Positions 1 through 64,000 of a stretch of DNA of 64,000 nucleotides are shown one piece after another. Position 1 is the first letter of the stretch, and each line of letters opens with the position of its first letter. The translations under genes were made by a program, and so were the position numbers. The notes under the pieces were generated by a model. The model was not told the DNA's origin and did not search any database. It saw only the letters and a list, made by a program, of their open reading frames with translations. This stretch comes from a virus. The stretch spans positions 23,015 to 87,014 of the IMG/VR virus record IMGVR_UViG_3300013126_000016; one strand, 5' to 3'.

Positions 1-69
1 GAGATAGAGGAAATAGAAGAGTTAATAAAGGAGATAGATTTCAAGAAGTTATTAAGTTTTTTGAGGTAG
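1..69 (+). CDS. 3' end of an upstream ORF (partial, ...EIEELIKEIDFKKLLSFLR*)
   Basis: Frame 1 is open from the window edge to TAG at 67-69; this TAG is part of the GC palindrome at 64-83. Confidence 0.45.
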   Translation, partial: EIEEIEELIKEIDFKKLLSFLR

Positions 70-83
70 CCGCGCGGCTACCT
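64..83. repeat. Dispersed GC palindrome, perfect 20-bp copy AGGTAGCCGCGCGGCTACCT
   Basis: Read directly; fully self-complementary. Followed by a T-rich tract, so it could also act as a terminator hairpin. Confidence 0.95.
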
Positions 84-123
84 TTATCTTATTTTTAGTT
101 CTATACTATCCATAAAACTATTT

Positions 124-840
124 ATGCCTCCTGATAACTTACTAGATTTCCTAGAATCTAAAGACAAAATCCAAACCATTCAATCCGATACCTCCAAGAT
201 TATCCGCAAGGAAAATAACATTACTACTGAAGAATATATCTCCCTCTTTATTAACCTTATTATTTTTGTTACTCTTGTTATTAAAGTTATTCAACCACTT
301 ACAGATATTCTTAAACCTTTAAAAATTAAATTAACTAAAAAATACTTTAAAGAAATAAACTTTATTGAAGACCTTTTAGAAGAATTACTATTACTCACTA
401 AAGCTGATAGAGTATGCGTGGGTGTATTTCATAATGGTCAAGTTTGGGGTCACTTTCATTTTATGAAAATGACTATAGCTTATGAAGCTTGTAAGTATGG
501 TATAACTTCTATAAAAAAGTTATATGCAAACGTTCCTCTAGAAAAGATAAAAAACCAACTACAGGTAGTAGAGGAGGATAAGTTTTCAATATTTAATAGG
601 GATGATGATTTAGAACCAGAGTGTATAAAATACCTAGACAGCCAAAACTTAAAAGGTACATTATCTAGGCTCATAACTAATAAAAAAGGGGAAGTAATCG
701 CTATATTAGAGGCTCAAAGACTCTATGATTATTTTGGTAGCGAAGACTTGTCTGATAGCCGTTTAGAGCCTACTTTCAATAGGCTAATACACAATCTTTC
801 TCTAATAAATGAAGGTAAAGAGTTACCTATAGATAATTAA
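124..840 (+). CDS. Membrane-anchored protein with GAF-like domain, possible holin
   Basis: One hydrophobic segment (YISLFINLIIFVTLVIKVI) followed by L..L..ADRV.V..FHNG, a GAF-like start. TM plus GAF is the T4 holin T architecture; the holin call is inference. Confidence 0.4.
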   Translation: MPPDNLLDFLESKDKIQTIQSDTSKIIRKENNITTEEYISLFINLIIFVTLVIKVIQPLTDILKPLKIKLTKKYFKEINFIEDLLEELLLLTKADRVCVGVFHNGQVWGHFHFMKMTIAYEACKYGITSIKKLYANVPLEKIKNQLQVVEEDKFSIFNRDDDLEPECIKYLDSQNLKGTLSRLITNKKGEVIAILEAQRLYDYFGSEDLSDSRLEPTFNRLIHNLSLINEGKELPIDN

Positions 841-873
841 AACAGTGGCAAACTAAGAAATTTAAGATATAAT

Positions 874-2118
874 ATGGATAGTAGATTTTGGATTGTAGTC
901 TTGAACCTGTTCTCCGGTATTATCTTAGCTCAACCTGAAGCCAGCCAATTGTATTTCTTAGCACGCGCTAAAGATACTAATGGTTCTGGTTGGTTGCGTT
1001 TAAGTATTAAATACTTAATGAACTTTTTCAATAAGTCCAAGAGTACGATATTGCGTTGGGCAAGGAACATATTTTATTTTTCTGATAATGAGGTGAGGGG
1101 AGACAGGATCTTCCTGAAATACAAAGCTATTAGGAAAGTAAAGAATGATAGTAAAGTACCGGCCCACGCAAAGTTTGCAGCTGAAAAAACTCTATTAGAA
1201 GATATAAATCAGCTAAAAGCTAAATGTTACGAAGCTGCTATTGAAAGACAACAACAGTCTTGTAAGAAAGCAGTTGACAAAGTAGTGAAATCTAGCAAGC
1301 AAACCTTTGAACCGACCCTAGAAAGCCTACAAAGCTCTAAAATTGCTAAAGGGTGTGAGTGGGTTGACGAGGCGGGGAAAAAAGCGTTTGTAAAGAGGCA
1401 CGTAGTACCGATTGGAGCGAGGCAAGATACAGTAGCTGAGAAAGTAGGAAGGTCGGCGCAAACACTGAGAAAGCACACTAAAACTATAAATAGAGTGCAT
1501 GTGTGGTGGAGGGTATATTACAGAAATCCTAAAGAGGGAATTCCTGAGCAGTATTACCAGTTCAACAAGAAAAAAGTTAGGAATGGTAAGAACTCTGTTG
1601 AAAAGAGGTTGTACAGGAGAATGCCTAATTATTATTTCTGTGATGTGTATGCATGTCCAGAAAAAACAAAAGAAGTGTTTGTGCCGATTAGTCCTACTGA
1701 ACAGTTAGATGAAAAGAGAAGTTTGATAAGAATGATAGTTTCTCAAATGCCGAAGCGCAGAAAGGTAGGCGTGCGCGGGGATTTATGTGAACCTAAAGTA
1801 CAAAAGAAATTCCTGGAAAAGCTATTAGAAGTTCCTAAAGAAAGGATTGACTTATTAGCTGTAGGATTTTTCATGTACGCAAGCGGGCAACCAGATAGCA
1901 AAGAAACAAAGGAAAGAATGCTAGGGATGTTGAAGCAGGTTTCTGTAGGAGATCTGATAGACAAAATTGGCAATACTCTTACTTTGCTCAAGAGCGGGAT
2001 AGATGAAAAGTTAGCTGATTATCTACTCTTGCTATTGAGAAGAGCGCTAAAGTCTGACTGGGTTATTCCACCATTATGGGAAACCTATAGAACGACTGGT
2101 TACTCATTACAGCAATAG
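874..2118 (+). CDS. Basic helix-turn-helix protein, possible replication initiator
   Basis: 414-aa ORF with two HTH-like segments (SIKYLMNFFNKSKSTILRWA; RQDTVAEKVGRSAQTLRKH), followed by an AT-rich palindromic intergenic region. TATAAT at 868-873 abuts the ATG, so the true start may be downstream. Confidence 0.4.
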   Translation: MDSRFWIVVLNLFSGIILAQPEASQLYFLARAKDTNGSGWLRLSIKYLMNFFNKSKSTILRWARNIFYFSDNEVRGDRIFLKYKAIRKVKNDSKVPAHAKFAAEKTLLEDINQLKAKCYEAAIERQQQSCKKAVDKVVKSSKQTFEPTLESLQSSKIAKGCEWVDEAGKKAFVKRHVVPIGARQDTVAEKVGRSAQTLRKHTKTINRVHVWWRVYYRNPKEGIPEQYYQFNKKKVRNGKNSVEKRLYRRMPNYYFCDVYACPEKTKEVFVPISPTEQLDEKRSLIRMIVSQMPKRRKVGVRGDLCEPKVQKKFLEKLLEVPKERIDLLAVGFFMYASGQPDSKETKERMLGMLKQVSVGDLIDKIGNTLTLLKSGIDEKLADYLLLLLRRALKSDWVIPPLWETYRTTGYSLQQ

Positions 2119-2190
2119 GACTAACAACATTCCCGGGCTGCTAGATTAAGCAATAATATCAATAGAAATTAGATCTTTAATAAGTTCTAA

Positions 2191-2226
2191 TAGATTTTTT
2201 TTGTTTAATTAAACAAAAAAAATCTA
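2191..2226. repeat. Perfect 36-bp AT-rich palindrome TAGA-T8-GTTTAATTAAAC-A8-TCTA
   Basis: Read directly; fully self-complementary with no spacer. Confidence 0.95.
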
Positions 2227-2326
2227 CAAATAAATATTTATATAAGAGGCTCAAAACCGCGCTTAAAGAGTTTTTTTAGATTTTAGAGAGCAAACTATAG
2301 TTTTATATTATTTTGTTTTTTTAGTT

Positions 2327-3784
2327 ATGAAAAGAGTAAAATATAAGCCTGCTTATAAAGTTAACGAACTGTTCGTTGGAGAAGGGACGGCAATAGTAAT
2401 TACAGGGTGGACACCAAAAGACAGAATAAAAAGGGAACTAGAAAAAGAAGGAATAAAGTATGCAGCAATAGGAAACTTATACTCCCCAAATTATGGACTA
2501 ACGTATTTAGCAGCTAATCTATTAGCTAATCCCTACGATTGGGATATTTGCCTATTAGGAGGTACAAGAGCCGATTTATTTAGCAATGGTATAGAAGCTG
2601 TAAAAGGGATGCTAGAAGGCAAAATAAAGGGGGATAGAGTATTTAACACAAAGGGAGAACAAGTAGGCAGAATAGATAATATATTTGAGGAAGAACAGAT
2701 AAAGTTATTACAAGAGAAGTTAGCCGCGCGGCTGACTTACCATACATCTATAAAAGATTTAATAAAATACTTAAAAGAGATTAATAAAGATAAGAGAGAA
2801 TTAGAGCAATATGCAGAACCTATAATAAAAGAGATACCTATAATAAAGAGTAAAACCAGGTCAGGCAATACTAACAGTCCTAGAATAGAAGGAAAGACTG
2901 TAGAAGAGGTGTGGATAAAGATATTACATCTTATAAGAACAAATGGTCTATTAACTAATTCTCAATATGGTCAAAGGCAAGAGATAATAAGTTTAAGTGT
3001 TACTATAACAGAACAACCAAAACTTGATTGTCTAGAAATAAAAGAGTGGATGCCTATATCCTATGATTCTTTAAAAGAGTATATACCAAGTTTTTGTTAC
3101 AGTAAGCATAGTGAAGAGACTGAGTATACTTACAGCAATCGTATAAGAAACTTAGAAGGGGTAGACCAAATAGAAAGAATAGTAGATAAATTAATAGCAG
3201 ACCCCAATTCAACTCAATTATATATAAGTTTATGGGATACTTATAAAGACATTTACAATAGTAACCCACCTTGTTTAGTGAGTATATGGGTAAGGTTAAT
3301 AGATAATAAGTTATTACTAGAAGGGAGTTTCAGGTCACAAGATATGTTTACAGCGTACATACCAAACGTTGTAGGGTTAAGAGAGATTCAAAGTATTCTA
3401 GTAAATAAAATAATAGACAAAGGATTATTAGTAGAAGAAGGTGTATTAATAACAAATTCAAAGTCAGCACATTTATACGAGAATGCTTTTAGAGAAGCTG
3501 ACGAGATAATAAGTAAGGAATATAAATATAAGAAAGTGTTAGAACCAAAGGATAGAGTAGGAAATTTTGTGATAGAAGTAGAGGAGCGCGGGGCTACCTT
3601 ACTAAAAATAAAACAACTAACGCCTACAGGAATCCCTATTTCTTTGTATGAAGGAGAAGAACCCTTTAAGTTACTAGTGGAAATAATAAACCAAAATCCC
3701 ACTATAGAAAAACAACATATAGCTTACTTAGGTACAGAACTACAAAAAGCTACTTTATTAAAAAATCAGTACAAGCAAGGTTGA
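2327..3784 (+). CDS. thyA: Thymidylate synthase, cyanobacterial three-domain type (MtrA-like N-terminus, ThyA core, DUF4346-like C-terminus)
   Basis: Catalytic PPCL; FRSQDMF..YIPN with Asn at the dUMP-specificity position; SAHLYE. N-terminal IGNLYSP..GL...ANLLANP and C-terminal HIAYLGTELQKA..Y.Q. Confidence 0.85.
   Translation: MKRVKYKPAYKVNELFVGEGTAIVITGWTPKDRIKRELEKEGIKYAAIGNLYSPNYGLTYLAANLLANPYDWDICLLGGTRADLFSNGIEAVKGMLEGKIKGDRVFNTKGEQVGRIDNIFEEEQIKLLQEKLAARLTYHTSIKDLIKYLKEINKDKRELEQYAEPIIKEIPIIKSKTRSGNTNSPRIEGKTVEEVWIKILHLIRTNGLLTNSQYGQRQEIISLSVTITEQPKLDCLEIKEWMPISYDSLKEYIPSFCYSKHSEETEYTYSNRIRNLEGVDQIERIVDKLIADPNSTQLYISLWDTYKDIYNSNPPCLVSIWVRLIDNKLLLEGSFRSQDMFTAYIPNVVGLREIQSILVNKIIDKGLLVEEGVLITNSKSAHLYENAFREADEIISKEYKYKKVLEPKDRVGNFVIEVEERGATLLKIKQLTPTGIPISLYEGEEPFKLLVEIINQNPTIEKQHIAYLGTELQKATLLKNQYKQG
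2717..2738. repeat. Dispersed GC palindrome copy AAGTTAGCCGCGCGGCTGACTT inside thyA
   Basis: Exact core AGCCGCGCGGCT at 2722-2733; 22 bp with one mismatch; read in frame as KLAARLT. Confidence 0.9.
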
Positions 3785-3808
3785 CAAAGCATAGAAAAAA
3801 AGTAGAGT
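3781..3808 (+). promoter_or_regulatory. Candidate sigma70-type promoter upstream of primase
   Basis: TTGACA (3781-3786), 16-bp spacer, TAGAGT (3803-3808), at the start of a 220-bp intergenic gap. Confidence 0.45.
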
Positions 3809-4006
3809 ATATAAATCTCAAGGTTAATCATCTGCCAAGTTACTCCGAGTAAACTCAACCTGCCAATTTTCATATATCAGAAAACTAAAATGTACAAGAG
3901 CTGTGCTGAAAAGCGCGGCTCTTTTCTTAATAATTTTCTTAAAGTCCATCTACTAAGGATTAAGTTTTTAAAAGCTACTATATCCACTTCACTATAATGT
4001 ACTTTT

Positions 4007-5227
4007 ATGGAAATACAACAGTTAAAAGAATGCTTAAGAATAAGTAAAGTATCAGAGATATTTGAGATAGGAATAACAAATAAGGAGACAAACCAAAGGT
4101 GTCCTTTTTGTGGAGGAAGTAATTCGTTAAAAGTATATAGTGACGTATGGTTTAAGTGTTTTAAATGTGGGAGTAGAGGAGATATAATAAACTTATTGCA
4201 AGTGGCAGGTAAGGCTAATAGTTTCCGGGAGGCTGTGTTAAAATTAAGTAATTTAGTAGACACAACGAAAGAAACTAGAGAATACCGAATAAGATTAACA
4301 GGTATGGAAGCCACTTACAAAAGTTATAGAACTCATAAGAAGAGGAAACAAGGTGCAGAGTATTTAGAGAGTAGAGGATGGAAAAAGGCAATAGATAGAG
4401 GAGATTACGGATATTCTGACGCTCCAGATTTGTTGCAAAGTAAGGGACATACAAAAGAGGAGTTAGAAAATCTAGGGTTAATGTTGACTAAAGAAAGGGA
4501 GCTATATGATAATCATGTAGTATTTCCGGTCAGGACTGCAAATGGAAAGTTAGTGCATGTACAGGGAAGGAATACCGACCCGGCGGCTAACTTAAGATGG
4601 TTAGCAGATAAAGGACAACCCCCTATAAACAACTACTTATACAACCTAGAAAATCTAAATAAGTCCACTAACTACGTTGTTATAGTAGAAGGTATTTCTG
4701 ACGCATTAAGTCTTTTAGAACTAGACGAGCCAACAGTAGGTACTTTTGGAATTAACTTTTCTCTTCTTAGACACATTCCCTCTTTTAAGAATTTAACTCA
4801 TATATTAGCTATCTTTGATAGAGACAAGTATAGTATAGGTACGCCTTTACAAGGAAGATATAAAAGCTGGACACAAGTAGTGCCCGAGTTATGTAAACTT
4901 AGTATTGAGTTAAAGATACCGATATACACTTGGATGGTACCAGACATAAGTGGAGTTAAAGATTTAAATGATTTACTGATAGAAGTAGATTATGACGAAG
5001 GGGCATACAAAGATTTATTAGTAAAAACAGTAATGCCTCTAGAAAGAATGTGCTTAGAAATTATACAAATAACAGAGGATAAAGAACTTTATTGGTTATT
5101 GTGGGAACTTCATAGAGAACTAAAAAATACAAAAGAAGAAAAACTTTTAGAAGATCATGTTAATACAAAATATGGTTCTCTAAAAGAACACTTTAAATGG
5201 ATTGTTAGTTCATCTATGGAGTTTTAA
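4007..5227 (+). CDS. dnaG: DnaG-type DNA primase (zinc finger plus TOPRIM)
   Basis: CPFC...FKCFKCG.RGDII zinc-binding domain; YLESRG; VFPV; VIVEGISDALSL; IFDRD; KDLND. Confidence 0.9.
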   Translation: MEIQQLKECLRISKVSEIFEIGITNKETNQRCPFCGGSNSLKVYSDVWFKCFKCGSRGDIINLLQVAGKANSFREAVLKLSNLVDTTKETREYRIRLTGMEATYKSYRTHKKRKQGAEYLESRGWKKAIDRGDYGYSDAPDLLQSKGHTKEELENLGLMLTKERELYDNHVVFPVRTANGKLVHVQGRNTDPAANLRWLADKGQPPINNYLYNLENLNKSTNYVVIVEGISDALSLLELDEPTVGTFGINFSLLRHIPSFKNLTHILAIFDRDKYSIGTPLQGRYKSWTQVVPELCKLSIELKIPIYTWMVPDISGVKDLNDLLIEVDYDEGAYKDLLVKTVMPLERMCLEIIQITEDKELYWLLWELHRELKNTKEEKLLEDHVNTKYGSLKEHFKWIVSSSMEF

Positions 5228-5229
5228 AT

Positions 5230-6042
5230 ATGGAGTGTAATAGAGTTAGTTTTTATGTAGGTATAACTTCTAACAGAAACATAGTATGTGGTTGTGTAGT
5301 AATAGTAGTAAAATGGATGGATGAAGAAGAGATAATTGTAGTGTTTCCAGACGAAATAAATAGTAGAGGCTGGAATAGGGTAATTCTACCTAAGATAGAG
5401 TATGTAGTAGCTAGAGAGCAAAGGAGGTTAAAATTAAAAGACAAAGAAATAGAAATAGTAATACCAAACATTTACATTTCTTATAGTTCTATTTATAGAA
5501 CAAGGTATAGCAGATTTAATAGTATAACAAAGGAAGCAGATAAACTAGCAGAACAAAAACGCCTATGGTTACTAGACACAGTTTACGCTGATTCTTACCC
5601 TATATATAAGTTAAGGGATAATCTAGGCAAACTGGATATAGATCTTGCACTGACTATCTTAGATAAAGGAATAACTAGCATATTTATAGTTAAAAGGTTA
5701 TCTAAAATAGGATTTTACTATGAAGAAGCATTAAAAAGATTAGACAAAAGGGTATTATTTACAGACTATACAGGTAGTAACACACCTGCATGGTGGTTAG
5801 AAGAATTTGAAGGAAGAAGATTTTGTAACGATACAGGAGTAATAGAAGGGGGATATTTACCAATAAGATTTAGAAGATGGGCAAGGAACATGGGAATAAA
5901 GATATTAGGAATAAAAAAGGAGAAGTATAGTAATCCAGAGTCAATAGAAGAAGAGCACTTATTAACACAAGGAGAAAGGTATGAACAAAGAAGAAGAAAA
6001 AGAAGGAAAAGAAGAGCAGCAGAAAGAGGAAGTAGAAGATAG
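5230..6042 (+). CDS. Hypothetical protein, possibly a degenerate RNase HII fold
   Basis: AEQKR..LD..YPIY.L.DNLG echoes the RNase HII motif AKV.RD..YP.Y.F..NKGY. The N-terminal strand pattern is similar but lacks the catalytic DE. Confidence 0.4.
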   Translation: MECNRVSFYVGITSNRNIVCGCVVIVVKWMDEEEIIVVFPDEINSRGWNRVILPKIEYVVAREQRRLKLKDKEIEIVIPNIYISYSSIYRTRYSRFNSITKEADKLAEQKRLWLLDTVYADSYPIYKLRDNLGKLDIDLALTILDKGITSIFIVKRLSKIGFYYEEALKRLDKRVLFTDYTGSNTPAWWLEEFEGRRFCNDTGVIEGGYLPIRFRRWARNMGIKILGIKKEKYSNPESIEEEHLLTQGERYEQRRRKRRKRRAAERGSRR

Positions 6043-6056
6043 CGGCGCGGCTACCT
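6040..6056. repeat. Dispersed GC palindrome copy TAGCGGCGCGGCTACCT (one mismatch)
   Basis: Read directly; it begins on the TAG stop codon of ORF 5230..6042. Confidence 0.85.
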
Positions 6057-6089
6057 ACTTACTATATTTTATTTCAAGCAACATTAACT

Positions 6090-6503
6090 ATGGCACTTTC
6101 TAAATTACAAAAAAACACTTACCAATTCCAAGCTCTGTTAAATAAACACTCAGGCTCTACTCTAGAAAAACTATTAAAAGTAGATTTATATAGTTGTTTA
6201 CTCTTGTCAGACCAATTAAAAGTAAACAGGAACTATTCTACAGACTGGTTTTACCAAGTTATGATGACAACATTTGACTATTATCTTATACTAGTACCGG
6301 AGTTAGAAAAAGACTTGAAAGTAGTAAAAGAGAATAGAGTAGAAAATGAGAGTGACTGGGAATTAATAATAAAAAGTCATCTTAAAAGATATAAAGCAGA
6401 AGTAATGACAAATTTAAAGTATTCTGATTATTATGAGGAGACTATAGCTTACCTCAAATTACGTCAGGAACTAAGAATATGTTTACAGAACAGAATCAAA
6501 TAA
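6090..6503 (+). CDS. Hypothetical protein
   Basis: 137-aa ORF in a tightly packed run of same-strand genes; no motif recognised. Confidence 0.7.
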   Translation: MALSKLQKNTYQFQALLNKHSGSTLEKLLKVDLYSCLLLSDQLKVNRNYSTDWFYQVMMTTFDYYLILVPELEKDLKVVKENRVENESDWELIIKSHLKRYKAEVMTNLKYSDYYEETIAYLKLRQELRICLQNRIK

Positions 6504-7102
6504 TTAAAGCTGGAGAACTTCTACCTGGTATGAGCGCTATTAGCCAAGAGCCTGTTTGGTTAATAGCTTTAGACCAAGCCTTAGAAAACACGGGTATTGC
6601 TATACTATCTACAGGTAAAGGTATAATCTACACAAGTGTTTTAAAGACTAACAAGAATCATATAATAGAAAATAGACTAGCTTATATTGACAGAGTAATA
6701 GAAGAATTAATAAGGGAGTTAGACCCAATAGATATAGCAATGGAGGAGGTGTATCCTGGATTAGCGGGGAGAACAGTAAGTATTTTGTCACAAGTTTACT
6801 GTACGATAACAAATATATGTCACAGAGTAGATAAGAAGTTTAAAATATACAGTTCATCTAAATTAAGAAGAGGGAGTTGGGTAAAGAAACTAGATTTAGA
6901 AGGGACAAAAGCGTATTGTAGGAAATGGTTAGTAGAAGATTTAGGAGAGGAGCAGATAAAAGACTTAGAGGATCATGAGACTGACGCAATAGGTATTTTA
7001 TGGGCTATGGCACTAGACAAAGGAGCAAGAAAGGATAATATTAAATATATGAACATCCAAAAAACTCCATTTGACCAATTAAAATTACTAAGAAAACTAT
7101 GA
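6479..7102 (+). CDS. ruvC: RuvC-like Holliday junction resolvase
   Basis: LIALDQALENTGIA, ENRL..I...I, PIDIAMEE and DHETDAIGI give the RuvC acidic residues in the expected order. Confidence 0.85.
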   Translation: MFTEQNQIIKAGELLPGMSAISQEPVWLIALDQALENTGIAILSTGKGIIYTSVLKTNKNHIIENRLAYIDRVIEELIRELDPIDIAMEEVYPGLAGRTVSILSQVYCTITNICHRVDKKFKIYSSSKLRRGSWVKKLDLEGTKAYCRKWLVEDLGEEQIKDLEDHETDAIGILWAMALDKGARKDNIKYMNIQKTPFDQLKLLRKL

Positions 7103-8232
7103 CCCGTAACTTTTCCTTACCCACAACATCTTATACAAGATTAAGTAGTTATCCTAAATGCCCTACAAAGTACAATAACACGTATGAAAACAAGATTACA
7201 ACGAATTTAGTAGAGAGTATAGAAGAGAGTTTAATAACAGGAACTTTAACGCACTTACTACTAGAAGAGTATCTAAAAGAGGGAGTATTAGGAGATAAAG
7301 CAAAAGATTTAGTAGTAGATCTAGTAGTAGATAAGTGGTTAAGGGAAAGTTGTAAATTGGAAGCGCAAGTAAACAATGACGAGTTTATAGCAGCAGAGTT
7401 AGACGTAATAGGGATAAGAAAGTATATAAAAGAGATAGGGAAGATATATAGGAAATGCGCGGCTAATTATATAAAAGAAGATGCTATAAGGAACACAGAC
7501 ATGTCTGTGCCAAAGGATCCAATAAAGTATCCGCCAACAGTCTTAAAAAAAGAGATTAATTCTAGTGGATTAAATAATCTAGGTTTAGGAATAAATAATA
7601 GTGCAGCAATAATAAACCCACAATTTAGGAGAATAGTTTTAACAGAAGTATTAGGAAAAGCAGGATTATACTTTTATAGTTTTGAAGTACCGCAATGGGT
7701 TAAGAAAACGTTAGCAGTGGAATTAAGGTTTGATGATTATAATTTAGAGTGGAAAAATAAAATATGGCTAGGAGGTATAGACTGGGTATTTGAAACTGTT
7801 AGTGGGGAAATAGTAATATGCGATCATAAAACAGAAAAAGAAAAGACTTCGGAATTAGATGCACAGTATCACCCTCAATTAAACTTATATGTAAACCTTT
7901 ATTATTCTATAACAAAGGTAATAGCTGACTATGTAGCTATAAATCACTTACCTAGTGGAAATATAGTGTTAGCAAAAGTAGATGCGAGTATAGTGTATAG
8001 AATAGTAAAAGGATTAGAAGATATAGAAGATGCGATACAGGAGAGTATAAGGACAGGAAAGTGGAGAAAAGCTCTAGCGCCATTAGAATATAATTCGCCG
8101 TGTTTAACAAGAGACTGGCAGACTAAAAAACTGTCAAGAGTATGTAAATATTTTAGACATTGCTGGCCTAATTACAGTGAAGAAATAGCAATAGAAATAA
8201 AGAATTTTGAGATAGAAGGAAGAGAGGAGTAA
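7099..8232 (+). CDS. PD-(D/E)XK exonuclease, RecB/Cas4-like
   Basis: SYTRLS.Y..CP, GTLTH..LE, GGIDWV, ICDHKT, QLNLY and C-terminal C...C.YFRHC, consistent with an Fe-S staple. Confidence 0.85.
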   Translation: MTRNFSLPTTSYTRLSSYPKCPTKYNNTYENKITTNLVESIEESLITGTLTHLLLEEYLKEGVLGDKAKDLVVDLVVDKWLRESCKLEAQVNNDEFIAAELDVIGIRKYIKEIGKIYRKCAANYIKEDAIRNTDMSVPKDPIKYPPTVLKKEINSSGLNNLGLGINNSAAIINPQFRRIVLTEVLGKAGLYFYSFEVPQWVKKTLAVELRFDDYNLEWKNKIWLGGIDWVFETVSGEIVICDHKTEKEKTSELDAQYHPQLNLYVNLYYSITKVIADYVAINHLPSGNIVLAKVDASIVYRIVKGLEDIEDAIQESIRTGKWRKALAPLEYNSPCLTRDWQTKKLSRVCKYFRHCWPNYSEEIAIEIKNFEIEGREE

Positions 8233-8236
8233 AAGA

Positions 8237-9064
8237 ATGAGTTTACCAGAAAGGGAAGCGTCAAACAAAGCAGCAGCTTCCTACATAAGTAAAAGGACTG
8301 GGTTTACTAGAGAAGAAATTATAAAAGTATTAGTTTTATACCAGGAATACTTAGTAGTTAGATTACTAAAACACGAAAAAGTTATAATACCAAACGTATT
8401 AACTCTTTATACTAGATTAAGATTAGGAGAATATAGTATAGTACCCTGTGTAGCAGAAAGATTAAAAGAATGGTACAGAAAGAAAGTTAGAGGAGAAATA
8501 CTGTTAATAGAATCAGAAGAGGAAAAAAAGGAGTTAATTTATAATAAAGAGAAAAGCATAAAATACAGAGAGTTAGCCAGTAAATACATATCGAACATAA
8601 GAAATGCTGGATTTGAAAGAGAAGTATGGAGTAATTATAGTAGAGGGGACATATCCTTTTTAAGTTTCTTAAGATATTTGCAGCAAGATTTTCCTTATAG
8701 AAGAGATTGGTATGACGAATGTAGTAACGAGTCTATAAAACATATATACATCAAAAAGATACTAGAATTATATAAAAAAAAGTATCCCAAGCATTTTTTG
8801 TACTTAGAGTATTTATGGTTAGGTGTAGGGAGAAGAAAAAGTTTAATGTTAAGGAATAAGATATTAGCAGGGGAGTTGTTATTAAACTGGGAAATAATAG
8901 TAGACATTGTAGTGTTAATAATAAGGTTTCCAGAATTTTGTCCTGAGTTTATAAGGGAGCTAGTAACAGAGTTTAAAAAGTTTAGAATAGAAGAGCAGGA
9001 AAGAAATGGATTACTATCAAGAGCACGAATACACCCCTCCGTTATTGAACCTAGAAAAAAGTGA
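8237..9064 (+). CDS. Protein with N-terminal HU/IHF-like DNA-binding domain
   Basis: ISKRTGFTREEIIKVL.......L.KHEKVIIPNVLTL resembles the HU helices and first strands; the C-terminal part is unrecognised. Confidence 0.55.
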   Translation: MSLPEREASNKAAASYISKRTGFTREEIIKVLVLYQEYLVVRLLKHEKVIIPNVLTLYTRLRLGEYSIVPCVAERLKEWYRKKVRGEILLIESEEEKKELIYNKEKSIKYRELASKYISNIRNAGFEREVWSNYSRGDISFLSFLRYLQQDFPYRRDWYDECSNESIKHIYIKKILELYKKKYPKHFLYLEYLWLGVGRRKSLMLRNKILAGELLLNWEIIVDIVVLIIRFPEFCPEFIRELVTEFKKFRIEEQERNGLLSRARIHPSVIEPRKK

Positions 9065-9758
9065 TGATAACAAAGTAATTAATGAGATTAATAACGCATT
9101 AGTTTACTTTGAGCAATTACAAGACTGTGTAGAAAGGTTAGAGGTAGTAGATAGAAATCTAAAAGTAAACGAATACACAGAAGATATAAAAGTTGTAATA
9201 GAGAAGTTAAAGACGTTGATAGCAGCATTAGACACTAATGAAGGGGAAGAGAGTGTAAAGCATTTATTTAAGGAAGGTAATTTAAACAGATTACCAAAGA
9301 CAAAAATAGAGAGATTAGGGTACGGGAGAATAATAATAGATTCATTAAATAGGGGTGAGAGTATAAAAGATATATCTAATAAACTATCTTTATCAATTTC
9401 AATGGTGTCTAAATTCTGCAAAATGTATGAAAGTTTAAAACCTTCTCAGAAATATGAAGTAAAGAGAAGATCAGTATTTAATATAGCGGATAACTATGAG
9501 GAGTTATACGTTTTATTGTATAGGACTCTATCAAAATTAGAGAGTTTAGATCCAGAAGTTTATGTAAAGTGTGCAAGCGAGGTAAGGTTATTACTAGCAG
9601 CAGTTGATAAATTTATAGAGAAGAATACGGAGAGAAAAAAGATACAGGAGTTAGGGCAAGTAATACTAGAAATATTAATAGCAGAGTCACCGGAAAGGAG
9701 GGGGCATATAATAGAGAGATTTAGGAAGATAGGGATAGGGCACATGATAGGAGTGTAG
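9006..9758 (+). CDS. Helix-turn-helix protein
   Basis: GESIKDISNKLSLSISMVSKF is an HTH pattern; the rest is helical. Confidence 0.6.
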   Translation: MDYYQEHEYTPPLLNLEKSDDNKVINEINNALVYFEQLQDCVERLEVVDRNLKVNEYTEDIKVVIEKLKTLIAALDTNEGEESVKHLFKEGNLNRLPKTKIERLGYGRIIIDSLNRGESIKDISNKLSLSISMVSKFCKMYESLKPSQKYEVKRRSVFNIADNYEELYVLLYRTLSKLESLDPEVYVKCASEVRLLLAAVDKFIEKNTERKKIQELGQVILEILIAESPERRGHIIERFRKIGIGHMIGV

Positions 9759-9768
9759 GGTAGTAGAA

Positions 9769-9780
9769 AGCCGCGCGGCT
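9769..9780. repeat. Dispersed GC palindrome core AGCCGCGCGGCT (intergenic)
   Basis: Exact core shortly after the stop of 9006..9758 and upstream of nrdB. Confidence 0.9.
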
Positions 9781-9870
9781 ACGTTAATAAATAAGTTAAT
9801 AAATTTTTTACTTATAGAAGATACTATAAGAGTTAAATTAAAAGAAGTCGCGCAAATAATAAGAAAAAAT

Positions 9871-10833
9871 ATGTTAACAGAGCCCAGGTTAAGGTATAAG
9901 CCTTTTGAGTATGAAACAGCCCATGAGCTAGGTAAAAAGCAATGGAACTCGTTTTGGACAGCTGATGAGTGTGCCTTAACAGAAGATATATTAGATTGGA
10001 ATACAAAATTAACAGAAAATGAAAAGAGAGTAGTAGGAGGAGTTTTAAAAGGATTTACCCAACTAGAACTACTAATAGGGGATTATTGGTCAGGAGTAGA
10101 CAAATGGTTTCCAAAACCAGAAATAAGTTATATGGCAAAGACCTTCAGTGCGTTTGAGGGTATACATGCAGAAGCATATAATAAACTAACAGAATCATTA
10201 GGTATAGATGATTTTGAGGCTTTTCTATCAGACCCCCAAGCAAAGAAAAGATTAGAAAACCTAATAGAAATAAAAAAAGAAACTAAAGAAGAGATAGCAA
10301 GATCGCTGGCTATCTTCTCAGCATTTGCAGAAGGTGTTTCTTTATTTTCATCCTTTGCAGTCCTAATGAGATTTCCTATAATGAACAAACTTAAAGGAGT
10401 AGGTACTATAGTCGAATACTCTAGTAGAGACGAGAATTTACACTCTAAAGCAGGTATATGGTTATTTAATCAATTAATAAGAGAAAACCCATTTTTAAAA
10501 ACTAAAGAGCTAGAAGATAGTGTACATGAGGCTGCAAGAGTATGTGTAGAGTTAGAAGAAGGATTCATAAAGTCTATATTTGAGCAAGGGGATTTATTAG
10601 GATTAAAAGCAGAGGATTTAAAAAACTACATAAGAGCAAGGGCAAACCAAAAACTAATAGATTTAGGGTATAAGCCTATAATAGAATACAATAGAAAATC
10701 AGCTGAGTCTATATCAAGCTGGTTTGATACATTAACAGCAGCAGGGAGGAATCATGACTTTTTTGTGACTACAGAAACCAACTACAGTCAAAGTAAGAAG
10801 TTTGATCCAAAGAAACTAACGTTTAACTTTTAG
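9871..10833 (+). CDS. nrdB: Class Ia ribonucleotide reductase beta subunit
   Basis: FW...E; FTQLE; EGIHAEAY (iron ligands plus radical Tyr); AEGVSLFSSF; RDENLH; HDFF...TNY. Confidence 0.95.
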   Translation: MLTEPRLRYKPFEYETAHELGKKQWNSFWTADECALTEDILDWNTKLTENEKRVVGGVLKGFTQLELLIGDYWSGVDKWFPKPEISYMAKTFSAFEGIHAEAYNKLTESLGIDDFEAFLSDPQAKKRLENLIEIKKETKEEIARSLAIFSAFAEGVSLFSSFAVLMRFPIMNKLKGVGTIVEYSSRDENLHSKAGIWLFNQLIRENPFLKTKELEDSVHEAARVCVELEEGFIKSIFEQGDLLGLKAEDLKNYIRARANQKLIDLGYKPIIEYNRKSAESISSWFDTLTAAGRNHDFFVTTETNYSQSKKFDPKKLTFNF

Positions 10834-10844
10834 GGTTTAAAGAA

Positions 10845-12722
10845 ATGCCAGAACAGATTAAAGTTGAAGGAATACAAAGTTTGTTTATAGAGTTAGAAGA
10901 AGAGTTAAACGATTTAAAGGAGAAGGGAGAAGCACCACAATGGTTAAGTGGGGAGGGTTTAAAGCTGTTAAAAACAGGGTATTTAGGAGTAGGGGAAACG
11001 CCAAAAGGGATGTGGGAGAGAGTAGCCCAAGCAGCTGCCTCCAAATATAAATCTAGTAATGAAGACTATCTAAGAGATATAGAAATGCTAGAGGAGGAGC
11101 AAGAAATAAATTTAGAAGAAAGATTCTTTGAGTTAATGTGGAAGGGTTGGCTAGGAGCAGCTAGTCCTATACTATCTAACTTAGGGACACCTAAAGGGCT
11201 GCCTATTAGTTGTTATTCATCTTATATAGCTGACAACAGAGAATCTATTTTTAAGAGTTGGGAAGAAATAGGTTGGATGTCTTCTATAGGAGGCGGTACA
11301 GCTGCTCACCTAAGTGACTTGAGACCTTTAGGTTCAAAGATAGCTAACGGCGGGGTTTCTAATGGAGTTGTACCTTGGATAAAAGTATTAGACTCTGTTA
11401 TGGTAGCAGTAAACCAAAGTGGGTTTAGACGAGGTGCATTAGCAGCCTATTTAGATATAGATCATCCAGACTTTTTATCGTTTTTAAAGATAAGGCAGCC
11501 GCACGGGGACATAAATCATCAATGTTTGAATATACATCATGGAGTTACAATCACAGATGACTTTATGAGAAGATTACGAGAAGGAGATGAAGAGGCAGCA
11601 ACCCGCTGGGCTAAATTAATAGAGACTAGATTTAATAAAGGAGAACCTTACATCATTTTCATAGACACAGTAAACAAAAACAACCCAGATTGGTACAAAG
11701 ACAAGGGTCTTACTGTAAAAGGAAGTAACTTATGCTCTGAGATATGTTTACACACATCAGAAGAATATAGTTTAGTATGTTGTTTAAGTTCACTAAACCT
11801 AGCAAGATATGATGAATGGAAGCACGACAGATATATAATAAGAGACAGCATATTCTTTTTAGATGCGGTTATGGAAGAGTTTATAGAAAAAGCTGAACAT
11901 ATTCCTGGCATTAAAAGAGCTTATGAGTTTGCCTTAAAAAGTAGAGCCTTGGGGTTAGGAGTAATGGGCTATCATACTTTGTTGCAAAGTAGAGGATATG
12001 CATTTGAAAGTGAAGAAGCAAGATTATTAAATGAGGAAATATTTGAGAGAATACACAGAGAAGCATGGATGGCAAGTGCAGAGTTAGCATTTAGATTAGG
12101 GGAGCCGGAGTGGTGTAGAGGATATGGAGTAAGAAACACCCACTTAACAGCTGTTGCTCCCACAAAGTCAAATTCAGTAATAGCAGGGGGGTTAGAAGGA
12201 AATTCTATTTCAGAAGGAGTAGAACCTTACTACAATAATTATTATGTAAACGATACAAAAGGTGCTTACTTTAGAAAGAATCCAGTTCTAGTTAAATTAC
12301 TAAAAGCTAGAAATAAAGATACAGAAGAAGTATGGAGTTCCATAAAAGATAATTCTGGTTCAGTCAGTCATTTAGACTTTCTTACAGAAGAAGAAAAAAA
12401 CGTATTTAAGACAGCCCATGAAATAAACCAGATAGAACTAATAAATCAGGCTGGTACTAGACAACTATACATAGACCAAAGCCAATCGTTAAACTTATTT
12501 TTTCTTAGTAGAGACGATGAAGAATACATAAACTTTATAAATGCTGTTCATGTACAATCGTGGAAAAAGGGAGTTAAATCATTGTATTACCAAAAAGGAA
12601 AAGCAGAGTTAAGTAGTAAGAGCAATATATCCTTTGAAAGGATAGAAGAAGAGCAAAAGGAATCTATACCTGAGTTCTGTGGTTTAAGTAAAGAAGAAGG
12701 TTGTAATGTTTGTGAAGGATAG
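10845..12722 (+). CDS. nrdA: Class Ia ribonucleotide reductase alpha subunit, no ATP cone
   Basis: ASPILSNLG..GLPISC; Q.G.RRG; SNLCSEI; VCCLSSLNL; RALGLGVMG; VAPT; IDQSQSLNL; KSLYY; C-terminal CNVCEG. Confidence 0.96.
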   Translation: MPEQIKVEGIQSLFIELEEELNDLKEKGEAPQWLSGEGLKLLKTGYLGVGETPKGMWERVAQAAASKYKSSNEDYLRDIEMLEEEQEINLEERFFELMWKGWLGAASPILSNLGTPKGLPISCYSSYIADNRESIFKSWEEIGWMSSIGGGTAAHLSDLRPLGSKIANGGVSNGVVPWIKVLDSVMVAVNQSGFRRGALAAYLDIDHPDFLSFLKIRQPHGDINHQCLNIHHGVTITDDFMRRLREGDEEAATRWAKLIETRFNKGEPYIIFIDTVNKNNPDWYKDKGLTVKGSNLCSEICLHTSEEYSLVCCLSSLNLARYDEWKHDRYIIRDSIFFLDAVMEEFIEKAEHIPGIKRAYEFALKSRALGLGVMGYHTLLQSRGYAFESEEARLLNEEIFERIHREAWMASAELAFRLGEPEWCRGYGVRNTHLTAVAPTKSNSVIAGGLEGNSISEGVEPYYNNYYVNDTKGAYFRKNPVLVKLLKARNKDTEEVWSSIKDNSGSVSHLDFLTEEEKNVFKTAHEINQIELINQAGTRQLYIDQSQSLNLFFLSRDDEEYINFINAVHVQSWKKGVKSLYYQKGKAELSSKSNISFERIEEEQKESIPEFCGLSKEEGCNVCEG

Positions 12723-12730
12723 ATAATTAC

Positions 12731-12754
12731 AATTAGGCTATTTATAGCCTAATT
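12731..12754 (+). terminator. Hairpin AATTAGGCTA-TTTA-TAGCCTAATT between nrdA and dps
   Basis: Perfect 10-bp stem just after the nrdA stop, followed by ACATTT x3 (12755-12772). No clean U-tract. Confidence 0.55.
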
Positions 12755-12793
12755 ACATTTACATTTACATTTAACAGAATTAATAAATTTATT

Positions 12794-13249
12794 ATGATAG
12801 AAGATATAAGTAAATATAAAGACTTAATAGTAGAGTTATACAAGCTGCAAGCTAATACTTTTGTGCTTTATTTAAAGAGTTGGGGAGCGCATTGGAATGT
12901 AGAAGGAATAAACTTTATAGAATTGCATGAGTTATTCAAAGAGGTGTATGAGGGGTTAGAAGAAGAAATAGATAGGATAGCCGAAGGGATAGGCTCATTA
13001 GGGTATAAAGCGCCGGCTAACTTAGAGTTATATATAAAGTTATCTCAGCTAAAAGAATTTAAAGGAAGTGAGAGTTATGATATACTACTCAGTTCTTTAT
13101 TATCAGACTTATTAGAAATAGAAAGTTTGTTATTAAACTGTAATAAAGAAGCTGTAAAAGTAGAATGTGAGGCTATACTTAATATGCTACAAGATATAAT
13201 AGAGCAAAATAGGGTGTATATATACAAACTGAGAAGGACTGTTAAATGA
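12794..13249 (+). CDS. dps: Dps family ferritin-like DNA-protection protein
   Basis: HWNVEG.NF.ELHELF.E.Y...EEIDRIAE ferroxidase signature; 151 aa. Confidence 0.93.
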   Translation: MIEDISKYKDLIVELYKLQANTFVLYLKSWGAHWNVEGINFIELHELFKEVYEGLEEEIDRIAEGIGSLGYKAPANLELYIKLSQLKEFKGSESYDILLSSLLSDLLEIESLLLNCNKEAVKVECEAILNMLQDIIEQNRVYIYKLRRTVK

Positions 13250-13737
13250 TAATAGAGTATAATAAACTGAATTATTTAAAAAGTACAGATGAAGTTTTGT
13301 ATGTAAGTAGTAGTAGGAGTAAAAAAGGAGATATAGAGAAATTAAAGAAAGCAGGGGGATGGGAGAAGTTAGGATTTAAAGCTGGGTGGTGGGAAGTAGA
13401 CGAAGATATAACAGAGTATGCGAACGTAAGACATGCAAAAAAGATAGTAAACTTTTTAAAGAACAGTAAGAATACTTTAATTTATGCAGAGCAGATAGAA
13501 ATAGGGATAGTATTAGAAGCGTGTAGGGGAGTAATACAAGAAAATAAACTAGAAAGGTACAGTGTAGGAGATGCGGTAAACGGAAAGAGAAAGGTAATAC
13601 CAGATGTATGGTTAGCGGCGTTATTAGACAATGAAGCTAAAATGGGTGGGAGATTGGTAGGAGAAATAGAAAGTTACTTAGCAACTCGAATAGCAATTGA
13701 CAGCGCGGCTACAATTATAGAAGGAGAATTTGATTAA
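13246..13737 (+). CDS. Hypothetical protein
   Basis: 163-aa ORF overlapping the dps stop (ATGA coupling). Confidence 0.7.
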   Translation: MIIEYNKLNYLKSTDEVLYVSSSRSKKGDIEKLKKAGGWEKLGFKAGWWEVDEDITEYANVRHAKKIVNFLKNSKNTLIYAEQIEIGIVLEACRGVIQENKLERYSVGDAVNGKRKVIPDVWLAALLDNEAKMGGRLVGEIESYLATRIAIDSAATIIEGEFD

Positions 13738-13740
13738 GTT

Positions 13741-13914
13741 ATGACTATAGAAGAGTTATTAAGCATAGCTATAAGATATAAATTAGGGAGAGAGAAGCTA
13801 GGGGATAATTGGACTATAGGAAAAGCAGTAGAGTACGAAAGTACCCTACCAAGAAAACTAACAATTGAAGAGTTAACTAAATTAACTAAAAGAGAGGAGC
13901 AATTACAGTTTTAG
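13741..13914 (+). CDS. Small hypothetical protein (57 aa, MTIEELLSIAIRYKLG...), absent from the ORF track
   Basis: ATG 3 bp after the previous stop; open to TAG at 13912-13914; overlaps the recombinase stop convergently. Confidence 0.5.
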   Translation: MTIEELLSIAIRYKLGREKLGDNWTIGKAVEYESTLPRKLTIEELTKLTKREEQLQF

Positions 13915-15381
13915 AGTAATAGATATTTCCTTATTAGAGTTAATAGTAATGAGTTCTATTAGAAGGAGATAGATATCACGTTTTTCTTGTTTAGTTCTAC
14001 TTTTAAAAAAGAGGTCATCTTGAAAACAATCTAAAAGGAGTTGACGTTTATTATTAATAGAAGTAGAAAGAGATTTTTCCCTATTATTGATGTGGTCTAT
14101 TTGTGAATACAGTTTACGAATATTAGGAGTAAGTTCTGGGTCTTCTAGGGATTCCAGGACTTTTATTTTATTAAGGATAGGAGCTATTAAGGGGTTTACA
14201 GAAGTAGATTCAAGTTTTTCTTCTTTTACTAAAAGAGATACTTGGTATGCTTTGTTTTTGAGTTCAGAGATAACTAAATCTTCAAGATAAGTATCTCTAG
14301 TAATAGAGCGATTAGAGCATATACAACTTTTATAAGCTGCGCGGCAGCGGTAGTAAACATAAGTAATACCATTCTTACTTTTAGTACTGCAAGTGTCCAT
14401 ACTGCGGTTACAGTGAGGACATTTAATTAATCCTGTTAGAGGATAGCATTTAGAAGAAGTGCCATAGCCTTTAAGAGAGGAGTTTAGTTTTGAGATACTT
14501 AATACTTGTTCATACTCATAGTCAGACATTAAAGTTTGATCAGGGTGAGTATTGTAAAAGATGATATTGTCTTTTGAGGTGTTACGTCTAAAGTAAGATG
14601 TATGGCCTCTTAAAATAGGGGAATGAAGCCAAACTGAGAGGCCTTGGTAAGTATATAAATCAAAAGATAAATGGTTTCTTTCTCTTCGGAGGTTTTTAGA
14701 AACAGGGGGGAAAAGGCCATACTTAGACATAACAGTTCTGAGAGTAAGGCGAAGGGATTTAAGAGACAGATAGAGTTCAATGAGTTCGCGGGCTAAATTA
14801 TGAATACTAAACTCTTGTTTAGTTTCTAATAGACAAAGAAAGGGGGCAGTATTAAGTTTAGGGTAACCGTTCTCTAAAACATACCCAAAGACTGGCATAG
14901 AAACCTTTTTGCTTTTTCGTATATACTCCCAAGAATCAGAATAGCGTTCTTTAATTCGTTCTATTTCGTTCCTGCTAAAAGTTACTAAAAGGCGGGCATG
15001 AGTACGACCTCCTACAGTAGTAAGATCAATATTATCTTTAAGTCCTATGCAAGGGGTATTAGTGCTAATAACAAGTTCGATAAATTCCTCCATTAAAGAA
15101 TGAGAATCAGTTAATCTATCTAAGCGTGTAAGGACTACTTGACTAACAGAATTAGATTTAATTTCTTCCATGAGTTGGGAAAGACCTTTTCGTTTTTTAG
15201 AAGAACGAGAGATAACGTCCCAATAAATTTCTGTACAACCATAAGATTTAAGTTCATCTATATGTCTTTCAAGAGTACCTTGTTTAGACAATCCATAGCT
15301 GCTTTCAGATCTAGACAAGCGGGTATAACCAATAATACGATTAGAGGGGGAGGAAAAGATAAGATGACCTGTTTTATCCAT
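13903..15381 (-). CDS. Large serine recombinase/integrase, XisF-like
   Basis: IIGYTRLS with catalytic Ser; R.GL..L; TRLDRL; DL.T..GR; E.ERIKER; PVFGY; recombinase domain; YPLTGLIKCPHC...YYRC zinc ribbon; coiled coil. Confidence 0.93.
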   Translation of the reverse strand: MDKTGHLIFSSPSNRIIGYTRLSRSESSYGLSKQGTLERHIDELKSYGCTEIYWDVISRSSKKRKGLSQLMEEIKSNSVSQVVLTRLDRLTDSHSLMEEFIELVISTNTPCIGLKDNIDLTTVGGRTHARLLVTFSRNEIERIKERYSDSWEYIRKSKKVSMPVFGYVLENGYPKLNTAPFLCLLETKQEFSIHNLARELIELYLSLKSLRLTLRTVMSKYGLFPPVSKNLRRERNHLSFDLYTYQGLSVWLHSPILRGHTSYFRRNTSKDNIIFYNTHPDQTLMSDYEYEQVLSISKLNSSLKGYGTSSKCYPLTGLIKCPHCNRSMDTCSTKSKNGITYVYYRCRAAYKSCICSNRSITRDTYLEDLVISELKNKAYQVSLLVKEEKLESTSVNPLIAPILNKIKVLESLEDPELTPNIRKLYSQIDHINNREKSLSTSINNKRQLLLDCFQDDLFFKSRTKQEKRDIYLLLIELITINSNKEISITLKL

Positions 15382-15477
15382 AGGAGGAAGAGAGTTTTAT
15401 GTGTATAGTAAATAAAACATAGGAGGAGTTTACTATAGAGATAAAACTTTAAAAAATAAAGTTTATAAAACTTTAGG

Positions 15478-18400
15478 TTATTGTTGTTTAAAGAAAGCGA
15501 GGTCTTTTAGGGATTCTTCTGTAGTGTATTTAGGATATAAAGGGTCTAAAACTAGTAAGCCAAATCCGTCTGCAGTAGTTGAGTCTGTTTTTATATCTAT
15601 AGAAGATGAACTAATAGAAACATCAAGGGTATATTGAGAAGGAGGGGTATATTGAGGATATTGAGGGTCGCTCCTGTATTGAACTGTAGGTTTAAAACCA
15701 GAAGAGTCTACAGTAAGTTTTATATTAGCAGTAGGTCTTTGCTCTTCTAATTTCTTCTTAGCGCGTTTTATTTCTACTATTTGTGAATCAAACTCTAATA
15801 CTATTCTTTGTAGTTGTTGATAATTTAAGACTGCTTTAGAATTAAATATATTAGTTTGGTCTTGAGGTTTAACAACAGGATTATCCGAGGGTAATTTAGC
15901 TATAGTACTTTCAAGAGCATTTTGAATAGGGGTAGGGACATTAGAGAGGAAATCGTATCCAGTAGTATTTTCGATTTGGTCAACAGTGGTCACATACCTT
16001 TTCCAGTCGTGGTCTAATGTTTCGCTGTTAGGGATATTAACAGCAATCACAGGGGTGCTAGAGGTAATATCTGAAATGCCAGAGGGTCGATCTAAGACAA
16101 CAATTATTTTCCAGGTATATTCAGGGATATTAACTAGATTATTAATTTTCCCCTTGCTTCCAGAAACACCAGCAATAACATACAAGGTTTTTCCTTCTTG
16201 TATTAGTTTTCTACTGTAATCTTCTAAACTTGCCCAGGTTTTTCTATTATTAGTTTCTGTTTGAGGGATGATATTAGTCATTAAAAAAGTAGAGGAATTA
16301 TCGTCCCTACTTCCTGTTCTATCCGAAGATGGAACTAAATGTCCTCTGTCATATCCAGAACCCCTATAATCACTTGGTTTTACAGATTCCCACTCTTCTG
16401 GGAGACTGAAATCTGGTTTAAAATCATTTTGTCTTTTAGTGCTTCCTAGCCATAATTGATTAGCTTCCCATGATACCCAATTAGCAGTTCCAGTACTTCT
16501 GTTATAGGATAAAGCGTATTGTTCCTTTATCATTAGATAATTATTGGGACTACTAGTATTAGATTTAGCTTGACTAGGGTTACCAAGTAATAAATGAGGT
16601 GTTAGATATATCTGTTTTGGTGTATTAGGTGTACTAGATGTATTAGGTGTATTAGGTATATTAGGTATATTAGATTTATATTCTTTTGTTTTACTAACGG
16701 AGTCTAGTGGAACTTTAGTGTTAAACGCGCCGCTAAATATATCTATTAACTTATTACCTAATCTGTAAAGTATAGTTTGTCCTTGATTAGGTATAGAGTT
16801 AATAAAGAAGAGATATTCATCTTGTCTCCTTTTTACTAGACCTCCTAAAACTCTACCATGATTATCTTTATTGTAAGGTAACAACCATTTAGCAGCACTT
16901 AGATAATCTCCTTGATTTAAAAACTTAAGTAAAGTAGAGTTTTTAAATCCACCCACACCAGCATTAAAAGCAAAAGAAGTAAGAATAGTAAACTGAGTTC
17001 TAGTTAAAGGTACTTTAACATTGTCTCTAACAGCTGTAGCAGCTTTATCCATATCCATAATAAAGATACGTTCTCCTTCTTGTTGGGTTATCCTTTGTCC
17101 CCACTTAACATCAGGTCCTGTATGACCATAACCTATAGTAAGAACACCCGTACCGTCATCATAAGTTTGAGGACGAAATTTTTCTTTATCTTTTATGTAA
17201 TTAATTATTTGTTGATCATGCTGTATATGAGTAGGTAAATATGGATTAAATAACCTATTATCTACTTTACTAGTAGAAAAAGAAGTATTACTAATAGGAG
17301 TATTCTTAGTAGGTACTTTAATACCAGCAGGTAAGGGTCTTCTAGGTATATTAATTTTCTCAGATGCTATTAAATAGCGTTGTGGTTCTATTAAAGTATT
17401 TATAGAAGTAAAATTTCCCGCTCCTGCATAGTTAAACTGTTTAGGATTAAGTATTTTATCATTACTTTTTTGTGATGCTATTGAATAGAGTTGTGGTTCT
17501 ACTAAAGTGTTTACTTCTATAAACTCTCCTGCTCCTGCATAATTAAAGTGTTCAGGAGAAGTAGAAGATATTTGTTGTTTTTCTTGAGTATGTTGAGTAA
17601 CTATTACTTGAGATGGTTTTATAGATTGTCTTCTAAACCTTTCTTTATAGAAACGAACTTTTTCTAGTAAGAGACGCATATCATGAGAACGAGGGTCTGA
17701 CCTATTCTCATTACGGTCAACATCACGGTGTGTAGTTATTCTAGACTCAGGGATATTATATCTTATAGACAATTCCGCAATAGCCTGAGCCATACTATCG
17801 TATTGTTCAGGAGTATAGCCTGAGTGGCCTATAGAATAGGGGTTACTATTAGCTGGGGATTCATAGGAAAAGTGATAAGAAAAGTTATTAACTGAAGGTT
17901 TCTGATTACGACTAACTCTAAAAGTTTCATTATTAAAATAAGAATTAGAAGCACCAAAAGCTCTTTTAGAGTAATCAACTAATTCTATGACAGTTCCGTC
18001 TCTAGTGATTATTCTATGATAACTAACCTTAGATCTAGGATCTTTAAAATAATTAACAGCTGATCTAGCAGAACTGGCTGTCTCGTGTAAAACAATTAAA
18101 GGTTGATTAGTGGCAGGTTTGCCATAAGCATCAACAGTAAGACGTTCTCCATAGTTAGAGGGGTTAACTTGTTCTCTTATAGTTCTATAAGTTCTATTAG
18201 TGGGTAGCTGCGCGGCGGCTGCCCTTGGAATTAAACTCTGTACTATTTGACTTCCTATAGACTGTTGTGCAGACTGTCTAGCTATTTCTAAAGTTGTACT
18301 TCTACGGTCATTACTAGAACCTGTTAAGTCTAAAGCTCTGTTAGTAGCTATTTGTATAGATGTATTATTAGCAACATTAGATGGTATATTATAAGATATT

Positions 18401-21400
18401 ATAGGAGCTGGCCCATATCTTATTTCTAACAACTCACTAATAGTTTTAAACTTATACTGTTTATTAGAAAAATATCTTATTATTCCTTCTAAAGAATTAA
18501 CAGTATTTTGTCTTGAAAGATTTGTTTCCCCACTGTCAGGATCTTTTCTAAAACTATCATGAAGGAGTATTATTGAACCTTTTCCTAACCTTTGTCTACT
18601 AGTCTTTACTCCTAGAATTACGTTGTTAAGGATTTGATTACTAGAGGAAGCTCTAAAATCTTTAGGGTCTATATCTGCTCCTATTATAGCATAGCCTAAT
18701 CCTCTTACATATTCTACGATAGGAGTATTGTAATTAAAATAAGGGGCTCTAAAAGTAATATTAGTTTTATTAAAATTAATACCAGTAATACTTTTTAAAG
18801 TTTCAATATTATCAGTTATTTCTTTTTCTATTTCACCTGATGAGAGCTTTCCTAATTCATCTCCTGGAAGAGAAATCCCAGCAAACTTTTTATGTTTTAA
18901 ATGTCTTTGAGTATGTAAACCTAATTGGTGACCTTCTTCAACAATCCTTCTAACTAAATCTGGGTGTTGTTTAGCGTGTATACCCATAAGATAAAAAGTA
19001 GCTTTTACTCCGCTTTCCTTAAGAATGTCTAAAATTCTTGGAGTAAATAAAGGGTCAGGTCCATCGTCAAAAGTGAGAGCTACTACTTTTTCTTGGGTAT
19101 TAATATAATCTATAGGTTCTCTAGGAGGGTTATTAACTAAACTAGTAGGTAAAGCTTTGTACTGCCTAATAGCTTGAGTTAAAGGTACTCTAGTTAAAGG
19201 TGGTGTTGATGATCGTGGTGGTGGTGGTGTACTTCTATTTCCTACATATTGTGCATATCTAGTTCTAGCAAATCTCATGAACTCAGATAATTTGCCGGTT
19301 GGTTTTGCTTGATTAGGGTATTGACTTTTTCCTTCATCTGTTTGTAGGGGAGTCCATATACCAGATATTTCAAAGAATATACTACTTTTTATGTTTCTAT
19401 TTTCTGAAAAAGCACTTATAACTTCATTTAAGTATGCTCCATTTCCCCTTTCAAAAAGTAAGTATATAGCTAATAAATCTTGTACACCTGGTTCATAAGA
19501 AGGTTTAGATCTAAATAATTTCCTTAGAGTAGAATTAGCCCTTCGCCACTCAAGGTGAGGTGGGTTATTGTACATTATTTGATATCGTCCTGAAGCAGTA
19601 AAGGCTCCAGGTAAAGGACGATTATCGTAAGGCATTTGAGACAGATCAGTTAGCTCTGCCCCGCCATATAATTTAGTATAACCGTAGTTTTTAGTTGCAT
19701 TATTAGGTAAAAAATCTGTTCCTTCTGATCTGGCTATAGCATCAAAAAACGCTCTTATAGCTGGGTGGTCTAAATATTGTTGAAGTTGTGTACCTAAAGG
19801 CGTTAAGTATGAAGTATCTCTAGGATTTAAAGGGTTATTACCTCTACCGGTTAGTATAGAACTAGGAAGGGTATTACTAGAGTAAACATCATTTGCTATT
19901 GTTTGTGATCTGCGAAGAACATTAGGATTACCGCTGTTTAAAGCTTTAATATACCTTTCATGGTCTTCAACGGAAGCGGACAAGTGGACGTGAACATCTC
20001 CTGTAACAGCTGCGGCATTACTTTGAGTGCCTAAAAACTGACCTTCAACTACAGACTGACCGCTAGTAAAAGTAAGGCCTTTCAAATGATACATTTGACC
20101 TAATATTCCTCTTTTGGAAGAGTCTCTTATAAAGGAGTCAGAAGAAAAAGAGTTTAAATAATCTTCTCTAGTTTTATAAAAAGTGTAGCCACCTAGTGCT
20201 GGTAAAACTTTTACAAAAGCAGTAAATGGAGAAGGAACTGGGACATCAGTAGATTGTTGACCTTTTAGTCTTAATACGTAATCTATTTTTATTAGATTAG
20301 GGTTAAAAGGTTCTATTTCATCTCTTCCTCTACCAGGAATCCCTAAATCTCTATACCTCCTCCCACTTCCTGTTGTATTTCCTCTATTTGTTGTACTTGG
20401 ATGATGTATTGAAGTATCATTAAAAGTTTTAACTTTGTAAGGGCCTGACATTACGTCATAAGGAGCATAAGATACTCCTAATCCTAAAGGGGAGCCTGTA
20501 GGAGTTGGGGTTGAGGAATTAGCAGGAGGTCTAAAAGTTGCAGCATTAGTACGACTACCACCAGGTGAATAAGTATAAGGACCTAATATAGCGCCAATAG
20601 CACCTCCTCCAATAGCACCACCGATAATAGCAAAAGGAGCAGCAGGGGGAAACAAAGCAGCTAATATACCACCAGCTACTAAACCTACCCCGGCACCTAC
20701 AGCAGTTGATAGAGCAATATGTCTTTGAAAATCTAATAAATCTCTACTAGAAGAGATCTTTAAAGCAGACATCCTTTGTGTGTAATAAGTGTCTAATACA
20801 TCGTTTAACACAGGAGAACCAAAGATTTCTAGAGCTATAGCAGCTCCGACACCAAGTGGGCCAAAGACAGAAAGGCCTAGACTTACGCCGCTCATAATTA
20901 TGTTTGTAGTTTCGCCGGCTAACTTTCTAGAAACGTATTCTCTACTTAACTGTTTTGGTTGACTTTCAGTGTCAAACATACTATATAAAGATAATCCAGC
21001 TCTAAAACCAGAAATATAGCTCATATAAGAGAGACCTACACCTTTTACAGTGCTCTCAAAAGAAGGTATTTTAAAGAAATTACTTACACTAGAAAGGTTT
21101 AAAGAACTAAGTTTAAAGTTTTTAATAAAATCAACCCCTTGAGGTAAATTAGAGACCAAAGGAATCCCTACAGAAGAATATAAAAGGGTAGATCCTACAG
21201 CTTGTTTTGTTTTATCATCATCTTTAGAAAACTGATTATAAGCTAAATAACCAAAGGTTAATCCTAAACCTAATAAATTTCCTGTATTTGCTAACTTATT
21301 ATTAAAACTAGAGCTAGTCGTAGATACTGCTTTATTAATAGTAGCTGTAGTAGTAGCTGTAGTAGTAGCTGTAGTCTTACCTAAAGGATTATTTGCATAA

Positions 21401-24400
21401 TACTGACTACTGTATCTAGTATAAGCAGGGTCAATAGGATTAGAAGAGGGTATGTAAGGCAGTGGTACTTGTCTAGGTAAACTAGGAGGAGGAAAGATAG
21501 GTTTAGGAACTTGAGGTATGAAATTAGTTGAAGTAGAAACAGGTGTTGGAGAGAGTAAAGTAGCCGAAATAGAAACAGGGGCTATGTTCTGGGGTATAAA
21601 TTTTGTAATTATATAAGGATTTTTTAATCGTAGAATTTGTTGTTGAAAAGTTTTAGCCTGTATTTCAGAGATATCATAACTAACTACAGCACGTACTGTT
21701 GAAGGGTTACCAGGAACTGCTTCATAGTTTTCTAAACCTATTTCTACACTTCTTCTATAAGTGTAAACTCCTCCTTCTTCTGGTATAAAGTCTGCATTAT
21801 AAGGTACAAATTCCTTTTTGCCCTGAGCTTTTACTTCTATTAAATCAGTCTTTGAAGCGGGAATAGAATCTAACTGTTGTCTAAAAGAAGGGTGACTAGA
21901 GGGGGAATCAGTGACCTGCATTTCAGGATGACGTTTACCAAAAAGTCCTCGTTTTTGGGATTCTACAGGGATTGCAGGTCCCTCTATTAAATGAAAAGTT
22001 AATTTATTATCAATAACTTTAGGAGTTTGTTGTAATATTCCTGTTCTTCTCATTAACTGCCCGTCAGCAGAATAATCGGGATAAACTATATCATAAGTAC
22101 TTCTAAATAATTTAACATTTTTATTGTAAGTGTATGAGGTAGAAGAAGTACCTATTACTTTCTTGTTGGGGTTAGAAGGACTAGGAGCAAAATTATCTAT
22201 AAACTTAATATCTACTCCTTTTAGTTTATTTAATTCAGAACTAGTAGACAGTATATGAGAAGGCAAATGAGTATGCCTCTTAATAGCAAAATCATAAGGA
22301 GATACAGCAAAACGAGGATTTAAACTAGCAGTAGTAGAACCTCCAGGAGTAGTAGAAATAGTAGCAGTAGTAGAACCTCCAGGAGTAGTAGAAATAGTAG
22401 AAGTAGTAGAACCTCCAGGAGTAGTAGGAATAGAAGGTTGAATTGTGTTAATGGAAGCCTTTTCCAGTGCAAGAGTTTGCAATCGATTTTGTTTAATATG
22501 TTTTAGAGATGCAAAGGACTCAAAAACACTGTAAAGAGCGACGCCGCCCGCTAATGTTAATACTCCTGTTTTGACAGTATCTCTATCTATAGTAATAGGA
22601 ATAGATTTAATAGCAGCGCCGAGAGTAGTGGCGCTAGGAAGTCTAAATTTTTCAACAAAATTATGGTAATGAAAGTCTGCTACTTTATCAGAGAAATAAT
22701 TTATAAATTTAGAAACACTAAGAGAAGCTAAGAAAATAATATGGTAGTTAACAGATCTACCACTTAGCCTAGCATTTCTTAAAGCCAAGGAACCTAATCC
22801 AGCATTTATAGTAGGGCCTATTAAGTTTTCGTAAGCTGCCCTAGTTTCTTCTTTAGTAGATTTAAGGTTAAGATTTAAAACGTTTAAAGCTCCTGAACCT
22901 ATAAAACCTACATCAAAGATAGAAGGTGAGTGATATTGAATATTACCAAAGAAGGAGCGTAAACCTGAACGAATAGGGTTAGTAACAAAACGAGCAGCGC
23001 CCACACTTCTATTATAGATATTAGAAGATAATCTAGTTATAAAAGGTGGGATAGAAGGTAGTCTTATTCCTCTAGAAACTCTAGTTGCAATGTTAGAAGA
23101 ACCCCCAAGAAAAGAAAATACGCTACCAGTAGCTCTAGTTAATGCGTTAAGAACAGGATTAAAACCTCTCAAGTCAGAGCTTAAATAATCTAAAAAGGGT
23201 CTTCTAGTCAAGCCATATCTAAAAGCACCATAAGAGGAGAGGATAGTAAAACCGGTGTTTATTGAATTAGAGATATTTTGAAGATTAGGGTCATTAGGAT
23301 TTTTAGAGAGAAATAAATTATTAAAAATAATTCTAGAAGTAAGAGCTACAGAACTTAGGCCTAAAGTAAAAGAATTTCTAGCTCCAAAAGGAAGGAGAAA
23401 ACGAACACCAGCGCCGACACTTGCTTTAGAAGCACCTTGAAATACTTTAAAAACGCTAACTGCAGTAGCTAAAGTTAGACTGCGTATACTAGTTGGAACT
23501 CTAAGAGATTTAAAAAAAGACTGGTGTGCTGTTTTTCCAGAGAATGCTAAATGAGCGGAATAAAGTAAACCGATACCGCTTAGAGTAGAAGCTATAGCTA
23601 AATTGTTGCGTTGTTTATCTTCTTTTGATGAGTATCTATCTAGTAGATTATAAGCACTTATTAGAGATAATAATAATCCAGTTATAGCGATGTTTTTAGA
23701 GTTGTTTCTTATAAAAGGTATGTTAAATAATTGTTGTGCTTGTGTTCTAATTCTAGTATTAAAAGGTGAAAAGAGACGAGAAAAAACATTTCTAGTAGAA
23801 TTAGCCACACCGTGAGTAATGTTAGAGTAGAGGGCACCAATAGCTCTAATAGGGCGATATAGACGACGTATATTAGGTCTAATAACATCTCTGTAAACAA
23901 GGTCTTTGTAACCGAGGTAAGTAGAGTTATAGGCAAAACCAAGTTTAGGGACAACAGAAAAAATAGTGCTGAGAAGAGTAGCACCTCTAAAGAACTCAGG
24001 TAATCTACGTTGATAAGAACCGACAGCTTCATGATCTGAAATCTGAATACGGCGTTGGATAGCTAATCTAAGAAGAGAACTACCCATTGCACGAGGTCTA
24101 AAATCGTTTAGTACTCTAGAAGAATTAATTGATTCAAAATACCTATCAGCATAAATTCTATCATATTCAGCAAACCTACCAAGAACAGAAGAGTGTACAA
24201 AATCATCTATACCTCCTCTAGTTGAGCTGGCTCTTTGTCTAGCTGTCCTCATTAAGTCTAATCTATTCTGATAGACATCTATCGATGTATATTTAAATAG
24301 GTTTCTACCAGCAAAAGCATATTCACGAGTAAACTTAGGATAGATGATGCGGTCGAAGCGTTTTGCGGTACTAGGGAGAAGAAGGTTAGAGAGAAAAGTA

Positions 24401-27400
24401 AGTGGGACATTGCCACTGATTTGGTTATCGACTTTATCCCAGACATAATCAAGGCTAGAGTCTATATGTTTAAAGACAGAGTTGCGTGCAGCGGAGAGGA
24501 CATTAGAGACACCAGGTACTCCTGAAAGGTGATATATAATGGAAGAGGTTTTGTTAAATATAGGAGTACCAATATGGCGGTCATAAGATCTAGTTAAGTT
24601 TACAATAGAGCGAGTAAAAGAGCCGCGAAGAAATTGTTGATCCAAGTAATAAGCACCGATAGCGGAGCCAACTAAAAGAGAAGCGGCTCCAAAAGCTGGA
24701 ACACTAGACATTGCGGCGCTAAATGCTCCAAGGGCAAAAACAGTTGCAGGAATTTCCCCTAAGAATCCAGCAGTAGCTTGAGAAGCTTCTATTTTACGAA
24801 GCATGTCATTTTCAGACCCAGCTAAAGTAAAACTAGATACAGCACTATATAGAGGAAAGAAGTCGTTAGCAGCTCCTATTATTTTCATAAGGCCAAACAT
24901 ACCTTCAGAGAGCACTCCGCTAAACCCTCTATTTAACATAATTCTATTGATTATTTGTTCTGACTCAGGAGCTGTAGAGCTTATTCTATGCTGTATATTA
25001 CCTCTAGGAGGAGTAACATTAGGGATGTTTAAGTATTCAGAATCAGTTACTAATTGTGCTGTAGCAGAGTGAAATAAAGATGTGTGTATTTGTTTAAATT
25101 TATTAGCTAATACAATTTTTAATTTATTAAGACGTATTTCATCTGAAAGACTATTATCAGCAAGGATATAATTAATTTCATAAGATAAGGAATCAAACTG
25201 GTCAAGGAAATTCTTTAATTTATCTGGTTGAGATAAACCCATTACATCTCCGAACTTTATAGACCTTTGAGATTGGGAAGCAGGGTTTACAACATCAATT
25301 ACAGTTCTGTCTAATAAATCGGATTTAAACCTATCTTTTATACTATTTATATAAGTATCTACGGTTTCAGTTCCTCTTAAAACCTGTCTTAAATCAGAGT
25401 TAAACAAACTTAAATCAGAATTAGAGCTAGAGTAGTTTATCAAGCGTCCATAAAAATTATTAAACTCAGAGCTAACATTGCTGGATAATTTTCCTAAGTT
25501 ACTACGTCCATCAGGGGTATCAGAAAACAATAGTTTATTTTCATCTAAATTAAAGAAAGCTTCAGAAGTTAATAGATATACAGGTTTATTAGTGCCTTTA
25601 AATTGTATTGGGTGTAAGCTAATAACTGGACTTTTTGCATCGTTTATAAATGCGTAGGATAAAGGAGGTCTTCTTATTCTTTCCAGGTCATTAAGAATGC
25701 TTTCTAGTTTACGAACAGTAGAGTTATGGAGAGCGCCTTGATTATAAGCTGCAAAAGAAGCAATAGATTGAATAGAGAAAGTAATAATATTACCGGTAGT
25801 AATAAGAAACAGAGGTATTTGTTGAGCTGCTAACAGAGCAGCTGTTCCTGAGGTAGTAGTATTATTAAACCCACCTAGAGCGTACTTAAAGGTATTACCA
25901 AAGTAAGAAAATAAAGAAGAACTATCATTTTTTGGTCTAGCAGAGTTTATAAAATTGTAATCTAGATCTTTAGAACCGTACTTAATATTATCTAAGAATT
26001 TAAATAATTTATTACCAACGTCAAATAATAAGTTACGTTTTTTGGGTAAAGAAAAGTAACCGGAATAATTAAAGTAGTCAAAAGGTGAGAAAGTGCGAGG
26101 GAGTTCTCCAAATGGTAGAATCTTACTTAGTTCTTTATTAACTAAGTCTGTTTTAAACTTTCCAGACTTAAACAAGTCAAAGAAGAGAGAATAAACTAAT
26201 TCTATAGGACGTTGGTGACTTAATCTTCTAGTTTCCTGAGTACGGAACTGTAAAGCATAAAGAAGAGCTTCACTAGTATTAGAAAGCATTTCTGATTCTG
26301 TACTAGTAATAAAACCTACTAATTTAGCGGGAGACTTACGAGGTAGAGAACCCATAATTCTGTTGTAGTTACGCTCTAATAGTTGGTCTGGAGATATATT
26401 TCTGTCATCATAGCTTAGTATATTTTTAAATATTTGTGAGAAATCAGAACTACTTAATAATTGAGCAAAGCTGTATTGAGAGCCACTAATATCCGCGAAA
26501 GTTCCTTGAGATTGAGTATATAGTCTAAAATCGTATCTACCTTCAGAGAGGCCAAAAGGTCCGCCTAGGGGTATAAAGGCGTTAGCATTATCTTGGTAGA
26601 TAAGGCTTTTAATACCGAATATAGAGGTAGCGGCGCGGAGTAGATAATCAGAGTAAGCGTAGAGAGAATCTGTAAAGTTTTTAGGTTGATAACGAGGTTT
26701 TTTATAAGACCCTGGAAGTCTGTACAGCTGCTCTTCAAAAGTTAAATTAGCTGAATCAGAATCCGAAACAACATCTGTAAAACCTAAACCTTTACCTGTT
26801 AATCCTCTGCCGAATAAACCTATAGCCGCTAACACGGCTGATACAGAGAATACTCTTCTTGCAGCTATAGATAAACGTAGAGGTACTGTTCTTACAAACA
26901 AATTATCAATAGATTGACTAGCATCTATTGCTTGAGTATATATTCTATGTATTGCTTGCTGTTGGCGACCTATATAAGTGTTAGGTGTAGCGTTAGCAAA
27001 GGACTCAGCAGTATCAAATACACCTGCGTTTCTTAATGAATATCCATAAATAGCAGTAAGAGGAATAGTAGTGGTAGTTAGCTTCCAGGCTTCCGAGGCG
27101 AGGGCATTGGGTTCTAGGAAAGAACCTATATGGGAGAAATCAGAATCAGGAGAGTGAACAGAGGAAGCGTACAGATAAGCAAGAGCCAAAGGTAAAGCTC
27201 TTCTAAAGCGGGAGCCATAGCGAGTACCAAGAGCTCTAAGAGATTGTTCAGGAATGCCTAAAGTAGCAGCTGCGCCTCTAGCAATAGCATTAGGCAGAGC
27301 AAAAAGGGGAGTTTGACTGTATCTAGCAAGAGTTTCAAAAGAACCGGCTACAAATTTAGCTATATGATAAGGAGTTTTAAATTGTCTTAGCTCTCTTCTT

Positions 27401-30400
27401 AAAGTAGAAGTTGATGGAAGTCTTCGTAATCTATCTTCTAGTCTATCAAAACCAGTAGAAATATAAGAAGATATTCCAACAAAACTCATAACAGTAGAAA
27501 GAGAATTATCTTTAGAGAAAGAGAGAAAATGTTTAGGAAAAGATAAGAAAGAGAGTGAAAAAGCTAACTTTTCACTTTCGGATATATCTTCTTCAGTTAG
27601 AGGAGTTTTACTACTAATATAATTTATACTGCTCCTACGAGCTTCAGGTAAATAAGAATTAAAAGGTTTAAGTCTAAATTCTAAAGGTGCAGAAGGGATA
27701 GAGCCAGTACCTAATATAGGGAAAAACTGAAAACCTGCTCCTATAGTTAATGAATTACCAGCTGGGTCTAGTTTAGATACAAAAGTTAGCTGAAAGATAG
27801 GGTTAGGTATTTGTTGAGAGAAGTTGTAATTAACTTGTTCTCTAGCGACTCTACCATAGGTTAGATTATAAGCTGCTAACATGGAGAGATTTAACATAGA
27901 ATATTCTTTAATAGTAAAAGGTTTATCTTGTTGTAATCGAGATACAACACCCTTAATTAAAGATAGAGATGAGAGGTAATTTTCAGAGTTAGGGGAAGAG
28001 CCTGTAGGAGAATTACCTGAGATAAACTTATTAAGATTTAAGATATTAGCTGCGGCGTTAAATATAAACTGAGTAGCTAATAAAGTAAGGGAACCTCCTA
28101 TTAGAGCTCCCAACCATCCAAATTTAGTAACAGGTCTAGAACTAGAAACATTCTTTAATCTTGTTAGAAGTTGCTGTTGTTCTGTAGTTAAATTAGTAAA
28201 AGGATTATCTAATAGGGAAGAAGTTGGGTCATTAATACCAGTAGCTTGCCTAACAATATTAAGATGTTGTAGTATTCCATGTGGATAGAAGCGTTGTGTT
28301 CTTTCACTAAAAGACTTTTCAAAGATACTAATACCAGTACTAGTAGTATATTCAAAACTAGGGAGTAGGTGTCCACCTATAATAAAACCAGACGCAACTA
28401 AAGGATATTTTATATAACCAGGTATGCCACCAGAATATTTTATGTTAGCAAACTTACGATCATTGCCCTCTTTAGTTTTATAGCTTGTAAGATTAAAATC
28501 AACTAATATCTGGTTAATAAGATCTCCTGAGTTACGCATTATATGAGGGTCAAACAACTTATCAGCTATAAGAAGAGGACCAACAGAAAGAAGAAAACCA
28601 CGAACAGACTTAAAGATATTAGGTTTACCAGCATCTATAGAAGTAGCATAATTATAACGACTTTGAACGATAGTATCGTACTGTTCTCTGCGTTGTATAT
28701 ATAATTCTAATAATCGTCTAGAGCGGGGTTCTCTTAATAAGTTTTGGAGGGATCTGCTTAAAACACCTACATTATTAGGGTCACTACCACCACCATATAA
28801 TTGTTCTGTTAGCTGTCTTAATAATTCTGTATAATCAGGAGCACCAGCAGGATTTATTGGTGTAGTTAGATTTAAGCGTCTAAAGTTTGCATTTTTTAGT
28901 ATTCTTTCTACTCTTGTGTATATTTGTTTTTCTATAGAAAATAAAGAATTCTCTAGAGTGTAAATTCTAAAGTTTTCAAAAGCTTCTTGATAGATATTAG
29001 AGTTAGTTGATTGTTTAAAGATAGTTTGAGCAATCCTTTTACTAAAAGCAGTAAGACCGCTAAAACCTGGAGCCAAGAGATTTTTAAGGGAATAATCTTC
29101 AATATCAGTACCTGCGCTGCGGTCAACTCTGAGGGAGCGGATGCCAATAGAATCACGATAAGGTTTAAAATAAAGTAAAGGATTAGCAGGGATAAACTCA
29201 GATATTTTATCTAATAATTCAGCGATGGATTCTAATCTTGAATAACCGTAGTTTTTTATTTCAAAATCGCTAAATCTTCTATGGAAACTACCATCAGGAG
29301 TCTGTACTATTTTATAGACAGCTACAGGGTTTTGAGACAATAAATTTCTGAGGTTTTCTAAGTTATTATTAAAGATCCTTCTAGATTCGTCATCAGGCAC
29401 AACAGAAATAGATTCTAAGATAGGAAATACAATATGATTAAAATTAGAAAGGTCTAACTGTCTAAATCTAGAAAGTTGTCCAAACCAACCTCTATCAAAA
29501 CCTAGAGTAGAAGAATTATAAGACCTAGAAAGGTCAAGTTCTGCAGTAGTAGTGTTAATACCTAAAACTTCGCGTTGAACTCGAGTTAACTCATCAGAAC
29601 TAAGAGTAGTAGGAGTTGTTGAAACTGAAGGTGTAATATTTTCTGAGACATGAACAATTAATCTATTAATAGCAGAACCCTCTGGGGTTACATTATTGCT
29701 ACCGTATATTACGTCTAACTGTAAACGGACATCGTTATTTATACCACTATAATCAGGAGTATAACCTTGTATTTCAGCAGCTCGTTGAGTTACGTAATTA
29801 TAATAATCTTCTACAAACTTACCAGCATTAAGAGAACTTATATTTGGGTCAGTACTAATAAATGAGTTTTGTAGGTTTGTAATAATATCTATAGATTTAA
29901 TAAATTCATTAGAAAAGAAAAAGTCTCGTATATTTCTATCACTTAAGTTAGTAATATCAGAATCAGTAAATAAAGTGCTACTAACCTTTTCAATACCAAC
30001 TTCTTCAAACTGAGCTTTAGCGATAGAAAAAGTATGAGATACACCAAAGTAAAAAGCTAAAGAATAAGCTGTAGAAGAAACCGTCATAGCAGAGGAGTAG
30101 ATAGTGTTTTCAAACACTCCTCTTTCTGGATCTGCTTCGTAAAAAGATTTATGAAATTTTGATATAGAACCTTTTTCTTTTCCGGAGCGTACTCTTCTAT
30201 AAAATTCGCTAGAATAGAATCCAGTAAAAGTATCTAATACACGTCCTACGCCTTTAGCCAGTACACCAGTCAGACCAGAACCTTCAGTATAGATATCAGT
30301 AAATATTCTATTTAGAATATCTCCAAAACCGGGTAAATTAAGACTGTAATCAGCCCATTTAGCTATAGTACCTTTAAAACCTGTAGGTTTTTCTCCTGAT

Positions 30401-35486: not shown

Positions 35487-37769
35487 TTAGATAATTGTTA
35501 TTTTACAAACAGAGTTTTTACAGACTTTTATATTAGAGCTAATATTTAAAGGACCGAGACAACATATAAACAAATCATTTAATTTAAAAGAAAGATTGTA
35601 GTTAGAATAAAGTGGAGACCAAACACCTACAGGCATAATAAGGTTAGTAATAAAAGTATAACCTGTAGGGCAATAAGTATTAGAGTGTAAAGGCATTAAA
35701 GGCAGAAATTCAGAGACAGGATAAACATATTTATCATTAGAAAAAACAGTACCAGTAGAATTAGAGTCAATTGGGAACCCAGGAGTAGTTCTTTCTGCTA
35801 GAGAGTTATATTTTTTAGTAATAGAATCAATAGTAATAGTATTTTCTTTTGGATAGAAAGCAATAGCTGTGTATTGATCTTCATATAGAACCTTATTTCT
35901 ATAGTCTAATCTATTAACTAAACCTGTATAAATAGATTTGTCAGAGTAAGTTGAAGAATTTAAATCTTTTAAAGAAAGATAATAAGGTGTAGAACTGTAC
36001 TGAACAGAAAAGTTTTGTTTTAATAAGAAGTTAAGTTTGTTTAAAAGAAAATCTTGATGAGAAGAGGTAAGGGGGAATTGTATAAACTCTTTTATAAAAG
36101 GGTCTAATAAAGTATTAATTATAGGTTTTATAATATATTCAGGTAAAAAATTAGCTATAGGAAGCCATAAATTAATTAGAATACGTAAGAGAAAGCCAGA
36201 AGAATAAAAAATAGGTAAACGAAGTAAGCTGTAAACTATAAAGAAATTAAAATAACACTGAGAATAAGTATATATAAGAGAACCTATAGAAGTAGACTTG
36301 TCTTCCTCTTTATCAGGGTTAGACCATTCAACACCTTCTGGTAGAAAAGATATAATAAGGTCTTTAGAATAGCTACAGAAAGCTTCTGCTTCTAAAGCAA
36401 AAGTATCAAATGCAGAAGGAGTCACTAAATCTGATTTAAAATGGAAACAAGATAAAGGAACAATGTTATAAATAGGCTGTGAAGTTACTTCATTAAATAT
36501 AGACTGGTTATAGAAAGTTTCTAGCAATTGAACAGTCCAATAAGGTCTGTTATTAAAAGAATAGAGATTTATAAGACTAGCAATAAGAAAATCATCATCA
36601 GAATAAGTTGTACTGTTAAGGCGATTTTTACTGTAAAAAGAGATAAGACTTAAAGAAGTAGTAGGGGAGAACTGACAATGCCACCAGAATTTATAAGTAC
36701 AGATTGTTAAACTAGACGATTCATTAAAGAGAGAATAAAATAGATTGTCTGGTAATTCAGGTAAATTATTGAAAGAAACAAAAAGTCTAGCTGCTTTTTC
36801 ATGAATAGTAGAGTCATAATCTAATTGTAGATAATAGTTAAAGAGTAAAGAAGCTATAACAGAAGTTTTAAAGGAAGTAGAAAATAAATCAACTTCGCCA
36901 TTAGTGTAATTTTCACAGCAAAAGCCAGTGGAGTAATCAAAGGAATTACAGGTAATATAACAAAATGCTTTGCATAAGTTTAAGCAGTCTACATAAAAGT
37001 TAGATATAAGATTACTAAAATAATTAATATTAGTAAGGTAATGAAGGGCTTTAGAAATAGAGAGACCTAAGAGAGCATTTTCATAAAAAGAGAAATCAGA
37101 AGAGGTGTTAGAAGGATCTAAACTAGAAAGACCAGAAGAGATAGGGGGGGAGAAACGGAATCTATTTTCTTGGAAAGTGATTAAAGATTTAGTAGAAGAT
37201 ATCTGGAGTAGTTCTATAAGTTGAGAAACTACAAGTTCTGGTTTATTAAGAGAGCAAGCAAGGATAAGACCCCAAGAAGAGGAAATTAAAGTTTTAGTAG
37301 AAGAATTAGAATAAGTGGAAGATAAGATACCTTTATTCTTACTAGGAATAATATGTTTAACGCTCGAGTCGTTATCTACTAAATAACAATAAACTTCTAC
37401 ATTAGGATAATTAGGTAAAGAGTTATCAAAATCTCTAGTAAGAGTAGATTCTGTATTTTTAAGATATAAAGCAGGACTTAATTTAGTGAAGCGAGACTCA
37501 GAGTTATTAGTTACAGTAGAGAGGATATAATCGTAGCGAATAGGAGTTCTAAAAGAAGTTTTAGAAGAAGTTAAAGTAGAATGAGAGCATAGAAAAGGCT
37601 GAGAAAAAGAAGGAGTTTTAAAGTAAGTAGTATAGCTAGGGTTTAATAAAGACAGTGATATATTTCTAGAGCGTGAATACAGTTCTGAATAGAAAGATGA
37701 AGGGAATAATTCAAATATAGAAGTAATAGATGAACCGTTTATCTTAGTAAACCAATTATTATAAGTCAT
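35487..37769 (-). CDS. Probable baseplate wedge protein
   Basis: Directly follows baseplate J; internal FLPEGVEWS recalls the Mu gp48/YmfQ motif LLP.G.AW. Confidence 0.5.
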   Translation of the reverse strand: MTYNNWFTKINGSSITSIFELFPSSFYSELYSRSRNISLSLLNPSYTTYFKTPSFSQPFLCSHSTLTSSKTSFRTPIRYDYILSTVTNNSESRFTKLSPALYLKNTESTLTRDFDNSLPNYPNVEVYCYLVDNDSSVKHIIPSKNKGILSSTYSNSSTKTLISSSWGLILACSLNKPELVVSQLIELLQISSTKSLITFQENRFRFSPPISSGLSSLDPSNTSSDFSFYENALLGLSISKALHYLTNINYFSNLISNFYVDCLNLCKAFCYITCNSFDYSTGFCCENYTNGEVDLFSTSFKTSVIASLLFNYYLQLDYDSTIHEKAARLFVSFNNLPELPDNLFYSLFNESSSLTICTYKFWWHCQFSPTTSLSLISFYSKNRLNSTTYSDDDFLIASLINLYSFNNRPYWTVQLLETFYNQSIFNEVTSQPIYNIVPLSCFHFKSDLVTPSAFDTFALEAEAFCSYSKDLIISFLPEGVEWSNPDKEEDKSTSIGSLIYTYSQCYFNFFIVYSLLRLPIFYSSGFLLRILINLWLPIANFLPEYIIKPIINTLLDPFIKEFIQFPLTSSHQDFLLNKLNFLLKQNFSVQYSSTPYYLSLKDLNSSTYSDKSIYTGLVNRLDYRNKVLYEDQYTAIAFYPKENTITIDSITKKYNSLAERTTPGFPIDSNSTGTVFSNDKYVYPVSEFLPLMPLHSNTYCPTGYTFITNLIMPVGVWSPLYSNYNLSFKLNDLFICCLGPLNISSNIKVCKNSVCKITII

Positions 37770-37771
37770 AA

Positions 37772-38860
37772 TTAACTAGGGTATGATACATTAATAGAGG
37801 ATAATACTATAATCTCATTAATATCTGCTGTAACATCAGAGGAAGGTTCAAGGACTGTACAATCTTGGACGAGAGGTAGAACAGAGAATTTAATAAGACT
37901 TATGGGTAAAGGTTGGTTAATATCAAGAGAGTTAACGGAGGAGTAGAGAGCTTCAGATATTTGACTATTAAGGGAGGAGATATTATAATCAGAGCTATAA
38001 GGTGTAACTTTAATAGAGATAGAAACTGATTTAACGGTAGCGTTATTAACGGAAACAATAATACCAGCAGGAATATAAGGTTCAAGATAGGAAGTAAGAG
38101 AATCAACTTCTATAGAAGAGTAAGAATTAAGAAAATTAACCCATACTTCTACGATACCGGGTATTCTAGTTTTAACATAACTTCTAGTTACGCCAGTATA
38201 TGCTTGGAGTACACTTTTTAGAGTAGAAATAGAGTAAGGATGATTATTAGAGTATAAATAATAAAAGTAGCGGGCGCGGAGGGAAAAATCTGATTCTTCA
38301 TCACTACCTCCGAAAAACCCTTCAGAGAAAGAAGTTTTAGAACTAGCTTTACCTACAAAAAAACGTATAGTAGGCTCAGTAGATATTAACTCCGAGTTAA
38401 ACAAGGGGGTTCCAGCACTAAGGTTGTAAGAAGAACCAGGTACAAATGAAGCAACGTTAACTAAAGTATTCTGCTCTGGATTAGTAGAAGTTGAAACAGC
38501 TGATAATGTATAAAATTGAGAACCTGAATTAGTATCTGTTAACACAGTACCCTGCTGTACTAAAATAGATTTAGAAGTAGGTAATATAGTCACAACACCT
38601 TCTGAATAAGAAGGAGAAGTGCGGGTAACCAAATAAGAAGTAAGGGAATCAAGGTCGGAGCCAGAAGCTGTAAGGGGAGAATAAGAAGTAATAAGGGAAG
38701 CTAAGCGGAGTTCAAGGTTTTGGATAACAGCGGAGTTAGCTCTAGCAAGAGTATAGAGAGGGGAAGATGGATTAGGATCTAAAGAAAGGGGGCTGGAAGT
38801 AGATCTTATAGTAGAAAGATATTCATCAAGGATAGATTGAAAGTTTCTAGGAGAGAACAT
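37772..38860 (-). CDS. Baseplate J / Mu gp47-like wedge protein
   Basis: TASGSDLD; GTVL; G..YNL.AG; GGSDEESDFSLRAR; GV....PG.V.VWV. Confidence 0.9.
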   Translation of the reverse strand: MFSPRNFQSILDEYLSTIRSTSSPLSLDPNPSSPLYTLARANSAVIQNLELRLASLITSYSPLTASGSDLDSLTSYLVTRTSPSYSEGVVTILPTSKSILVQQGTVLTDTNSGSQFYTLSAVSTSTNPEQNTLVNVASFVPGSSYNLSAGTPLFNSELISTEPTIRFFVGKASSKTSFSEGFFGGSDEESDFSLRARYFYYLYSNNHPYSISTLKSVLQAYTGVTRSYVKTRIPGIVEVWVNFLNSYSSIEVDSLTSYLEPYIPAGIIVSVNNATVKSVSISIKVTPYSSDYNISSLNSQISEALYSSVNSLDINQPLPISLIKFSVLPLVQDCTVLEPSSDVTADINEIIVLSSINVSYPS

Positions 38861-38869
38861 AATAACTAA

Positions 38870-39283
38870 TTAAATATTAATAGATAAAGAATCTGAGCCT
38901 ACTCTAAAAGAGACAGAAGTTTCGCTTATAGAATTACCATAAACTTTAACAGAGTTAATTCTAGATTCGTACTGAAGACTTTCAATAATAGAATTATAAA
39001 AATCAGTAGAGTTTATTTCTTCCTCTGGAAGAGAAACGTAATCCTGTAAATCTGAACCATAAGTTTCGTCTATTAAAGTTAGTTTAAGTGGTACGTCTCC
39101 TAGTAAAGGATTAGAATCTTCAAACTCTGGTTCTAAAATATAACGAGAATATGCGTTTATATGAGTAGATAACCTGCATTTAACTTCTTTAGAAATAACA
39201 TCTAAACTAAAGAGCCAGTTAGTAGATAAATCTCCATCAATAAATTGAAGGCCTTTAAGCTGAAAGTATTGTTGCATAATCAA
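38870..39283 (-). CDS. gp25/W-like baseplate protein
   Basis: DGDL...RLST...YGSDL...IIESLQYESRINSV; sits upstream of J. Confidence 0.7.
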   Translation of the reverse strand: MIMQQYFQLKGLQFIDGDLSTNWLFSLDVISKEVKCRLSTHINAYSRYILEPEFEDSNPLLGDVPLKLTLIDETYGSDLQDYVSLPEEEINSTDFYNSIIESLQYESRINSVKVYGNSISETSVSFRVGSDSLSINI

Positions 39284-39888
39284 AGAGAAATAGGTAAAGA
39301 GGAATCTTGTTCAAAACCAAAACGAAATGTACTAATAGATTTATCAATAGACCAAGATCTATCAGTTACGTTAACTAAGCCTTTATTAAAAGGTTCATAG
39401 AGACCTAATACTAACCTATAATTTCCCTTGTCCCACAATCCTGAAGAATTAAATGATATAGTAGAGTAGTTAAATAGGTCATTACCAACTAATAAGAGAA
39501 CTGAATCTTTTATGAGTGACCAACCTAAAAAACCTTGTTTATGGTATTTAGGGAGAGAGAGGTTAACAAAAAGGGAACCGAGGGGGGTGTTAGGGGAGAT
39601 AATTTTATAAGAGAGAGGAGGGGGTGTAAAGAGTTTATTAACAGAAGCGTAAGAATTAACAGAAATATTAGAGAGATCCCCCGAGATAAGAGTTGCTGTA
39701 TTTTTAGAAGAAATATATAAAGAGCAAGTAGAAGCTGTAATTATTTGACCAACGATGGGGATTGATTCTGTGAGGGGTTGTAAAGTAATTGTTTGTTGCG
39801 TAAAGTCTATAGATTCTATTACAAAATCAACTTCTGTATTTTTTACAGATTGAGAGTAATAAGAAGATGCTGGTTTAAGATTTAGCAT
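39280..39888 (-). CDS. Hypothetical baseplate-region protein
   Basis: Translationally coupled ORF in the operon; no motif recognised. Confidence 0.65.
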   Translation of the reverse strand: MLNLKPASSYYSQSVKNTEVDFVIESIDFTQQTITLQPLTESIPIVGQIITASTCSLYISSKNTATLISGDLSNISVNSYASVNKLFTPPPLSYKIISPNTPLGSLFVNLSLPKYHKQGFLGWSLIKDSVLLLVGNDLFNYSTISFNSSGLWDKGNYRLVLGLYEPFNKGLVNVTDRSWSIDKSISTFRFGFEQDSSLPISL

Positions 39889-39897
39889 ATTAGTAAA

Positions 39898-40269
39898 TTA
39901 ATAGACAGTACGTTGAGTTTGGGGATTAGGGCTAGTAGTAGAGGGGTATGTAGGAAGAGTAGGGGAAGGGGGAGCAGTTTCTTTAGTAGGGGGTGGGTCT
40001 ACTTTAGGTTTCTTTTTAGAACTGCCTTTAAACATTTCCCCTAATTTTTTTAGAGCCCATTTCTGGGCATTATTAGCTATTCTCAATCCTTCTTTTTTTA
40101 GTTCTTCTTCTACTATAGCTTGTACCTGTTCTTGACTTAGAAGGTCAACATCATCTTCTAGTAATCTGTTTTCTATTTTTTTTAATAGAGGACTTTCAGC
40201 TGTTTTAGAGTTACTAGCTACTGAGCCAGTAGGAGTAGGACTATTAGTATTAATATTATAAGAACTCAT
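39898..40269 (-). CDS. Hypothetical protein with Pro/Thr-rich tail
   Basis: 123-aa ORF in the operon. Confidence 0.6.
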   Translation of the reverse strand: MSSYNINTNSPTPTGSVASNSKTAESPLLKKIENRLLEDDVDLLSQEQVQAIVEEELKKEGLRIANNAQKWALKKLGEMFKGSSKKKPKVDPPPTKETAPPSPTLPTYPSTTSPNPQTQRTVY

Positions 40270-40279
40270 AGGATTAAAA

Positions 40280-41785
40280 TTAAGAATTAGCGGCAGATTG
40301 AACTTGATTAGAGGAAGAAGTAGTAGGAATACCAGCGGCTTTTACAGGGTCTGGATTAAGAATAGTATTAGTGTCTAAGTCCATAATAGGGCGAGCGGAA
40401 CCCCCCATGCCTATTTGAACTATGCTACCTTGGATTCTAGTAATAGAACTTGAAGCTAAAGACAATTCTCCTTGAGAAGATATATAAAAACTATTTTGAG
40501 CATATAAATTAGTATCTGTTTTACTTTTTATAGATACGTCTTCTTTTGTTTGTACTTGGTAGCTATTAGCTATTAAATAAGAATCTTTATCTGCTTCATT
40601 ATAGATAATACCTTTTGTTCTAAGAATACTATTAGTTGAGCACTGAGTATTAATCTGGCCTGCTAATATATCATAATTTTGGTCTACTTGGACTTTGAGA
40701 GAGCCTGTTTGTTGAAGAGTCTTTTCTTTAGTAGAACTATAATAATTAACATTTCCTATGTAAAAAGAGCCTGAAGATTGGTTTATATAGTTACTATTTT
40801 GATTTACATATAAATCCGTAGAACGTTGCCAATTAAACTTAGAAGAGACCTTAAATGTATTAGTAATAGAGTTAAAACAATTACCTACAACAGAAAAATT
40901 ATCGGAGACATTAAGATTAAGAGGGGAAATAGTTTCAAAACAGTGAGAAGATATAAAGCGGAAGTTATAAGCTTGATTATGAGAAGTAGAGTTACACTTA
41001 TTAAAAGAGAAGCCTGTAGCTGAGATATCCTGAACAACCCGTTGCCAAACGTTTATTTGACCTTGGTTAAAGTCGAGTTCTTCTTTATAATCATCTAAAG
41101 CTTTAATAGTTTTTTGGTCTTGATTAGTAAAATTCTTTAGCCATGCTTGTAAGTATTTAAACTCGCCTTTAAAATGTTGGTCTCTGTTATTAACTGCTAA
41201 ACTAAGAATATAATTAGAGAGCATTTCATTACGACGCAATAACTCTTCGTTTATCTTTTCTCTGTTAGAAGAAATATTAGAGCTTTTATTAATATTAGAT
41301 TCTTTACTTTTGTTATATATAGAGTTTAATGGATTAGAGGAGTTAGAAGCAGAGGATAGTTTATCTATAATTTTAGTAAGATTATTATTACGTTCTAAAG
41401 AAGAGGGGGTTTTATTAGAAATAGAGTTAATAGTAATAGGAATAGCTAAGCTGTGGTCAGGTAAGGTTTTTAAAAAAGAATTAGAGATAAAATCTTGAGT
41501 TACAGAAACCGGTACAGCAGCTATAAAAAATGTGCCTGGTGTAGAGCATTTAACAGAGAATTTCAGGTTATTAGGAGATAGAGAATTTAAGGTAACGTAG
41601 TTATTCTGAGGTAGATTTTGATAGACAACTACAAGACGAAAAGATGTTCTAAAAGAGTTAGTAACATTAATGATAGTTTCTCCTAAGTTAACAGGGTTTT
41701 CAGCAGTTAAGATAACACGTGATAAAGGGGTGTTAGAAGTAGAGTTAATAGGTACAGTTTGAGGGGGCTGAAATACTTTTACCAT
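40280..41785 (-). CDS. Probable baseplate spike protein (beta-helix C-terminus)
   Basis: C-terminal short beta repeats ending ITRIQGSIVQIG, typical of gp5/gpV/VgrG spikes; position in the baseplate cluster. Confidence 0.6.
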   Translation of the reverse strand: MVKVFQPPQTVPINSTSNTPLSRVILTAENPVNLGETIINVTNSFRTSFRLVVVYQNLPQNNYVTLNSLSPNNLKFSVKCSTPGTFFIAAVPVSVTQDFISNSFLKTLPDHSLAIPITINSISNKTPSSLERNNNLTKIIDKLSSASNSSNPLNSIYNKSKESNINKSSNISSNREKINEELLRRNEMLSNYILSLAVNNRDQHFKGEFKYLQAWLKNFTNQDQKTIKALDDYKEELDFNQGQINVWQRVVQDISATGFSFNKCNSTSHNQAYNFRFISSHCFETISPLNLNVSDNFSVVGNCFNSITNTFKVSSKFNWQRSTDLYVNQNSNYINQSSGSFYIGNVNYYSSTKEKTLQQTGSLKVQVDQNYDILAGQINTQCSTNSILRTKGIIYNEADKDSYLIANSYQVQTKEDVSIKSKTDTNLYAQNSFYISSQGELSLASSSITRIQGSIVQIGMGGSARPIMDLDTNTILNPDPVKAAGIPTTSSSNQVQSAANS

Positions 41786-41790
41786 AAAAA

Positions 41791-42906
41791 TTATATAAAA
41801 GAAGTAAGACGATAATCAAGAGATTGGTTAGAAAAATTAGTAAAAGAAAGCCAAGACACTATGTCTAACTCTATTTCTTGTAGTATTGGCTCTAAGTCAA
41901 TACGAGTATTAAAGATATTTAGTATAGAAAAAGAATCATAAGCTAAAGATAAGTAAGAAGATATAGTAGTAGATACTTCTAAATACTTATCAGATTGTTT
42001 AAGTTGTGTAAGAGGTAAAGAAAATATAGATTCAGGGAGACTAGAGATGTAGAGAGAGACGCGAAGGTAGGCTTCACAGGAAAGGCAATGAAAGAGAAGA
42101 TTAAAACCTGAAGGTGGGAGGAGAGAAAAAAGGGAAGAAGAGAAAGAGATTAGGGGTTTTTGAAGGAATTTAGGAAGGAGAGGGATTAAACAATTAAAGA
42201 GTTCTGGGTGATACTCGTGGAGTAGTAAACGGAGTAACAGGTTAGAGTATGATTTTTCTGTAATAGAGAACCGACGGGAGTTTACTAATAGATAATAGAA
42301 CTCATCAGAAGGAGTCAGAGAGAATATAGAGGGGACGTAAGAAGAAATAGAAGAGATAGTATCTAAAGTTAGCCCGGCGGCCGCTAAAATCTCATTTAAC
42401 CTAGAATCAGGTAATTTATTATAAGAACTTCCAGTTAAAGTCCATATAAACTTTAAAACGTTTTCTAAAGCTTCAGCTAGTGATGTAGCCTGAGAAACAT
42501 ATTTAAAATAAAAAGCTATAGAGCCTAACTCCCCCCAATATTTCTCTGGAATAACTAACGCTGTTATATCAGGAGGTGTGTAAGGCCACATAGAATCAAA
42601 CGTTCTTGTGGACCACACAACTTTTGCTTTTTCTGTTAACTCGCTGTTATTAGAATTAGTAAATTGTGTGTTATACAAGCTTATATCAATAGCTTTATGT
42701 AGATAATAATCTCTAAAATGTAAAAGAGTTTTATCAGGTTGGGAGTCAAAGCTAGAGAGGTAAGAGTTAGAGACATCAAGGATGTTTTTGGTTTTTTTAA
42801 TTAATTCAATAGATCGCCATTGTTCTGTTTTAGATCGTTCTATGGTTTCATAACCTATTTTTTGAGATAAAGGAGATAAAGGTAACCCCGCTTTATATTT
42901 CAGCAT
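41791..42906 (-). CDS. Hypothetical protein
   Basis: 371-aa ORF in the operon. Confidence 0.7.
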   Translation of the reverse strand: MLKYKAGLPLSPLSQKIGYETIERSKTEQWRSIELIKKTKNILDVSNSYLSSFDSQPDKTLLHFRDYYLHKAIDISLYNTQFTNSNNSELTEKAKVVWSTRTFDSMWPYTPPDITALVIPEKYWGELGSIAFYFKYVSQATSLAEALENVLKFIWTLTGSSYNKLPDSRLNEILAAAGLTLDTISSISSYVPSIFSLTPSDEFYYLLVNSRRFSITEKSYSNLLLRLLLHEYHPELFNCLIPLLPKFLQKPLISFSSSLFSLLPPSGFNLLFHCLSCEAYLRVSLYISSLPESIFSLPLTQLKQSDKYLEVSTTISSYLSLAYDSFSILNIFNTRIDLEPILQEIELDIVSWLSFTNFSNQSLDYRLTSFI

Positions 42907-43510
42907 CAGATATATCTGCTCCTATAACATAGTTAAAATGTAATCTCTGTACATTCTCTTTTAAAGCTCTATACTGGAATCCTATATCTTTTATATCTAT
43001 TTCATTGTGCATTTTTATAAGCTCTATATAAAAAGATAAAACATCTAAGTCTTTAATAGATTTACATAGAGGACTTAAAGAGTTATCAATAGATGATAGC
43101 CAATCTAAAAGGTAAAAAGGGTTTTGGAGAAATAAAGTAAGGTTAAAAGTAGGGAAGTCTAGATAATCCTCTATAAGTTTAGACAATTCTAGTTCAGAGT
43201 CAACGTTAATAATAGAGTATAAGAATTCCTTATCTAAATGTTTATTATAACTAGTAACTGTATCTAAAGGTGATTGTACAAAGAAATAATAGATAGCAGT
43301 AAGAGGTGTTAAGAATATAGAAGTAGGGAGGGTGTATAAGAGTAGTTGTATTAAAAAAAGAAAAGAAGAAGTAGAAGTAAGACGAATAACAGAAGAGATA
43401 ATGTAATCAGGAAAGGGGATAGAGAAGAGAGCTAATTGGTTTAATAAAGGTTCAGAGGAATCGAGGAATACAGGTTGTGGGGAGACGCGGTTAGTAAAAG
43501 CTTTAAGCAT
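42893..43510 (-). CDS. Hypothetical protein
   Basis: 205-aa ORF in the operon. Confidence 0.65.
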   Translation of the reverse strand: MLKAFTNRVSPQPVFLDSSEPLLNQLALFSIPFPDYIISSVIRLTSTSSFLFLIQLLLYTLPTSIFLTPLTAIYYFFVQSPLDTVTSYNKHLDKEFLYSIINVDSELELSKLIEDYLDFPTFNLTLFLQNPFYLLDWLSSIDNSLSPLCKSIKDLDVLSFYIELIKMHNEIDIKDIGFQYRALKENVQRLHFNYVIGADISDAEI

Positions 43511-45562
43511 TTATTTAGGTGGAGTTTTAGTTTCTGGAACGAGAGGGATATTAACAGAAATATCAGAGGGGGAGCCATCAGATTTAGGGATAATAACATC
43601 AACGCTATTACTACCAGGATTGTCTTTATACTGAAAGTCCTGTAAACAAGAATCTTTAATAGCAGCAATAGTTTGTCGTTGTTCTTCTGCTTTTTCTTGT
43701 TCGCGTTTACGTTCAGTGTCTTTTTTATAGAATATATCATCTACTAGATAGTCAGTTACTTCTTTCCAAATAATACGAGCAGAAGGTTGTAGAGGAGCGG
43801 GGAGTTGGTTAAATAGACGTTCTGGAAGGCCAGTAATAGTATTTCTAAGTCTTTCTTTATCTACATAGAGTCCTTTTTCAGGGCCTGTAGCAGTAATAGT
43901 AAAGGGGCCCACATCAAATATACGAACATCACCTTCACGCCGGTAACTTGCTTGTAAAAAATCAGGTAACGATTCATTAAGTTCTGATATACCTCTGTTT
44001 ATACCCTTATCTAAAAATAAATCTCCTACTCTACCAAAATTAAACTTAGCTCCTTGCATTTGTAGAACTAAAGTACCCCTATTATTTAGGAGTACTACAT
44101 CATCCCTTACTTTGTATTCTTTTATTTCATCTTCTTTTAAATCCTGTTTTCTTATAGTAAAAGTACCTATGGATAAGCCTAATTCACTAGCAGAAGTTTG
44201 AAGGTAATCTGGGAGAATTTTATTTAATTCTCCTACAGCTGAATCTATGTATGGGTTAAAGGCTTCCCCATCTACTTCTACATAATCCTCTGAGCCATCT
44301 AATTTTTCTCCTATGTAGTATCTTACAGCTCCTATTTTAAAACTCTTTACAACAAAGTCTCCTTTTTCATTTTTTTGTAAGTCAATATCTACTTGAAGAA
44401 ATCCTGGTAAACCCTTGTTTAACTCATCTAATATTAAACGACTTCCTTTTTCTATTATTTCATCTAATAATTTTTGCTGTAAACTTCTTGTTTTCTTTTT
44501 AGTTTCTTCCGCAGTTTTCTGTATACAATCTTCTACTTCTTTTAACCTATCTAATTGCTCTATAATATTATTTACTTCTGCTTCTGTGTAATTCTTTTGT
44601 AATTTTTCAAAAAAGTCTTCATTGGTAATAGGATTGGTTACAAATTCTAGTCCATCAGCAGTAGTTTTTATATCAGAGACAGAACTAAACTTTCTTTTAA
44701 CATCATTATTTTTGTCTAAATCACTAAGTTTCTTTATGGCTATAGCAACATGATTTTCATTGTTTCTATTTATTATGTTTATAGATTCTTCAGAAGATAT
44801 AATACTACGATTAGTTTTACTAATTCTATTTCCATGGAGATCTGTATATTCAGTAACTCTAGTTCCAAGCTTAGATAAGTTATAAGTTGTTGTTGGTACT
44901 GTTGTTGGTAGAGTACTACCAAAGGAGTTGGAAGAAGAAACAGAATCCAAAGTTCCTGAAGTTCCCGAAGTTCCCAATGAAACTGTATCAGCAAAACCTA
45001 GACGATCTGAGAATTCTTGAACAGAGGGGTTAGAAGTAGGGTTATTATTATATAAATCAGAAGGAAAAGGAGTACCAAATTCTTGTACTTTAGAAGAACT
45101 TGAAGAACCTTCAGTTAATTTACCTTCTAAATAATAATTAAAATGAGGCTGTATATTAGCACTTAAAGATTCTGTTACGGGATTACTCATATCTAAAGGA
45201 AATTCCGTAGACAATCTTTTGTAATCACTTCCATATATTTCTAGTAACTCCTCTTCTGTTAGAACTTGAATAGGTTCTTTAGATATAAATGGAGTAGTAG
45301 TAGTAGATCTAACAATATTAAAATCAACTAAGTTACTAGTCTCTAAAGCGACTAACTGACCGGCTTTTAAAAAATTAGTATCTGAATCAGATCTTATATC
45401 GTTAGCATATACTGTTTTTCTAATAGTTGGGTGGTTTATAAATACATAATAACGTCTTAGTAATTCATCTAGAGTCCTAACTCTAGTTACCCTTCCATAG
45501 TAGGTATCTACTGTTTTTGACTTTAATTTGTAATGGTTAATAGAATCTTGTAATCCTGGCAT
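43511..45562 (-). CDS. Baseplate-region protein, possible N-terminal OB fold
   Basis: Follows the hub gene; YYGRVTRV...YV.I...L..GQLV.L resembles a spike OB fold. Repeated I.ELN..LP.FLQ units in the C-terminal half. Confidence 0.55.
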   Translation of the reverse strand: MPGLQDSINHYKLKSKTVDTYYGRVTRVRTLDELLRRYYVFINHPTIRKTVYANDIRSDSDTNFLKAGQLVALETSNLVDFNIVRSTTTTPFISKEPIQVLTEEELLEIYGSDYKRLSTEFPLDMSNPVTESLSANIQPHFNYYLEGKLTEGSSSSSKVQEFGTPFPSDLYNNNPTSNPSVQEFSDRLGFADTVSLGTSGTSGTLDSVSSSNSFGSTLPTTVPTTTYNLSKLGTRVTEYTDLHGNRISKTNRSIISSEESINIINRNNENHVAIAIKKLSDLDKNNDVKRKFSSVSDIKTTADGLEFVTNPITNEDFFEKLQKNYTEAEVNNIIEQLDRLKEVEDCIQKTAEETKKKTRSLQQKLLDEIIEKGSRLILDELNKGLPGFLQVDIDLQKNEKGDFVVKSFKIGAVRYYIGEKLDGSEDYVEVDGEAFNPYIDSAVGELNKILPDYLQTSASELGLSIGTFTIRKQDLKEDEIKEYKVRDDVVLLNNRGTLVLQMQGAKFNFGRVGDLFLDKGINRGISELNESLPDFLQASYRREGDVRIFDVGPFTITATGPEKGLYVDKERLRNTITGLPERLFNQLPAPLQPSARIIWKEVTDYLVDDIFYKKDTERKREQEKAEEQRQTIAAIKDSCLQDFQYKDNPGSNSVDVIIPKSDGSPSDISVNIPLVPETKTPPK

Positions 45563-45565
45563 AGT

Positions 45566-47701
45566 TTAAAAAGGAGATATGAGAGCTAATTCTGAATAAA
45601 ACCCAGGTTTACCGTCATTAAATCTATGGTTTATAGCTTCTATACGCCATATAGTTGTTGGTTCTTGTGCAAATGTTACGTTATTTATATTATTTGTTTG
45701 TTCTTCAGTAGGTGAGGTTGAAGAATTAGTATTAACACTTGTAGTAGTAGAAGAACCTGTACCTGGTGAGATTTCACAAAGAAAATTAGGGTCAACCAAA
45801 GATTGAGTGGACTCTGTTTTTGTAACAGTAAAATTAGTAGCATCCATAATTTTTTTTATTTCATCAACTTTGGTAGACTCTGCTAGATCTACTTTTAAGT
45901 CATCATCAGTAGAATTATTAGTTAAAGGAGCTCTAGTAGAGAGTTTTTCAGATAAAAATTCACTTAATGATTTAAAAGAAGAGTAGTAATCTTTATATTT
46001 TTTTCTATCTTGATAGCACTGTTCTAGTATTTCACTATGTTTTAAAGTAAATATAGTTTCTTTTTTTGTTTTATCAGCGGGAGACATAGTTTTACTATAA
46101 TTACAACTAGATGTAACGACTTGTATAACTTCAGATGGAGAAAGTGAAGGGTCTCCAACCAAATGTATAGAGCAAGCTCTAACTTCCTTTGACACTCTTT
46201 TAGCGTAGTGTAAGCCAACAGCAATGTAATCTATAGCATTAGAAACAGAATCATCATAGATAGTAAAATAGCTGCAAGGGTAAGAACGGTTTTGTAATCT
46301 AGGAATAACAGATTTAAGAGAGAAAGAAAATTGAGTTGAGTCACTAGTAGGATTAGCATCTAATTTTTTGATATAAATGTTAGATCTAGTAGATAACAAA
46401 GTTTGTTCTTCTCTGTAAACAATTACTTTTTGGCAGGGATGTATTATTTCAGTTTCTTGTCCCTTTCCTTTGTCATCATATAATTGACTAAACCCTGGGG
46501 GTGTAATTCTATTATAATAAGTACGATAGAATCTTTTTTGATCTTCTAGACCTGTATCGTCATTTAACCTAGGAATATAATAAAAATCTCCTGTAACATG
46601 ATGACAGAATACTTCAGTATGAAGAGATTCTTGTAAGGAAAGATGTTTTATATATTCTATAGCTACTCGTTCTACTAAAGTAGGAGGCCTAGATTTCTCA
46701 AATTCACTATCATTGTATGCAGCTCTAGTACTTATAATATTAAAACGAGGAAAGTAGTTTAGTTCTTTATTTTCATTAGTAGTTTTAGTAAGAATATTCT
46801 CTGGTTTATCTAAAGTATAAAAATAATTTGAGGTATACACTGTACCACCAGATTCTACAGTGCTTGTATTACCTATAATACCGTCTAATATTCTGTAACC
46901 GCAATTAGCAATACCACATTTATTAAAAGAATAGTCACCAACAGCTTTTCTAGAGATTGCTAAAATAAGATTTTCTCTAGAAAAATTAGTTTGCTCTGTA
47001 GCTATAGCACGTACTCCTGCACTAAAATCACTACTTAACTCACTTGGGTTAAATGAAGAATAACTGTCTGTAAGGTATTTTAATCTATCACGGCATTCAA
47101 TAGTGACTGATAAACCTTCAGTAGAGCTAGATACTTCAGTTACGATATCAATGCAACCGACAAAAACGCGTAGTAAACGTTTACCTAAAAAATCGCTAGT
47201 AATTTCCTGTCCTATATAATCTATATATCCTAAGTAAACACAAATTTCATCACCTATACCTAAGGGATAAAGAACTCTGCTGTTTTCTAATTGGTTTATA
47301 CCAATTTTACCGTTTCTAATATCGTCTGGTTTATTATTAATAGCATCATCAACTCCTTTATCAATTTCTACTTTTTTAGCTTTATTCTTTATATCTAAAC
47401 TACTATCTATAGGTCTAAAAGGTTCTACAGAAGTTAAAGGTGGTGTAATCATAGCTGGGTCTGGGAGGTTACAGACACATTTAATAAGGCAAGTAGAGGA
47501 AGTCCACATGCGAGTGACATTAACGCGGGATCTAATAACAACCCAATAGCTAGAGGTAGTAGGTATATTGCATAGCATTATATTCCCCAACAAATCTGTT
47601 ACTACACAAACAGGTACTTGTCCATCTTGTTGTTGATGACAGAGATCGCCAAGGGAGGGTTTAGAGGGATCTGGGGGGAATTGCGGTTGTACGTTTAACA
47701 T
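45566..47701 (-). CDS. Baseplate hub protein (gp27/gpD-like)
   Basis: GDEICVYLGY...VFVGCID.V...VTIECRDRLKYL; GDPSL.P...I; WRIEAINHRF...GFYSEL. Confidence 0.8.
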   Translation of the reverse strand: MLNVQPQFPPDPSKPSLGDLCHQQQDGQVPVCVVTDLLGNIMLCNIPTTSSYWVVIRSRVNVTRMWTSSTCLIKCVCNLPDPAMITPPLTSVEPFRPIDSSLDIKNKAKKVEIDKGVDDAINNKPDDIRNGKIGINQLENSRVLYPLGIGDEICVYLGYIDYIGQEITSDFLGKRLLRVFVGCIDIVTEVSSSTEGLSVTIECRDRLKYLTDSYSSFNPSELSSDFSAGVRAIATEQTNFSRENLILAISRKAVGDYSFNKCGIANCGYRILDGIIGNTSTVESGGTVYTSNYFYTLDKPENILTKTTNENKELNYFPRFNIISTRAAYNDSEFEKSRPPTLVERVAIEYIKHLSLQESLHTEVFCHHVTGDFYYIPRLNDDTGLEDQKRFYRTYYNRITPPGFSQLYDDKGKGQETEIIHPCQKVIVYREEQTLLSTRSNIYIKKLDANPTSDSTQFSFSLKSVIPRLQNRSYPCSYFTIYDDSVSNAIDYIAVGLHYAKRVSKEVRACSIHLVGDPSLSPSEVIQVVTSSCNYSKTMSPADKTKKETIFTLKHSEILEQCYQDRKKYKDYYSSFKSLSEFLSEKLSTRAPLTNNSTDDDLKVDLAESTKVDEIKKIMDATNFTVTKTESTQSLVDPNFLCEISPGTGSSTTTSVNTNSSTSPTEEQTNNINNVTFAQEPTTIWRIEAINHRFNDGKPGFYSELALISPF

Positions 47702-47721
47702 AAAAGGAGATATTAAAGAAT

Positions 47722-47745
47722 AAAGGAGGGGAAAAACCCTCCTTT
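47722..47745 (-). terminator. Rho-independent terminator after the tail tube gene
   Basis: AAAGGAGGG-N6-CCCTCCTTT 9-bp stem running into TTTATTCTTT on the - strand. Confidence 0.75.
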
Positions 47746-47772
47746 TACAAGAATACTAGTTTTAAGAAGAAA

Positions 47773-48456
47773 TTAAGAAAACAGGTAATTATTATTTACT
47801 GTAACAGGAGTTACAGCACTAAAACCTGCTAAAGCTGTATCATTACGTCCAGTAACAGTGCCTCTATTAGTGAGTAGATTTCCACCAGCAGTAAATCGTA
47901 TACTTTCACAAAGTCCTTCTAATCTAACTGCCACTACGTTTCTACCAGCCATAGCACCAAGAGTAACAGAATCTATTTTAGCAAAAAGTAACTGATATTT
48001 ACCCTTAGCCATACGTTCATCTGAGGATGTTGATGGTTGTGAAACTGTACCTGTATTTCCGCCAGGGGGGTTAAAGTAAACACCTTGTTTTTCTAATTCA
48101 GGAGCATTCATTTCTACGGTAATGACAAATCTAGGAGTAGGATCAGCTTTAAACTCAGCGCCGACTCTTTCAAAACCAAAGCAATCTTGCAGAAGTCTAA
48201 TATCTAATAACCCACGTTCTAGTACCCAACCGTATTGAAATTCACCATCTAGTAGACGAGGAGTTTTACGACCAAAAGGCATATAAGCTTCTGTAGCGTT
48301 CCTCATGGTTTTCTGGAATGAGGTAAAACCTCCTACCATAACAGGAGTTCCATTAGCCATATCATTCATATATACATTTAGATGAAACCCTTGGATAGGG
48401 TCTAAGGTAGCGTTATTAACGGCTACTCTACTTTTAAGGTCTTTATTAGTAGTCAT
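47773..48456 (-). CDS. Tail tube protein
   Basis: Directly after the sheath; DPIQGFH..V, GGF.S, Y...G, LERG are T4 gp19-like tube motifs. Confidence 0.85.
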   Translation of the reverse strand: MTTNKDLKSRVAVNNATLDPIQGFHLNVYMNDMANGTPVMVGGFTSFQKTMRNATEAYMPFGRKTPRLLDGEFQYGWVLERGLLDIRLLQDCFGFERVGAEFKADPTPRFVITVEMNAPELEKQGVYFNPPGGNTGTVSQPSTSSDERMAKGKYQLLFAKIDSVTLGAMAGRNVVAVRLEGLCESIRFTAGGNLLTNRGTVTGRNDTALAGFSAVTPVTVNNNYLFS

Positions 48457-48471
48457 ATTAAGTTATGAAGT

Positions 48472-51400
48472 TTATAGAGAAGTTTGTAGAGAAAAGTCTT
48501 CAGTGATATCCATAATAGTAGAAACAAACAAACGGTCAGCGGGGAAAGAAGGAGTAAATCTGATACGAATATTAAGACGACCTTCTAATTGATCTCTAAC
48601 AGTGTTGTTAGCTTCGGAGCAGATAGTAGGGTCTAGGTTAGTAAACCAACCATCTCGTAATTTAGAGAACAAGTAAGTATCACAAGCAGAAGAAACTTCA
48701 GATCTTAACTCTGGAGTATTAGGTCTAGAACGAACCCATTGCAGAGCTAAGTATAAATCTGTTTTTACTTGGTCTAGAGTTCTTACAACTGAGCGATATC
48801 GTTTAGCTACGTTGCGGCTGGTAGTTAAACCGTTACAGAAACGGAAGCCACCCATATTAGAGTCAAACATAAGAACTTCGACACCAGCGGAAGACATTCT
48901 ATCTAAATAAGAAGGGCTAGACTGGGTATCAACAGAGTTAACTCCTTGAACTAAGTTATTAGAGAAGGAGGCGGCGGGGGAGAGATTAGGAGATCTAGAA
49001 AGGTCATATCCAACATAAGAGCCAGAGGAGCCTACGCTAGAAACTAGAGTTCCGGTAGCGCTACGCATAATCTGAGTACCTGCTAACAAGACAATACGTT
49101 CACTATTTATTTCATCAGCGAGGAATCGGGCGCGTTCAGGAGTTATGCCAGGGGATAATTCAAAAACAGCAGTACGAAGACCGCTCTCAGCTGTACAGGT
49201 CTCTGTACTTAATTTAGCTACATTAAAAACTTCTTGGAAATCAGGGTCTCCATAAACGATACCAGGTAGAACTAGACAGTTAATATTTAAAGCATCTAAT
49301 TGTTTAATAGCTTTAATCATTCCAGTAGCTAAGGACTTTTTATCAGGATTAGCTAAACTAGTTTCGGAACCATTTTTAAGATAAAAAGAAGAAAATACTG
49401 AATAACCTTGAGCTGAGAATGAAGTATCTCCGTTACCAAAACTTTTACTGTATTTTTCTAGAGGAGGAGCAAGACGTTGAACAGGTAAGGAAAATAGTCT
49501 GTTAGTTGAATCTATAGTAATATTTGACCTTAAAGCCTTTATAACAGGCATAAAAAAGGCTTGAACTAAACTAGTAGAAGAAAAGGCTAAGCTACGTCCA
49601 GTAGTAAAATCTATATTATTACTATCAACATACATCTGATTAGATGAGTCACTAGAAATAGAATTTAAGTTAGTGTCTTTAACAATTATTTGGAAAGAAG
49701 CATACTTTGATTGAGAAGACTGTTTAGTAATAGAGCAATTAATAGAGTTACCGTGGACACCAGGAGTTAAAGCTTGTATTCTCCACAATAATTCTCCATC
49801 TACAGAATATAAATCCCTGTAGGCGTAAGTTGCACCGTTGTAACCTCCTTTAAAGTAGCCAGAAATAGTATTAGAAACCCAATTGAATCCTTTTATGGTA
49901 AAATCATTAGCAGTTCCTACTTGATAGCGTTGCAAGGTAATTCTAATTCTATTAGCTTGTTCTCCGCTGTAAGAACTTGTTAAGGATATTGTAGGAGTAG
50001 AAATAACTGTTGAGTTTAGTGTTAAAAAATCTTCTATATTTGTGTTAGATATAAGAGCTGAAGCAATAGAATCTGATTTAATAGCCAGATCTAGGGTATT
50101 AAAAACAGAACCTAAGTCTTGCCCAGCTGTAAAAGCCCCAGATCCCTCAGTAGTAGAACCTGCTAATAGAGAAGTTTTAGCAAAAGGAATAGCAAAAGAA
50201 CCGTGTTCTGTGAGAGCTAACTGAGTAGAAGACTCTTCGCCTAACCAATACTTTATCCCAAAACTTTCTATTGATAGAGGAAAAGCATCATCACTAGGTT
50301 CATAACTAGGCTTTTTGAAATAACCAAAAGAAAAATAGCGGCCGCCACTGTATTCAGATAATAAGAAAACTCCGTCTAAGGCAACGTTAGAAAACCCATC
50401 ATTATAGAGTTGAGGTATTTTGTATTCGTCATTAGCAACAGAACCACTGAGGCTATCAAATCTATAGCCCATAATATAATGAGCAGTTTTAGGAATAGCT
50501 ATTTGATAGTTCTCAGTATAAGGATAACCTTGTAAAGACGAGTTTGGTCTTACATAAATGTATACTCCATTTTCAGCAGCTACAGAAAGTGTTTCGTTTA
50601 CTGTAATAGTAATTTCGTCTATATTAGTAGTTTCAGTAGGTACGGTAACACCACCTGTAGGAGTGTACTTAACATTATTTATTATAAAATAAACGCTATT
50701 TCTTTGATTAGCGTTTCCTATAATACCTGCTAACTCATCTCTATTATAAACACCTCTAATAGTAATTGTCTTATTAGTAGTATCAGAAGCAATTACAGAA
50801 GGGATAAAATAAACAGGAGTAGAATTAGCTACAAAAGGTAAATCAGTAGCAAACTGAAAAGTAGTAGCTGTACCTATAGTAGCATTTAAATAATCAATAG
50901 AATTAATACTTTCAGAGTATAGTTCATTAAAAGAAACAGGGTCTTGGTTATCTATTTCAACAGAAGTAGTATTAATAAAAGAAACAGTAGAACTATAATT
51001 AGCAGGATCAGAGGATTGAGAATATTCCTTTTCTCCTATAACCAATTTCATATTCTTTAAACGATCAACATGACTTGCAGCAGGAGCATTACCTAAAGGA
51101 GGATAGTTACCATTTGTATCACTATCCGATTTAACATCTTGCATTCTAGAGACAACTAATTGTTTTTTATTAGAACTATTAGTTAACGCTACACCTCTTA
51201 CAGCAAAGGGATGCAGTCTAGACGTTTTGATTAACAAAGCGTCGTGAGTAGGAGAATAGCTGTAAGGTTCTGAACATATAATTAAATCAGAAGTATCTGA
51301 CTCATCTAAAACCTCAGTGCCCGTGGCATTAATGTTTATCAAACAGTAACCAGGAATCAAAAACTTCTTTAAAGTAGAATAATTATTAGCTGTTTTATTA

Positions 51401-52038
51401 ATAAGAGCAATAAAATAACCTTCAACAGGAAGTAGTACGCTTTGGATTTCTAAAGTTAGAGATGAAAGAGGAGTTCCAGAGCTTTGGGAATGAAGTAGAC
51501 GTTCAGAATTAGTTAGATTAGGGCTACCCTGAACAGATTTAGTAACGAAGAAGTTATAGCGGCCGGCTACATTATTGTTGAGAGTAAGATAGTCAGTAAA
51601 AGTTTTTACAGGAGCATAAATAGGGTTAGTAATGATAGCATCGCCTATATAATTTAGGTCTACCTTCAAACCAATAGTTCTGTTACCAGAATCAGGGGGA
51701 GTTAAATCATTACCACTTAAAACCCTACCGATTTTAGGAGCAATATTATCATTACCACTAGTAGAAGATAAAGAAATAGAAGCAGGGTTTGAACTAGCAG
51801 AAGCGCGGCATACAGTAAAGTTACTTAAACCATTAGTAAATGCTTGTTGAGCAAATAAACTTCCAGGGCTAGAATCTAAGCCATAAACACTAGCAAAAGT
51901 TTTTATATCAGTTATATCGGTAGGAATATCAGGTCCTCTATTAAAGATACTTACGATTCCTACTTTATCTCTCCAAGATTTAATAATAGGAGTTGGACCT
52001 ACTATACTGTCAATAAATGTAATATTTGGTCTAGTCAT
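48472..52038 (-). CDS. Contractile tail sheath protein (1188 aa)
   Basis: RGP..PT.I....F...YG; ALTPG.HGN.I; C-terminal SVVRTLD.V, PNTPELR..V, CSEANNT..DQLEGRLNIRIRFTP.FPAD. Confidence 0.92.
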   Translation of the reverse strand: MTRPNITFIDSIVGPTPIIKSWRDKVGIVSIFNRGPDIPTDITDIKTFASVYGLDSSPGSLFAQQAFTNGLSNFTVCRASASSNPASISLSSTSGNDNIAPKIGRVLSGNDLTPPDSGNRTIGLKVDLNYIGDAIITNPIYAPVKTFTDYLTLNNNVAGRYNFFVTKSVQGSPNLTNSERLLHSQSSGTPLSSLTLEIQSVLLPVEGYFIALINKTANNYSTLKKFLIPGYCLININATGTEVLDESDTSDLIICSEPYSYSPTHDALLIKTSRLHPFAVRGVALTNSSNKKQLVVSRMQDVKSDSDTNGNYPPLGNAPAASHVDRLKNMKLVIGEKEYSQSSDPANYSSTVSFINTTSVEIDNQDPVSFNELYSESINSIDYLNATIGTATTFQFATDLPFVANSTPVYFIPSVIASDTTNKTITIRGVYNRDELAGIIGNANQRNSVYFIINNVKYTPTGGVTVPTETTNIDEITITVNETLSVAAENGVYIYVRPNSSLQGYPYTENYQIAIPKTAHYIMGYRFDSLSGSVANDEYKIPQLYNDGFSNVALDGVFLLSEYSGGRYFSFGYFKKPSYEPSDDAFPLSIESFGIKYWLGEESSTQLALTEHGSFAIPFAKTSLLAGSTTEGSGAFTAGQDLGSVFNTLDLAIKSDSIASALISNTNIEDFLTLNSTVISTPTISLTSSYSGEQANRIRITLQRYQVGTANDFTIKGFNWVSNTISGYFKGGYNGATYAYRDLYSVDGELLWRIQALTPGVHGNSINCSITKQSSQSKYASFQIIVKDTNLNSISSDSSNQMYVDSNNIDFTTGRSLAFSSTSLVQAFFMPVIKALRSNITIDSTNRLFSLPVQRLAPPLEKYSKSFGNGDTSFSAQGYSVFSSFYLKNGSETSLANPDKKSLATGMIKAIKQLDALNINCLVLPGIVYGDPDFQEVFNVAKLSTETCTAESGLRTAVFELSPGITPERARFLADEINSERIVLLAGTQIMRSATGTLVSSVGSSGSYVGYDLSRSPNLSPAASFSNNLVQGVNSVDTQSSPSYLDRMSSAGVEVLMFDSNMGGFRFCNGLTTSRNVAKRYRSVVRTLDQVKTDLYLALQWVRSRPNTPELRSEVSSACDTYLFSKLRDGWFTNLDPTICSEANNTVRDQLEGRLNIRIRFTPSFPADRLFVSTIMDITEDFSLQTSL

Positions 52039-52060
52039 AATAAAAAATTAATATAAATAA

Positions 52061-53170
52061 TTAGAAAGTTCCACCATCTATGTTAAAGTTATCTTCTATA
52101 ACTTTTATTTCTTTAGTAATATTTTGCACAACAGGTTTAGTTTTACTAGGTAAAGATAAAGTGTCTATATCGACACTTCCCTGTAAATTTAGATTAAAAG
52201 TAGATGAGTCTTTTTGTTGAAGAGCTTCTGTAGTAAGATTAATCTCATTAATATTAGGGAAAAGAAAAGTATCTTCTGGGAAGGGTTCATATACATCATA
52301 ACTTACTACACAGTATGAAGTATGAAAAATTAGATTTTTAGATTCCCTTATCCAATTAGACGTTGGGTAATCTACAGAAGTAATATGAGGGTTACGAAGA
52401 GCAAAGGGTCGTATATATATTAAAGAACGAATAACTTTAGTTAATAAAGACATCCAAGAGCGGAGTATACGTTCACCAGGTAGAGTAGTAATAGAAATAA
52501 GTGAATTAGAAGAACCTAATTTAGATTCTTTAGTAGTAGGTTGTTCAGTAGTGTGGATGAATTTAGGAGGATTAAGTTTAGTAGTTTGAGGTATAACGTA
52601 ATCTTCAGGAACTAATGAAGGAGTGCGCTCTTCTAACAATTGAGCTAAAGTGCGGGTATTAGGGGAGAGATTGCGGTCTTTGTATTGAAAGGAGTCCGCG
52701 CGGCTAATAGTTAATGGATAAAAATTAGGATAATTACTATCAAGGTTTACTATATCCGCCGCTATTTCTACCGGAAGATTATAAGAAGCATCTTGATAGA
52801 ATAACTGAACTACAAAATTAAAAGTATTTTTAACTGCATAAGAGTTAGAATTAGGTCTACCTAAATATTTATCATCGTACACAACAGATTTATGACTAAG
52901 TCTAGTGCTAAGTTGAGCCGAGGTTTGGTCATAATTATCGTGGAAAGGATAAACAGCAAGAGTAAGACCTGGTTCTACAAGTTCTACCCCACCGAAGTCC
53001 CTAGCACTTGTGATACGTATTGGGTCAATCGGAGTAGATTCTCCTAAGATTACCGGGTAATATATTTCACTATTTTGTATATCTGGATGCTGTAAAATAG
53101 CACATAATAAAGCATTAACTGCTTGATCATGTGTAGGAAATATATTATCTAAGGGAATCTGCTGGGCCAT
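52061..53170 (-). CDS. Probable neck or tail completion protein
   Basis: Position between head genes and sheath; no diagnostic motif. Confidence 0.5.
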   Translation of the reverse strand: MAQQIPLDNIFPTHDQAVNALLCAILQHPDIQNSEIYYPVILGESTPIDPIRITSARDFGGVELVEPGLTLAVYPFHDNYDQTSAQLSTRLSHKSVVYDDKYLGRPNSNSYAVKNTFNFVVQLFYQDASYNLPVEIAADIVNLDSNYPNFYPLTISRADSFQYKDRNLSPNTRTLAQLLEERTPSLVPEDYVIPQTTKLNPPKFIHTTEQPTTKESKLGSSNSLISITTLPGERILRSWMSLLTKVIRSLIYIRPFALRNPHITSVDYPTSNWIRESKNLIFHTSYCVVSYDVYEPFPEDTFLFPNINEINLTTEALQQKDSSTFNLNLQGSVDIDTLSLPSKTKPVVQNITKEIKVIEDNFNIDGGTF

Positions 53171-54801
53171 ATAGAGGGATTATTAAGCTGGTTTACTTGG
53201 TCTTCTATATTTTGTAGTATAGGACTTCTTCTAGGAGTAGAGGAAATAAGTGGAGGTTGAGTATAAGAAGAATTAGTAAGGAGAGCACCTCCCGGAATAG
53301 TCTTGGCAAATACTCTAATAGATTTAGGATTATTACTGTAAGAACTTTGTGCACTCATAAGGTCTCCTGTGGCTATTTCTAGGTCTTCTGGTATCTCTAA
53401 AATATCTAATATTACATAAGTATTAAATCTAGATATAGTCCACGCTACTAGCTCTATAGCAGCCTCTGGTACAGCAAAATCTGTAGGGTCATTTTTAATG
53501 ATAGCCGCCGACATACCTGAATAATTACGAGTAATAGTAATCTCTTTTAAGATAGCCGCCGCTGCTTGTGAATGCCTAGAATTGTCTAACTCTAATTGTT
53601 TACTATTACTAGTAATTCTATTAAACTCTATTTCTGTAAAATCAGTAGTAGGATCTATCTCAGTAGGAGACCAGAACTGCACTCTAATTTTTATTTTAGA
53701 AGTCCCTACAGGAGTAGTTCCTCCAGTTACCCATTTAGCTTTATTTCTAATATACAATACAACTGGTTGCCCAGCATTATCATCTGTAGTGTTAATAGTA
53801 CTAGCTTTATTATTCTTTAAAAGGATAACTAAACCATTAACACTGTTAGTAGTTAAAGAATTAATGTAAGTACCCCATTTAAAAGGGCTTGTGTTAGTAG
53901 ATATGCCGTTATCTTTAAGGTCTACTTTTAAGTTTAAGGAATAGGCTAATACACCTGGCATATTAGTCCTAGGGTAAAAGCTTAGTAAGTGTACTTGGGA
54001 GTAAAACTGATTTGCAAAACCTGAAAGTTGAGGCGCGGCTACTAACCCCTCATTTTCGTAGCGTACGCTTATGCTATTAATAGAATCTGCAAAATCAGAA
54101 ACTATTTGTGCAGCAGTTACTACTGTACCCGCAGCATAGGTTTTAGAAATAATCCAAGTATTTAAAAGGTGGGAAGCGTACCAACTACATTCTAAAGTTT
54201 GAGAAGCAGATAGAGTAATAGAACTAGAATTAAAGATAAAGCCGGAGTCAAAAGTTTCTTCAGATTCAGAAGAAGTAGATTGACTAGCAGACATCTCGTA
54301 GGTAGTACAGATTCTGTCTAAGTCTTTAAGAGCTTGGTCTTCGAGAACTTTAGCATGTTCTGCTTGTTCAGGGACTTGAGCTAGTTGTCCTATTAAAACA
54401 GAAGCGGTTAAAGAAGCAGAAACTCTGCGGATACCATCAGAGAAAAGAGTTTGATTGAGCTGACCAGAAGAATTAGGTCTATCAGGGTCAGCAAACATAA
54501 CTTCGCGGACATGACCTAATCCTTGAAAAAGGAAAGTATTATCTTTTCTTTTAGCAGCGGCTAAGATAAGCGCGATGCGAGGGTCTGCTTCGTTAGTAAT
54601 TATTTTAAATATTTCTAGAGCAGTTCGCCGGCGCAGTAGAACTGACGCACGGCGAACCATTTCAACCATTTTAAATAAAGGCAATCTAGTTATAATTTGC
54701 TCTTCCGTTAAGTTTTCAGCTTGTTCTTCTGTAGTAGAAGGGTCTATACCGCCTGATTGAGGGTAACTAAATCTATCTCTGAAATTTAACGTAACAGCCA
54801 T
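53149..54801 (-). CDS. Probable head-tail connector or neck protein
   Basis: Position; helical N-terminus with ...QALKDLDRI, recalling Mu gp36-like adaptors. Confidence 0.5.
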   Translation of the reverse strand: MAVTLNFRDRFSYPQSGGIDPSTTEEQAENLTEEQIITRLPLFKMVEMVRRASVLLRRRTALEIFKIITNEADPRIALILAAAKRKDNTFLFQGLGHVREVMFADPDRPNSSGQLNQTLFSDGIRRVSASLTASVLIGQLAQVPEQAEHAKVLEDQALKDLDRICTTYEMSASQSTSSESEETFDSGFIFNSSSITLSASQTLECSWYASHLLNTWIISKTYAAGTVVTAAQIVSDFADSINSISVRYENEGLVAAPQLSGFANQFYSQVHLLSFYPRTNMPGVLAYSLNLKVDLKDNGISTNTSPFKWGTYINSLTTNSVNGLVILLKNNKASTINTTDDNAGQPVVLYIRNKAKWVTGGTTPVGTSKIKIRVQFWSPTEIDPTTDFTEIEFNRITSNSKQLELDNSRHSQAAAAILKEITITRNYSGMSAAIIKNDPTDFAVPEAAIELVAWTISRFNTYVILDILEIPEDLEIATGDLMSAQSSYSNNPKSIRVFAKTIPGGALLTNSSYTQPPLISSTPRRSPILQNIEDQVNQLNNPSIWPSRFP

Positions 54802-54802
54802 A

Positions 54803-55309
54803 TTATACCTCTGGAGTTAGAATACGTTTACATTCATTAACAACTGAAGTAAGAGAAGAAAACTTAGATTGAATAAAGTTAACGTAATCTACGGGTATAG
54901 GGTCTAATTGACCCAAAGATTTAACATGGGTAACTAAGTTTTTCCAGTTATAACCTTCAGGTAAAGCAGATTTTAATCTATCTTCAAAAGGGTTGTCTGT
55001 TAATTGGTGAAAAAACTCCGGGTTTTCATCATAAAAAGGAAGTTCTTCTTTTACAGGATTGAAGTTTGGAGTAGAGTAGATATCTTCTCCAGAAGGTGTA
55101 ATTATAGATTCAATAAGAGAGTCACTAACAGAAGAAGAGACTTCAGAATCATCATAAGAAACTATAACAAAAGAAGAAGCATAAGGAGAGTTTTGCATAG
55201 ATTGAGTATCTACATCAGAAAGATGAACAACATCACCACATTCTATCAGTTTAGATACCCCGTTGACTATAAGTCTTTCAGGTTTTACAGCAATAACAAA
55301 GTAACTCAT
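54803..55309 (-). CDS. Hypothetical head-region protein
   Basis: 168-aa ORF in the operon. Confidence 0.65.
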   Translation of the reverse strand: MSYFVIAVKPERLIVNGVSKLIECGDVVHLSDVDTQSMQNSPYASSFVIVSYDDSEVSSSVSDSLIESIITPSGEDIYSTPNFNPVKEELPFYDENPEFFHQLTDNPFEDRLKSALPEGYNWKNLVTHVKSLGQLDPIPVDYVNFIQSKFSSLTSVVNECKRILTPEV

Positions 55310-55322
55310 TTACTTAAAAAAA

Positions 55323-56111
55323 CTAAGGGTTTTTGTTTTGGTTAACTACTACTAATTCTCCGGAAGCCAAAGTAGGAGTAGCTCCGCTGTAAGTTAATAC
55401 CAAAGTAGCTAAATGTAAAGAAGCACAATCACGAATTAAAGATAAAGAATTAGAGTTAGTGTAAGGAGGGTAAACACCACTAACATAAACAAGTTGTTCT
55501 GCTTCATTAACTTTAAAGTTCCCGGCGGCTAACTTAGAAGAGGTTTGATTACCCCAACCACGATTGTTACCTTTTTGAGAAGGAACAATAGGATTCTCAA
55601 AAATAGGATCGGCTAAAGACCAAGCACCGCTAACTCTTTTATAGAATTTAGAAGTTTGTAAATACTCATCCATGTCAAAACACTCAATTGCCCAATCATC
55701 ATTAGCAACTGCATCCCCATTTAATAAAGTCGTTGGTGCAGAACTTCCTTTTATATAGGGTAAAACTCGTCTTGAAGGATTAGCAATTATGTAATAGTAA
55801 TAAGTACCAGCAGAAGTAACAGTAGAACCACCAGAGTGTAAAGTGGTAGTAGGAGTAATAGTTAAAGTAACAGAGGAGCTTAGAGTAGCTAACTGACTAT
55901 CTAAATAAGCTGAACCCACAGCTATTGTTACTGTACTAGCTACAGAAGTAGCAGAACTAGCAGCTGCAATAGTAGCAGAAGGTGTTAGACCAGAATAAAC
56001 AGAAGAATAAGGATAATAGGAAAGACCGACACCTCTAGATTCAGGATATAAGTCTTTTAGAAAACGAAAGCCAGGTGCTACCTGTTGTGGAATTGGAGTT
56101 GAACTAGCCAT
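55323..56111 (-). CDS. Probable capsid decoration or structural protein
   Basis: Immediately after the major capsid gene; Ser/Thr/Ala-rich beta-type sequence. Confidence 0.55.
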   Translation of the reverse strand: MASSTPIPQQVAPGFRFLKDLYPESRGVGLSYYPYSSVYSGLTPSATIAAASSATSVASTVTIAVGSAYLDSQLATLSSSVTLTITPTTTLHSGGSTVTSAGTYYYYIIANPSRRVLPYIKGSSAPTTLLNGDAVANDDWAIECFDMDEYLQTSKFYKRVSGAWSLADPIFENPIVPSQKGNNRGWGNQTSSKLAAGNFKVNEAEQLVYVSGVYPPYTNSNSLSLIRDCASLHLATLVLTYSGATPTLASGELVVVNQNKNP

Positions 56112-56153
56112 AATTTATTTAAATCAATATTTATATAAAGTTTTATAGATACT

Positions 56154-56180
56154 TTACTACAGGCCTTAAGCCTATAGTAA
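56154..56180 (-). terminator. Hairpin just after the major capsid gene
   Basis: TTACTACAGGC-CTTAA-GCCTATAGTAA: 11-bp stem with one G.U pair on the - strand; no strong U-tract. Confidence 0.5.
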
Positions 56181-56186
56181 GTACAA

Positions 56187-57503
56187 CTAGAAAGTACCGT
56201 AAGCCAAGTTAGATTGGATAATGAACTTATTAGATAGCTCACCTTCGTCACAAACATCCAGAATAGAAATCCAGTGAGGATAAATAACAACAGGTAGGAA
56301 AGCATCACCCATTTGCATAACGCGTCCTGGAGGTGCTGGAGGCTCGCTCATAGCCGAAGTACGAACAAAGATACCTGGGTTACCATTTGGAGATTCACCG
56401 CTACAATGATAAGTAAACCCTAAAGTAGCACTAGGATTATCAATAGCGTTACGAGCTACTAAGGCTACTTTATGAGCAGGCCAGTAAGTTTTAATTTTGT
56501 TATCTACTGGATCTCTGTACATACCATCTACTGCTGTGATACGCAAACCAGCAATAGAAGTAATTTCTCCGCCTGGGCCCATAGTAATATAAGTAGCGGG
56601 TGCCCCACCTGTGCTAGTTACAATATTTGCGTTACCAGCTACTGTGCTAGTAGGAGCGTTATAAACAAGAACACCAGGTACATTACTTAAAGATTTGATA
56701 TACTCGTTTTCCATTAAGATAGTGAGTAAATCAGTTGAAATAATAATGTCTGTAAAAGTGTTTTTATTAGTTTTTCGTAAATATTCTTTTAAGAGACGTA
56801 AGCCGTAGATAATATCAGCTTTAGGATCTGTCCAAGCTACTCCAGCACGTTGGTCAGTAGACTTAAACATTAAAGCTTCTTTACGACCTTTATTGTTTGC
56901 CAAAGCTTTAGCAGCAGTAAATCCAGTACCCGATACATTAGCTCCGGCTGTAACACTACTATCAAACCCATCGTATCTAAAATTGTTATGAACAGGAATG
57001 TTAGAGGAAACATTAATGCTAACACCTGTACGTGGGTCAGTGTAGTTAATACCACCTAATAGAGCTTTAGTAATAAAGAGGTCTTTAGTACGAGCGTGAC
57101 GGGCGACTAATTGTTGTACACGGCGTTGAACAATATCTTCTGGACGGTAAGCTTGGTTAAAAGTACCAGGCTGACGGAGTTGGTTAATGAGGTGTTGTTC
57201 AATAAAGTCATCTTCACGAACTACTGCGGGGCGAGCAGTGAATGCACGAATTCTATTTTGTTCTAAGAAACCACCGCTAGGTACACCAAATCGAACGATA
57301 GGCATAATACCTAAACCTTCGATGATTTGTTCTACAACGATAGTACGTTCAGGGATGTTGCGGTCGGGGAAAAACTCACCTAAAGGAGTTCTAGCAATCT
57401 GATAAAACGATTGCGCTAACATAGTTAGCTGTAGTGACCCTAATTGATACTCTTCCCCTATAAACTGATAGGGACTAGTACCTGCTTGAAATTCAATAGC
57501 CAT
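56187..57503 (-). CDS. Major capsid protein (phage cap E-like, HK97 fold)
   Basis: FFPD; PIVR.G; AL.GG.I.Y; W.DP.ADI; C-terminal FLPVV.YP. Follows the protease gene. Confidence 0.9.
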   Translation of the reverse strand: MAIEFQAGTSPYQFIGEEYQLGSLQLTMLAQSFYQIARTPLGEFFPDRNIPERTIVVEQIIEGLGIMPIVRFGVPSGGFLEQNRIRAFTARPAVVREDDFIEQHLINQLRQPGTFNQAYRPEDIVQRRVQQLVARHARTKDLFITKALLGGINYTDPRTGVSINVSSNIPVHNNFRYDGFDSSVTAGANVSGTGFTAAKALANNKGRKEALMFKSTDQRAGVAWTDPKADIIYGLRLLKEYLRKTNKNTFTDIIISTDLLTILMENEYIKSLSNVPGVLVYNAPTSTVAGNANIVTSTGGAPATYITMGPGGEITSIAGLRITAVDGMYRDPVDNKIKTYWPAHKVALVARNAIDNPSATLGFTYHCSGESPNGNPGIFVRTSAMSEPPAPPGRVMQMGDAFLPVVIYPHWISILDVCDEGELSNKFIIQSNLAYGTF

Positions 57504-57548
57504 ATTACTTCCTATAATTATTTATAAATATTTTTAAACTTATTAAAA

Positions 57549-58574
57549 TTAGATTCGTTTACCTTTAGTCATCTCAGCAAAAACGCGTTGGTTTTCTTTG
57601 ATGATATCTAAATAAGGATTAGGAATCTCTTCTGCTGGAGAGTTAGAAACTGGTTCAGAAGAACCTTGAACTTCCGAGAATTTTTGATGGTTTTCAGAGG
57701 ATAGTTCTGATAAACGAAGAAATTGAGCCTCGCGTTGTTCTTTAGACAAAGAGGGTAATAGGTCTGAAAACACGCGTTTTGTATCAGAAGAAATATTAAG
57801 GGATTGTACTTTTTCTAATAGAGAAGCAGTTGTTTGAGCTTCTATAACAGATTGAGCTTCTTTTAGTTGAGTTTCAGTCAGTTGTAGTTTTTGAGTCAAG
57901 TCTTCTACTTTTAAAGCCAAATCAGCGATTTGCTGAGCAACTTTATCAGAGAAAGCAACTGGGGTTTCAATAGGAGTATCCATAATAGTAGGTTCAGTCA
58001 TTGGAGGTTTATTAAAATCAAATAAAAAAGAAACAGATTTACCTTCTTCAGATTCTGAAAAGGTTTGGTGGACAGCTTGTACTCTAGGAAGCCCAGTAAG
58101 AAAAGGTCTATTAGTTAAAGCTGCACCTCTTAATACAGTACCTATAGATTCCCCAGTAGTTTTACTTTTAGCATTACGATAAAACTCCCCACTGGAATAT
58201 CTATAAGCGCCATCTTTAACGGTATTAAACACTTTATCATTTACAGGGTCAAAAAGACCAAATAAGGTATTATTATCTTGATAAAGGTCTTTTAAAAAAG
58301 CTACGGAAGGGGCTCCTTCTATAGAATCAGAGTCTGTAGGATGACCTGTGAATAGGGGGGGTTCGTAGCCAGTAGCTTTATCAGACCAGTTTTTTAAGAT
58401 ATCGTCAAAGTCTTTTTGCTTAAAAGAAACGTCCCCGTACTCAGGATGCACCCAATTACCTAAAACTGCTATAGGCACTTTGAGGTATTTAGTGTCTTCG
58501 CTATATAGTTCAGCAGATAAATTATATTTAGGTTCGATTGTTATAAGATTATTCATAGTTAGTCTATAGTACAA
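57549..58574 (-). CDS. Mu-like prohead protease with C-terminal scaffold
   Basis: G.W.HP.YG; GH; YRYSSGEF; LRGAALTNRPFL.GL; coiled-coil C-terminus. The start may be the second Met. Confidence 0.88.
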   Translation of the reverse strand: MYYRLTMNNLITIEPKYNLSAELYSEDTKYLKVPIAVLGNWVHPEYGDVSFKQKDFDDILKNWSDKATGYEPPLFTGHPTDSDSIEGAPSVAFLKDLYQDNNTLFGLFDPVNDKVFNTVKDGAYRYSSGEFYRNAKSKTTGESIGTVLRGAALTNRPFLTGLPRVQAVHQTFSESEEGKSVSFLFDFNKPPMTEPTIMDTPIETPVAFSDKVAQQIADLALKVEDLTQKLQLTETQLKEAQSVIEAQTTASLLEKVQSLNISSDTKRVFSDLLPSLSKEQREAQFLRLSELSSENHQKFSEVQGSSEPVSNSPAEEIPNPYLDIIKENQRVFAEMTKGKRI

Positions 58575-59095
58575 CCTTCAAGGGAGCCGTGTTTAAGCTT
58601 ATAGAGTTGTTTATATTTTTGATTAATATAAATAGCAGTAGCTTCTTTTAGTTCAAATTGTGGGCAGGATTCAACAGCTTCAGAATACAATTCTAGGTCT
58701 AAAGAAGGCTGGGGCTGGGGAGGCTCTGGAGGCTGTTCTGAGAGAGTTTCTGAGGAATCAGAGGGGAGGAGGGAAGAGGGAGGTGTATGGGAGTCACAGT
58801 AATAGACTGAGATAACACAGCAATCCCACTTAGAGCAATGAGCTTCTTGAGTAACAGGATTATAAGTAGAGAAAGCGCAATTACAGCAGCAATTAGCTAA
58901 ACGGTAGTTAGGGATGCAGCTTTGGGATTCCAAAATAGATTCTGGGGATTGGTATGGGTTATAAGAGGAATAGTCTGATAGTTTTAAGGTAGCCGCGCGG
59001 CTATCTTTAGTTTTATCAGGTTCTACCTCTGTAGTAGCTTCTGTCTTACCTAAGTCAGCACTTATTAAACTTTCTATTAATTCATTATCATTCAT
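58559..59095 (-). CDS. Cys-rich protein, possible HiPIP-like metal cluster domain
   Basis: PNYR..CCCNCAF-x10-CSKWDCC..V.YCD. Confidence 0.55.
   Translation of the reverse strand: MNDNELIESLISADLGKTEATTEVEPDKTKDSRAATLKLSDYSSYNPYQSPESILESQSCIPNYRLANCCCNCAFSTYNPVTQEAHCSKWDCCVISVYYCDSHTPPSSLLPSDSSETLSEQPPEPPQPQPSLDLELYSEAVESCPQFELKEATAIYINQKYKQLYKLKHGSLEGCTID
58986..59007. repeat. Dispersed GC palindrome copy AAGGTAGCCGCGCGGCTATCTT inside a CDS
   Basis: Exact 14-bp TAGCCGCGCGGCTA; 22 bp with one mismatch; read as DSRAATL on the - strand. Confidence 0.95.
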
Positions 59096-59099
59096 ATTT

Positions 59100-59699
59100 A
59101 TGCTGTCTAAATCTTTTTTATTAGCTTCTTACTTCTCTTATAATACTATTGAGCTACTTAGTTATACAAATATAGGTTCAATTTTAAAGGCTACGGTTAA
59201 AAACAAAAAATCTAATAAAACTGTAACTATAGATATACACTATAAAGATATTCCAGCAGTTTATTATAACGCGGTTAATATCTATTCAGCTCAAATAGAT
59301 CTACTAACTAAAACTTTTAACCCTAAGCTAGAATTGCCAGAAGCTGTTATCCTTTTGCTACTACAGACTAAAATAGAAGAGACTATAACAAAGACTAATA
59401 TCAAAAATAATATACTTAGATACACTATAGGTTATGAAGAAAAGGAAATAGAGTTAACAAATAGTGAGGAATTATATAATGAGCTTCTATTATGCAAACT
59501 ACTAGTAGAAGGCTATAAAATAGAAGAAATAAGAGGAAGTCACTTTAGGTTTATATCTCTAGAACAAAAAGAAACTATGACTACTACTCATAATTGCAGC
59601 TGTTATGAGTTTAATAGTATAAAAGATTGTAAGCATGTAAGAGCTGCTAGAGTAATAAGATTAAATAGAAGATTTATAACAGAGTTTATAAAGTATTAA
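59100..59699 (+). CDS. SWIM zinc-finger protein, antisense to the head operon
   Basis: C-terminal CSC.EF....CKHV; the ORF fills the gap between portal and the next gene almost exactly. Confidence 0.75.
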   Translation: MLSKSFLLASYFSYNTIELLSYTNIGSILKATVKNKKSNKTVTIDIHYKDIPAVYYNAVNIYSAQIDLLTKTFNPKLELPEAVILLLLQTKIEETITKTNIKNNILRYTIGYEEKEIELTNSEELYNELLLCKLLVEGYKIEEIRGSHFRFISLEQKETMTTTHNCSCYEFNSIKDCKHVRAARVIRLNRRFITEFIKY

Positions 59700-59704
59700 A
59701 AGAG

Positions 59705-61132
59705 TTATTTATCACGAGCTTTTATTTGTTTAGTAGTAGAGCCAGTAGAGCGACCGGGTTTACCGGAACCATTAGGGCCAACATCAGCGGGGCTAGTTTT
59801 TCTTCTTGGTTCTAATACTATGGAATCAATAAACTTACGGTCAGAAGATTCTAATCTCCTACTGGACAATCTAACCATTTGTCTTACTATATTCCAATCA
59901 TCATCATTAGTAGGATTCAAGTAACCTAACTCTGTTAGACCTTTTACCATTTGCATTGTAGCTACCCTGTCTTCTGACCGGTCAGAATATACTCTGGTAA
60001 AGTTAGGAGGTATTTTTGCTGAAGCTCTATTAAAATTCCACTGCACTAATAAAGTAAATACCTGTTTGATTAAAGCTGATGTTAAATGGTCTCTAGCTAA
60101 CTCCACAGAGTTATAAAACACTTCCATACGCCTTTCTATAGAATCTGGGTTTAGACCCAAACTGCGGTCTGAGACTAGGAAATAAGGAATTATGTGTCTA
60201 ATAGATTCTTGGTCTGCATACCAAATAGAATCTAAAAAGGTGTTAGCTACCATGTCACTTTGAGGAATGGAACCTACTTCGGGTTTAGCTCCATCTATAT
60301 TAAAGGGCAGCATCAAAGTAGTTTTAATGCCCTCATCACTATCTATTTGCTCTTTTAACAAGTCGAAAGTAGTAATAGGCTCTTCTTCCCCAGTAGAAGG
60401 ATTAACGCGGATTTGAGACGTAGGAGAGCTAGTAGAAGCTATCCAAGTAAGTCGATGGCCTGCTTTTTCTAGGTGTAGAACCATTAGGTCAATGATAGCG
60501 TTTTTAAGACGTTCCCATTTATAAGCTGGGGCTACTAGAGATTGACCGTAGAAATTACCGAAGTGAGATTCATTAGAGAGGTAAAGTACTTTCCAGAATT
60601 GGAGTTGTTTTTCAGCCACAGTAGAGCCAGCTACTGTTTGGTATATACCTGACTTATGATAGGCATCCCAGGTTTCTCCGTTTTCTACTAATCGTCCGCG
60701 TTTATCTGTATAAATAGTAATAGTAGAAGGATGATAGGTAACAATATCAGAGAGAGATAGAGTGCCGAAATCTAGTTTAAAAAGCAATTCAGAAACAGAA
60801 GCACCTGCCCAGCATTCAGTAAACTTAGCAGTTTTAAGACAATTTTTCCAGCTAACACCTAGAGTATCTTCCATTTTAAGAATGTTATTATTAAGAAAGG
60901 AAGCTATTTCAGGGTCTGGATGAGTTATCTGACCGATAGTAGAGATAATGTAATTGATGTAAGTATTAAGAGCCGTTCTGATAGTAAGGTCTTGCCGTGC
61001 TAAAGATTCGTAGAGGCGTAAACGAACGTTAGGTAAACGTCTAGCAAAAGTGAGAGCAGAGTGCATACCTAACTGAGTAAATTTACCCCTAGCAGAGCGT
61101 TTATCTGGGTAGGTGATATCTGTAGAGTACAT
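59705..61132 (-). CDS. Portal protein (Mu gp29/DUF935-like)
   Basis: G.SVSE; GNFYGQSL..PAY.W..K; L.KQVF..LV.WNF. 475 aa, upstream of protease and capsid genes. Confidence 0.85.
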   Translation of the reverse strand: MYSTDITYPDKRSARGKFTQLGMHSALTFARRLPNVRLRLYESLARQDLTIRTALNTYINYIISTIGQITHPDPEIASFLNNNILKMEDTLGVSWKNCLKTAKFTECWAGASVSELLFKLDFGTLSLSDIVTYHPSTITIYTDKRGRLVENGETWDAYHKSGIYQTVAGSTVAEKQLQFWKVLYLSNESHFGNFYGQSLVAPAYKWERLKNAIIDLMVLHLEKAGHRLTWIASTSSPTSQIRVNPSTGEEEPITTFDLLKEQIDSDEGIKTTLMLPFNIDGAKPEVGSIPQSDMVANTFLDSIWYADQESIRHIIPYFLVSDRSLGLNPDSIERRMEVFYNSVELARDHLTSALIKQVFTLLVQWNFNRASAKIPPNFTRVYSDRSEDRVATMQMVKGLTELGYLNPTNDDDWNIVRQMVRLSSRRLESSDRKFIDSIVLEPRRKTSPADVGPNGSGKPGRSTGSTTKQIKARDK

Positions 61133-61137
61133 AGTTA

Positions 61138-61572
61138 TTAAGAATAAACTTTACCAAAGGTAGAATTAGGGTTACCGAACTTGAGTTGAGAGTTGTACTC
61201 CATTTCCTTCATTTCAAGTTTACGTTCTTGTTCCCGGCGCTTACTTTCTTGGTCTCGAGCAATATTAGAGATTTCAAAAGAGAGAGCGCGGCGGATAACA
61301 TCAGGTAATCCATAAGTTTTAACAAAAGGGTCTTCCCGTAAACCTAACCAATCCAGAATGTCAATAGGTGAATATTGACAAAGAGCTATAAAGCTGGCTA
61401 TATCGTATTTCTTACTGTAGTATTCAGCTTCTTTATCTATTCCTAGCTGTCGTTTTAATACAAAGTTATCAGCTTCAGTTTGGGATTTAAAGAAAATGCG
61501 TATATTTATTGGGTAGTAAGAAGGGTAAGATGATAGTCTACCTCCTAATAAGATATTACTAGAGATAGGCAT
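61138..61572 (-). CDS. T portion of tail assembly chaperone GT (frame open from 61713, probably reached by -1 frameshift)
   Basis: The frame is stop-free back to 61713 and overlaps the upstream ORF across the G GGA AAG heptamer. Confidence 0.7.
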   Translation of the reverse strand: MPISSNILLGGRLSSYPSYYPINIRIFFKSQTEADNFVLKRQLGIDKEAEYYSKKYDIASFIALCQYSPIDILDWLGLREDPFVKTYGLPDVIRRALSFEISNIARDQESKRREQERKLEMKEMEYNSQLKFGNPNSTFGKVYS

Positions 61573-61616
61573 AGCAGGAATATATTGAGAGAAAGGCAGA
61601 TTACCTTTAGATATCT

Positions 61617-62387
61617 CTAAGCTAGAGAAAGCTGGTTGTGTGTAGTATCTTGTTTTTTCGACATAGCAGACTTGACTTTCCCACGCAAAGCTTTCTTCTG
61701 CTTTCCCCGCTTTTTAGCCTCTTCTGATTCACCTTCTTCTAACAAGAAGACATTGACAAAGATAGTAGATAAAAATTGTACAGTATCTATAAATTCATCA
61801 TCAAATAAACTAACAGGGTCTTTAGGTTGTTCAATAACTTTATTATCTACATGGGTAACACACATAGCCATCATATACTCATCTAAAGTACAACCATTTT
61901 CCTGGTTCCCTTTAAAATTAGTATCTGCTTTCCATTGTACTCCTGTGTTAGGTCTTTGGAATGTGTAACTACGTCCATTTGGAGTGATTGAACTGGGGAC
62001 TAAAACAGCAGGTTCTAAAGCTGAATTACGTTTTTCTGAAGCATAACTACGAGCTAACTTAGCCTGGTCATCATCTATAAAACAAGTTCCTATAAACTCT
62101 ATCATTGATGCTTGTCTATCATCTATAGGAAAAGGTTCTATTCTAGAGGGTATATCTTGAGAGTTTAATTCTATAGATTTACCGTCTTTAGAAATTTTTA
62201 CTAACATCAAAGAAAATAATAATTCCTCAACAGAATAGGGTGGCCTTTGTTCACCTTCTCTAGTTGGATATGGGTACAGTTTCTTAGCTTTTCTGTAATC
62301 CCCATAAGTCGGAACTTCATAAGAAACTTCTAATACTTTGTTAGGCAAGTCAGCCGCATCTATAACTATTACTGGTCTATTAGACAT
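61617..62387 (-). CDS. Tail assembly chaperone G with duplicated domain
   Basis: Two similar halves (EVPTYGD...EELLFSLMLVKI and QRPNTG...DEYMMAMCVTHVD); slippery site near the C-terminus. Confidence 0.7.
   Translation of the reverse strand: MSNRPVIVIDAADLPNKVLEVSYEVPTYGDYRKAKKLYPYPTREGEQRPPYSVEELLFSLMLVKISKDGKSIELNSQDIPSRIEPFPIDDRQASMIEFIGTCFIDDDQAKLARSYASEKRNSALEPAVLVPSSITPNGRSYTFQRPNTGVQWKADTNFKGNQENGCTLDEYMMAMCVTHVDNKVIEQPKDPVSLFDDEFIDTVQFLSTIFVNVFLLEEGESEEAKKRGKQKKALRGKVKSAMSKKQDTTHNQLSLA
61701..61707 (-). other. Programmed -1 frameshift heptamer G GGA AAG
   Basis: In X XXY YYZ register at Gly228-Lys229; same sequence as the lambda G/GT site. Confidence 0.8.
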
Positions 62388-62434
62388 ATAAGGTCTATTG
62401 TTTTAAGAGAGTTTAATCTACAATAAGTATACAC

Positions 62435-64000
62435 ATGAACCCAGATTATCCAAATTACCTACTAGATGAAACAGATTACCATTACGATACTGAAGATGTA
62501 AACGTAACTAGGAATGAAAATGAGGATACTCCTTATGCTTTAAGAGTCCAACAAGATCCTAGTTTAAGTATTGTAGCCTACAATTTTGGTAAGGGTAGTC
62601 CTATATCTCAATTTTTTGAGTCTATAGAAGAAAATGCTGTAGACCCTTATAAAGCAATTAAAAAACTCAGTACCAGCTTTTACCTAAAAGCTGAAAACTC
62701 CTCTTTAGCTGTTAGACAACTTTACTTAAATAGAACTATAGAAGCTCAAGCTAGTAAACTAGTTAGTGCTTTAGACTATTATGAGCAAAGAATGCAAAGA
62801 GCTGTTGCTTATAGAACTAATGAAGTCTACACAAGAAGTGCTTCTGCTGGAAGTGCAATAAACTATTCAGTAACACAAGATTTGTATAGAGCTCCTAGTG
62901 GTTTTATACCTAGACCTACTGAGTATGACACTTATTCTCTTTTTTCTAGTCAAGAAACTAGAAACTTAGAGCTAAAAATGTCTATGTTTCAGTTACAAGA
63001 AGTAAACACCGTTGCGGGTTTGGCTAATAGAACAGCAAGAACACAAATAGCAACGCAAGGATTTATAAATTCTGATAATTACAACAACTTACAAAGTCAA
63101 AATCGTGGTCTCAATCAATCTATTGGTATTACTATAGGTAATGAAGTTAGTAAAACAGCTTTAGAAAGAGTTAACAGAAATATTACAGTTTCTACTGTTT
63201 TAATGCCTGGGGGAACATCTTTTCACCCTAAAGTAGGTTATTTACAAGATCCAGATATACCCGACAATATAGAAGAAACTAATTCTAAAAGTGATGCTTT
63301 TAGAATAGCTTTTATCAGTACACAAAACATAACTGATACTCTTCCTAAAGCGCATACAGTAGAGGAAATGCTTATTTTTAGAACTACAAAAGGAAAGACA
63401 AACCCTTATAAAAATAAACTAATTGATGAAATCAAAGCAGTAACAGATTCTTTATTAGCAGCTGCTTCTGTAGCTACACCAGCAAATACTATAAGGGCAA
63501 CAGTAGCTTCTGACTTTAAATCACGAAGAACTTATTTACAGAATATTTACTCACAATATAACTACGGTATCTCAACAACTGGAGAAACTTTTGTAAATCC
63601 AGATCCAAGTGTTCTTATAAATGAAGAAATACACAATAAAATGGTAGAGATTGTAAATAGAGCTGCTTCAGACCCTACTAAAAAAGAAAAGGTAGTATTA
63701 TCAGTTCAATATATAGAAAATCTTTTTAGATATAGACAGAATCCATCTCCTACTCCTCAACAGTTATTATTCAATACAAGTGTACGACGACCTTTGTTAA
63801 ACAGTTTACAAACTTTAGCAGAAGAAGGAAGAGTAAAAATAGGAGTAACAGGTTCTAGTTTTGGTAACTCAATAGGGTTGTTTGCATTAATAGATGATCT
63901 AAATACACCTAATAGAATAACAGGAACACAGGAAAGACAAACTTTAGAGGCTTTATTAAAACATCACTCTTTCTCTTTATTACCTAGTAAATATGCTCAC
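62435..64000 (+). CDS. Large protein with tandem phospholipase D (PLD)-like domains, partial (runs off the window; absent from the ORF track)
   Basis: ATG at 62435, 522 codons with no stop seen. LKMSMFQLQ...FHPKVGY (HPK at 63224-63232)...AFISTQNIT...EEMLI; a second repeat VVLSVQYI...L..LAEEGRVKI ends at YAH. Confidence 0.75.
   Translation, partial: MNPDYPNYLLDETDYHYDTEDVNVTRNENEDTPYALRVQQDPSLSIVAYNFGKGSPISQFFESIEENAVDPYKAIKKLSTSFYLKAENSSLAVRQLYLNRTIEAQASKLVSALDYYEQRMQRAVAYRTNEVYTRSASAGSAINYSVTQDLYRAPSGFIPRPTEYDTYSLFSSQETRNLELKMSMFQLQEVNTVAGLANRTARTQIATQGFINSDNYNNLQSQNRGLNQSIGITIGNEVSKTALERVNRNITVSTVLMPGGTSFHPKVGYLQDPDIPDNIEETNSKSDAFRIAFISTQNITDTLPKAHTVEEMLIFRTTKGKTNPYKNKLIDEIKAVTDSLLAAASVATPANTIRATVASDFKSRRTYLQNIYSQYNYGISTTGETFVNPDPSVLINEEIHNKMVEIVNRAASDPTKKEKVVLSVQYIENLFRYRQNPSPTPQQLLFNTSVRRPLLNSLQTLAEEGRVKIGVTGSSFGNSIGLFALIDDLNTPNRITGTQERQTLEALLKHHSFSLLPSKYAH

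Follow-up and report, generated by a model that had tools for sequence, protein, structure and literature searches.

A lake phage (IMG/VR record IMGVR_UViG_3300013126_000016, 87,014 bp; here G000) and its close relatives carry one GC-rich word that recurs about every 1.5 kb. What is repeated is an oriented word: 6-10 nt of pure G/C ending in GGC, then TA(C/A)(C/T)TT. Two such words back to back form an 18-28-bp palindrome. The word would have two uses, as a terminator where paired and as a DNA-level signal whether single or paired, an account that, taken as a whole, we give an even chance of being right. Positions below are those of the window, the whole 64,000-nt stretch analysed, which is part of the record; the analysis covers ~59% of the genome, ~41% being missing by CheckV estimate.

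The 12-mer AGCCGCGCGGCT, which a sequence-only reading had placed at 68, 2722, 9769, 32358 and 58991, was recovered at all five positions and occurs nine times in the whole record; none of 100 dinucleotide shuffles contains it. The 17 degenerate or half copies named there are likewise present in 17 of 17 cases, and unrelated genes do share identical half-sites (CCCGGCGGCTAACTTA at 4579 and 55521; CGCCGGCTAACTT at 13011 and 20913). The proposed density of about one copy per 3 kb was too low, as the 87 kb hold 60 oriented words with a G/C run of at least 6, nearer one per 1.5 kb.

Partial copies within genes lie 10- to 40-fold above a synonymous-codon null. Under 300 synonymous shuffles, the codon-preserving null that had been set as a refutation test, the motif enrichment survives: GCGCGGCT occurs in CDSs 7 times in sense and 4 times in antisense (0.20 and 0.06 expected), and GGCTAMCTT 6 and 4 times (0.52 and 0.21 expected). 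In coding DNA, GCGCGGCT, CCGCGCGG and CGCGGCTA come first in an unbiased k-mer scan, and the window holds 19 SSSSSGGCTA where shuffles give 0.42. Most long GC runs do belong to the motif family, as had been suspected, with 19 of 26 coding G/C-only runs of at least 9 nt bounded by TAGC or GCTA (0.57 expected). TA follows 62 of the 158 G/C runs of at least 7 nt; 56 of those 62 end in GC, hence CTA.

Palindromic copies and transcription termination

Copies had been described on stop codons, between genes and within CDSs, and all three occur, but the strong ones cluster at gene ends: 12 of the 17 near-full copies (at most 6 mismatches to the 22-mer) lie between genes or at a gene end, with ~94% of the genome coding. 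Palindromes and two-sided copies are listed here, without a strand where none is assigned.

63..84, + strand: full palindrome GAGGTAGCCGCGCGGCTACCTT in the intergenic stretch upstream of gene 124-840; resembles a terminator, its stem of 9 pairs closing on a loop of 4 and leading into the T-rich tail TATCTTATTT, with 9 T in the next 12 nt on + and 3 on the opposite strand
2717..2738: near-full palindrome AAGTTAGCCGCGCGGCTGACTT in CDS 2327-3784 (thymidylate-synthase-like); folds at -12.8 kcal/mol, z -3.2, with one T.G pair on the + strand
3896..3923, + strand: imperfect hairpin AAGAGCTGTGC-TGAA-AAGCGCGGCTCTT with T tail, between genes 2327-3784 and 4007-5227; 12 pairs (G-T allowed), two T.G on the + strand; its 3' arm is the half copy earlier noted at 3913
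6036..6057, + strand: degenerate palindrome AAGATAGCGGCGCGGCTACCTA; overlaps the stop codon of gene 5230-6042 and has a weak stem
9764..9785, + strand: exact-12-mer copy, 6 nt past the stop of gene 9006-9758; left arm decayed
18202..18226: imperfect palindrome GGGTAGCTGCGCGGCGGCTGCCCTT within giant ORF 15478-31269; fold z -1.8
32353..32374, - strand: full palindrome (- strand AAGGTAGCCGCGCGGCTACCCTTTTTTCTG) between 32414-33229(-) and 31290-32288(-); putative terminator for the - strand operon; position conserved in G002, G003 and G004
42364..42392: two-sided variant AAGTTAGCCCGGCGGCCGCTAAAAT in CDS 41791-42906; G000-specific, G002 equal in length
51551..51575: two-sided variant TATAGCGGCCGGCTACATT in sheath-like gene 48472-52038; common to G002
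58986..59007: near-full palindrome AAGGTAGCCGCGCGGCTATCTT within CDS 58559-59095(-); codes for ..KDSRAATLK.. of a variable linker; only the + strand has the T-rich tail

Terminators had been set aside as an explanation, and wrongly so. With a T tract on the gene strand at 7 of the 7 best intergenic copies, the palindromic copies look like intrinsic terminators in full anatomy and position. A family hairpin stands at ten gene ends, and a consensus terminator scan of the genome at 3.5-20 kb returned 19 sites against 8.9 +/- 3.1 in shuffles; the nine strongest include six family members, each of them on the gene strand. An alignment of 16 copies from 6 genomes shows an invariant stem core (TAGCC/GGCTA) and a freely varying 4-nt loop (GCGC, GACC, TGCC, ACAA); the outer stem covaries, with 13 double-change cells against 6.1 +/- 1.7, a value reached in 0 of 500 shuffles. 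At 32353 both the position and the exact 12-mer are kept in relatives of only 68-82% nucleotide identity.

We suggest that a palindrome placed a few bases past a stop codon, with the T tract next on the gene's strand, would fold in the RNA as a GC-rich hairpin and act as a factor-independent terminator. Such terminators would bracket the early and accessory genes that run in one direction, and their TAGCC/GGCTA stem core is held constant across the clade. Counting against this terminator layer are five near-full copies inside genes, including those at 2717 and 58986, where a terminator would be harmful, and the 58986 copy has its T tail and G.T pair on the antisense strand.

Single words within genes

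Single words within genes do not fold, 16 of 20 intragenic sites folding no better than shuffles. Each line below is a single word, except for the primase gene.

3586..3602, + strand: GCGCGGGGC-TACCTTAC, within CDS 2327-3784
4007..5227, + strand: DnaG-type primase gene (CHC2 zinc ribbon and DnaG catalytic core N-terminal domain)
4579..4595, + strand: CCCGGCGGC-TAACTTAA, within the primase gene; 16-mer identical to the 55521 copy
7457..7471, + strand: GCGCGGC-TAATTATA, within CDS 7099-8232 (PD-(D/E)XK nuclease)
13010..13025, + strand: GCGCCGGC-TAACTTAG, within CDS 12794-13249 (ferritin-like)
13703..13717, + strand: GCGCGGC-TACAATTA, close to the end of CDS 13246-13737
14787..14801, + strand: CGCGGGC-TAAATTAT, antisense, integrase gene 13903-15381
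16726..16741, + strand: CGCGCCGC-TAAATATA, antisense, giant ORF 15478-31269
20913..20927, + strand: CGCCGGC-TAACTTTC, antisense, same giant ORF; 13-mer common to the 13011 copy
22542..22559, + strand: CGCCGCCCGC-TAATGTTA, antisense, same giant ORF
24713..24727, + strand: GCGGCGC-TAAATGCT, antisense, same giant ORF
26622..26638, - strand: + strand AGGTAGCGGCGCGG; G000-specific, G002 orthologue AT-rich and equal in length
31958..31975, - strand: + strand AAGGTAGCCGCGCCGG, within CDS 31290-32288; common to G002
38262..38279, - strand: + strand AAGTAGCGGGCGCGG, CDS 37772-38860; G000-specific
50330..50346, - strand: + strand ATAGCGGCCGCC, sheath-like gene 48472-52038
52696..52712, + strand: CCGCGCGGC-TAATAGTT, antisense, CDS 52061-53170; in G002, not in G003 or G004
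52756..52770, + strand: CCGCCGC-TATTTCTA, antisense, CDS 52061-53170; not in G002 (CCCCTGC, equal length)
53496..53510, - strand: + strand ATGATAGCCGCCG, CDS 53149-54801; not in G002 (TAGCTGCTG, equal length)
53547..53562, - strand: + strand AAGATAGCCGCCGC; G002 has TAACCGCC, one substitution apart
54032..54047, + strand: GGCGCGGC-TACTAACC; G002 has GGAGCAGCTAC, two AT-to-GC substitutions apart
55521..55537, + strand: CCCGGCGGC-TAACTTAG, antisense, CDS 55323-56111; G002 has ACCAGAAGCTAACTT, four clustered AT-to-GC changes apart; G003 and G004 AT-rich there
59787..59801, + strand: GCGGGGC-TAGTTTTT, antisense, portal-like gene 59705-61132

Orthologue alignment, proposed earlier as a way to tell substitution from insertion, came down on the side of substitution. 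Within aligned blocks, none of the 14 G000 sites and none of the 9 G002 sites shows a length change, a difference of zero at all 23 comparable sites, and words were gained separately in each lineage. Single words arose through clustered AT-to-GC substitutions, never insertion; these point changes write them into genes in both orientations and irrespective of frame.

Strand composition around the words

Every word, single or paired, marks a sharp step in G-versus-C skew, present at 55 of the 60 oriented words. On the strand of the word, some 250 nt 5' of it are rich in G, and the 3' flank is neutral to C-rich. Across the 17 near-full copies the profile runs from +0.33 to -0.32, and right minus left is -0.40 (negative at 16 of 17); 53 gene ends that carry no hairpin show no step. 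The step at 25 deep-intragenic single words is -0.33 (null sd 0.056) and is negative at 21 of them; sense and antisense words behave alike, gene direction being irrelevant. Longer runs have a larger step (+0.02 for runs of 2-3, -0.49 for runs of at least 8), and the step is strongest at silent codon positions, which points to a strand-specific DNA transaction anchored at the word; GC3 skew is +0.46 upstream of the word against -0.08 downstream. The step is replicated in G002 (14/15), G003 (43/60), G004 (32/50) and L128 (8/10); distant relatives and the unrelated phage G001 do not show it. The GCTA-bounded word with its skew step is specific to this phage clade.

The idea of a phage-specific DNA-level signal therefore stands as regards a word that is above chance, frame-independent and clade-specific, with a silent-site step that ignores the direction of transcription; it was at fault in dismissing terminators. 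What is shown of that signal is a pattern, and which transaction reads the word, whether priming, nicking or recombination, we infer. Orthologous places in G002 that have no word still show the step (negative at 10 of 11; mean -0.17 vs -0.26), so the compositional context may precede the word rather than being caused by it, although flanks that are 80-94% identical leave little time for a step to decay. The bias raises G but not T, unlike the usual signature of cytosine deamination in single strands, and we know of no polymerase bias shown to yield it.

Candidate readers and rival explanations

The skew switch at single words hints at a fixed start point of some DNA-copying or repair step. Our preferred reading, a tentative one that we regard as possible rather than probable, has the G/C run and the adjoining CTA serve as a strong start site for the zinc-ribbon DnaG-type primase that the phage itself encodes (gene 4007-5227), a candidate reader of the word. 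CTA is a canonical DnaG initiation triplet. With CTA on the template at the 3' edge of the run, a primer starting pppAG would copy the run (e.g., AGCCGCGCGGC) and would pair firmly in a 34%-GC genome, and DNA synthesis from it would span exactly the flank that carries the bias. DnaG enzymes are described in part of PMC2978363 as initiating at the middle base of CTA, TTA or CTG; passages of PMC6783573 give E. coli chromosomal primers as 10-12 nt and have hairpins positioning primase at the phage G4 origin. Same-strand words are spaced at a median of 1.7-1.9 kb, and from window position -1981 to 24713 stand 11 consecutive single words in one orientation, right of an ORF-free region of 43-nt repeats where the large-scale GC skew changes sign. 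Word orientation follows the broad GC skew at only 25 of 38 words in G000 (p 0.07), which is not replicated in G002 (7/12), G003 (17/44) or G004 (14/35), so the prediction of a lagging-strand template fails outside the left 45 kb of G000. The three-base CTA match could be coincidence.

It is unlikely, in our view, that the family comprises ordinary intrinsic terminators only, spread with gene cassettes, the intragenic half-words being functionless echoes. These would come from short-patch gene conversion, out of terminators and into places already sharing the arm GCTA(A/C)CTT, and the skew step would be a property of places where echoes can arise. The arm does pre-exist where a relative has no G/C run (G002 reads AGAAGCTAACTT and GCAGCTAC), several substitutions cluster within 9 nt, identical 13-16-mers sit in unrelated genes, the half-words do not fold, and the step occurs at orthologous places that have no word. 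However, the 16-mer CCCGGCGGCTAACTTA is without a terminator donor within the 87-kb record, words are retained at orthologous sites in G000 and G002, the step scales with word strength and reaches 55 of 60 words, and conversion alone leaves the invariant TAGCC/GGCTA and the free loop unexplained. We give hardly any credence to a tiny mobile GC cluster (MITE-like or of the yeast-mitochondrial type) or a host-derived uptake or REP sequence, although GC-rich palindromes dispersed in an AT-rich genome may call mobile GC clusters to mind. Insertion of such a cluster is contradicted by the zero length difference at 23 of 23 G000/G002 sites, and there are no target duplications. As for a host origin, none of the 401 cyanobacterial genomes sampled holds the word above control level, and among the GTDB species-genome matches listed all are single hits except three contigs of one Ktedonobacteraceae MAG, the only genome hit more than once, with different flanks.

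A recombination-initiating site, with the word or palindrome nicked, cut or read Chi-like by a nuclease-helicase, seems improbable to us. Known Chi words are much shorter than 13-16 informative bases, promoter-like sites beside the hairpins are not above shuffles, and the relatives' contigs do not include the left arm that a comparison of cassettes would need. Such a site would nonetheless account for an oriented word with an abrupt step and one-sided decay over ~250 nt, since one-sided repair or exchange would leave a compositional gradient; RuvC-like and PD-(D/E)XK nuclease genes lie nearby, and the palindromes bracket co-directional accessory genes, as if cassettes were exchanged there in the manner of the PeSLs of T4-like phages, presented in part of PMC4122927 as terminator/promoter stem-loops that serve as exchange points. 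Very unlikely, we consider, is an iterated palindrome of HIP1 type, or generic G/C micro-islands, with repair tied to methylation or context-dependent mutation as the driver. HIP1 is a short palindrome with random flanks, whereas here an oriented word of 13-16 nt, its GCTA boundary fixed, carries the information, which reaches into the arms, so the analogy drawn earlier fits only loosely; CCGCGCGG is absent from the alternate HIPs in section 2.3 of PMC4390886. Methylation, also put forward, is not supported, with no PF00145 or PF01555 methyltransferase in the ~59% of the G000 genome covered. The excess of long G/C runs in G000 is almost wholly TAGC- or GCTA-bounded (34 observed vs 2.98 expected; 29 vs 19.4 for the others), which argues against a generic micro-island habit, and in the unrelated 208-kb phage G001 only 141 of 1670 G/C runs are followed by TA, with no skew step. 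What speaks for it is the origin through substitution, the mild enrichment of G/C-rich hexamers in G000 coding DNA, the 57 CCGCGCGG and 324 GCGCGG counted on both strands of G001, and the enrichment of HIP1 itself in the relative L025.

The word and the genome that carries it

We regard as real a clade-specific two-layer system in this phage, in which a conserved palindrome of terminator type is assembled from an oriented word that has its own footprint at the DNA level. The word is a G/C run ending in GGC followed by TA(C/A)(C/T)TT, and the palindrome is a pair of such words back to back, with 17 places lying within 6 mismatches of AAGGTAGCCGCGCGGCTACCTT (the near-full copies). The sequence-only reading had reported the 12-mer AGCCGCGCGGCT at five positions along with a series of degenerate copies; the 12-mer is present at all five, with none arising in 100 shuffles, every degenerate copy was found at its place, and the whole record, G000, holds nine copies of the 12-mer. 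The description of the family as highly iterated also holds against a codon-preserving null of 300 synonymous-codon shuffles that keep protein and codon usage: coding DNA contains GCGCGGCT 11 times against 0.26 expected, GGCTAMCTT 10 times against 0.73 and GCGCGG 23 times against 2.65, and family words head the ranking when all 6- and 8-mers are scanned without bias. Pure G/C runs at least 7 nt long number 63 where 22.4 are expected, and nearly all of the excess lies in runs bounded by TAGC/GCTA (34 versus 2.98; other runs, 29 versus 19.4). A TA follows 62 of the 158 G/C runs of 7 or more, and 56 of these 62 end in GC, giving CTA. Aligned at this GC/TA edge, the bounded runs yield the consensus sssGCGGC followed by TA(A/C/T)(C/T)TT within genes and GGTAGCCGCGCGGC followed by TACCTT between genes. 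In G000 the sequence around GCGCGG carries strong information as far as GTAGCC / CTACCTTT, unlike that in G001, an unrelated phage, and words on the same strand have a median spacing of 1.7-1.9 kb.

The record (87,014 bp, 34% GC; the window is bases 23015-87014) is a fragment with a CheckV completeness of 59%; ORFs leave the contig outward at both ends (genome 1-3687, minus strand; window 62435-64000, plus strand), and no terminal repeat was found at its ends. Its gene content is that of a myovirus-like phage, with genes for replication and nucleotide metabolism in the left arm.

Principal features of G000 (window coordinates)
56187-57503: major head protein match
48472-52038: sheath-like protein match
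59705-61132: portal match
33267-35057: large terminase match
13903-15381: serine integrase match
15478-31269, minus strand: single ORF of 5263 aa, with six family words within it
4007-5227, left arm: DnaG-type primase
left arm: RuvC-like nuclease and PD-(D/E)XK nuclease
left arm: thymidylate-synthase-like protein, and both subunits of ribonucleotide reductase

Residues 303-2418 of the 5263-aa product align to the relative G003 at 30% identity. Between the head protein and its counterparts in Microcystis and Microcoleus phages identity is 28-32%, relatives in IMG/VR reach 54-94% identity, and a fraction of 0.91 of the words sampled from a 9.9-kb stretch of G000 is present in a freshwater metagenome run from another study. 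About 94% of G000 is coding in our own ORF set. At genome 4000-12000 long plus-strand ORFs, for example 7661-10351 (896 aa), lie on the strand rich in C and in pyrimidines (GC skew -0.21 to -0.30, purine 0.42-0.45), while at window 1-14000 plus-strand ORFs lie on the G-rich, purine-rich strand (+0.16 to +0.39); strand composition in these two regions is independent of transcription.

Five of the near-full copies lie inside genes. One of them, at 58986, encodes KDSRAATLK in a variable linker; its gene keeps a conserved N-terminus in G003 and G004. ORFs contain 38 oriented words whose run is at least 7 nt long (17 sense, 21 antisense), and at 16 of 20 intragenic places examined the sense RNA folds no more stably than shuffles (z -0.65 to +1.54), so RNA structure was rejected as an explanation of these 16 half-words. 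Alignment of G000 with its close relative G002 (21.8 kb, mean identity 76%) indicates that the words arise by substitution. Site 55521 reads CCCGGCGGCTAACTT in G000 and ACCAGAAGCTAACTT in G002, with G003 and G004 likewise AT-rich; site 54032 reads GGCGCGGCTAC against GGAGCAGCTAC, and site 53555 TAGCCGCC against TAACCGCC. The length difference at family sites in aligned blocks is zero in 14 of 14 cases for G000 and 9 of 9 for G002, which rules out insertion of a mobile mini-element; a mobile GC cluster or MITE-like element was rejected because the length change expected of it is missing at all 23 sites. By our own reading of the site table the two genomes agree at four sites, with differences in G000 at ten and in G002 at five, so that words turn over in both lineages, and the overall differences between the two genomes are balanced (1660 W-to-S, 1595 S-to-W). 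The half-word is of interest as a cluster of silent-site changes within genes that is kept or regained across separate lineages.

Palindromic copies at gene ends

Twelve of the 17 near-full copies lie between genes or across a gene end, usually 6-15 nt past the stop codon, and ten gene ends carry a family hairpin with a folding energy of -6 to -33 kcal/mol. A terminator scan of genome 3.5-20 kb returned 19 sites against 8.9 +/- 3.1 in shuffles, with the family supplying six of the nine strongest, on the gene strand; the same scan recovered 63-84 and 3896-3923 within the window. The latter bears on a supposed half copy at 3913, which has the sequence attributed to it and is not a half copy, being the 3' arm of the hairpin 3896-3923, which is maintained by two T.G pairs. 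All seven of the best intergenic copies, including that at 32353, have a T-rich tail on the strand of the flanking gene (6-9 T in 12 nt, versus 2-5 on the other strand). The palindrome at 32353 serves a minus-strand operon, and the intragenic copy at 58986 has its T tail in antisense and hence lacks the T tract of a terminator for its gene.

In a gapless alignment of 16 copies from G000, G002, G003, G004 and two further carriers, G005 and L128, TAGCC and GGCTA are invariant, the central four bases vary in 3 of the 16, and the outer stem covaries (AAGG/CCTT, AGGG/CCCT, ACAG/CTGT) with 86% of cells paired; double-change cells number 13 against 6.1 +/- 1.7, a value matched in none of 500 shuffles. 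The copy at 32353 keeps its position and its exact 12-mer in G002, G003 and G004, although the surrounding DNA is only 68-82% identical. A search of the window and left arm against Rfam gave no family matches. Judged from sequence, the paired copies are probably terminators. They resemble Rho-independent terminators in having a GC-rich stem of 8-14 pairs, a 4-nt loop and a T tract, 6-15 nt past the stop, and differ from ordinary ones in three respects: more than 12 share the invariant core TAGCC/GGCTA across genomes of 68% identity, their half-sequences also occur inside coding DNA, and each copy sits at a step in DNA strand composition. Were the palindromes only terminators, an uncultured freshwater myovirus would have provided a neat example of a terminator family conserved in sequence. 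Next to the palindrome at 32353-32374, with no gap, lies a perfect (TAAC) x 9.5 microsatellite (window 32374-32411).

Strand composition around the word

A further property of the word is a local change in GC skew, which we express as the skew on its right minus that on its left. Over 200 nt on each side of the 17 near-full copies the step averages -0.40 and is negative at 16 (single-site null sd 0.26), the mean profile falling from +0.33 just left to -0.32 just right and fading over 250-350 nt. Gene ends without a hairpin (n=53) show no comparable step. Flank complementarity does not exceed shuffles at 16 of the 17 copies, and an extended inverted repeat was therefore rejected as the cause. 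The step is also present well away from gene ends: at 25 one-sided words, each 150 nt or more within a gene and read in the run-then-TA direction, upstream skew is +0.24 to +0.29 and downstream skew about -0.05, giving a step of -0.33 (null sd 0.056; negative at 21 of 25) that is found for sense (-0.25) and antisense (-0.39) words. The skew step is independent of gene ends and of whether the word is sense or antisense. It is largest at third codon positions, where GC3 skew is +0.46 upstream versus -0.08 downstream; G counts there are 246 upstream and 124 downstream and C counts 90 and 145, with A/T skew unchanged. Upstream flanks are rich in GGGA, GGAG and GAGG and downstream flanks in CTCT and TCCT. 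Cytosine deamination of exposed single strands is an unlikely cause, because T is not enriched.

The step deepens with the length of the G/C run, and arms without such a run show a weak one (-0.14). It recurs in the carriers of the word tabulated below and is absent both in the distant relatives L017, L019, L020, L023 and L024 and in G001.

Skew step by length of G/C run
2-3: +0.02
4: -0.07
5: -0.09
6-7: -0.26
8 or more: -0.49

Skew step at oriented words, by genome
G000: negative at 55 of 60, z -11.9
G002: negative at 14 of 15, z -4.2
G003: negative at 43 of 60, z -5.9
G004: negative at 32 of 50, z -4.0
L128: negative at 8 of 10, z -2.5

At 11 words found in G000 only, the wordless orthologous places in G002 also step (negative at 10 of 11, mean -0.17 versus -0.26), so that the compositional context may precede the word, although flanks 80-94% identical make this a weak test. 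From the direction and placement of the step we infer a site-anchored, direction-dependent and strand-specific DNA transaction at the word, which would act on, or be favoured by, its 5' flank, and on balance it seems somewhat probable that a DNA-level process is tied to the word. To our knowledge a skew step at iterated words is apparently undescribed, our literature search having been aimed at other points. Words of this kind can be located in other genomes through local skew steps.

Possible readers, precedents and hosts

The reading we prefer for the process at the word is priming by the phage's own primase, which we put forward tentatively and consider doubtful. A phage DnaG-type primase would favour a long GC-rich start word, composed of the G/C run, CTA and a short arm. 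A primer begun at CTA would copy the 9-10-nt G/C run and so form a firm hybrid in an AT-rich genome, and synthesis from it would cover the 5' flank, where the bias sits. Start words every ~1.5-2 kb would hard-wire lagging- or complementary-strand synthesis, and at gene ends the start word would be doubled into a palindrome that also terminates transcription. With fixed starts, the first ~250 nt of each fragment might be made or re-made by a different enzyme, and the two together could produce a G/C-skew sawtooth at silent sites. We know of no long GC-rich, genome-wide 'strong site' of a primase with a mutational footprint. Were the reading true, a genome-wide map of priming sites would be legible from sequence alone.

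Several features of the phage are consistent with priming. The product of 4007-5227 scores above the Pfam cut-offs for Zn_ribbon_DnaG (E 6e-7) and DNAG_N (E 1e-6), so that the phage encodes its own zinc-ribbon primase; the only relative of this primase that IMG/VR yielded (L190, 37% identity) belongs to a distant relative lacking the word. According to Larson et al. 2010 (PMC2978363), DnaG-type primases initiate at the middle base of CTA, TTA or CTG, the third base being cryptic and primers beginning pppAG, and here such a triplet (CTA, 56 of the 62 runs before TA) borders the would-be template on its 3' side. Naue et al. 2019 (PMC6783573) give a primer length of 10-12 nt for E. coli chromosomal replication and describe hairpins next to a CTG, at the origin of phage G4, that allow primase to work with SSB alone. 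The word resembles DnaG sites and the G4 origin in having CTA at the 3' edge of a copied stretch of primer length (10-11 nt), and the G4 complementary-strand origin in having a hairpin that adjoins the start triplet; known primase sites are bare triplets, whereas here there is a long GC-rich word across the genome. In B. subtilis the error-prone DnaE extends primers ahead of hand-off (PMC3664799), which offers one route from fixed start sites to a footprint.

Against priming stand the nature of the skew, which is not of the deamination type, the step already present at wordless G002 places, and the orientation of the words, which would be expected to favour the lagging-strand template. Orientation agrees with broad skew at 25 of 38 words in G000 (p 0.07), replication direction itself being inferred from skew, and this is not replicated in G002 (7 of 12), G003 (17 of 44) or G004 (14 of 35). 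Among the rivals, each weighed as the principal explanation of single words and skew step, nick- or Chi-like initiation of recombination at the word would fit the one-sided gradient about as well as priming does. Passive gene conversion from terminators into genes would account for the clusters of substitutions, but leaves the invariant core and the dose-dependent step unexplained. For work at the bench the word offers three handles, namely a fixed CTA edge, a candidate reader in the phage primase and a measurable footprint.

Also in line with priming are the same-strand spacing given above and eleven consecutive single words, from window -1981 to 24713, which are co-oriented and lie to the right of an ORF-free stretch where large-scale skew switches sign (-0.25 at 4-12 kb, +0.3 at 24-37 kb). 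This stretch of 1.4 kb (genome 18007-19431) holds a 43-nt repeat (4.4 copies, 93% matches; genome 18210-18398 = L149:1211-1399, 4.6-4.8 kb left of the window) and is flanked by family hairpins at 18022 and 19385. It is a candidate replication origin, with the repeats as iterons, or a candidate repeat RNA.

Iterated words such as HIP1 have remained unexplained for 30 years. The DNA uptake sequences of Neisseria and Haemophilus are oriented 9-12-nt words that point mutation has spread through genes and that act as terminators behind genes when paired in inverted order; their carriers are the chromosomes of competent bacteria, whose uptake machinery reads them, whereas the present word belongs to a phage clade and no word-bearing host genome was found. 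HIP1 (GCGATCGC) and the alternate HIPs of cyanobacteria (Elhai 2015, PMC4390886; Xu et al. 2018, PMC5861425) resemble the present family as dispersed GC-rich palindromes in coding and non-coding DNA and in all frames, and likewise arise by point substitution. The phage word is not among the alternate HIPs listed in section 2.3 of PMC4390886 (GGGATCCC, TCGATCGA, GGCGCC, rCCGGy, GCsGC), and the supplementary tables of that paper may list more. Compared with HIP1, an 8-mer, the word is an oriented 13-16-nt unit with a fixed GCTA edge, its carrier is a phage clade and it occurs in no sampled host chromosome, its palindromic copies are concentrated at gene ends, and no cognate methyltransferase was found. 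Its information is not confined to ~8 nt within variable flanks, and PF00145 and PF01555 methyltransferases were not found in G000 (59% complete), G002, G003 or G004. PeSLs, conserved stem-loops of T4-like phages that combine promoter and terminator, are reportedly the subject of Arbiol et al. 2010 (PMC2839356). They are similar as repeated conserved stem-loops between small accessory genes in a large myovirus (Comeau et al. 2014, PMC4122927); by contrast, no adjoining promoter consensus was detected in G000, and the part of that paper available to us reports neither half-copies in genes nor skew-step marking for PeSLs. Sigma-70-like sites in G000 number 49 versus 48.4 and 47 versus 49.5 in shuffles, for a consensus that may not be that of the phage or its host. 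The contigs of G002, G003 and G004 lie outside the accessory arm.

A compositional parallel is G001 (IMGVR_UViG_3300005330_000014; L159-L169), a 208-kb phage of 35% GC whose proteins show no detectable homology to those of G000. It too is AT-rich and favours the core CCGCGCGG, with 57 copies and 324 of GCGCGG on both strands, and its flanks are uninformative. A TA follows 141 of its 1670 G/C-only runs of 7 or more (both strands; 8%, versus 32-39% in the G000 clade). In the absence there of both a GCTA boundary and a skew step, the shared core is a resemblance and not the same system. G001 encodes an N6_N4 methyltransferase at 166727-167863.

Searches for a host in several collections identified none. 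A capsid-profile scan of GTDB species genomes gave no prophage relative, and the at least 120 matches to the 16-mer in these genomes were, among the matches listed, single, chance-like and in GC-rich genomes. In 401 sampled cyanobacterial genomes, which are part of one phylum, the 12-mer was never clearly above control (maximum 7, where the same genome's control gave 14). The Ktedonobacteraceae MAG GZL_FP_2_bin.97 (G007; L058, L079, L096) has 19 copies of GCCGCGCGGC against a control of 0 in 6.6 Mb, and was rejected as host, the copies lying on hairpins with other flanks and three of them carrying GTAGCCGCGCGGCTAC at the tips of longer hairpins. A cyanobacterial genome, G402 (L170-L189; 4.4 Mb, 55% GC), has 170 copies of CCGCGCGG and none of the reversed word GGCGCGCC; it was likewise rejected, being HIP1-rich, with a CCGCGCGG count near its base-composition expectation and a control word that is simply avoided. 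The counts suggest strong avoidance of GGCGCGCC, perhaps as a restriction site. HIP1 occurs 1044 times on both strands in the 400 kb of G402 read. Word enrichment is absent from the genomes to which L128, L107, L117 and L081 belong. L128 itself (NBNH01000163.1, 9.5 kb, 37% GC), filed under the 'Actinomycetales bacterium mxb001' MAG, encodes proteins 46-58% identical to those of G000 genes at genome 3807-5113 and shares the hairpins; most likely this is a contig of a phage related to G000 that was binned wrongly, and it was rejected as host sequence. Arms of the form GTAGC..GCTAC around other centres in distant relatives were dropped as a lead, GTAGC being only ~2-fold over expectation and AGCTGCAGCT resembling an Ala-codon repeat. 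L025 (IMGVR_UViG_3300044640_001993), a relative with 68% head-protein identity, contains HIP1 12 times on both strands in 21 kb, ~51 times expectation, which hints at a cyanobacterial host for its branch of the family.

What the first reader, a model, noticed from the sequence alone, without database searches (positions are those of the whole stretch)
1..59070. Local G/C skew inverts at the palindrome copies, giving a saw-tooth strand asymmetry
Seen (hand counts on the + strand, 60-nt windows before versus after a copy): 1-60 15G/1C vs 91-150 4G/12C; 3521-3580 14G/2C vs 3601-3660 9G/11C; 5981-6040 18G/3C vs 6061-6120 3G/11C; 42301-42360 19G/5C vs 42391-42450 6G/10C; 58921-58980 18G/4C vs 59011-59070 8G/14C. 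Three of these pairs lie inside a single CDS, so gene boundaries do not cause the flip. On each strand the DNA 5' of the site is G-rich. I picked these sites by eye, and some copies (e.g. 26625) show little flip. Inference: a strand-asymmetric process starts or stops at these sites and has left a mutational footprint. Options are break plus 5' resection leaving 3' ssDNA tails (Chi-like), multiple priming or termination sites, or nick translation. C deamination alone would not explain the accompanying A-richness.
Basis: partly seen in the sequence, partly recalled or inferred. Interest (0 to 1): 0.85.

Follow-up and report, generated by a model that had tools for sequence, protein, structure and literature searches.

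The report
Strand-bias flip anchored at phage palindromes
In this uncultured freshwater cyanophage, copies of one GC-rich hairpin palindrome sit where the G-versus-C balance of the DNA strands flips, most strongly at silent codon positions, which looks like the scar of a DNA process that repeatedly stops or cuts at these sites.

Summary
All ten hand counts are exact. In the 87-kb contig that holds the window, 35 copies lie within 6 mismatches of GGTAGCCGCGCGGCTACC. On average G exceeds C in the 300 nt before a copy, the skew drops below zero just after it, and it recovers over about 400 nt.

- No random set of centres reached the observed value.
- The effect grades 4-fold sites > third > first > second codon positions (skew difference 0.90, 0.58, 0.37, 0.23).
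- An unbiased k-mer scan returns sub-words of this palindrome as the top associates.
- 0 of 49 opposite-sign flips carry the motif.
- Other hairpins in relatives show nothing. Relatives that keep the palindrome show the flip.

Caveats: only 8 of the 18 strongest flips are at the motif. Some cited cases have local causes: a (TAAC)9.5 microsatellite, acidic protein tails, an intein edge.

The dipole rides on a very strong replication-type skew that changes sign just left of the window. My best reading is a motif-anchored mutational footprint of recurrent single-strandedness (fork arrest, or break plus resection). The mechanism is not shown. Earlier notes of this scan report similar repeat-anchored skews in other genomes.

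The parts
65..82 (.). Perfect palindrome copy (7-bp stem GGTAGCC/GGCTACC, loop GCGC). Its TAG is the stop of a small upstream ORF with a Glu-rich tail. A T-rich tail and a 41-nt leader follow.
   Evidence: D150 46
2719..2736 (.). 3-mismatch copy inside the CDS 2327-3784. It has a compensatory stem change (G-C to T-A). The flip is weak.
   Evidence: D60 7, D150 22
3581..3598 (.). 6-mismatch copy that keeps only the right half, inside the thymidylate-synthase-like CDS. A 399-nt C-rich excursion (3594-3992) follows.
   Evidence: D150 31
6038..6055 (.). 2-mismatch copy. Its TAG is the stop codon of ORF 5230-6042, which has a Glu/Lys-rich tail. A C-rich excursion (6051-6298) follows.
   Evidence: D60 24, D150 44
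9766..9783 (.). 3-mismatch intergenic copy after ORF 9006-9758. The upstream side is very G-rich (23 G, 3 C), but the skew does not change sign downstream.
   Evidence: D150 27
32355..32372 (.). Perfect intergenic copy between two minus-strand genes. It is conserved at the orthologous place in relatives G001, G002 and G003.
   Evidence: D60 28
32374..32411 (+). (TAAC)9.5 microsatellite abutting the palindrome. Relative G001 does not have it.
42368..42385 (.). 6-mismatch, imperfect palindrome-like copy inside the minus-strand CDS 41791-42906. A C-rich excursion (42381-42546) follows.
   Evidence: D150 38, D300 79
52691..52708 (.). 5-mismatch copy that keeps the right half, inside CDS 52061-53170 (-).
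   Evidence: D150 29
58988..59005 (.). 1-mismatch copy inside the first 36 codons of ORF 58559-59095 (-). Its flanks extend the hairpin (z -2.9). A 403-nt C-rich excursion (59023-59425) follows.
   Evidence: D150 40, D300 78
16720..16737 (.). 6-mismatch copy inside the 5263-aa gene, with a clear flip. Four other weak copies in that gene (18203, 26626, 27077, 27265) show little or none.
   Evidence: D150 31 against 5, 6, -11, 5
870..61600 (+). Right arm of the genome-wide skew. The plus strand is rich in G and A at silent sites whichever strand the genes are on (4-fold GC skew +0.56, AT skew +0.44).

Best explanation
The palindrome (stem GGTAGCC, 4-nt loop, stem GGCTACC) is a conserved hairpin element of this Ma-LMM01-like freshwater cyanophage. 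It sits mostly just after stop codons, like a terminator.

Around its copies, intact or decayed, the DNA carries a reverse-complement-symmetric GC-skew dipole. On each strand, the roughly 200-300 nt that run into the site are enriched in G and depleted in C.

I read this as a mutational footprint. The strand that ends 3' at the site is left single-stranded again and again on both sides. Two causes fit: replication forks arrest at the site, or the site is broken and resected 5' to 3'. Single-stranded DNA then suffers the same strand-biased damage that produces the very strong genome-wide replication skew.

Shown: the dipole, its specificity, its codon-position gradient and its conservation.
Inferred: that it is mutational, that single-strandedness is the cause, and which event produces it.
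For: 1. Motif specificity. The top 5-, 6- and 7-mers associated with positive D150 are sub-words of the palindrome: GCGGC z 7.5 (n=61), GCGGCT z 7.0 (n=36), CGGCTA z 7.0 (n=40). GC-rich islands unlike it have D150 4.3, against 21.3 for palindrome-like ones.
2. Sign specificity. 8 of 18 D150 peaks >=40 (1.4 expected) and 4 of 6 peaks >=50 (0.5 expected) have a motif 6-mer within 40 nt. None of the 49 opposite flips <=-30 does (3.7 expected).
3. The pressure acts at nucleotide level. Skew(up 200) minus skew(down 200) is 0.90 at 4-fold sites (G99 C30 against G54 C117; z 5.3), 0.58 at all third positions, 0.37 at first and 0.23 at second positions. 0 of 3000 arm-matched random sets reach these values.
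4. Copies inside coding sequence show it. Right arm, 13 copies with >=4 mismatches: 4-fold skew 0.67, 0.77 | 0.06, 0.15, 0.38, 0.53.
5. It is not a general property of hairpins. Non-family hairpins in relatives have D150 of 0.4 (n=12), 3.1 (n=17), 0.4 (n=65) and -0.8 (n=55). Motif words in relatives that lack the family give -1.9 and -7.1.
6. It is maintained in relatives. G001: 9 hits, D150 14.1, 8 of 9 positive. Core-bearing hits in G002 and G003: 21 to 72. G004 and G005 lack the family and the effect.
7. The same sign arises whichever way a fork or a break is processed, and the sign is opposite to the origin-type switch of the global skew.
8. The phage encodes a PD-(D/E)XK exonuclease and a RuvC-like resolvase side by side.
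9. Precedent: human meiotic break hotspots carry mirror-image strand-asymmetric mutations in the resected flanks (PMC7615360, passages read).
Against: - No end, nick, pause or single-stranded intermediate was observed. All holder runs are kept as contigs, and no pile-up of molecule ends was reported.
- Silent sites also respond first to selection on RNA or DNA composition, so the codon-position gradient does not prove mutation.
- Non-coding positions show only 0.20 (z 1.0, not significant).
- Hairpin stability does not predict the dipole (rho 0.04). The most stable perfect copies at contig 18024, 13871 and 19387 have D150 of 3, 2 and 0.
- The change is mainly a gain of G. The gain of T expected from simple cytosine deamination is not seen.
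- 10 of the 18 strongest flips have no motif.
- One of the largest (contig 8975, D150 62) lies 50 nt past an intein's end.
- Solo half-sites show a strong dipole in only one orientation relative to the arm. A symmetric break does not predict that.
Confidence: 0.4

Rival explanations
1. Selection, not mutation. The hairpin works in RNA as a terminator or processing site. Its function favours G-rich RNA before it and C-rich, G-poor RNA after it, for example R-loop-assisted termination or an unstructured leader for the next gene. Silent sites carry the signal because they are free to change.
For: - 10 of 12 copies with 0-3 mismatches are intergenic or overlap a stop codon.
- 92.9% of stem cells pair, with 2 compensatory pairs.
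- T-rich tails follow many copies.
- Co-directional intergenic leaders without hairpins are also C>G on the sense strand (G180 C258, skew -0.18).
- Non-coding positions do not show a larger effect than silent sites.
Against: - Degenerate copies inside coding sequence that cannot fold (contig 7576, 8975, 65382, 75705) have large dipoles.
- Terminator-like hairpins of other sequence in relatives have none.
- The effect reaches 200-400 nt into neighbouring genes on both sides, whichever strand the genes are on.
- The genome otherwise shows no skew linked to transcription direction.
Confidence: 0.2
2. Local initiation. The hairpins are sites where DNA synthesis is primed on both strands. The first few hundred nucleotides are made by a biased enzyme, or the sign rule of this phage's skew is inverted, so that the sites are origin-like and the global switch is a terminus.
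For: - The dipole is reverse-complement symmetric with a length scale of 200-400 nt.
- A primase gene is present.
- The global skew has an unusual signature, with G and A enriched on the same strand. Which strand is the exposed one is therefore not certain.
Against: - The global switch coincides with a 1.4-kb non-coding region that holds 4.4 copies of a 43-nt repeat and an AT-rich stretch. That is origin-like.
- Under the usual rule the local sign is terminus-type.
- There is no direct evidence of priming.
Confidence: 0.1
3. The palindromes mark joints between modules that were exchanged or inserted: cassette borders, an intein edge, accessory genes. The flip would be the meeting of DNA segments with different skew histories.
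For:
- The genes after copies 65 and 6038 have atypical third-position skew over their length (-0.21 and 0.03, against 0.25-0.32 for their neighbours).
- An intein ends 50 nt before contig 8975.
- Contigs of other samples join or end at copies. De Bruijn-graph repeats would do the same.
Against: - Random joints would give both signs, yet 31 of 35 copies have D150>0 and 0 of 49 opposite flips carry the motif.
- The profile ramps and decays with distance instead of stepping at gene borders.
- Within the intein only the last ~450 nt are G-rich.
Confidence: 0.1
4. There is no single cause. The association is a sum of unrelated local features (acidic tails, G-poor leaders, a microsatellite) plus choice by eye.
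For: - The (TAAC)9.5 repeat at 32374-32411.
- Glu/Lys tails before 65 and 6038.
- 44 or so of the 52 D60 peaks lie elsewhere.
- 35 of 40 C-rich excursions start elsewhere.
Against: - Objective site sets, random-centre permutations, block shuffles, decoy islands, the k-mer scan and the relatives all give the same answer.
- G001 lacks the microsatellite but keeps the flip at that site (D150 24).
Confidence: 0.05

Closest known systems
Replication-associated strand compositional skew (sign switch at origin and terminus)
   Same: The bias is strand-specific and independent of gene direction. It is strongest at 4-fold sites. The genome as a whole shows it (4-fold GC skew -0.70 left, +0.56 right).
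   Different: The dipoles are local (200-400 nt), repeated at about 35 motif copies, anchored on a sequence, and of terminus-type sign inside both arms. AT skew hardly changes.
Strand-asymmetric mutagenesis in resected flanks of human meiotic double-strand-break hotspots (PMC7615360; passages read)
   Same: A sequence-defined centre, mirror-image asymmetry on the two sides, and loss of C on the strand that ends 3' at the centre.
   Different: This is a phage, the scale is shorter (0.2-0.4 kb against 1-2 kb), and it is seen as equilibrium composition rather than as new mutations. No break is shown, and the loss of A reported there is not seen here.
[quoted passage not shown]
   Same: Abrupt local skews inside functional genes, most marked at third codon positions, with some effect on amino-acid content. 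The mechanism is unknown.
   Different: GRINS are defined as duplicated regions >500 bp with >80% identity and correlated GC and TA skews. Here the flanks of different copies share no visible similarity, TA skew does not follow, and a hairpin sits at the centre.
Intrinsic terminators and REP-like intergenic hairpin repeats
   Same: A GC-rich 7-bp stem, a 4-nt loop, often a T-rich tail, a position after stop codons, a repeated identical sequence, and compensatory stem changes.
   Different: I found no description of flanking skew for such elements. Other hairpins in relatives lack it. No RNA ends are mapped.
Chi-type recombination hotspots (recalled knowledge, no call)
   Same: A short over-represented word (GCGGCTA: 20 in the window against 1.9 expected). 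The single strand predicted to lie 5' of the word matches the G-rich side.
   Different: The element is a palindrome with a paired stem. The orientation bias of solo words is weak (9 plus against 5 minus in the window). The host and its nuclease are unknown.

Membership tests
Intrinsic (Rho-independent) terminator | GC-rich stem-loop that can pair | tested here: met
   7-bp stem. 92.9% of 112 cells pair in 16 copies, 2 pairs have compensatory changes, and the covariation score is 0.117 against 0.074 shuffled (4 of 500 shuffles as high).
Intrinsic (Rho-independent) terminator | Run of T directly after the stem on the sense strand | tested here: inconclusive
   By my count on alignment A1, 8 of 16 copies have >=5 T in the first 8 nt. 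The tool's own scan called only 1 of the 4 copies with 0-3 mismatches in window 1-14000.
Intrinsic (Rho-independent) terminator | Lies just downstream of a stop codon | tested here: met
   10 of 12 copies with 0-3 mismatches are intergenic or overlap a stop. 2 lie inside ORFs.
Intrinsic (Rho-independent) terminator | RNA 3' ends at the site | not testable with these tools
   No holder run is on record as RNA, and all runs are kept as contigs.
Replication origin or terminus skew switch | Sign change of silent-site skew independent of gene strand | tested here: met
   Met globally at contig ~18-24 kb. Met locally at copies, with terminus-type sign.
Replication origin or terminus skew switch | One switch per replichore boundary, extending over the whole arm | tested here: not met
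   The local dipoles decay within 200-500 nt and recur at tens of sites.
GRINS | Duplicated region >500 bp with >80% identity elsewhere | tested here: not met
   The flanks of copies printed side by side share no visible similarity beyond the palindrome. No formal repeat search of the flanks was run.
GRINS | Intense and correlated GC and TA skews | tested here: not met
   The GC dipole is strong. The AT change is small, and in the A direction rather than the T direction.
Break-plus-resection mutational footprint | Mirror-image asymmetry around a defined centre | tested here: met
Break-plus-resection mutational footprint | Physical breaks or 3' tails at the centre | not testable with these tools
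   Only contigs were available. No pile-up of ends was reported.
Chi-like hotspot | Oriented, non-palindromic word that is co-oriented with replication | tested here: inconclusive
   Solo CGGCTA: right arm 15 top against 8 bottom, left arm 4 against 6. Solo GCGCGG: 13 against 2 and 2 against 5, but that word is itself G-rich.

The most novel reading that the evidence does not exclude
The palindromes are programmed sites where this phage's replication forks are halted or its DNA is cut and resected, a phage counterpart of Ter or Chi-type sites that seeds recombination-dependent replication. The silent-site dipole is the evolutionary scar of that activity. The same principle would underlie the repeat-anchored skew halos that earlier notes of this scan report around hairpin repeats in several bacteria.
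Probability: 0.25. Interest if true: 0.85.

Novelty: new variant of a known kind. Interest (0 to 1): 0.7.

Why it matters
If the dipole is a mutational scar, sequence alone can reveal where a DNA transaction (fork arrest, breakage or priming) recurs in an uncultured virus. It would locate these sites to within a few hundred bases and without any experiment.

It would also show that short hairpin repeats can reshape the codon choice, and even the amino-acid content, of neighbouring genes. That matters for codon-usage models, for detecting horizontal transfer by composition, and for predicting origins from skew.

A compact phage genome with about 35 sites is a tractable place to test a phenomenon that seems to recur around hairpin repeats in bacteria. 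I found no description of it in four literature searches.

Tried and rejected
1. Extended stem. I tested whether the G-rich and C-rich flanks pair with each other. Folding +/-40 nt against flank shuffles gave z from -2.9 to +1.2 for 12 copies. Only contig 82002 (-2.9) and 16908 (-2.0) stand out, so the idea was rejected as a general cause.

2. Alternative genetic code hiding plus-strand genes under the G-rich strand. Rejected: the minus-strand frames are open under table 11 and no plus-strand frame opens.

3. General property of gene ends. Rejected by the hairpin-free junction control. Intergenic leaders are, however, C>G on the sense strand with or without hairpins.

4. Chance matches favoured at flips. 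The bias is small: chance hits in block-shuffled genomes have D150 of 4-6.5. My first decoy test with shuffled palindromes was contaminated by hits at the real copies, and I do not rely on it.

5. The anomaly lying only on the origin-distal side. This is seen at 4-fold sites. With all sites, both flanks shift. Saturation of the 4-fold skew may explain the difference. Left open.

6. Only partly borne out: left arm 6 against 1, right arm 5 against 6 by the 11-mer with up to 2 mismatches.

7. Exact 18-mer in IMG/VR. It gave 5 loci with one copy each, 3 of them in relatives. Near-identical search of the phage collection found no match.

8. Rfam and tRNA scans of contig 15.4-24.6 kb found nothing.

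9. Sequencing runs. No RNA holder was listed. All 20 runs are contigs. Laying 4 of the 20 runs gave no ends of molecules. It reported 962 differences, of which only 40 were printed, so I could not build a polarised substitution spectrum.

10. More distant relatives G006 and G010 (190-217 kb, GC 44-49%) have weak skew and no palindrome family.

11. The ORF set behind every codon-position result is my own mechanical call: longest ATG ORFs of at least 80 aa, with overlaps removed. The small ORF before window 65 is therefore counted as non-coding.

12. Papers. PMC7615360 and PMC10030826: passages found by term. PMC8256042: outline, abstract and section 5. All others: search listings only. Supplementary files were not opened.

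Full report
WHAT THE DNA IS

The window is bases 23015-87014 of an 87,014-nt IMG/VR virus contig that CheckV rates 59% complete. It encodes a tail sheath, a major head protein, a portal, a large terminase, a primase, ribonucleotide reductase, a thymidylate-synthase-like protein, a serine integrase and a 5263-aa protein. The head protein's nearest cultured relatives are Microcoleus and Microcystis (Ma-LMM01-type) myophages at 28-32% identity. The DNA is held by freshwater and lake metagenomes. Standard code applies: minus-strand frames are fully open.

THE ELEMENT

GGTAGCCGCGCGGCTACC is a 7-bp stem with a 4-nt loop.
- The window has 6 copies with up to 3 mismatches, against 0.00 expected. The contig has 12.
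- The loop varies (GCGC, GACC, TGCC, ACAA) while the stem is kept. In 16 copies, including relatives, 92.9% of stem cells pair and two pairs show compensatory changes.
- 10 of the 12 lie between genes or overlap a stop codon, and in three the palindrome's TAG is the stop. Many are followed by a T-rich tail.
- Copies are conserved in place in relatives whose flanks are only about 68-84% identical.
- Decayed copies are real family members. There are 23 hits at 4-6 mismatches against about 2 in block-shuffled genomes. The 7-mer GCGGCTA occurs 20 times in the window against 1.9 expected.

Silent sites carry a very strong strand bias that ignores gene direction.
- 4-fold GC skew is -0.70 (AT skew -0.52) at contig 4-18 kb. 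It is +0.56 (AT +0.44) from 23.9 to 84.6 kb.
- The cumulative skew minimum lies at contig 17-18 kb, beside a 1.4-kb gene-free region. That region holds 4.4 copies of a 43-nt repeat (contig 18210-18398) and an AT-rich stretch.
- This is an origin-type switch about 5 kb left of the window. The window is almost entirely the G-rich arm, so every window before a copy starts from a positive baseline.

CHECKING THE OBSERVATION

The ten hand counts are exact. D is the G-minus-C count before a copy minus that after it.

| Copy class | n | D60 | D150 | D300 |
|---|---|---|---|---|
| 0-3 mismatches | 12 | 12.2 (12 positive) | 22.3 (11) | 29.2 (10) |
| 4-6 mismatches | 23 | 6.8 (17) | 16.7 (20) | 26.5 (19) |
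| Null sd | - | 7.9 | 15.2 | 23.5 |

No random draw reached the means of these two classes in any of the 20,000 draws per test. Hits at exactly 7 mismatches fall to D150 4.4.

The pooled profile in 100-nt bins is 0.10, 0.20, 0.27 before and -0.12, -0.09, -0.06, -0.02, 0.04 after, on a baseline near 0.05. Both arms show it on their own baselines.

CONTROLS
- Chance hits in block-shuffled genomes: D150 4-6.5.
- GC-rich 18-mers unlike the palindrome: 4.3 (n=103). Palindrome-like ones: 21.3 (n=28, 96% positive).
- Gene ends without the hairpin: mean D60 between -2.1 and +0.7 (n=49 in three groups). With it: 9.6 (n=7), 21.0 (n=2), 2.0 (n=1).
- An unbiased scan of all strand-collapsed 5-, 6- and 7-mers puts sub-words of the palindrome at the top, with z up to 7.5.
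- Of D150 peaks >=40, 8 of 18 have a motif 6-mer within 40 nt (1.4 expected). Of 49 opposite flips <=-30, none does (3.7 expected).

RESULTS AGAINST A SIMPLE PICTURE
- 10 of the 18 strongest flips have no motif.
- 35 of the 40 C-rich excursions in the right arm start elsewhere.
- Perfect copies at contig 18024, 13871 and 19387 barely flip.
- Hairpin stability does not predict the dipole (rho 0.04).

LOCAL CAUSES IN THE CITED CASES
- The C-rich side of 32355 is a (TAAC)9.5 repeat. The orthologous copy in G001 lacks that repeat and still has D150 24.
- The G-rich sides of 65 and 6038 are Glu/Lys-rich protein tails.
- The genes after these two copies have atypical third-position skew along their length (-0.21 and 0.03).
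- The largest dipole in the contig (8975, D150 62) lies 50 nt past the end of an intein in a helicase gene.

NATURE OF THE PRESSURE

The difference between skew in the 200 nt before and the 200 nt after a copy, by site class:

| Site class | Difference | z |
|---|---|---|
| 4-fold sites | 0.90 (G99 C30 against G54 C117) | 5.3 |
| All third positions | 0.58 | 6.2 |
| First positions | 0.37 | 6.2 |
| Second positions | 0.23 | 3.8 |
| Non-coding | 0.20 | 1.0 (few sites) |

The pressure therefore acts on nucleotides, not through proteins, although it does move amino-acid content.

Thirteen decayed right-arm copies, nearly all inside coding sequence, show 4-fold skew 0.67, 0.77 | 0.06, 0.15, 0.38, 0.53.

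Base frequencies show a consistent gain of G on the strand running into the site: +0.035 to +0.07 at 4-fold sites in all four flank classes. C is lost where it is abundant. A/T balance changes little.

At 4-fold sites the visible anomaly is on the origin-distal flank in both arms. With all sites, both flanks move. Saturation may explain this difference.

Solo half-sites with GCGGCTA on the G-rich strand have strong dipoles, and the other orientation has weak ones. One possibility is that the half lying in the flank where the local and global pressures add is the half that decays.

SPECIFICITY ACROSS GENOMES
- Relatives that keep the family show the flip. G001: 9 hits, 8 positive at D150. Core-bearing hits of G002 and G003: 21 to 72. 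G001 is close kin, and G002 and G003 look like one genome in two orientations, so these are not fully independent.
- G004 and G005 lack both the family and the effect.
- Other hairpins, including terminator-like ones, in G002, G005, G006 and G010 have D150 near zero. Motif words occurring in G006 and G010 have no dipole.
- The effect therefore needs this motif in this clade.

MECHANISM

The sign means that on each side the strand ending 3' at the site is G-rich and C-poor. Three events would leave that strand single-stranded:
- a double-strand break or paired nicks followed by 5'-to-3' resection;
- arrest of a fork arriving from either direction, which exposes the lagging template behind it and the leading template ahead of it;
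- with the opposite sign rule, local priming.

The phage has a PD-(D/E)XK exonuclease next to a RuvC-like resolvase. This fits recombination-linked replication but proves nothing. Human meiotic hotspots give a precedent for mirror-image asymmetry in resected flanks (PMC7615360).

I could not obtain raw reads, ends or a polarised mutation spectrum.

Selection on RNA or DNA composition around a terminator remains a live rival. It is weakened by the dipoles at non-folding intragenic copies and by their absence at other terminator-like hairpins.

COMPARISON AND NOVELTY

The element fits an intrinsic-terminator or REP-like hairpin by structure and position, but RNA ends are untested. The dipole is not a GRINS: there are no duplicated flanks and no correlated TA skew. 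It is not an ordinary origin or terminus switch either.

Four searches found no description of skew dipoles anchored on hairpin repeats. A review of strand asymmetries has none in the passages I searched.

Earlier unchecked notes of this scan report repeat-anchored silent-site skews in at least six other genomes, with varying geometry. This is therefore another instance, the first in a phage among those listed.

VERDICT

The mechanism is open.

Noticed in passing
whole contig; window 870-61600 is the G-rich arm: The genome-wide silent-site strand bias is extremely strong. 4-fold GC skew is -0.70 on the left and +0.56 on the right, and A follows G on the same strand. It is independent of gene direction and changes sign at contig ~18-24 kb.
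   Followed up: partly
contig 18008-19430 (about 3.6-5 kb left of the window); repeat at contig 18210-18398: A gene-free 1.4 kb at the cumulative-skew minimum. It holds 4.4 copies of a 43-nt repeat, a 12-nt AT-rich triple repeat, and palindrome copies at both ends. It is a candidate replication origin. No tRNA or Rfam match was found.
   Followed up: partly
contig 7994-8926 (outside the window), in ORF 7661-10351: The helicase gene is interrupted after its Walker A motif by an intein-like insert of about 310 aa. The insert starts with Cys and ends with His-Asn before Thr. It has a weak LAGLIDADG_3 hit (E 0.022, below the cut-off) and PHROG hits to intein-bearing terminases. Relatives align only from residue ~406-422 onward.
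   Followed up: partly
window 32374-32411: A perfect (TAAC)9.5 microsatellite touches the palindrome. Relative G001 has only about two units there, plus a second small hairpin.
   Followed up: partly
window 65-82, 6038-6055; contig 13572: The TAG inside the palindrome serves as the stop codon of the upstream gene at several copies.
   Followed up: partly
contig 10889-10941 (outside the window): Two half-copies face each other across an 11-nt AT loop. This gives a 15-bp stem, a larger hairpin built from the same word.
   Followed up: no
window 15478-31269 (-): A single 5263-aa ORF with no stop in frame. It contains several internal tandem repeats (periods of 9, 18, 36 and 111 nt).
   Followed up: no
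contig 4070-5113 and 6883-7743 (outside the window): Genes for a spore-photoproduct-lyase-like protein and a uracil-DNA-glycosylase-superfamily protein. Both are DNA-damage repair functions that may bear on the mutational regime.
   Followed up: no
L069 16902-16934, 5196-5206, 18052: Contigs from three other freshwater samples end at, or jump between, palindrome copies and a place near contig 5200. This could be an assembly-graph effect of the repeat or real rearrangement between copies.
   Followed up: no
window 13903-15381 (-): A large serine recombinase (integrase or invertase type) sits at the junction between the plus-strand and minus-strand gene blocks.
   Followed up: no

Follow-up and report, generated by a model that had tools for sequence, protein, structure and literature searches.

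A cysteine-free cyanophage protein of 5263 residues with seven enzyme domains as a candidate virion-borne entry protein

What might a phage do with a single chain of 5263 residues that combines two nucleases with a series of cell wall enzymes? The question is raised by one reading frame in a fragment of IMG/VR record IMGVR_UViG_3300013126_000016; the whole 64,000-nt stretch of DNA analysed here is called the window.

15478..31269, minus strand: giant ORF, 5263 aa, 0 Cys (uninterrupted reading frame; independent contigs cover the region)

This ORF is a real protein-coding gene. Its C-terminal enzyme block was recovered on a single contig from an independent freshwater assembly, and a 9766-nt contig from another study spanned positions 15000-21136 with 43 differences from the window. 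In diverged strains, most of the listed indels left the reading frame intact: their lengths were divisible by 3, or neighbouring insertions added up to 3. GC3 was low throughout (0.11-0.25 in all domains). An assembly chimera, a concern raised in an earlier sequence-only reading of this DNA, was rejected on account of the spanning contig, the frame-keeping indels and the even GC3. Assemblies broke or showed indels in the region encoding aa 2441-3440. The predicted mass of the chain was about 580 kDa.

The following features were found in the enzyme-bearing parts.

30634..31017, minus strand: N-terminal staphylococcal-nuclease (SNase) domain, aa 85-212 (PF00565, 6.6e-14; phrog_452)
19900..20352, minus strand: M23-like (LytM-like) domain, aa ~3640-3790 (8kea_A C-terminal peptidase; sub-threshold in Pfam)
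19429..19794, minus strand: lambda-R-like lytic transglycosylase, aa ~3826-3947 (phrog_90, 8.6e-12; 1am7/3d3d, ~2e-4; 8kea_A lysozyme domain)
18688..19101, minus strand: CE4 polysaccharide/peptidoglycan deacetylase, aa ~4057-4194 (PF01522, 4e-31; PDB 7y51, 1e-27)
17689..18099, minus strand: Amidase_2 (N-acetylmuramoyl-L-alanine amidase), aa ~4391-4527 (PF01510, 3.5e-19)
17320..17547, minus strand: two ~37-aa tandem repeats (FNYAGAG...) between amidase and lysozyme (repeat analysis)
16816..17190, minus strand: GH24 phage lysozyme (muramidase), aa ~4694-4818 (PF00959, 1.1e-35; PDB 9kbs, 8e-27)
15931..16578, minus strand: NucA-type non-specific endonuclease, aa ~4898-5113, DRGH intact (PF01223, 8.8e-55; 1zm8/2o3b, 1.7e-88)

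Five of these domains (SNase, CE4, Amidase_2, GH24 and Endonuclease_NS) scored above the curated Pfam cut-offs in a search of aa 1-5263, and the lambda-R-like domain, which matched no Pfam family, was identified by PHROG and PDB. The domain assignments of the sequence-only reading were thus correct. The SNase match (52.7 bits) covered the full profile (1-107), with a weak PDB match, and the Ca-binding and catalytic D, D, E, R and R residues were present by eye. For CE4 (Polysacc_deac_1, 108 bits), the TFDD, H(S/T)xxH, RxPY and LxH motifs aligned to 7y51. The Amidase_2 zinc ligands H, H and D/C (69.9 bits) were read by eye and were partly covered by an AmpD alignment. The Phage_lysozyme domain (123 bits) aligned to 9kbs, with an E-D-T catalytic triad seen by eye, and Endonuclease_NS (186 bits) had DRGH plus Asn and Glu. 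In the lambda-R-like domain, the catalytic Glu of SEGT was retained, SEGTD aligning to lambda lysozyme (1am7/3d3d). By eye, against motifs characteristic of these families, we also read DADT, IRV, DAPE and YGR in SNase; TFDDG, HTQRH, RAPY and LLH in CE4; LHET...E...H..D...SDP in Amidase_2; E...D...T in KEKF..YDDGTGVLTIGYGH in GH24; and DRGH...N...E in NucA. The catalytic motifs that had been described as looking intact were present when read from the sequence. The caution expressed about M23 was also right: aa ~3717-3781 scored only 15.1-18.4 bits against the PF01551 cut-off of 28.7, and HxH was kept, whereas HxxxD was not recognisable and a Leu aligned at the first-His position. Judged from these residues, the M23-like domain is probably degenerate and possibly non-catalytic.

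The proposal that the protein had accreted host-like domains gained support from its C-terminal nuclease. The NucA domain matched Anabaena sp. PCC 7120 NucA (1zm8, 2o3b; E 1.7e-88) over its whole length, with about 57% identity in the first 103 aligned columns and the DRGH site common to both; unlike Anabaena NucA, the copy in the window is a domain within a phage giant. CE4, Amidase_2 and GH24 occurred in the member of the window only, since all 65 family relatives lacked them. The sequence-only reading had missed this family altogether: the giant is one member of a conserved family of giants that lacks a name. Since the relatives share a core of about 2200 aa, the giant was not built from scratch. 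The parts between the N-terminal nuclease and the wall enzymes are as follows.

23950..30567, minus strand: conserved family core, aa ~235-2440, predicted mostly helical (blastp to 9 relatives; alignments; 52 representative matches)
20950..23949, minus strand: lineage-specific region with S/T/P-rich repeats, aa 2441-3440 (matched by 0 of 65 relatives)
20578..20901, minus strand: glycine-rich hydrophobic (membrane-type) cluster, aa 3457-3564 (Kyte-Doolittle windows 1.8-2.0)

About 3300 aa had been described earlier as largely helical or hydrophobic. The hydrophobic part of this description stood, as a hydrophobicity scan located segments at aa 1052, 1468, 1811, 2165-2204, 2557 and 2902, whereas the helical part appeared only in a low-confidence AlphaFold2 model of core aa 235-1234 (10 sequences, mostly helical, pLDDT 51). 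Foldseek found no structure resembling this model at E <= 0.001 in PDB or BFVD, the weak rows being meaningless, and ESM Atlas gave no usable match for the core or for a 683-aa tail protein of the same virus. The lineage-specific region contained three TTPGGSTT units (aa 2949-2980). The glycine-rich cluster lay directly N-terminal to the wall-enzyme block, and a membrane-type segment was likewise found about 170 aa upstream of the M23-like domain in two relatives (G005 and G003). No hydrophobic segment reached the threshold before aa 1052 and hence there is no Sec signal, though the substrates of the enzymes are periplasmic; no recognised secretion domain was found by Pfam.

A HMMER search gave 52 representative clusters, 37 of them at least 3000 aa long, and full-length relatives measured 4155-7873 aa from stop to stop. 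The layout of the family is a swappable nuclease (PLD, SNase or NucA), the core of about 2200 aa with hydrophobic segments, a variable region with glycine-zipper membrane segments, and variable wall enzymes. Of 16 related IMG/VR records, 9 had a homolog, among them all three with at least 90% completeness; the other seven were only 18-40% complete. The closest relative (G001) ends at its contig edge. A word-indexed search of aa 230-3650 against proteins of 2894-9211 aa found none, which reflects its limited sensitivity since HMMER later found the 52 relatives, and none was confirmed in a pattern scan of IMG/VR with aa 231-3230. The annotated proteins of Calothrix genomes include a distant member (WP_242045528.1). 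In GTDB the core matched just two contigs, both short and from one MAG labelled Actinomycetales, which are probably mis-binned and useless for host assignment; a scan of GTDB genomes with the capsid protein gave no match.

Cysteine is avoided almost totally across the family. Over its 5263 aa the giant has none, whereas the other window ORFs have 167 in 14,840 aa (1.13%); the nine relatives have two altogether, and family members P0002-P0057 have 20 in 242,765 aa. Indeed, Ser occupies a position of the NucA domain where the printed Anabaena NucA sequence has Cys. Such a simple and strong signature could help to find translocated phage proteins elsewhere.

Subsequently, the genomic setting was considered. 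The virus is a freshwater myovirus in a cyanophage setting, as had been read earlier: all GenBank-phage matches were to cyanophages (10 of 10 for the capsid, 14 of 14 for the sheath). The giant gene ends a co-directional run of protease, capsid, sheath, tube, baseplate-J and fibre-like genes, with a serine integrase directly downstream on the same strand. Two conserved genes lie upstream.

31290..32288, minus strand: partner gene, 332 aa (alignment; immediately precedes the giant gene in 9 of 9 relatives)
33267..35057, minus strand: fibre-like gene (synteny; weak phrog_17415 match only)

The gap between the partner and the giant is 20 nt. In relatives the partner has 187-326 aa, and in G007 and G011 it shares the boundary base of the giant; an AlphaFold2 model was beta-rich at low confidence (pLDDT 41). 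A Calx-beta-like reading, by eye, of an insertion of about 140 aa in the partner had no Pfam backing and was rejected. The fibre-like gene has a conserved part of about 440 aa, and its two complete copies in relatives have 602 and 1466 aa, the others reaching a sequence edge. A terminator-like hairpin (32355-32372) lies between an upstream ATPase gene and the partner, so that co-transcription of the giant with the tail genes is not certain.

We consider it modestly probable that the giant is a virion-borne entry protein ejected through the contractile tail, a cyanophage version of polyvalent or pilot proteins. This role is inferred from the gene position, the absent signal peptide, the cysteine avoidance and the domain types. 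The co-directional place at the end of the structural run with a 20-nt upstream gap, the homologs in all three near-complete records, and the synteny of the partner point to it, as do the cysteine avoidance across the family, the lack of a Sec signal for enzymes that target the periplasm, and the membrane-type segments ahead of the wall enzymes in the window, G005 and G003. Furthermore, in the five records searched, Amidase_2, M23 and Phage_lysozyme were confined to giant genes, and the tail module of Microcoleus phage My-WqHQDG contains separate beta-lactamase-family, amidase, LytH and M23 genes, its amidase being 32% identical to the Amidase_2 domain. The M23-like and lambda-R-like pair also matches domains of a tested tail-tip hub, gp15 of Anabaena myophage A-1(L) (8kea_A): aa ~3717-3947 of the giant are homologous to the lysozyme-type domain and the C-terminal peptidase domain of gp15. 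This hub, a baseplate protein of 899 aa, includes a barrel domain. [quoted passage not shown] In the giant the two domains stand in reverse order and no hub barrel was detected.

As an ejected entry protein, the chain would pass through the tail tube in an unfolded or extended state. The thick peptidoglycan of the cyanobacterial host would be opened by the transglycosylase, deacetylase, amidase and muramidase, perhaps helped by the degenerate LytM domain, and the hydrophobic segments would insert into membranes as part of a conduit. The nucleases would have extracellular, periplasmic or host nucleic acid as their target, which they would attack at entry or outside the cytoplasm. Several points count against this account. 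By Pfam, PHROG, tblastn and Foldseek, the core showed no detectable similarity to known ejection, tape-measure or polyvalent-protein domains, and Pfam revealed no zincin-like processing peptidase in the giant of the window. We know of no requirement for podovirus-type ejection proteins in myoviruses. A chain of about 580 kDa with seven enzyme folds would need a place of storage, for which the head and the tail lumen are only candidates, two apparently active nucleases made late in the cytoplasm need explaining, and the hairpin leaves co-transcription uncertain.

The same features could belong to a tape measure that lies in the tail lumen, sets its length, leaves first, forms a channel and cuts the wall, as in the smaller T5 Pb2. 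The tape measures of T5 (Pb2), mycobacteriophage TM4 and Thermus phage P74-26 are tail-ejected helical chains in which hydrophobic segments precede a peptidoglycan hydrolase, and that of P74-26, at about 5000 aa, shows that very long ones exist. The giant is likewise long and, in the low-confidence model, mostly helical, with membrane-type segments before the muralytic domains. Moreover, among the genes that separate tube (47773-48456) from baseplate-J (37772-38860), none is recognisable as a tape-measure gene: the 711-, 683- and 501-aa proteins there had no Pfam match and none resembles a long hydrophobic helix; the 683- and 711-aa proteins gave nothing meaningful against PDB sequences. However, the giant gene follows the baseplate and fibre-like genes in all 10 phages instead of lying between tube and hub, and no tail-chaperone-like gene precedes it, its partner being modelled as beta-rich with low confidence. 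At 1.5 A per residue of alpha helix, chains of 4155-7873 aa would, if fully helical, give tails 0.6-1.2 micrometres long, although the capsid proteins of these phages share 54-94% identity with that of the window. About 1500 aa of globular enzymes would, when folded, be too big for the tube lumen. The giant matched no tape-measure family in Pfam or PHROG, and the Pfam tape-measure families PF10145 and PF06791 matched nothing in five records including the giants; given the diversity of tape measures, this evidence is weak. The giant thus differs from muralytic tape measures in gene position, family matches and its seven enzyme domains including two nucleases, and we regard this role as unlikely. 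Similarly doubtful is a broader version of the entry role, in which one cysteine-free giant of these contractile-tailed cyanophages would replace both the tape measure and the ejection set: stored extended, it would exit the tube, cut every class of wall bond, form the conduit with its hydrophobic core and place in the periplasm a nuclease of extracytoplasmic type (SNase, PLD or NucA, depending on lineage) that destroys competing incoming DNA or matrix DNA. If true, entry machine and superinfection barrier would be combined in one molecule.

The distribution of lysis enzymes bears on another possibility, namely that the giant never enters the particle and is a weapon expressed late or from the prophage, either a holin-released lysis enzyme or an envelope-anchored protein of polymorphic-toxin or superinfection-exclusion type. 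The five records contain no separate Amidase_2, M23 or GH24 endolysin outside the giants, although the search covered these three families alone and found no member of any in G007, so that endolysins of other families probably exist. The downstream integrase, the classification of G009 as a provirus and the distant member in Calothrix genomes would suit such a weapon; the modularity of head, core and variable tip recalls polymorphic toxins, and the upstream hairpin could mark a separate transcription unit. On the other hand, a signal peptide and a recognised secretion domain are both absent, the conserved location closing the structural operon, where the partner lies close by or shares its boundary base, fits late structural expression, and a conserved core of 2200 aa with membrane segments would be needless for an endolysin. 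On balance we give this explanation little credence.

Because the gene follows fibre-like genes and its product has a conserved proximal and a variable distal part in the style of fibres, an external fibre or whisker was also considered, the enzymes of which would break down the sheath and mucilage that surround the host, together with the extracellular DNA there. Matrix polymers could be substrates of the nucleases and CE4, yet enzymes outside the outer membrane cannot reach peptidoglycan, an exposed fibre with several hydrophobic membrane-type segments would be odd, and neither Pfam nor PHROG gave fibre or beta-helix family matches. This explanation is very improbable.

Returning to the ejected entry protein, we compared the giant with injected proteins already described. 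Phage proteins with many enzymes that are injected are an existing concept, which the earlier reading had missed: in the survey by Iyer et al. 2017 (PMC5512222), polyvalent proteins carry many disparate activities directed at nucleic acid and peptidoglycan in one chain, phage types including lysozyme and DD-peptidase domains; their genes stand with the late virion genes, and the proteins are predicted to reach the host cell together with the DNA and are scarce in cyanobacteria. The giant likewise joins several disparate domains, two nucleases with CE4, Amidase_2, GH24, lambda-R-like and M23-like domains, and stands at the end of a capsid-sheath-baseplate-fibre operon. Unlike polyvalent proteins, which such domains link, it has no zincin-like MPTase or LPD domain matched by Pfam (aa 1-5263, E <= 0.01); a sub-threshold SprT-like match occurred in one relative only (G012). 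It also differs in its 2200-aa helical, hydrophobic core, membrane-type segments and cysteine avoidance; the word "transmembrane" occurs zero times in the main text of the survey. As for other injected proteins, PMC13434306 and PMC8954989 describe the N4 virion RNA polymerase of about 3500 aa, packed in the capsid and expelled into the cell (PMC13434306), and podovirus ejection proteins that span the envelope. These have no sequence similarity to the giant and belong to podoviruses whose cargo is a polymerase instead of nucleases and wall enzymes; together with polyvalent proteins they provide a precedent for injected giants.

The statement that this combination of domains had not been described was borne out in GenBank phages, protein listings and the literature. 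The giant ORF gave zero matches in megablast against GenBank phages, as did aa 231-3230 in tblastn; no place in these phages covered more than 16% of the C-terminal block, and none of the 110 matches listed (914-2911 aa) covered more than 19%. A literature search, which lay outside supplements and subscription papers, found no prior description. If virion-borne, the giant would rank with the largest injected phage proteins and those richest in enzymes, and would fill the cyanobacterial gap noted in the polyvalent survey (PMC5512222), offering a testable model for how large myoviruses cross a thick, highly cross-linked cyanobacterial wall. The three unrelated folds of the N-terminal nucleases point to a selected, unexplained nuclease role at entry, and the amidase, muramidase, transglycosylase and deacetylase domains are candidate lytic enzymes against bloom-forming cyanobacteria.

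Ma-LMM01 represents the nearest described cyanophage group. Its gp080 (YP_851094.1, "hypothetical protein") was not linked to the family, having no match to the core profile, a local PLD profile or Pfam, and kinship is only a lead. Lying on the opposite strand, unlike the giant, gp080 is nevertheless also a giant (3562 aa) that contains 1 Cys and adjoins the structural module.

The giant ORF (15478-31269, minus strand) was a single unbroken frame of 5263 aa. The sequence-only reading had assigned seven enzyme domains to this one chain. Five of them were called by Pfam, each above its curated cut-off, and another was matched by PHROGs.

Enzyme domains of the giant protein
aa 85-212, SNase, Pfam above cut-off
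aa ~3826-3947, endolysin-type (lambda-R-like) domain, PHROGs phrog_90, 8.6e-12
aa ~4057-4194, Polysacc_deac_1 (CE4), Pfam above cut-off
aa ~4391-4527, Amidase_2, Pfam above cut-off
aa ~4694-4818, Phage_lysozyme (GH24), Pfam above cut-off
aa ~4898-5113, Endonuclease_NS (NucA), Pfam above cut-off

A weak PHROGs match was also obtained at aa ~3659-3781. The M23-like part stayed below the Pfam cut-off (15-18 bits vs 28.7); in the alignment with M23 domains of the family, HxH was kept but Leu replaced the first zinc-binding His of HxxxD. Catalytic motifs were present in the other six domains, as judged by sequence reading and, for CE4, NucA and GH24, by alignments. Therefore, six domains are solid and the M23-like one is doubtful, as had been suspected. 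When aa 3561-4060 were compared with PDB sequences, lambda lysozyme (1am7/3d3d) was matched at about 2e-4 with the catalytic Glu of SEGT aligned. The baseplate hub of cyanophage A-1(L) (8kea_A, 1.7e-7) was matched at two separate parts, the lysozyme domain and the C-terminal peptidase. [quoted passage not shown]

The integrity of the ORF was examined in other assemblies. In X2, a freshwater run produced independently in a different study (2018), one Logan contig of 9766 nt aligned to 15000-21136 without gaps and at 43 differences; this stretch extends from the integrase junction across all six of the C-terminal enzyme domains. Other X2 contigs covered most of the remaining ORF, leaving small gaps and being interrupted at a short repeat. 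Three tandem 12-aa units, TTPGGSTT.TIS, are present at aa ~2949-2980 (window ~22240-22440), where independent assemblies break or vary by in-frame insertions and deletions. Among the indels listed for the diverged strains of runs X3 and X6 (90-99% alike), most were multiples of three or nearby insertions summing to three, a pattern that would be expected for a coding frame under selection. GC3 was low throughout (0.11-0.25 in every domain). An assembly chimera was ruled out by the X2 contig, the frame-keeping indels and the even GC3. Together with the Pfam, PHROGs and PDB matches, the unbroken frame and the X2 contigs confirm that a multi-enzyme chain is encoded.

The source record (87 kb, rated 59% complete) carries the following genes, all on the same strand as the giant and listed in transcription order.

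Genes leading to and following the giant ORF
57549-58574, minus strand, head protease
56187-57503, minus strand, major capsid protein
48472-52038, minus strand, sheath protein, 1188 aa
47773-48456, minus strand, tube, followed by several tail genes
37772-38860, minus strand, baseplate-J-like wedge protein, followed by a 760-aa protein
33267-35057, minus strand, fibre-like gene
32414-33229, minus strand, AAA_15/AAA_21 (OLD/AbiEii-type) ATPase
31290-32288, minus strand, partner gene, 332 aa, followed by the giant ORF
13903-15381, minus strand, large serine integrase (phrog_95, 1.2e-46), 96 nt downstream of the giant

Among GenBank phages, the capsid protein matched only cyanophages (10/10 records), with identities of 31.7% to Microcoleus phage My-WqHQDG and about 28% to the Microcystis Ma-LMM01/MaMV group, and so did the sheath protein (14/14). 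The runs containing the sequence were lake and freshwater metagenomes. Taken together, these findings support a cyanobacterial host well. Since one of the relatives, G009, is recorded as a provirus and the window encodes a serine integrase, the phage group is probably temperate. The ATPase gene, inserted between the fibre-like and partner genes only in the window and in G001, G003 and G005, looks like a defence-type moron within the tail operon. Downstream of the gene lies a terminator-like hairpin (32355-32372) composed of the iterated palindrome TAGCCGCGCGGCTA and a T-run; three exact copies of TAGCCGCGCGGCTA occur in the window (at 67, 32357 and 58990) and none in the 15.8-kb giant ORF.

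We searched 16 IMG/VR loci of capsid relatives (54-94% identity) with aa 231-3230 of the giant. A homolog was found in nine of the 16 records. The seven that lack it have completeness values of 18-40%, and it occurs in each of the three records rated 90% complete or more. The stop-to-stop frames of six relatives were 4155, 4460, 5176, 6114, 6952 and 7873 aa, and three more were cut at contig ends (3400+, 4659+ and 5682+ aa). The common core corresponded to aa ~235-2440 with 23-40% identity (blastp), and the flanks on both sides were not conserved. A homolog of the partner gene directly preceded the giant in 9/9 relatives, with a boundary base in common in G007 and G011, and a homolog of the fibre-like gene was located farther upstream. 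An extra beta-rich insertion of ~140 aa (about aa 45-190), for which Pfam gave no named family, is confined to the partner proteins of the window and of G001, its closest relative. An HMMER search of 1.84 billion representatives with a core profile (aa 235-1234; E <= 0.001) yielded 52 proteins, 37 of them of at least 3000 aa. Source names were rare and referred to single domains ('muramidase', 'D-alanyl-D-alanine carboxypeptidase', 'MepM/NlpD'); a distant 2882-aa member was a 'phospholipase D family protein' of Calothrix. Core fragments (39-44% identity) were also seen on two short contigs, NBNH01000179.1 and NBNH01000038.1, of the MAG Actinomycetales bacterium mxb001, which are probably mis-binned phage contigs.

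No recognisable tape-measure gene was found between the tube and baseplate-J genes (38870-47701, minus strand), and hence the possibility that the giant is itself the tape measure stays alive. PF10145 and PF06791 gave zero matches in five records, and Pfam matched none of three tail proteins: a 711-aa protein after the tube with 18 Cys, homologous to Ma-LMM01 gp093 and a My-WqHQDG protein; a 683-aa protein with four LPxFLQ-type repeats; and a 501-aa protein that looks like a beta-rich spike. The first two had no match among PDB sequences either. However, the giant gene lies downstream of the baseplate and fibre-like genes in 10/10 phages with no chaperone-like gene upstream, the protein is anywhere between 4155 and 7873 aa long in related phages, and about 1500 aa of the chain are globular enzymes. 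We thus consider a tape measure unlikely, although its mechanism would mostly be the same as that of a virion-borne entry protein.

The variable ends of the relatives were scanned with Pfam. PLDc_2 was found in the N-terminal parts of G001, G003, G005, G007 and G011; in G001, an NgoFVII-type PLD nuclease was matched as well. The giants of the other relatives carried M23, VanY, Beta-lactamase2 and DPBB_1 (G013), DPBB_1, a glycine-zipper domain and a sub-threshold SprT-like match (G012), or VanY and a weak protein-kinase/APH-like match (G009); G011 also had M23, and G008 gave weak protein-kinase/APH-like matches only. The C-terminal parts of G003, G005 and G007 and the truncated G001 piece had no Pfam match. 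With local profiles on 53 proteins (the window protein and 52 representatives), PLD was located before the core or near its start in 25, SNase was N-terminal in five and internal in one, and NucA was N-terminal in one; none of these was detected in the other 21, some of which are fragments. Therefore, one slot is filled by three unrelated phosphodiesterase folds. Among 65 partly redundant relatives (56 proteins and nine locus translations), the M23-like part recurred in eight, the lambda-R-like part in seven and NucA in one. CE4, Amidase_2, GH24, aa 2441-3450 and the C-terminal tail recurred in 0/65; the window protein thus carries a lineage-specific C-terminal extension. Its own NucA domain is near the host-type Anabaena NucA (E 1.7e-88).

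Not one of the 5263 residues of the giant is Cys, as against 167 of 14,840 (1.13%) in the 38 other ORFs of the window (>=150 aa). The nine relatives had two in total, both within the last 20 residues of G009, and the family proteins P0002-P0057 had 20 in 242,765. In the phage NucA domain, Ser occupies the Cys position of the printed Anabaena NucA sequence. No trivial explanation of this depletion is known to us; it points to selection across the whole chain, including the acquired domains.

The enzymes of the giant would act on peptidoglycan, a periplasmic substrate. There was no hydrophobic stretch at threshold before aa 1052, and so no Sec signal; access would therefore be gained only from outside via the tail, or once lesions have opened the membrane at lysis. 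About six hydrophobic segments lie in the helical core, and a glycine-rich membrane cluster (aa 3457-3564) immediately precedes the wall enzymes. Delivery from the particle is favoured by this cluster, the late-operon position, the conserved partner gene, the helical core and the Cys purge; the protein would pass, unfolded or extended, into an oxidising compartment. Outside the giant genes, none of Amidase_2, M23 and Phage_lysozyme was found in the five records that were searched, which fits the entry reading and leaves room for a lysis role. Staphylococcal nuclease, Anabaena NucA and PLD-type Nuc are characterised enzymes working outside the cytoplasm, and this analogy suggests that the nucleases of the family may have a periplasmic or extracellular site of action. 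Judged from these sequence features, an entry protein is plausible.

The closest concept is that of polyvalent proteins, described in PMC5512222 as large multi-enzyme phage proteins that are injected with DNA and often carry lysozyme or DD-peptidase domains, and as scarce in cyanobacteria. The giant shows two of their defining features, but the hallmark MPTase or LPD link was not found in it by Pfam (PMC5512222). In our literature searches, no paper linked cyanophages with polyvalent or giant multi-enzyme proteins. The family is best placed among the injected proteins of the polyvalent, pilot or tape-measure-like kinds, as a variant of them. No described protein with the same domain combination was found: coverage of the C-terminal block did not exceed 16% at any place in GenBank phages, nor 19% in any protein among the matches listed (110 proteins, 914-2911 aa). 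The giant is a new, unusually enzyme-rich member of a cyanophage giant-protein family not described before. In Ma-LMM01, the nearest described cyanophage, the unannotated 3562-aa ORF gp080 (NC_008562.1 57700-68388, minus strand) likewise adjoins the structural module and is almost Cys-free (one Cys). An HKD-like motif was seen in it by eye; Pfam, the core profile and a local PLD profile gave no match, and homology to the giant was not established. In My-WqHQDG, wall enzymes are encoded by four separate genes (beta-lactamase family, amidase, LytH and M23; OR578706.1 25351-30992) in the tail module between tube and baseplate, whereas they are domains of one chain in the giant, whose Amidase_2 is 32% identical to the My-WqHQDG amidase.
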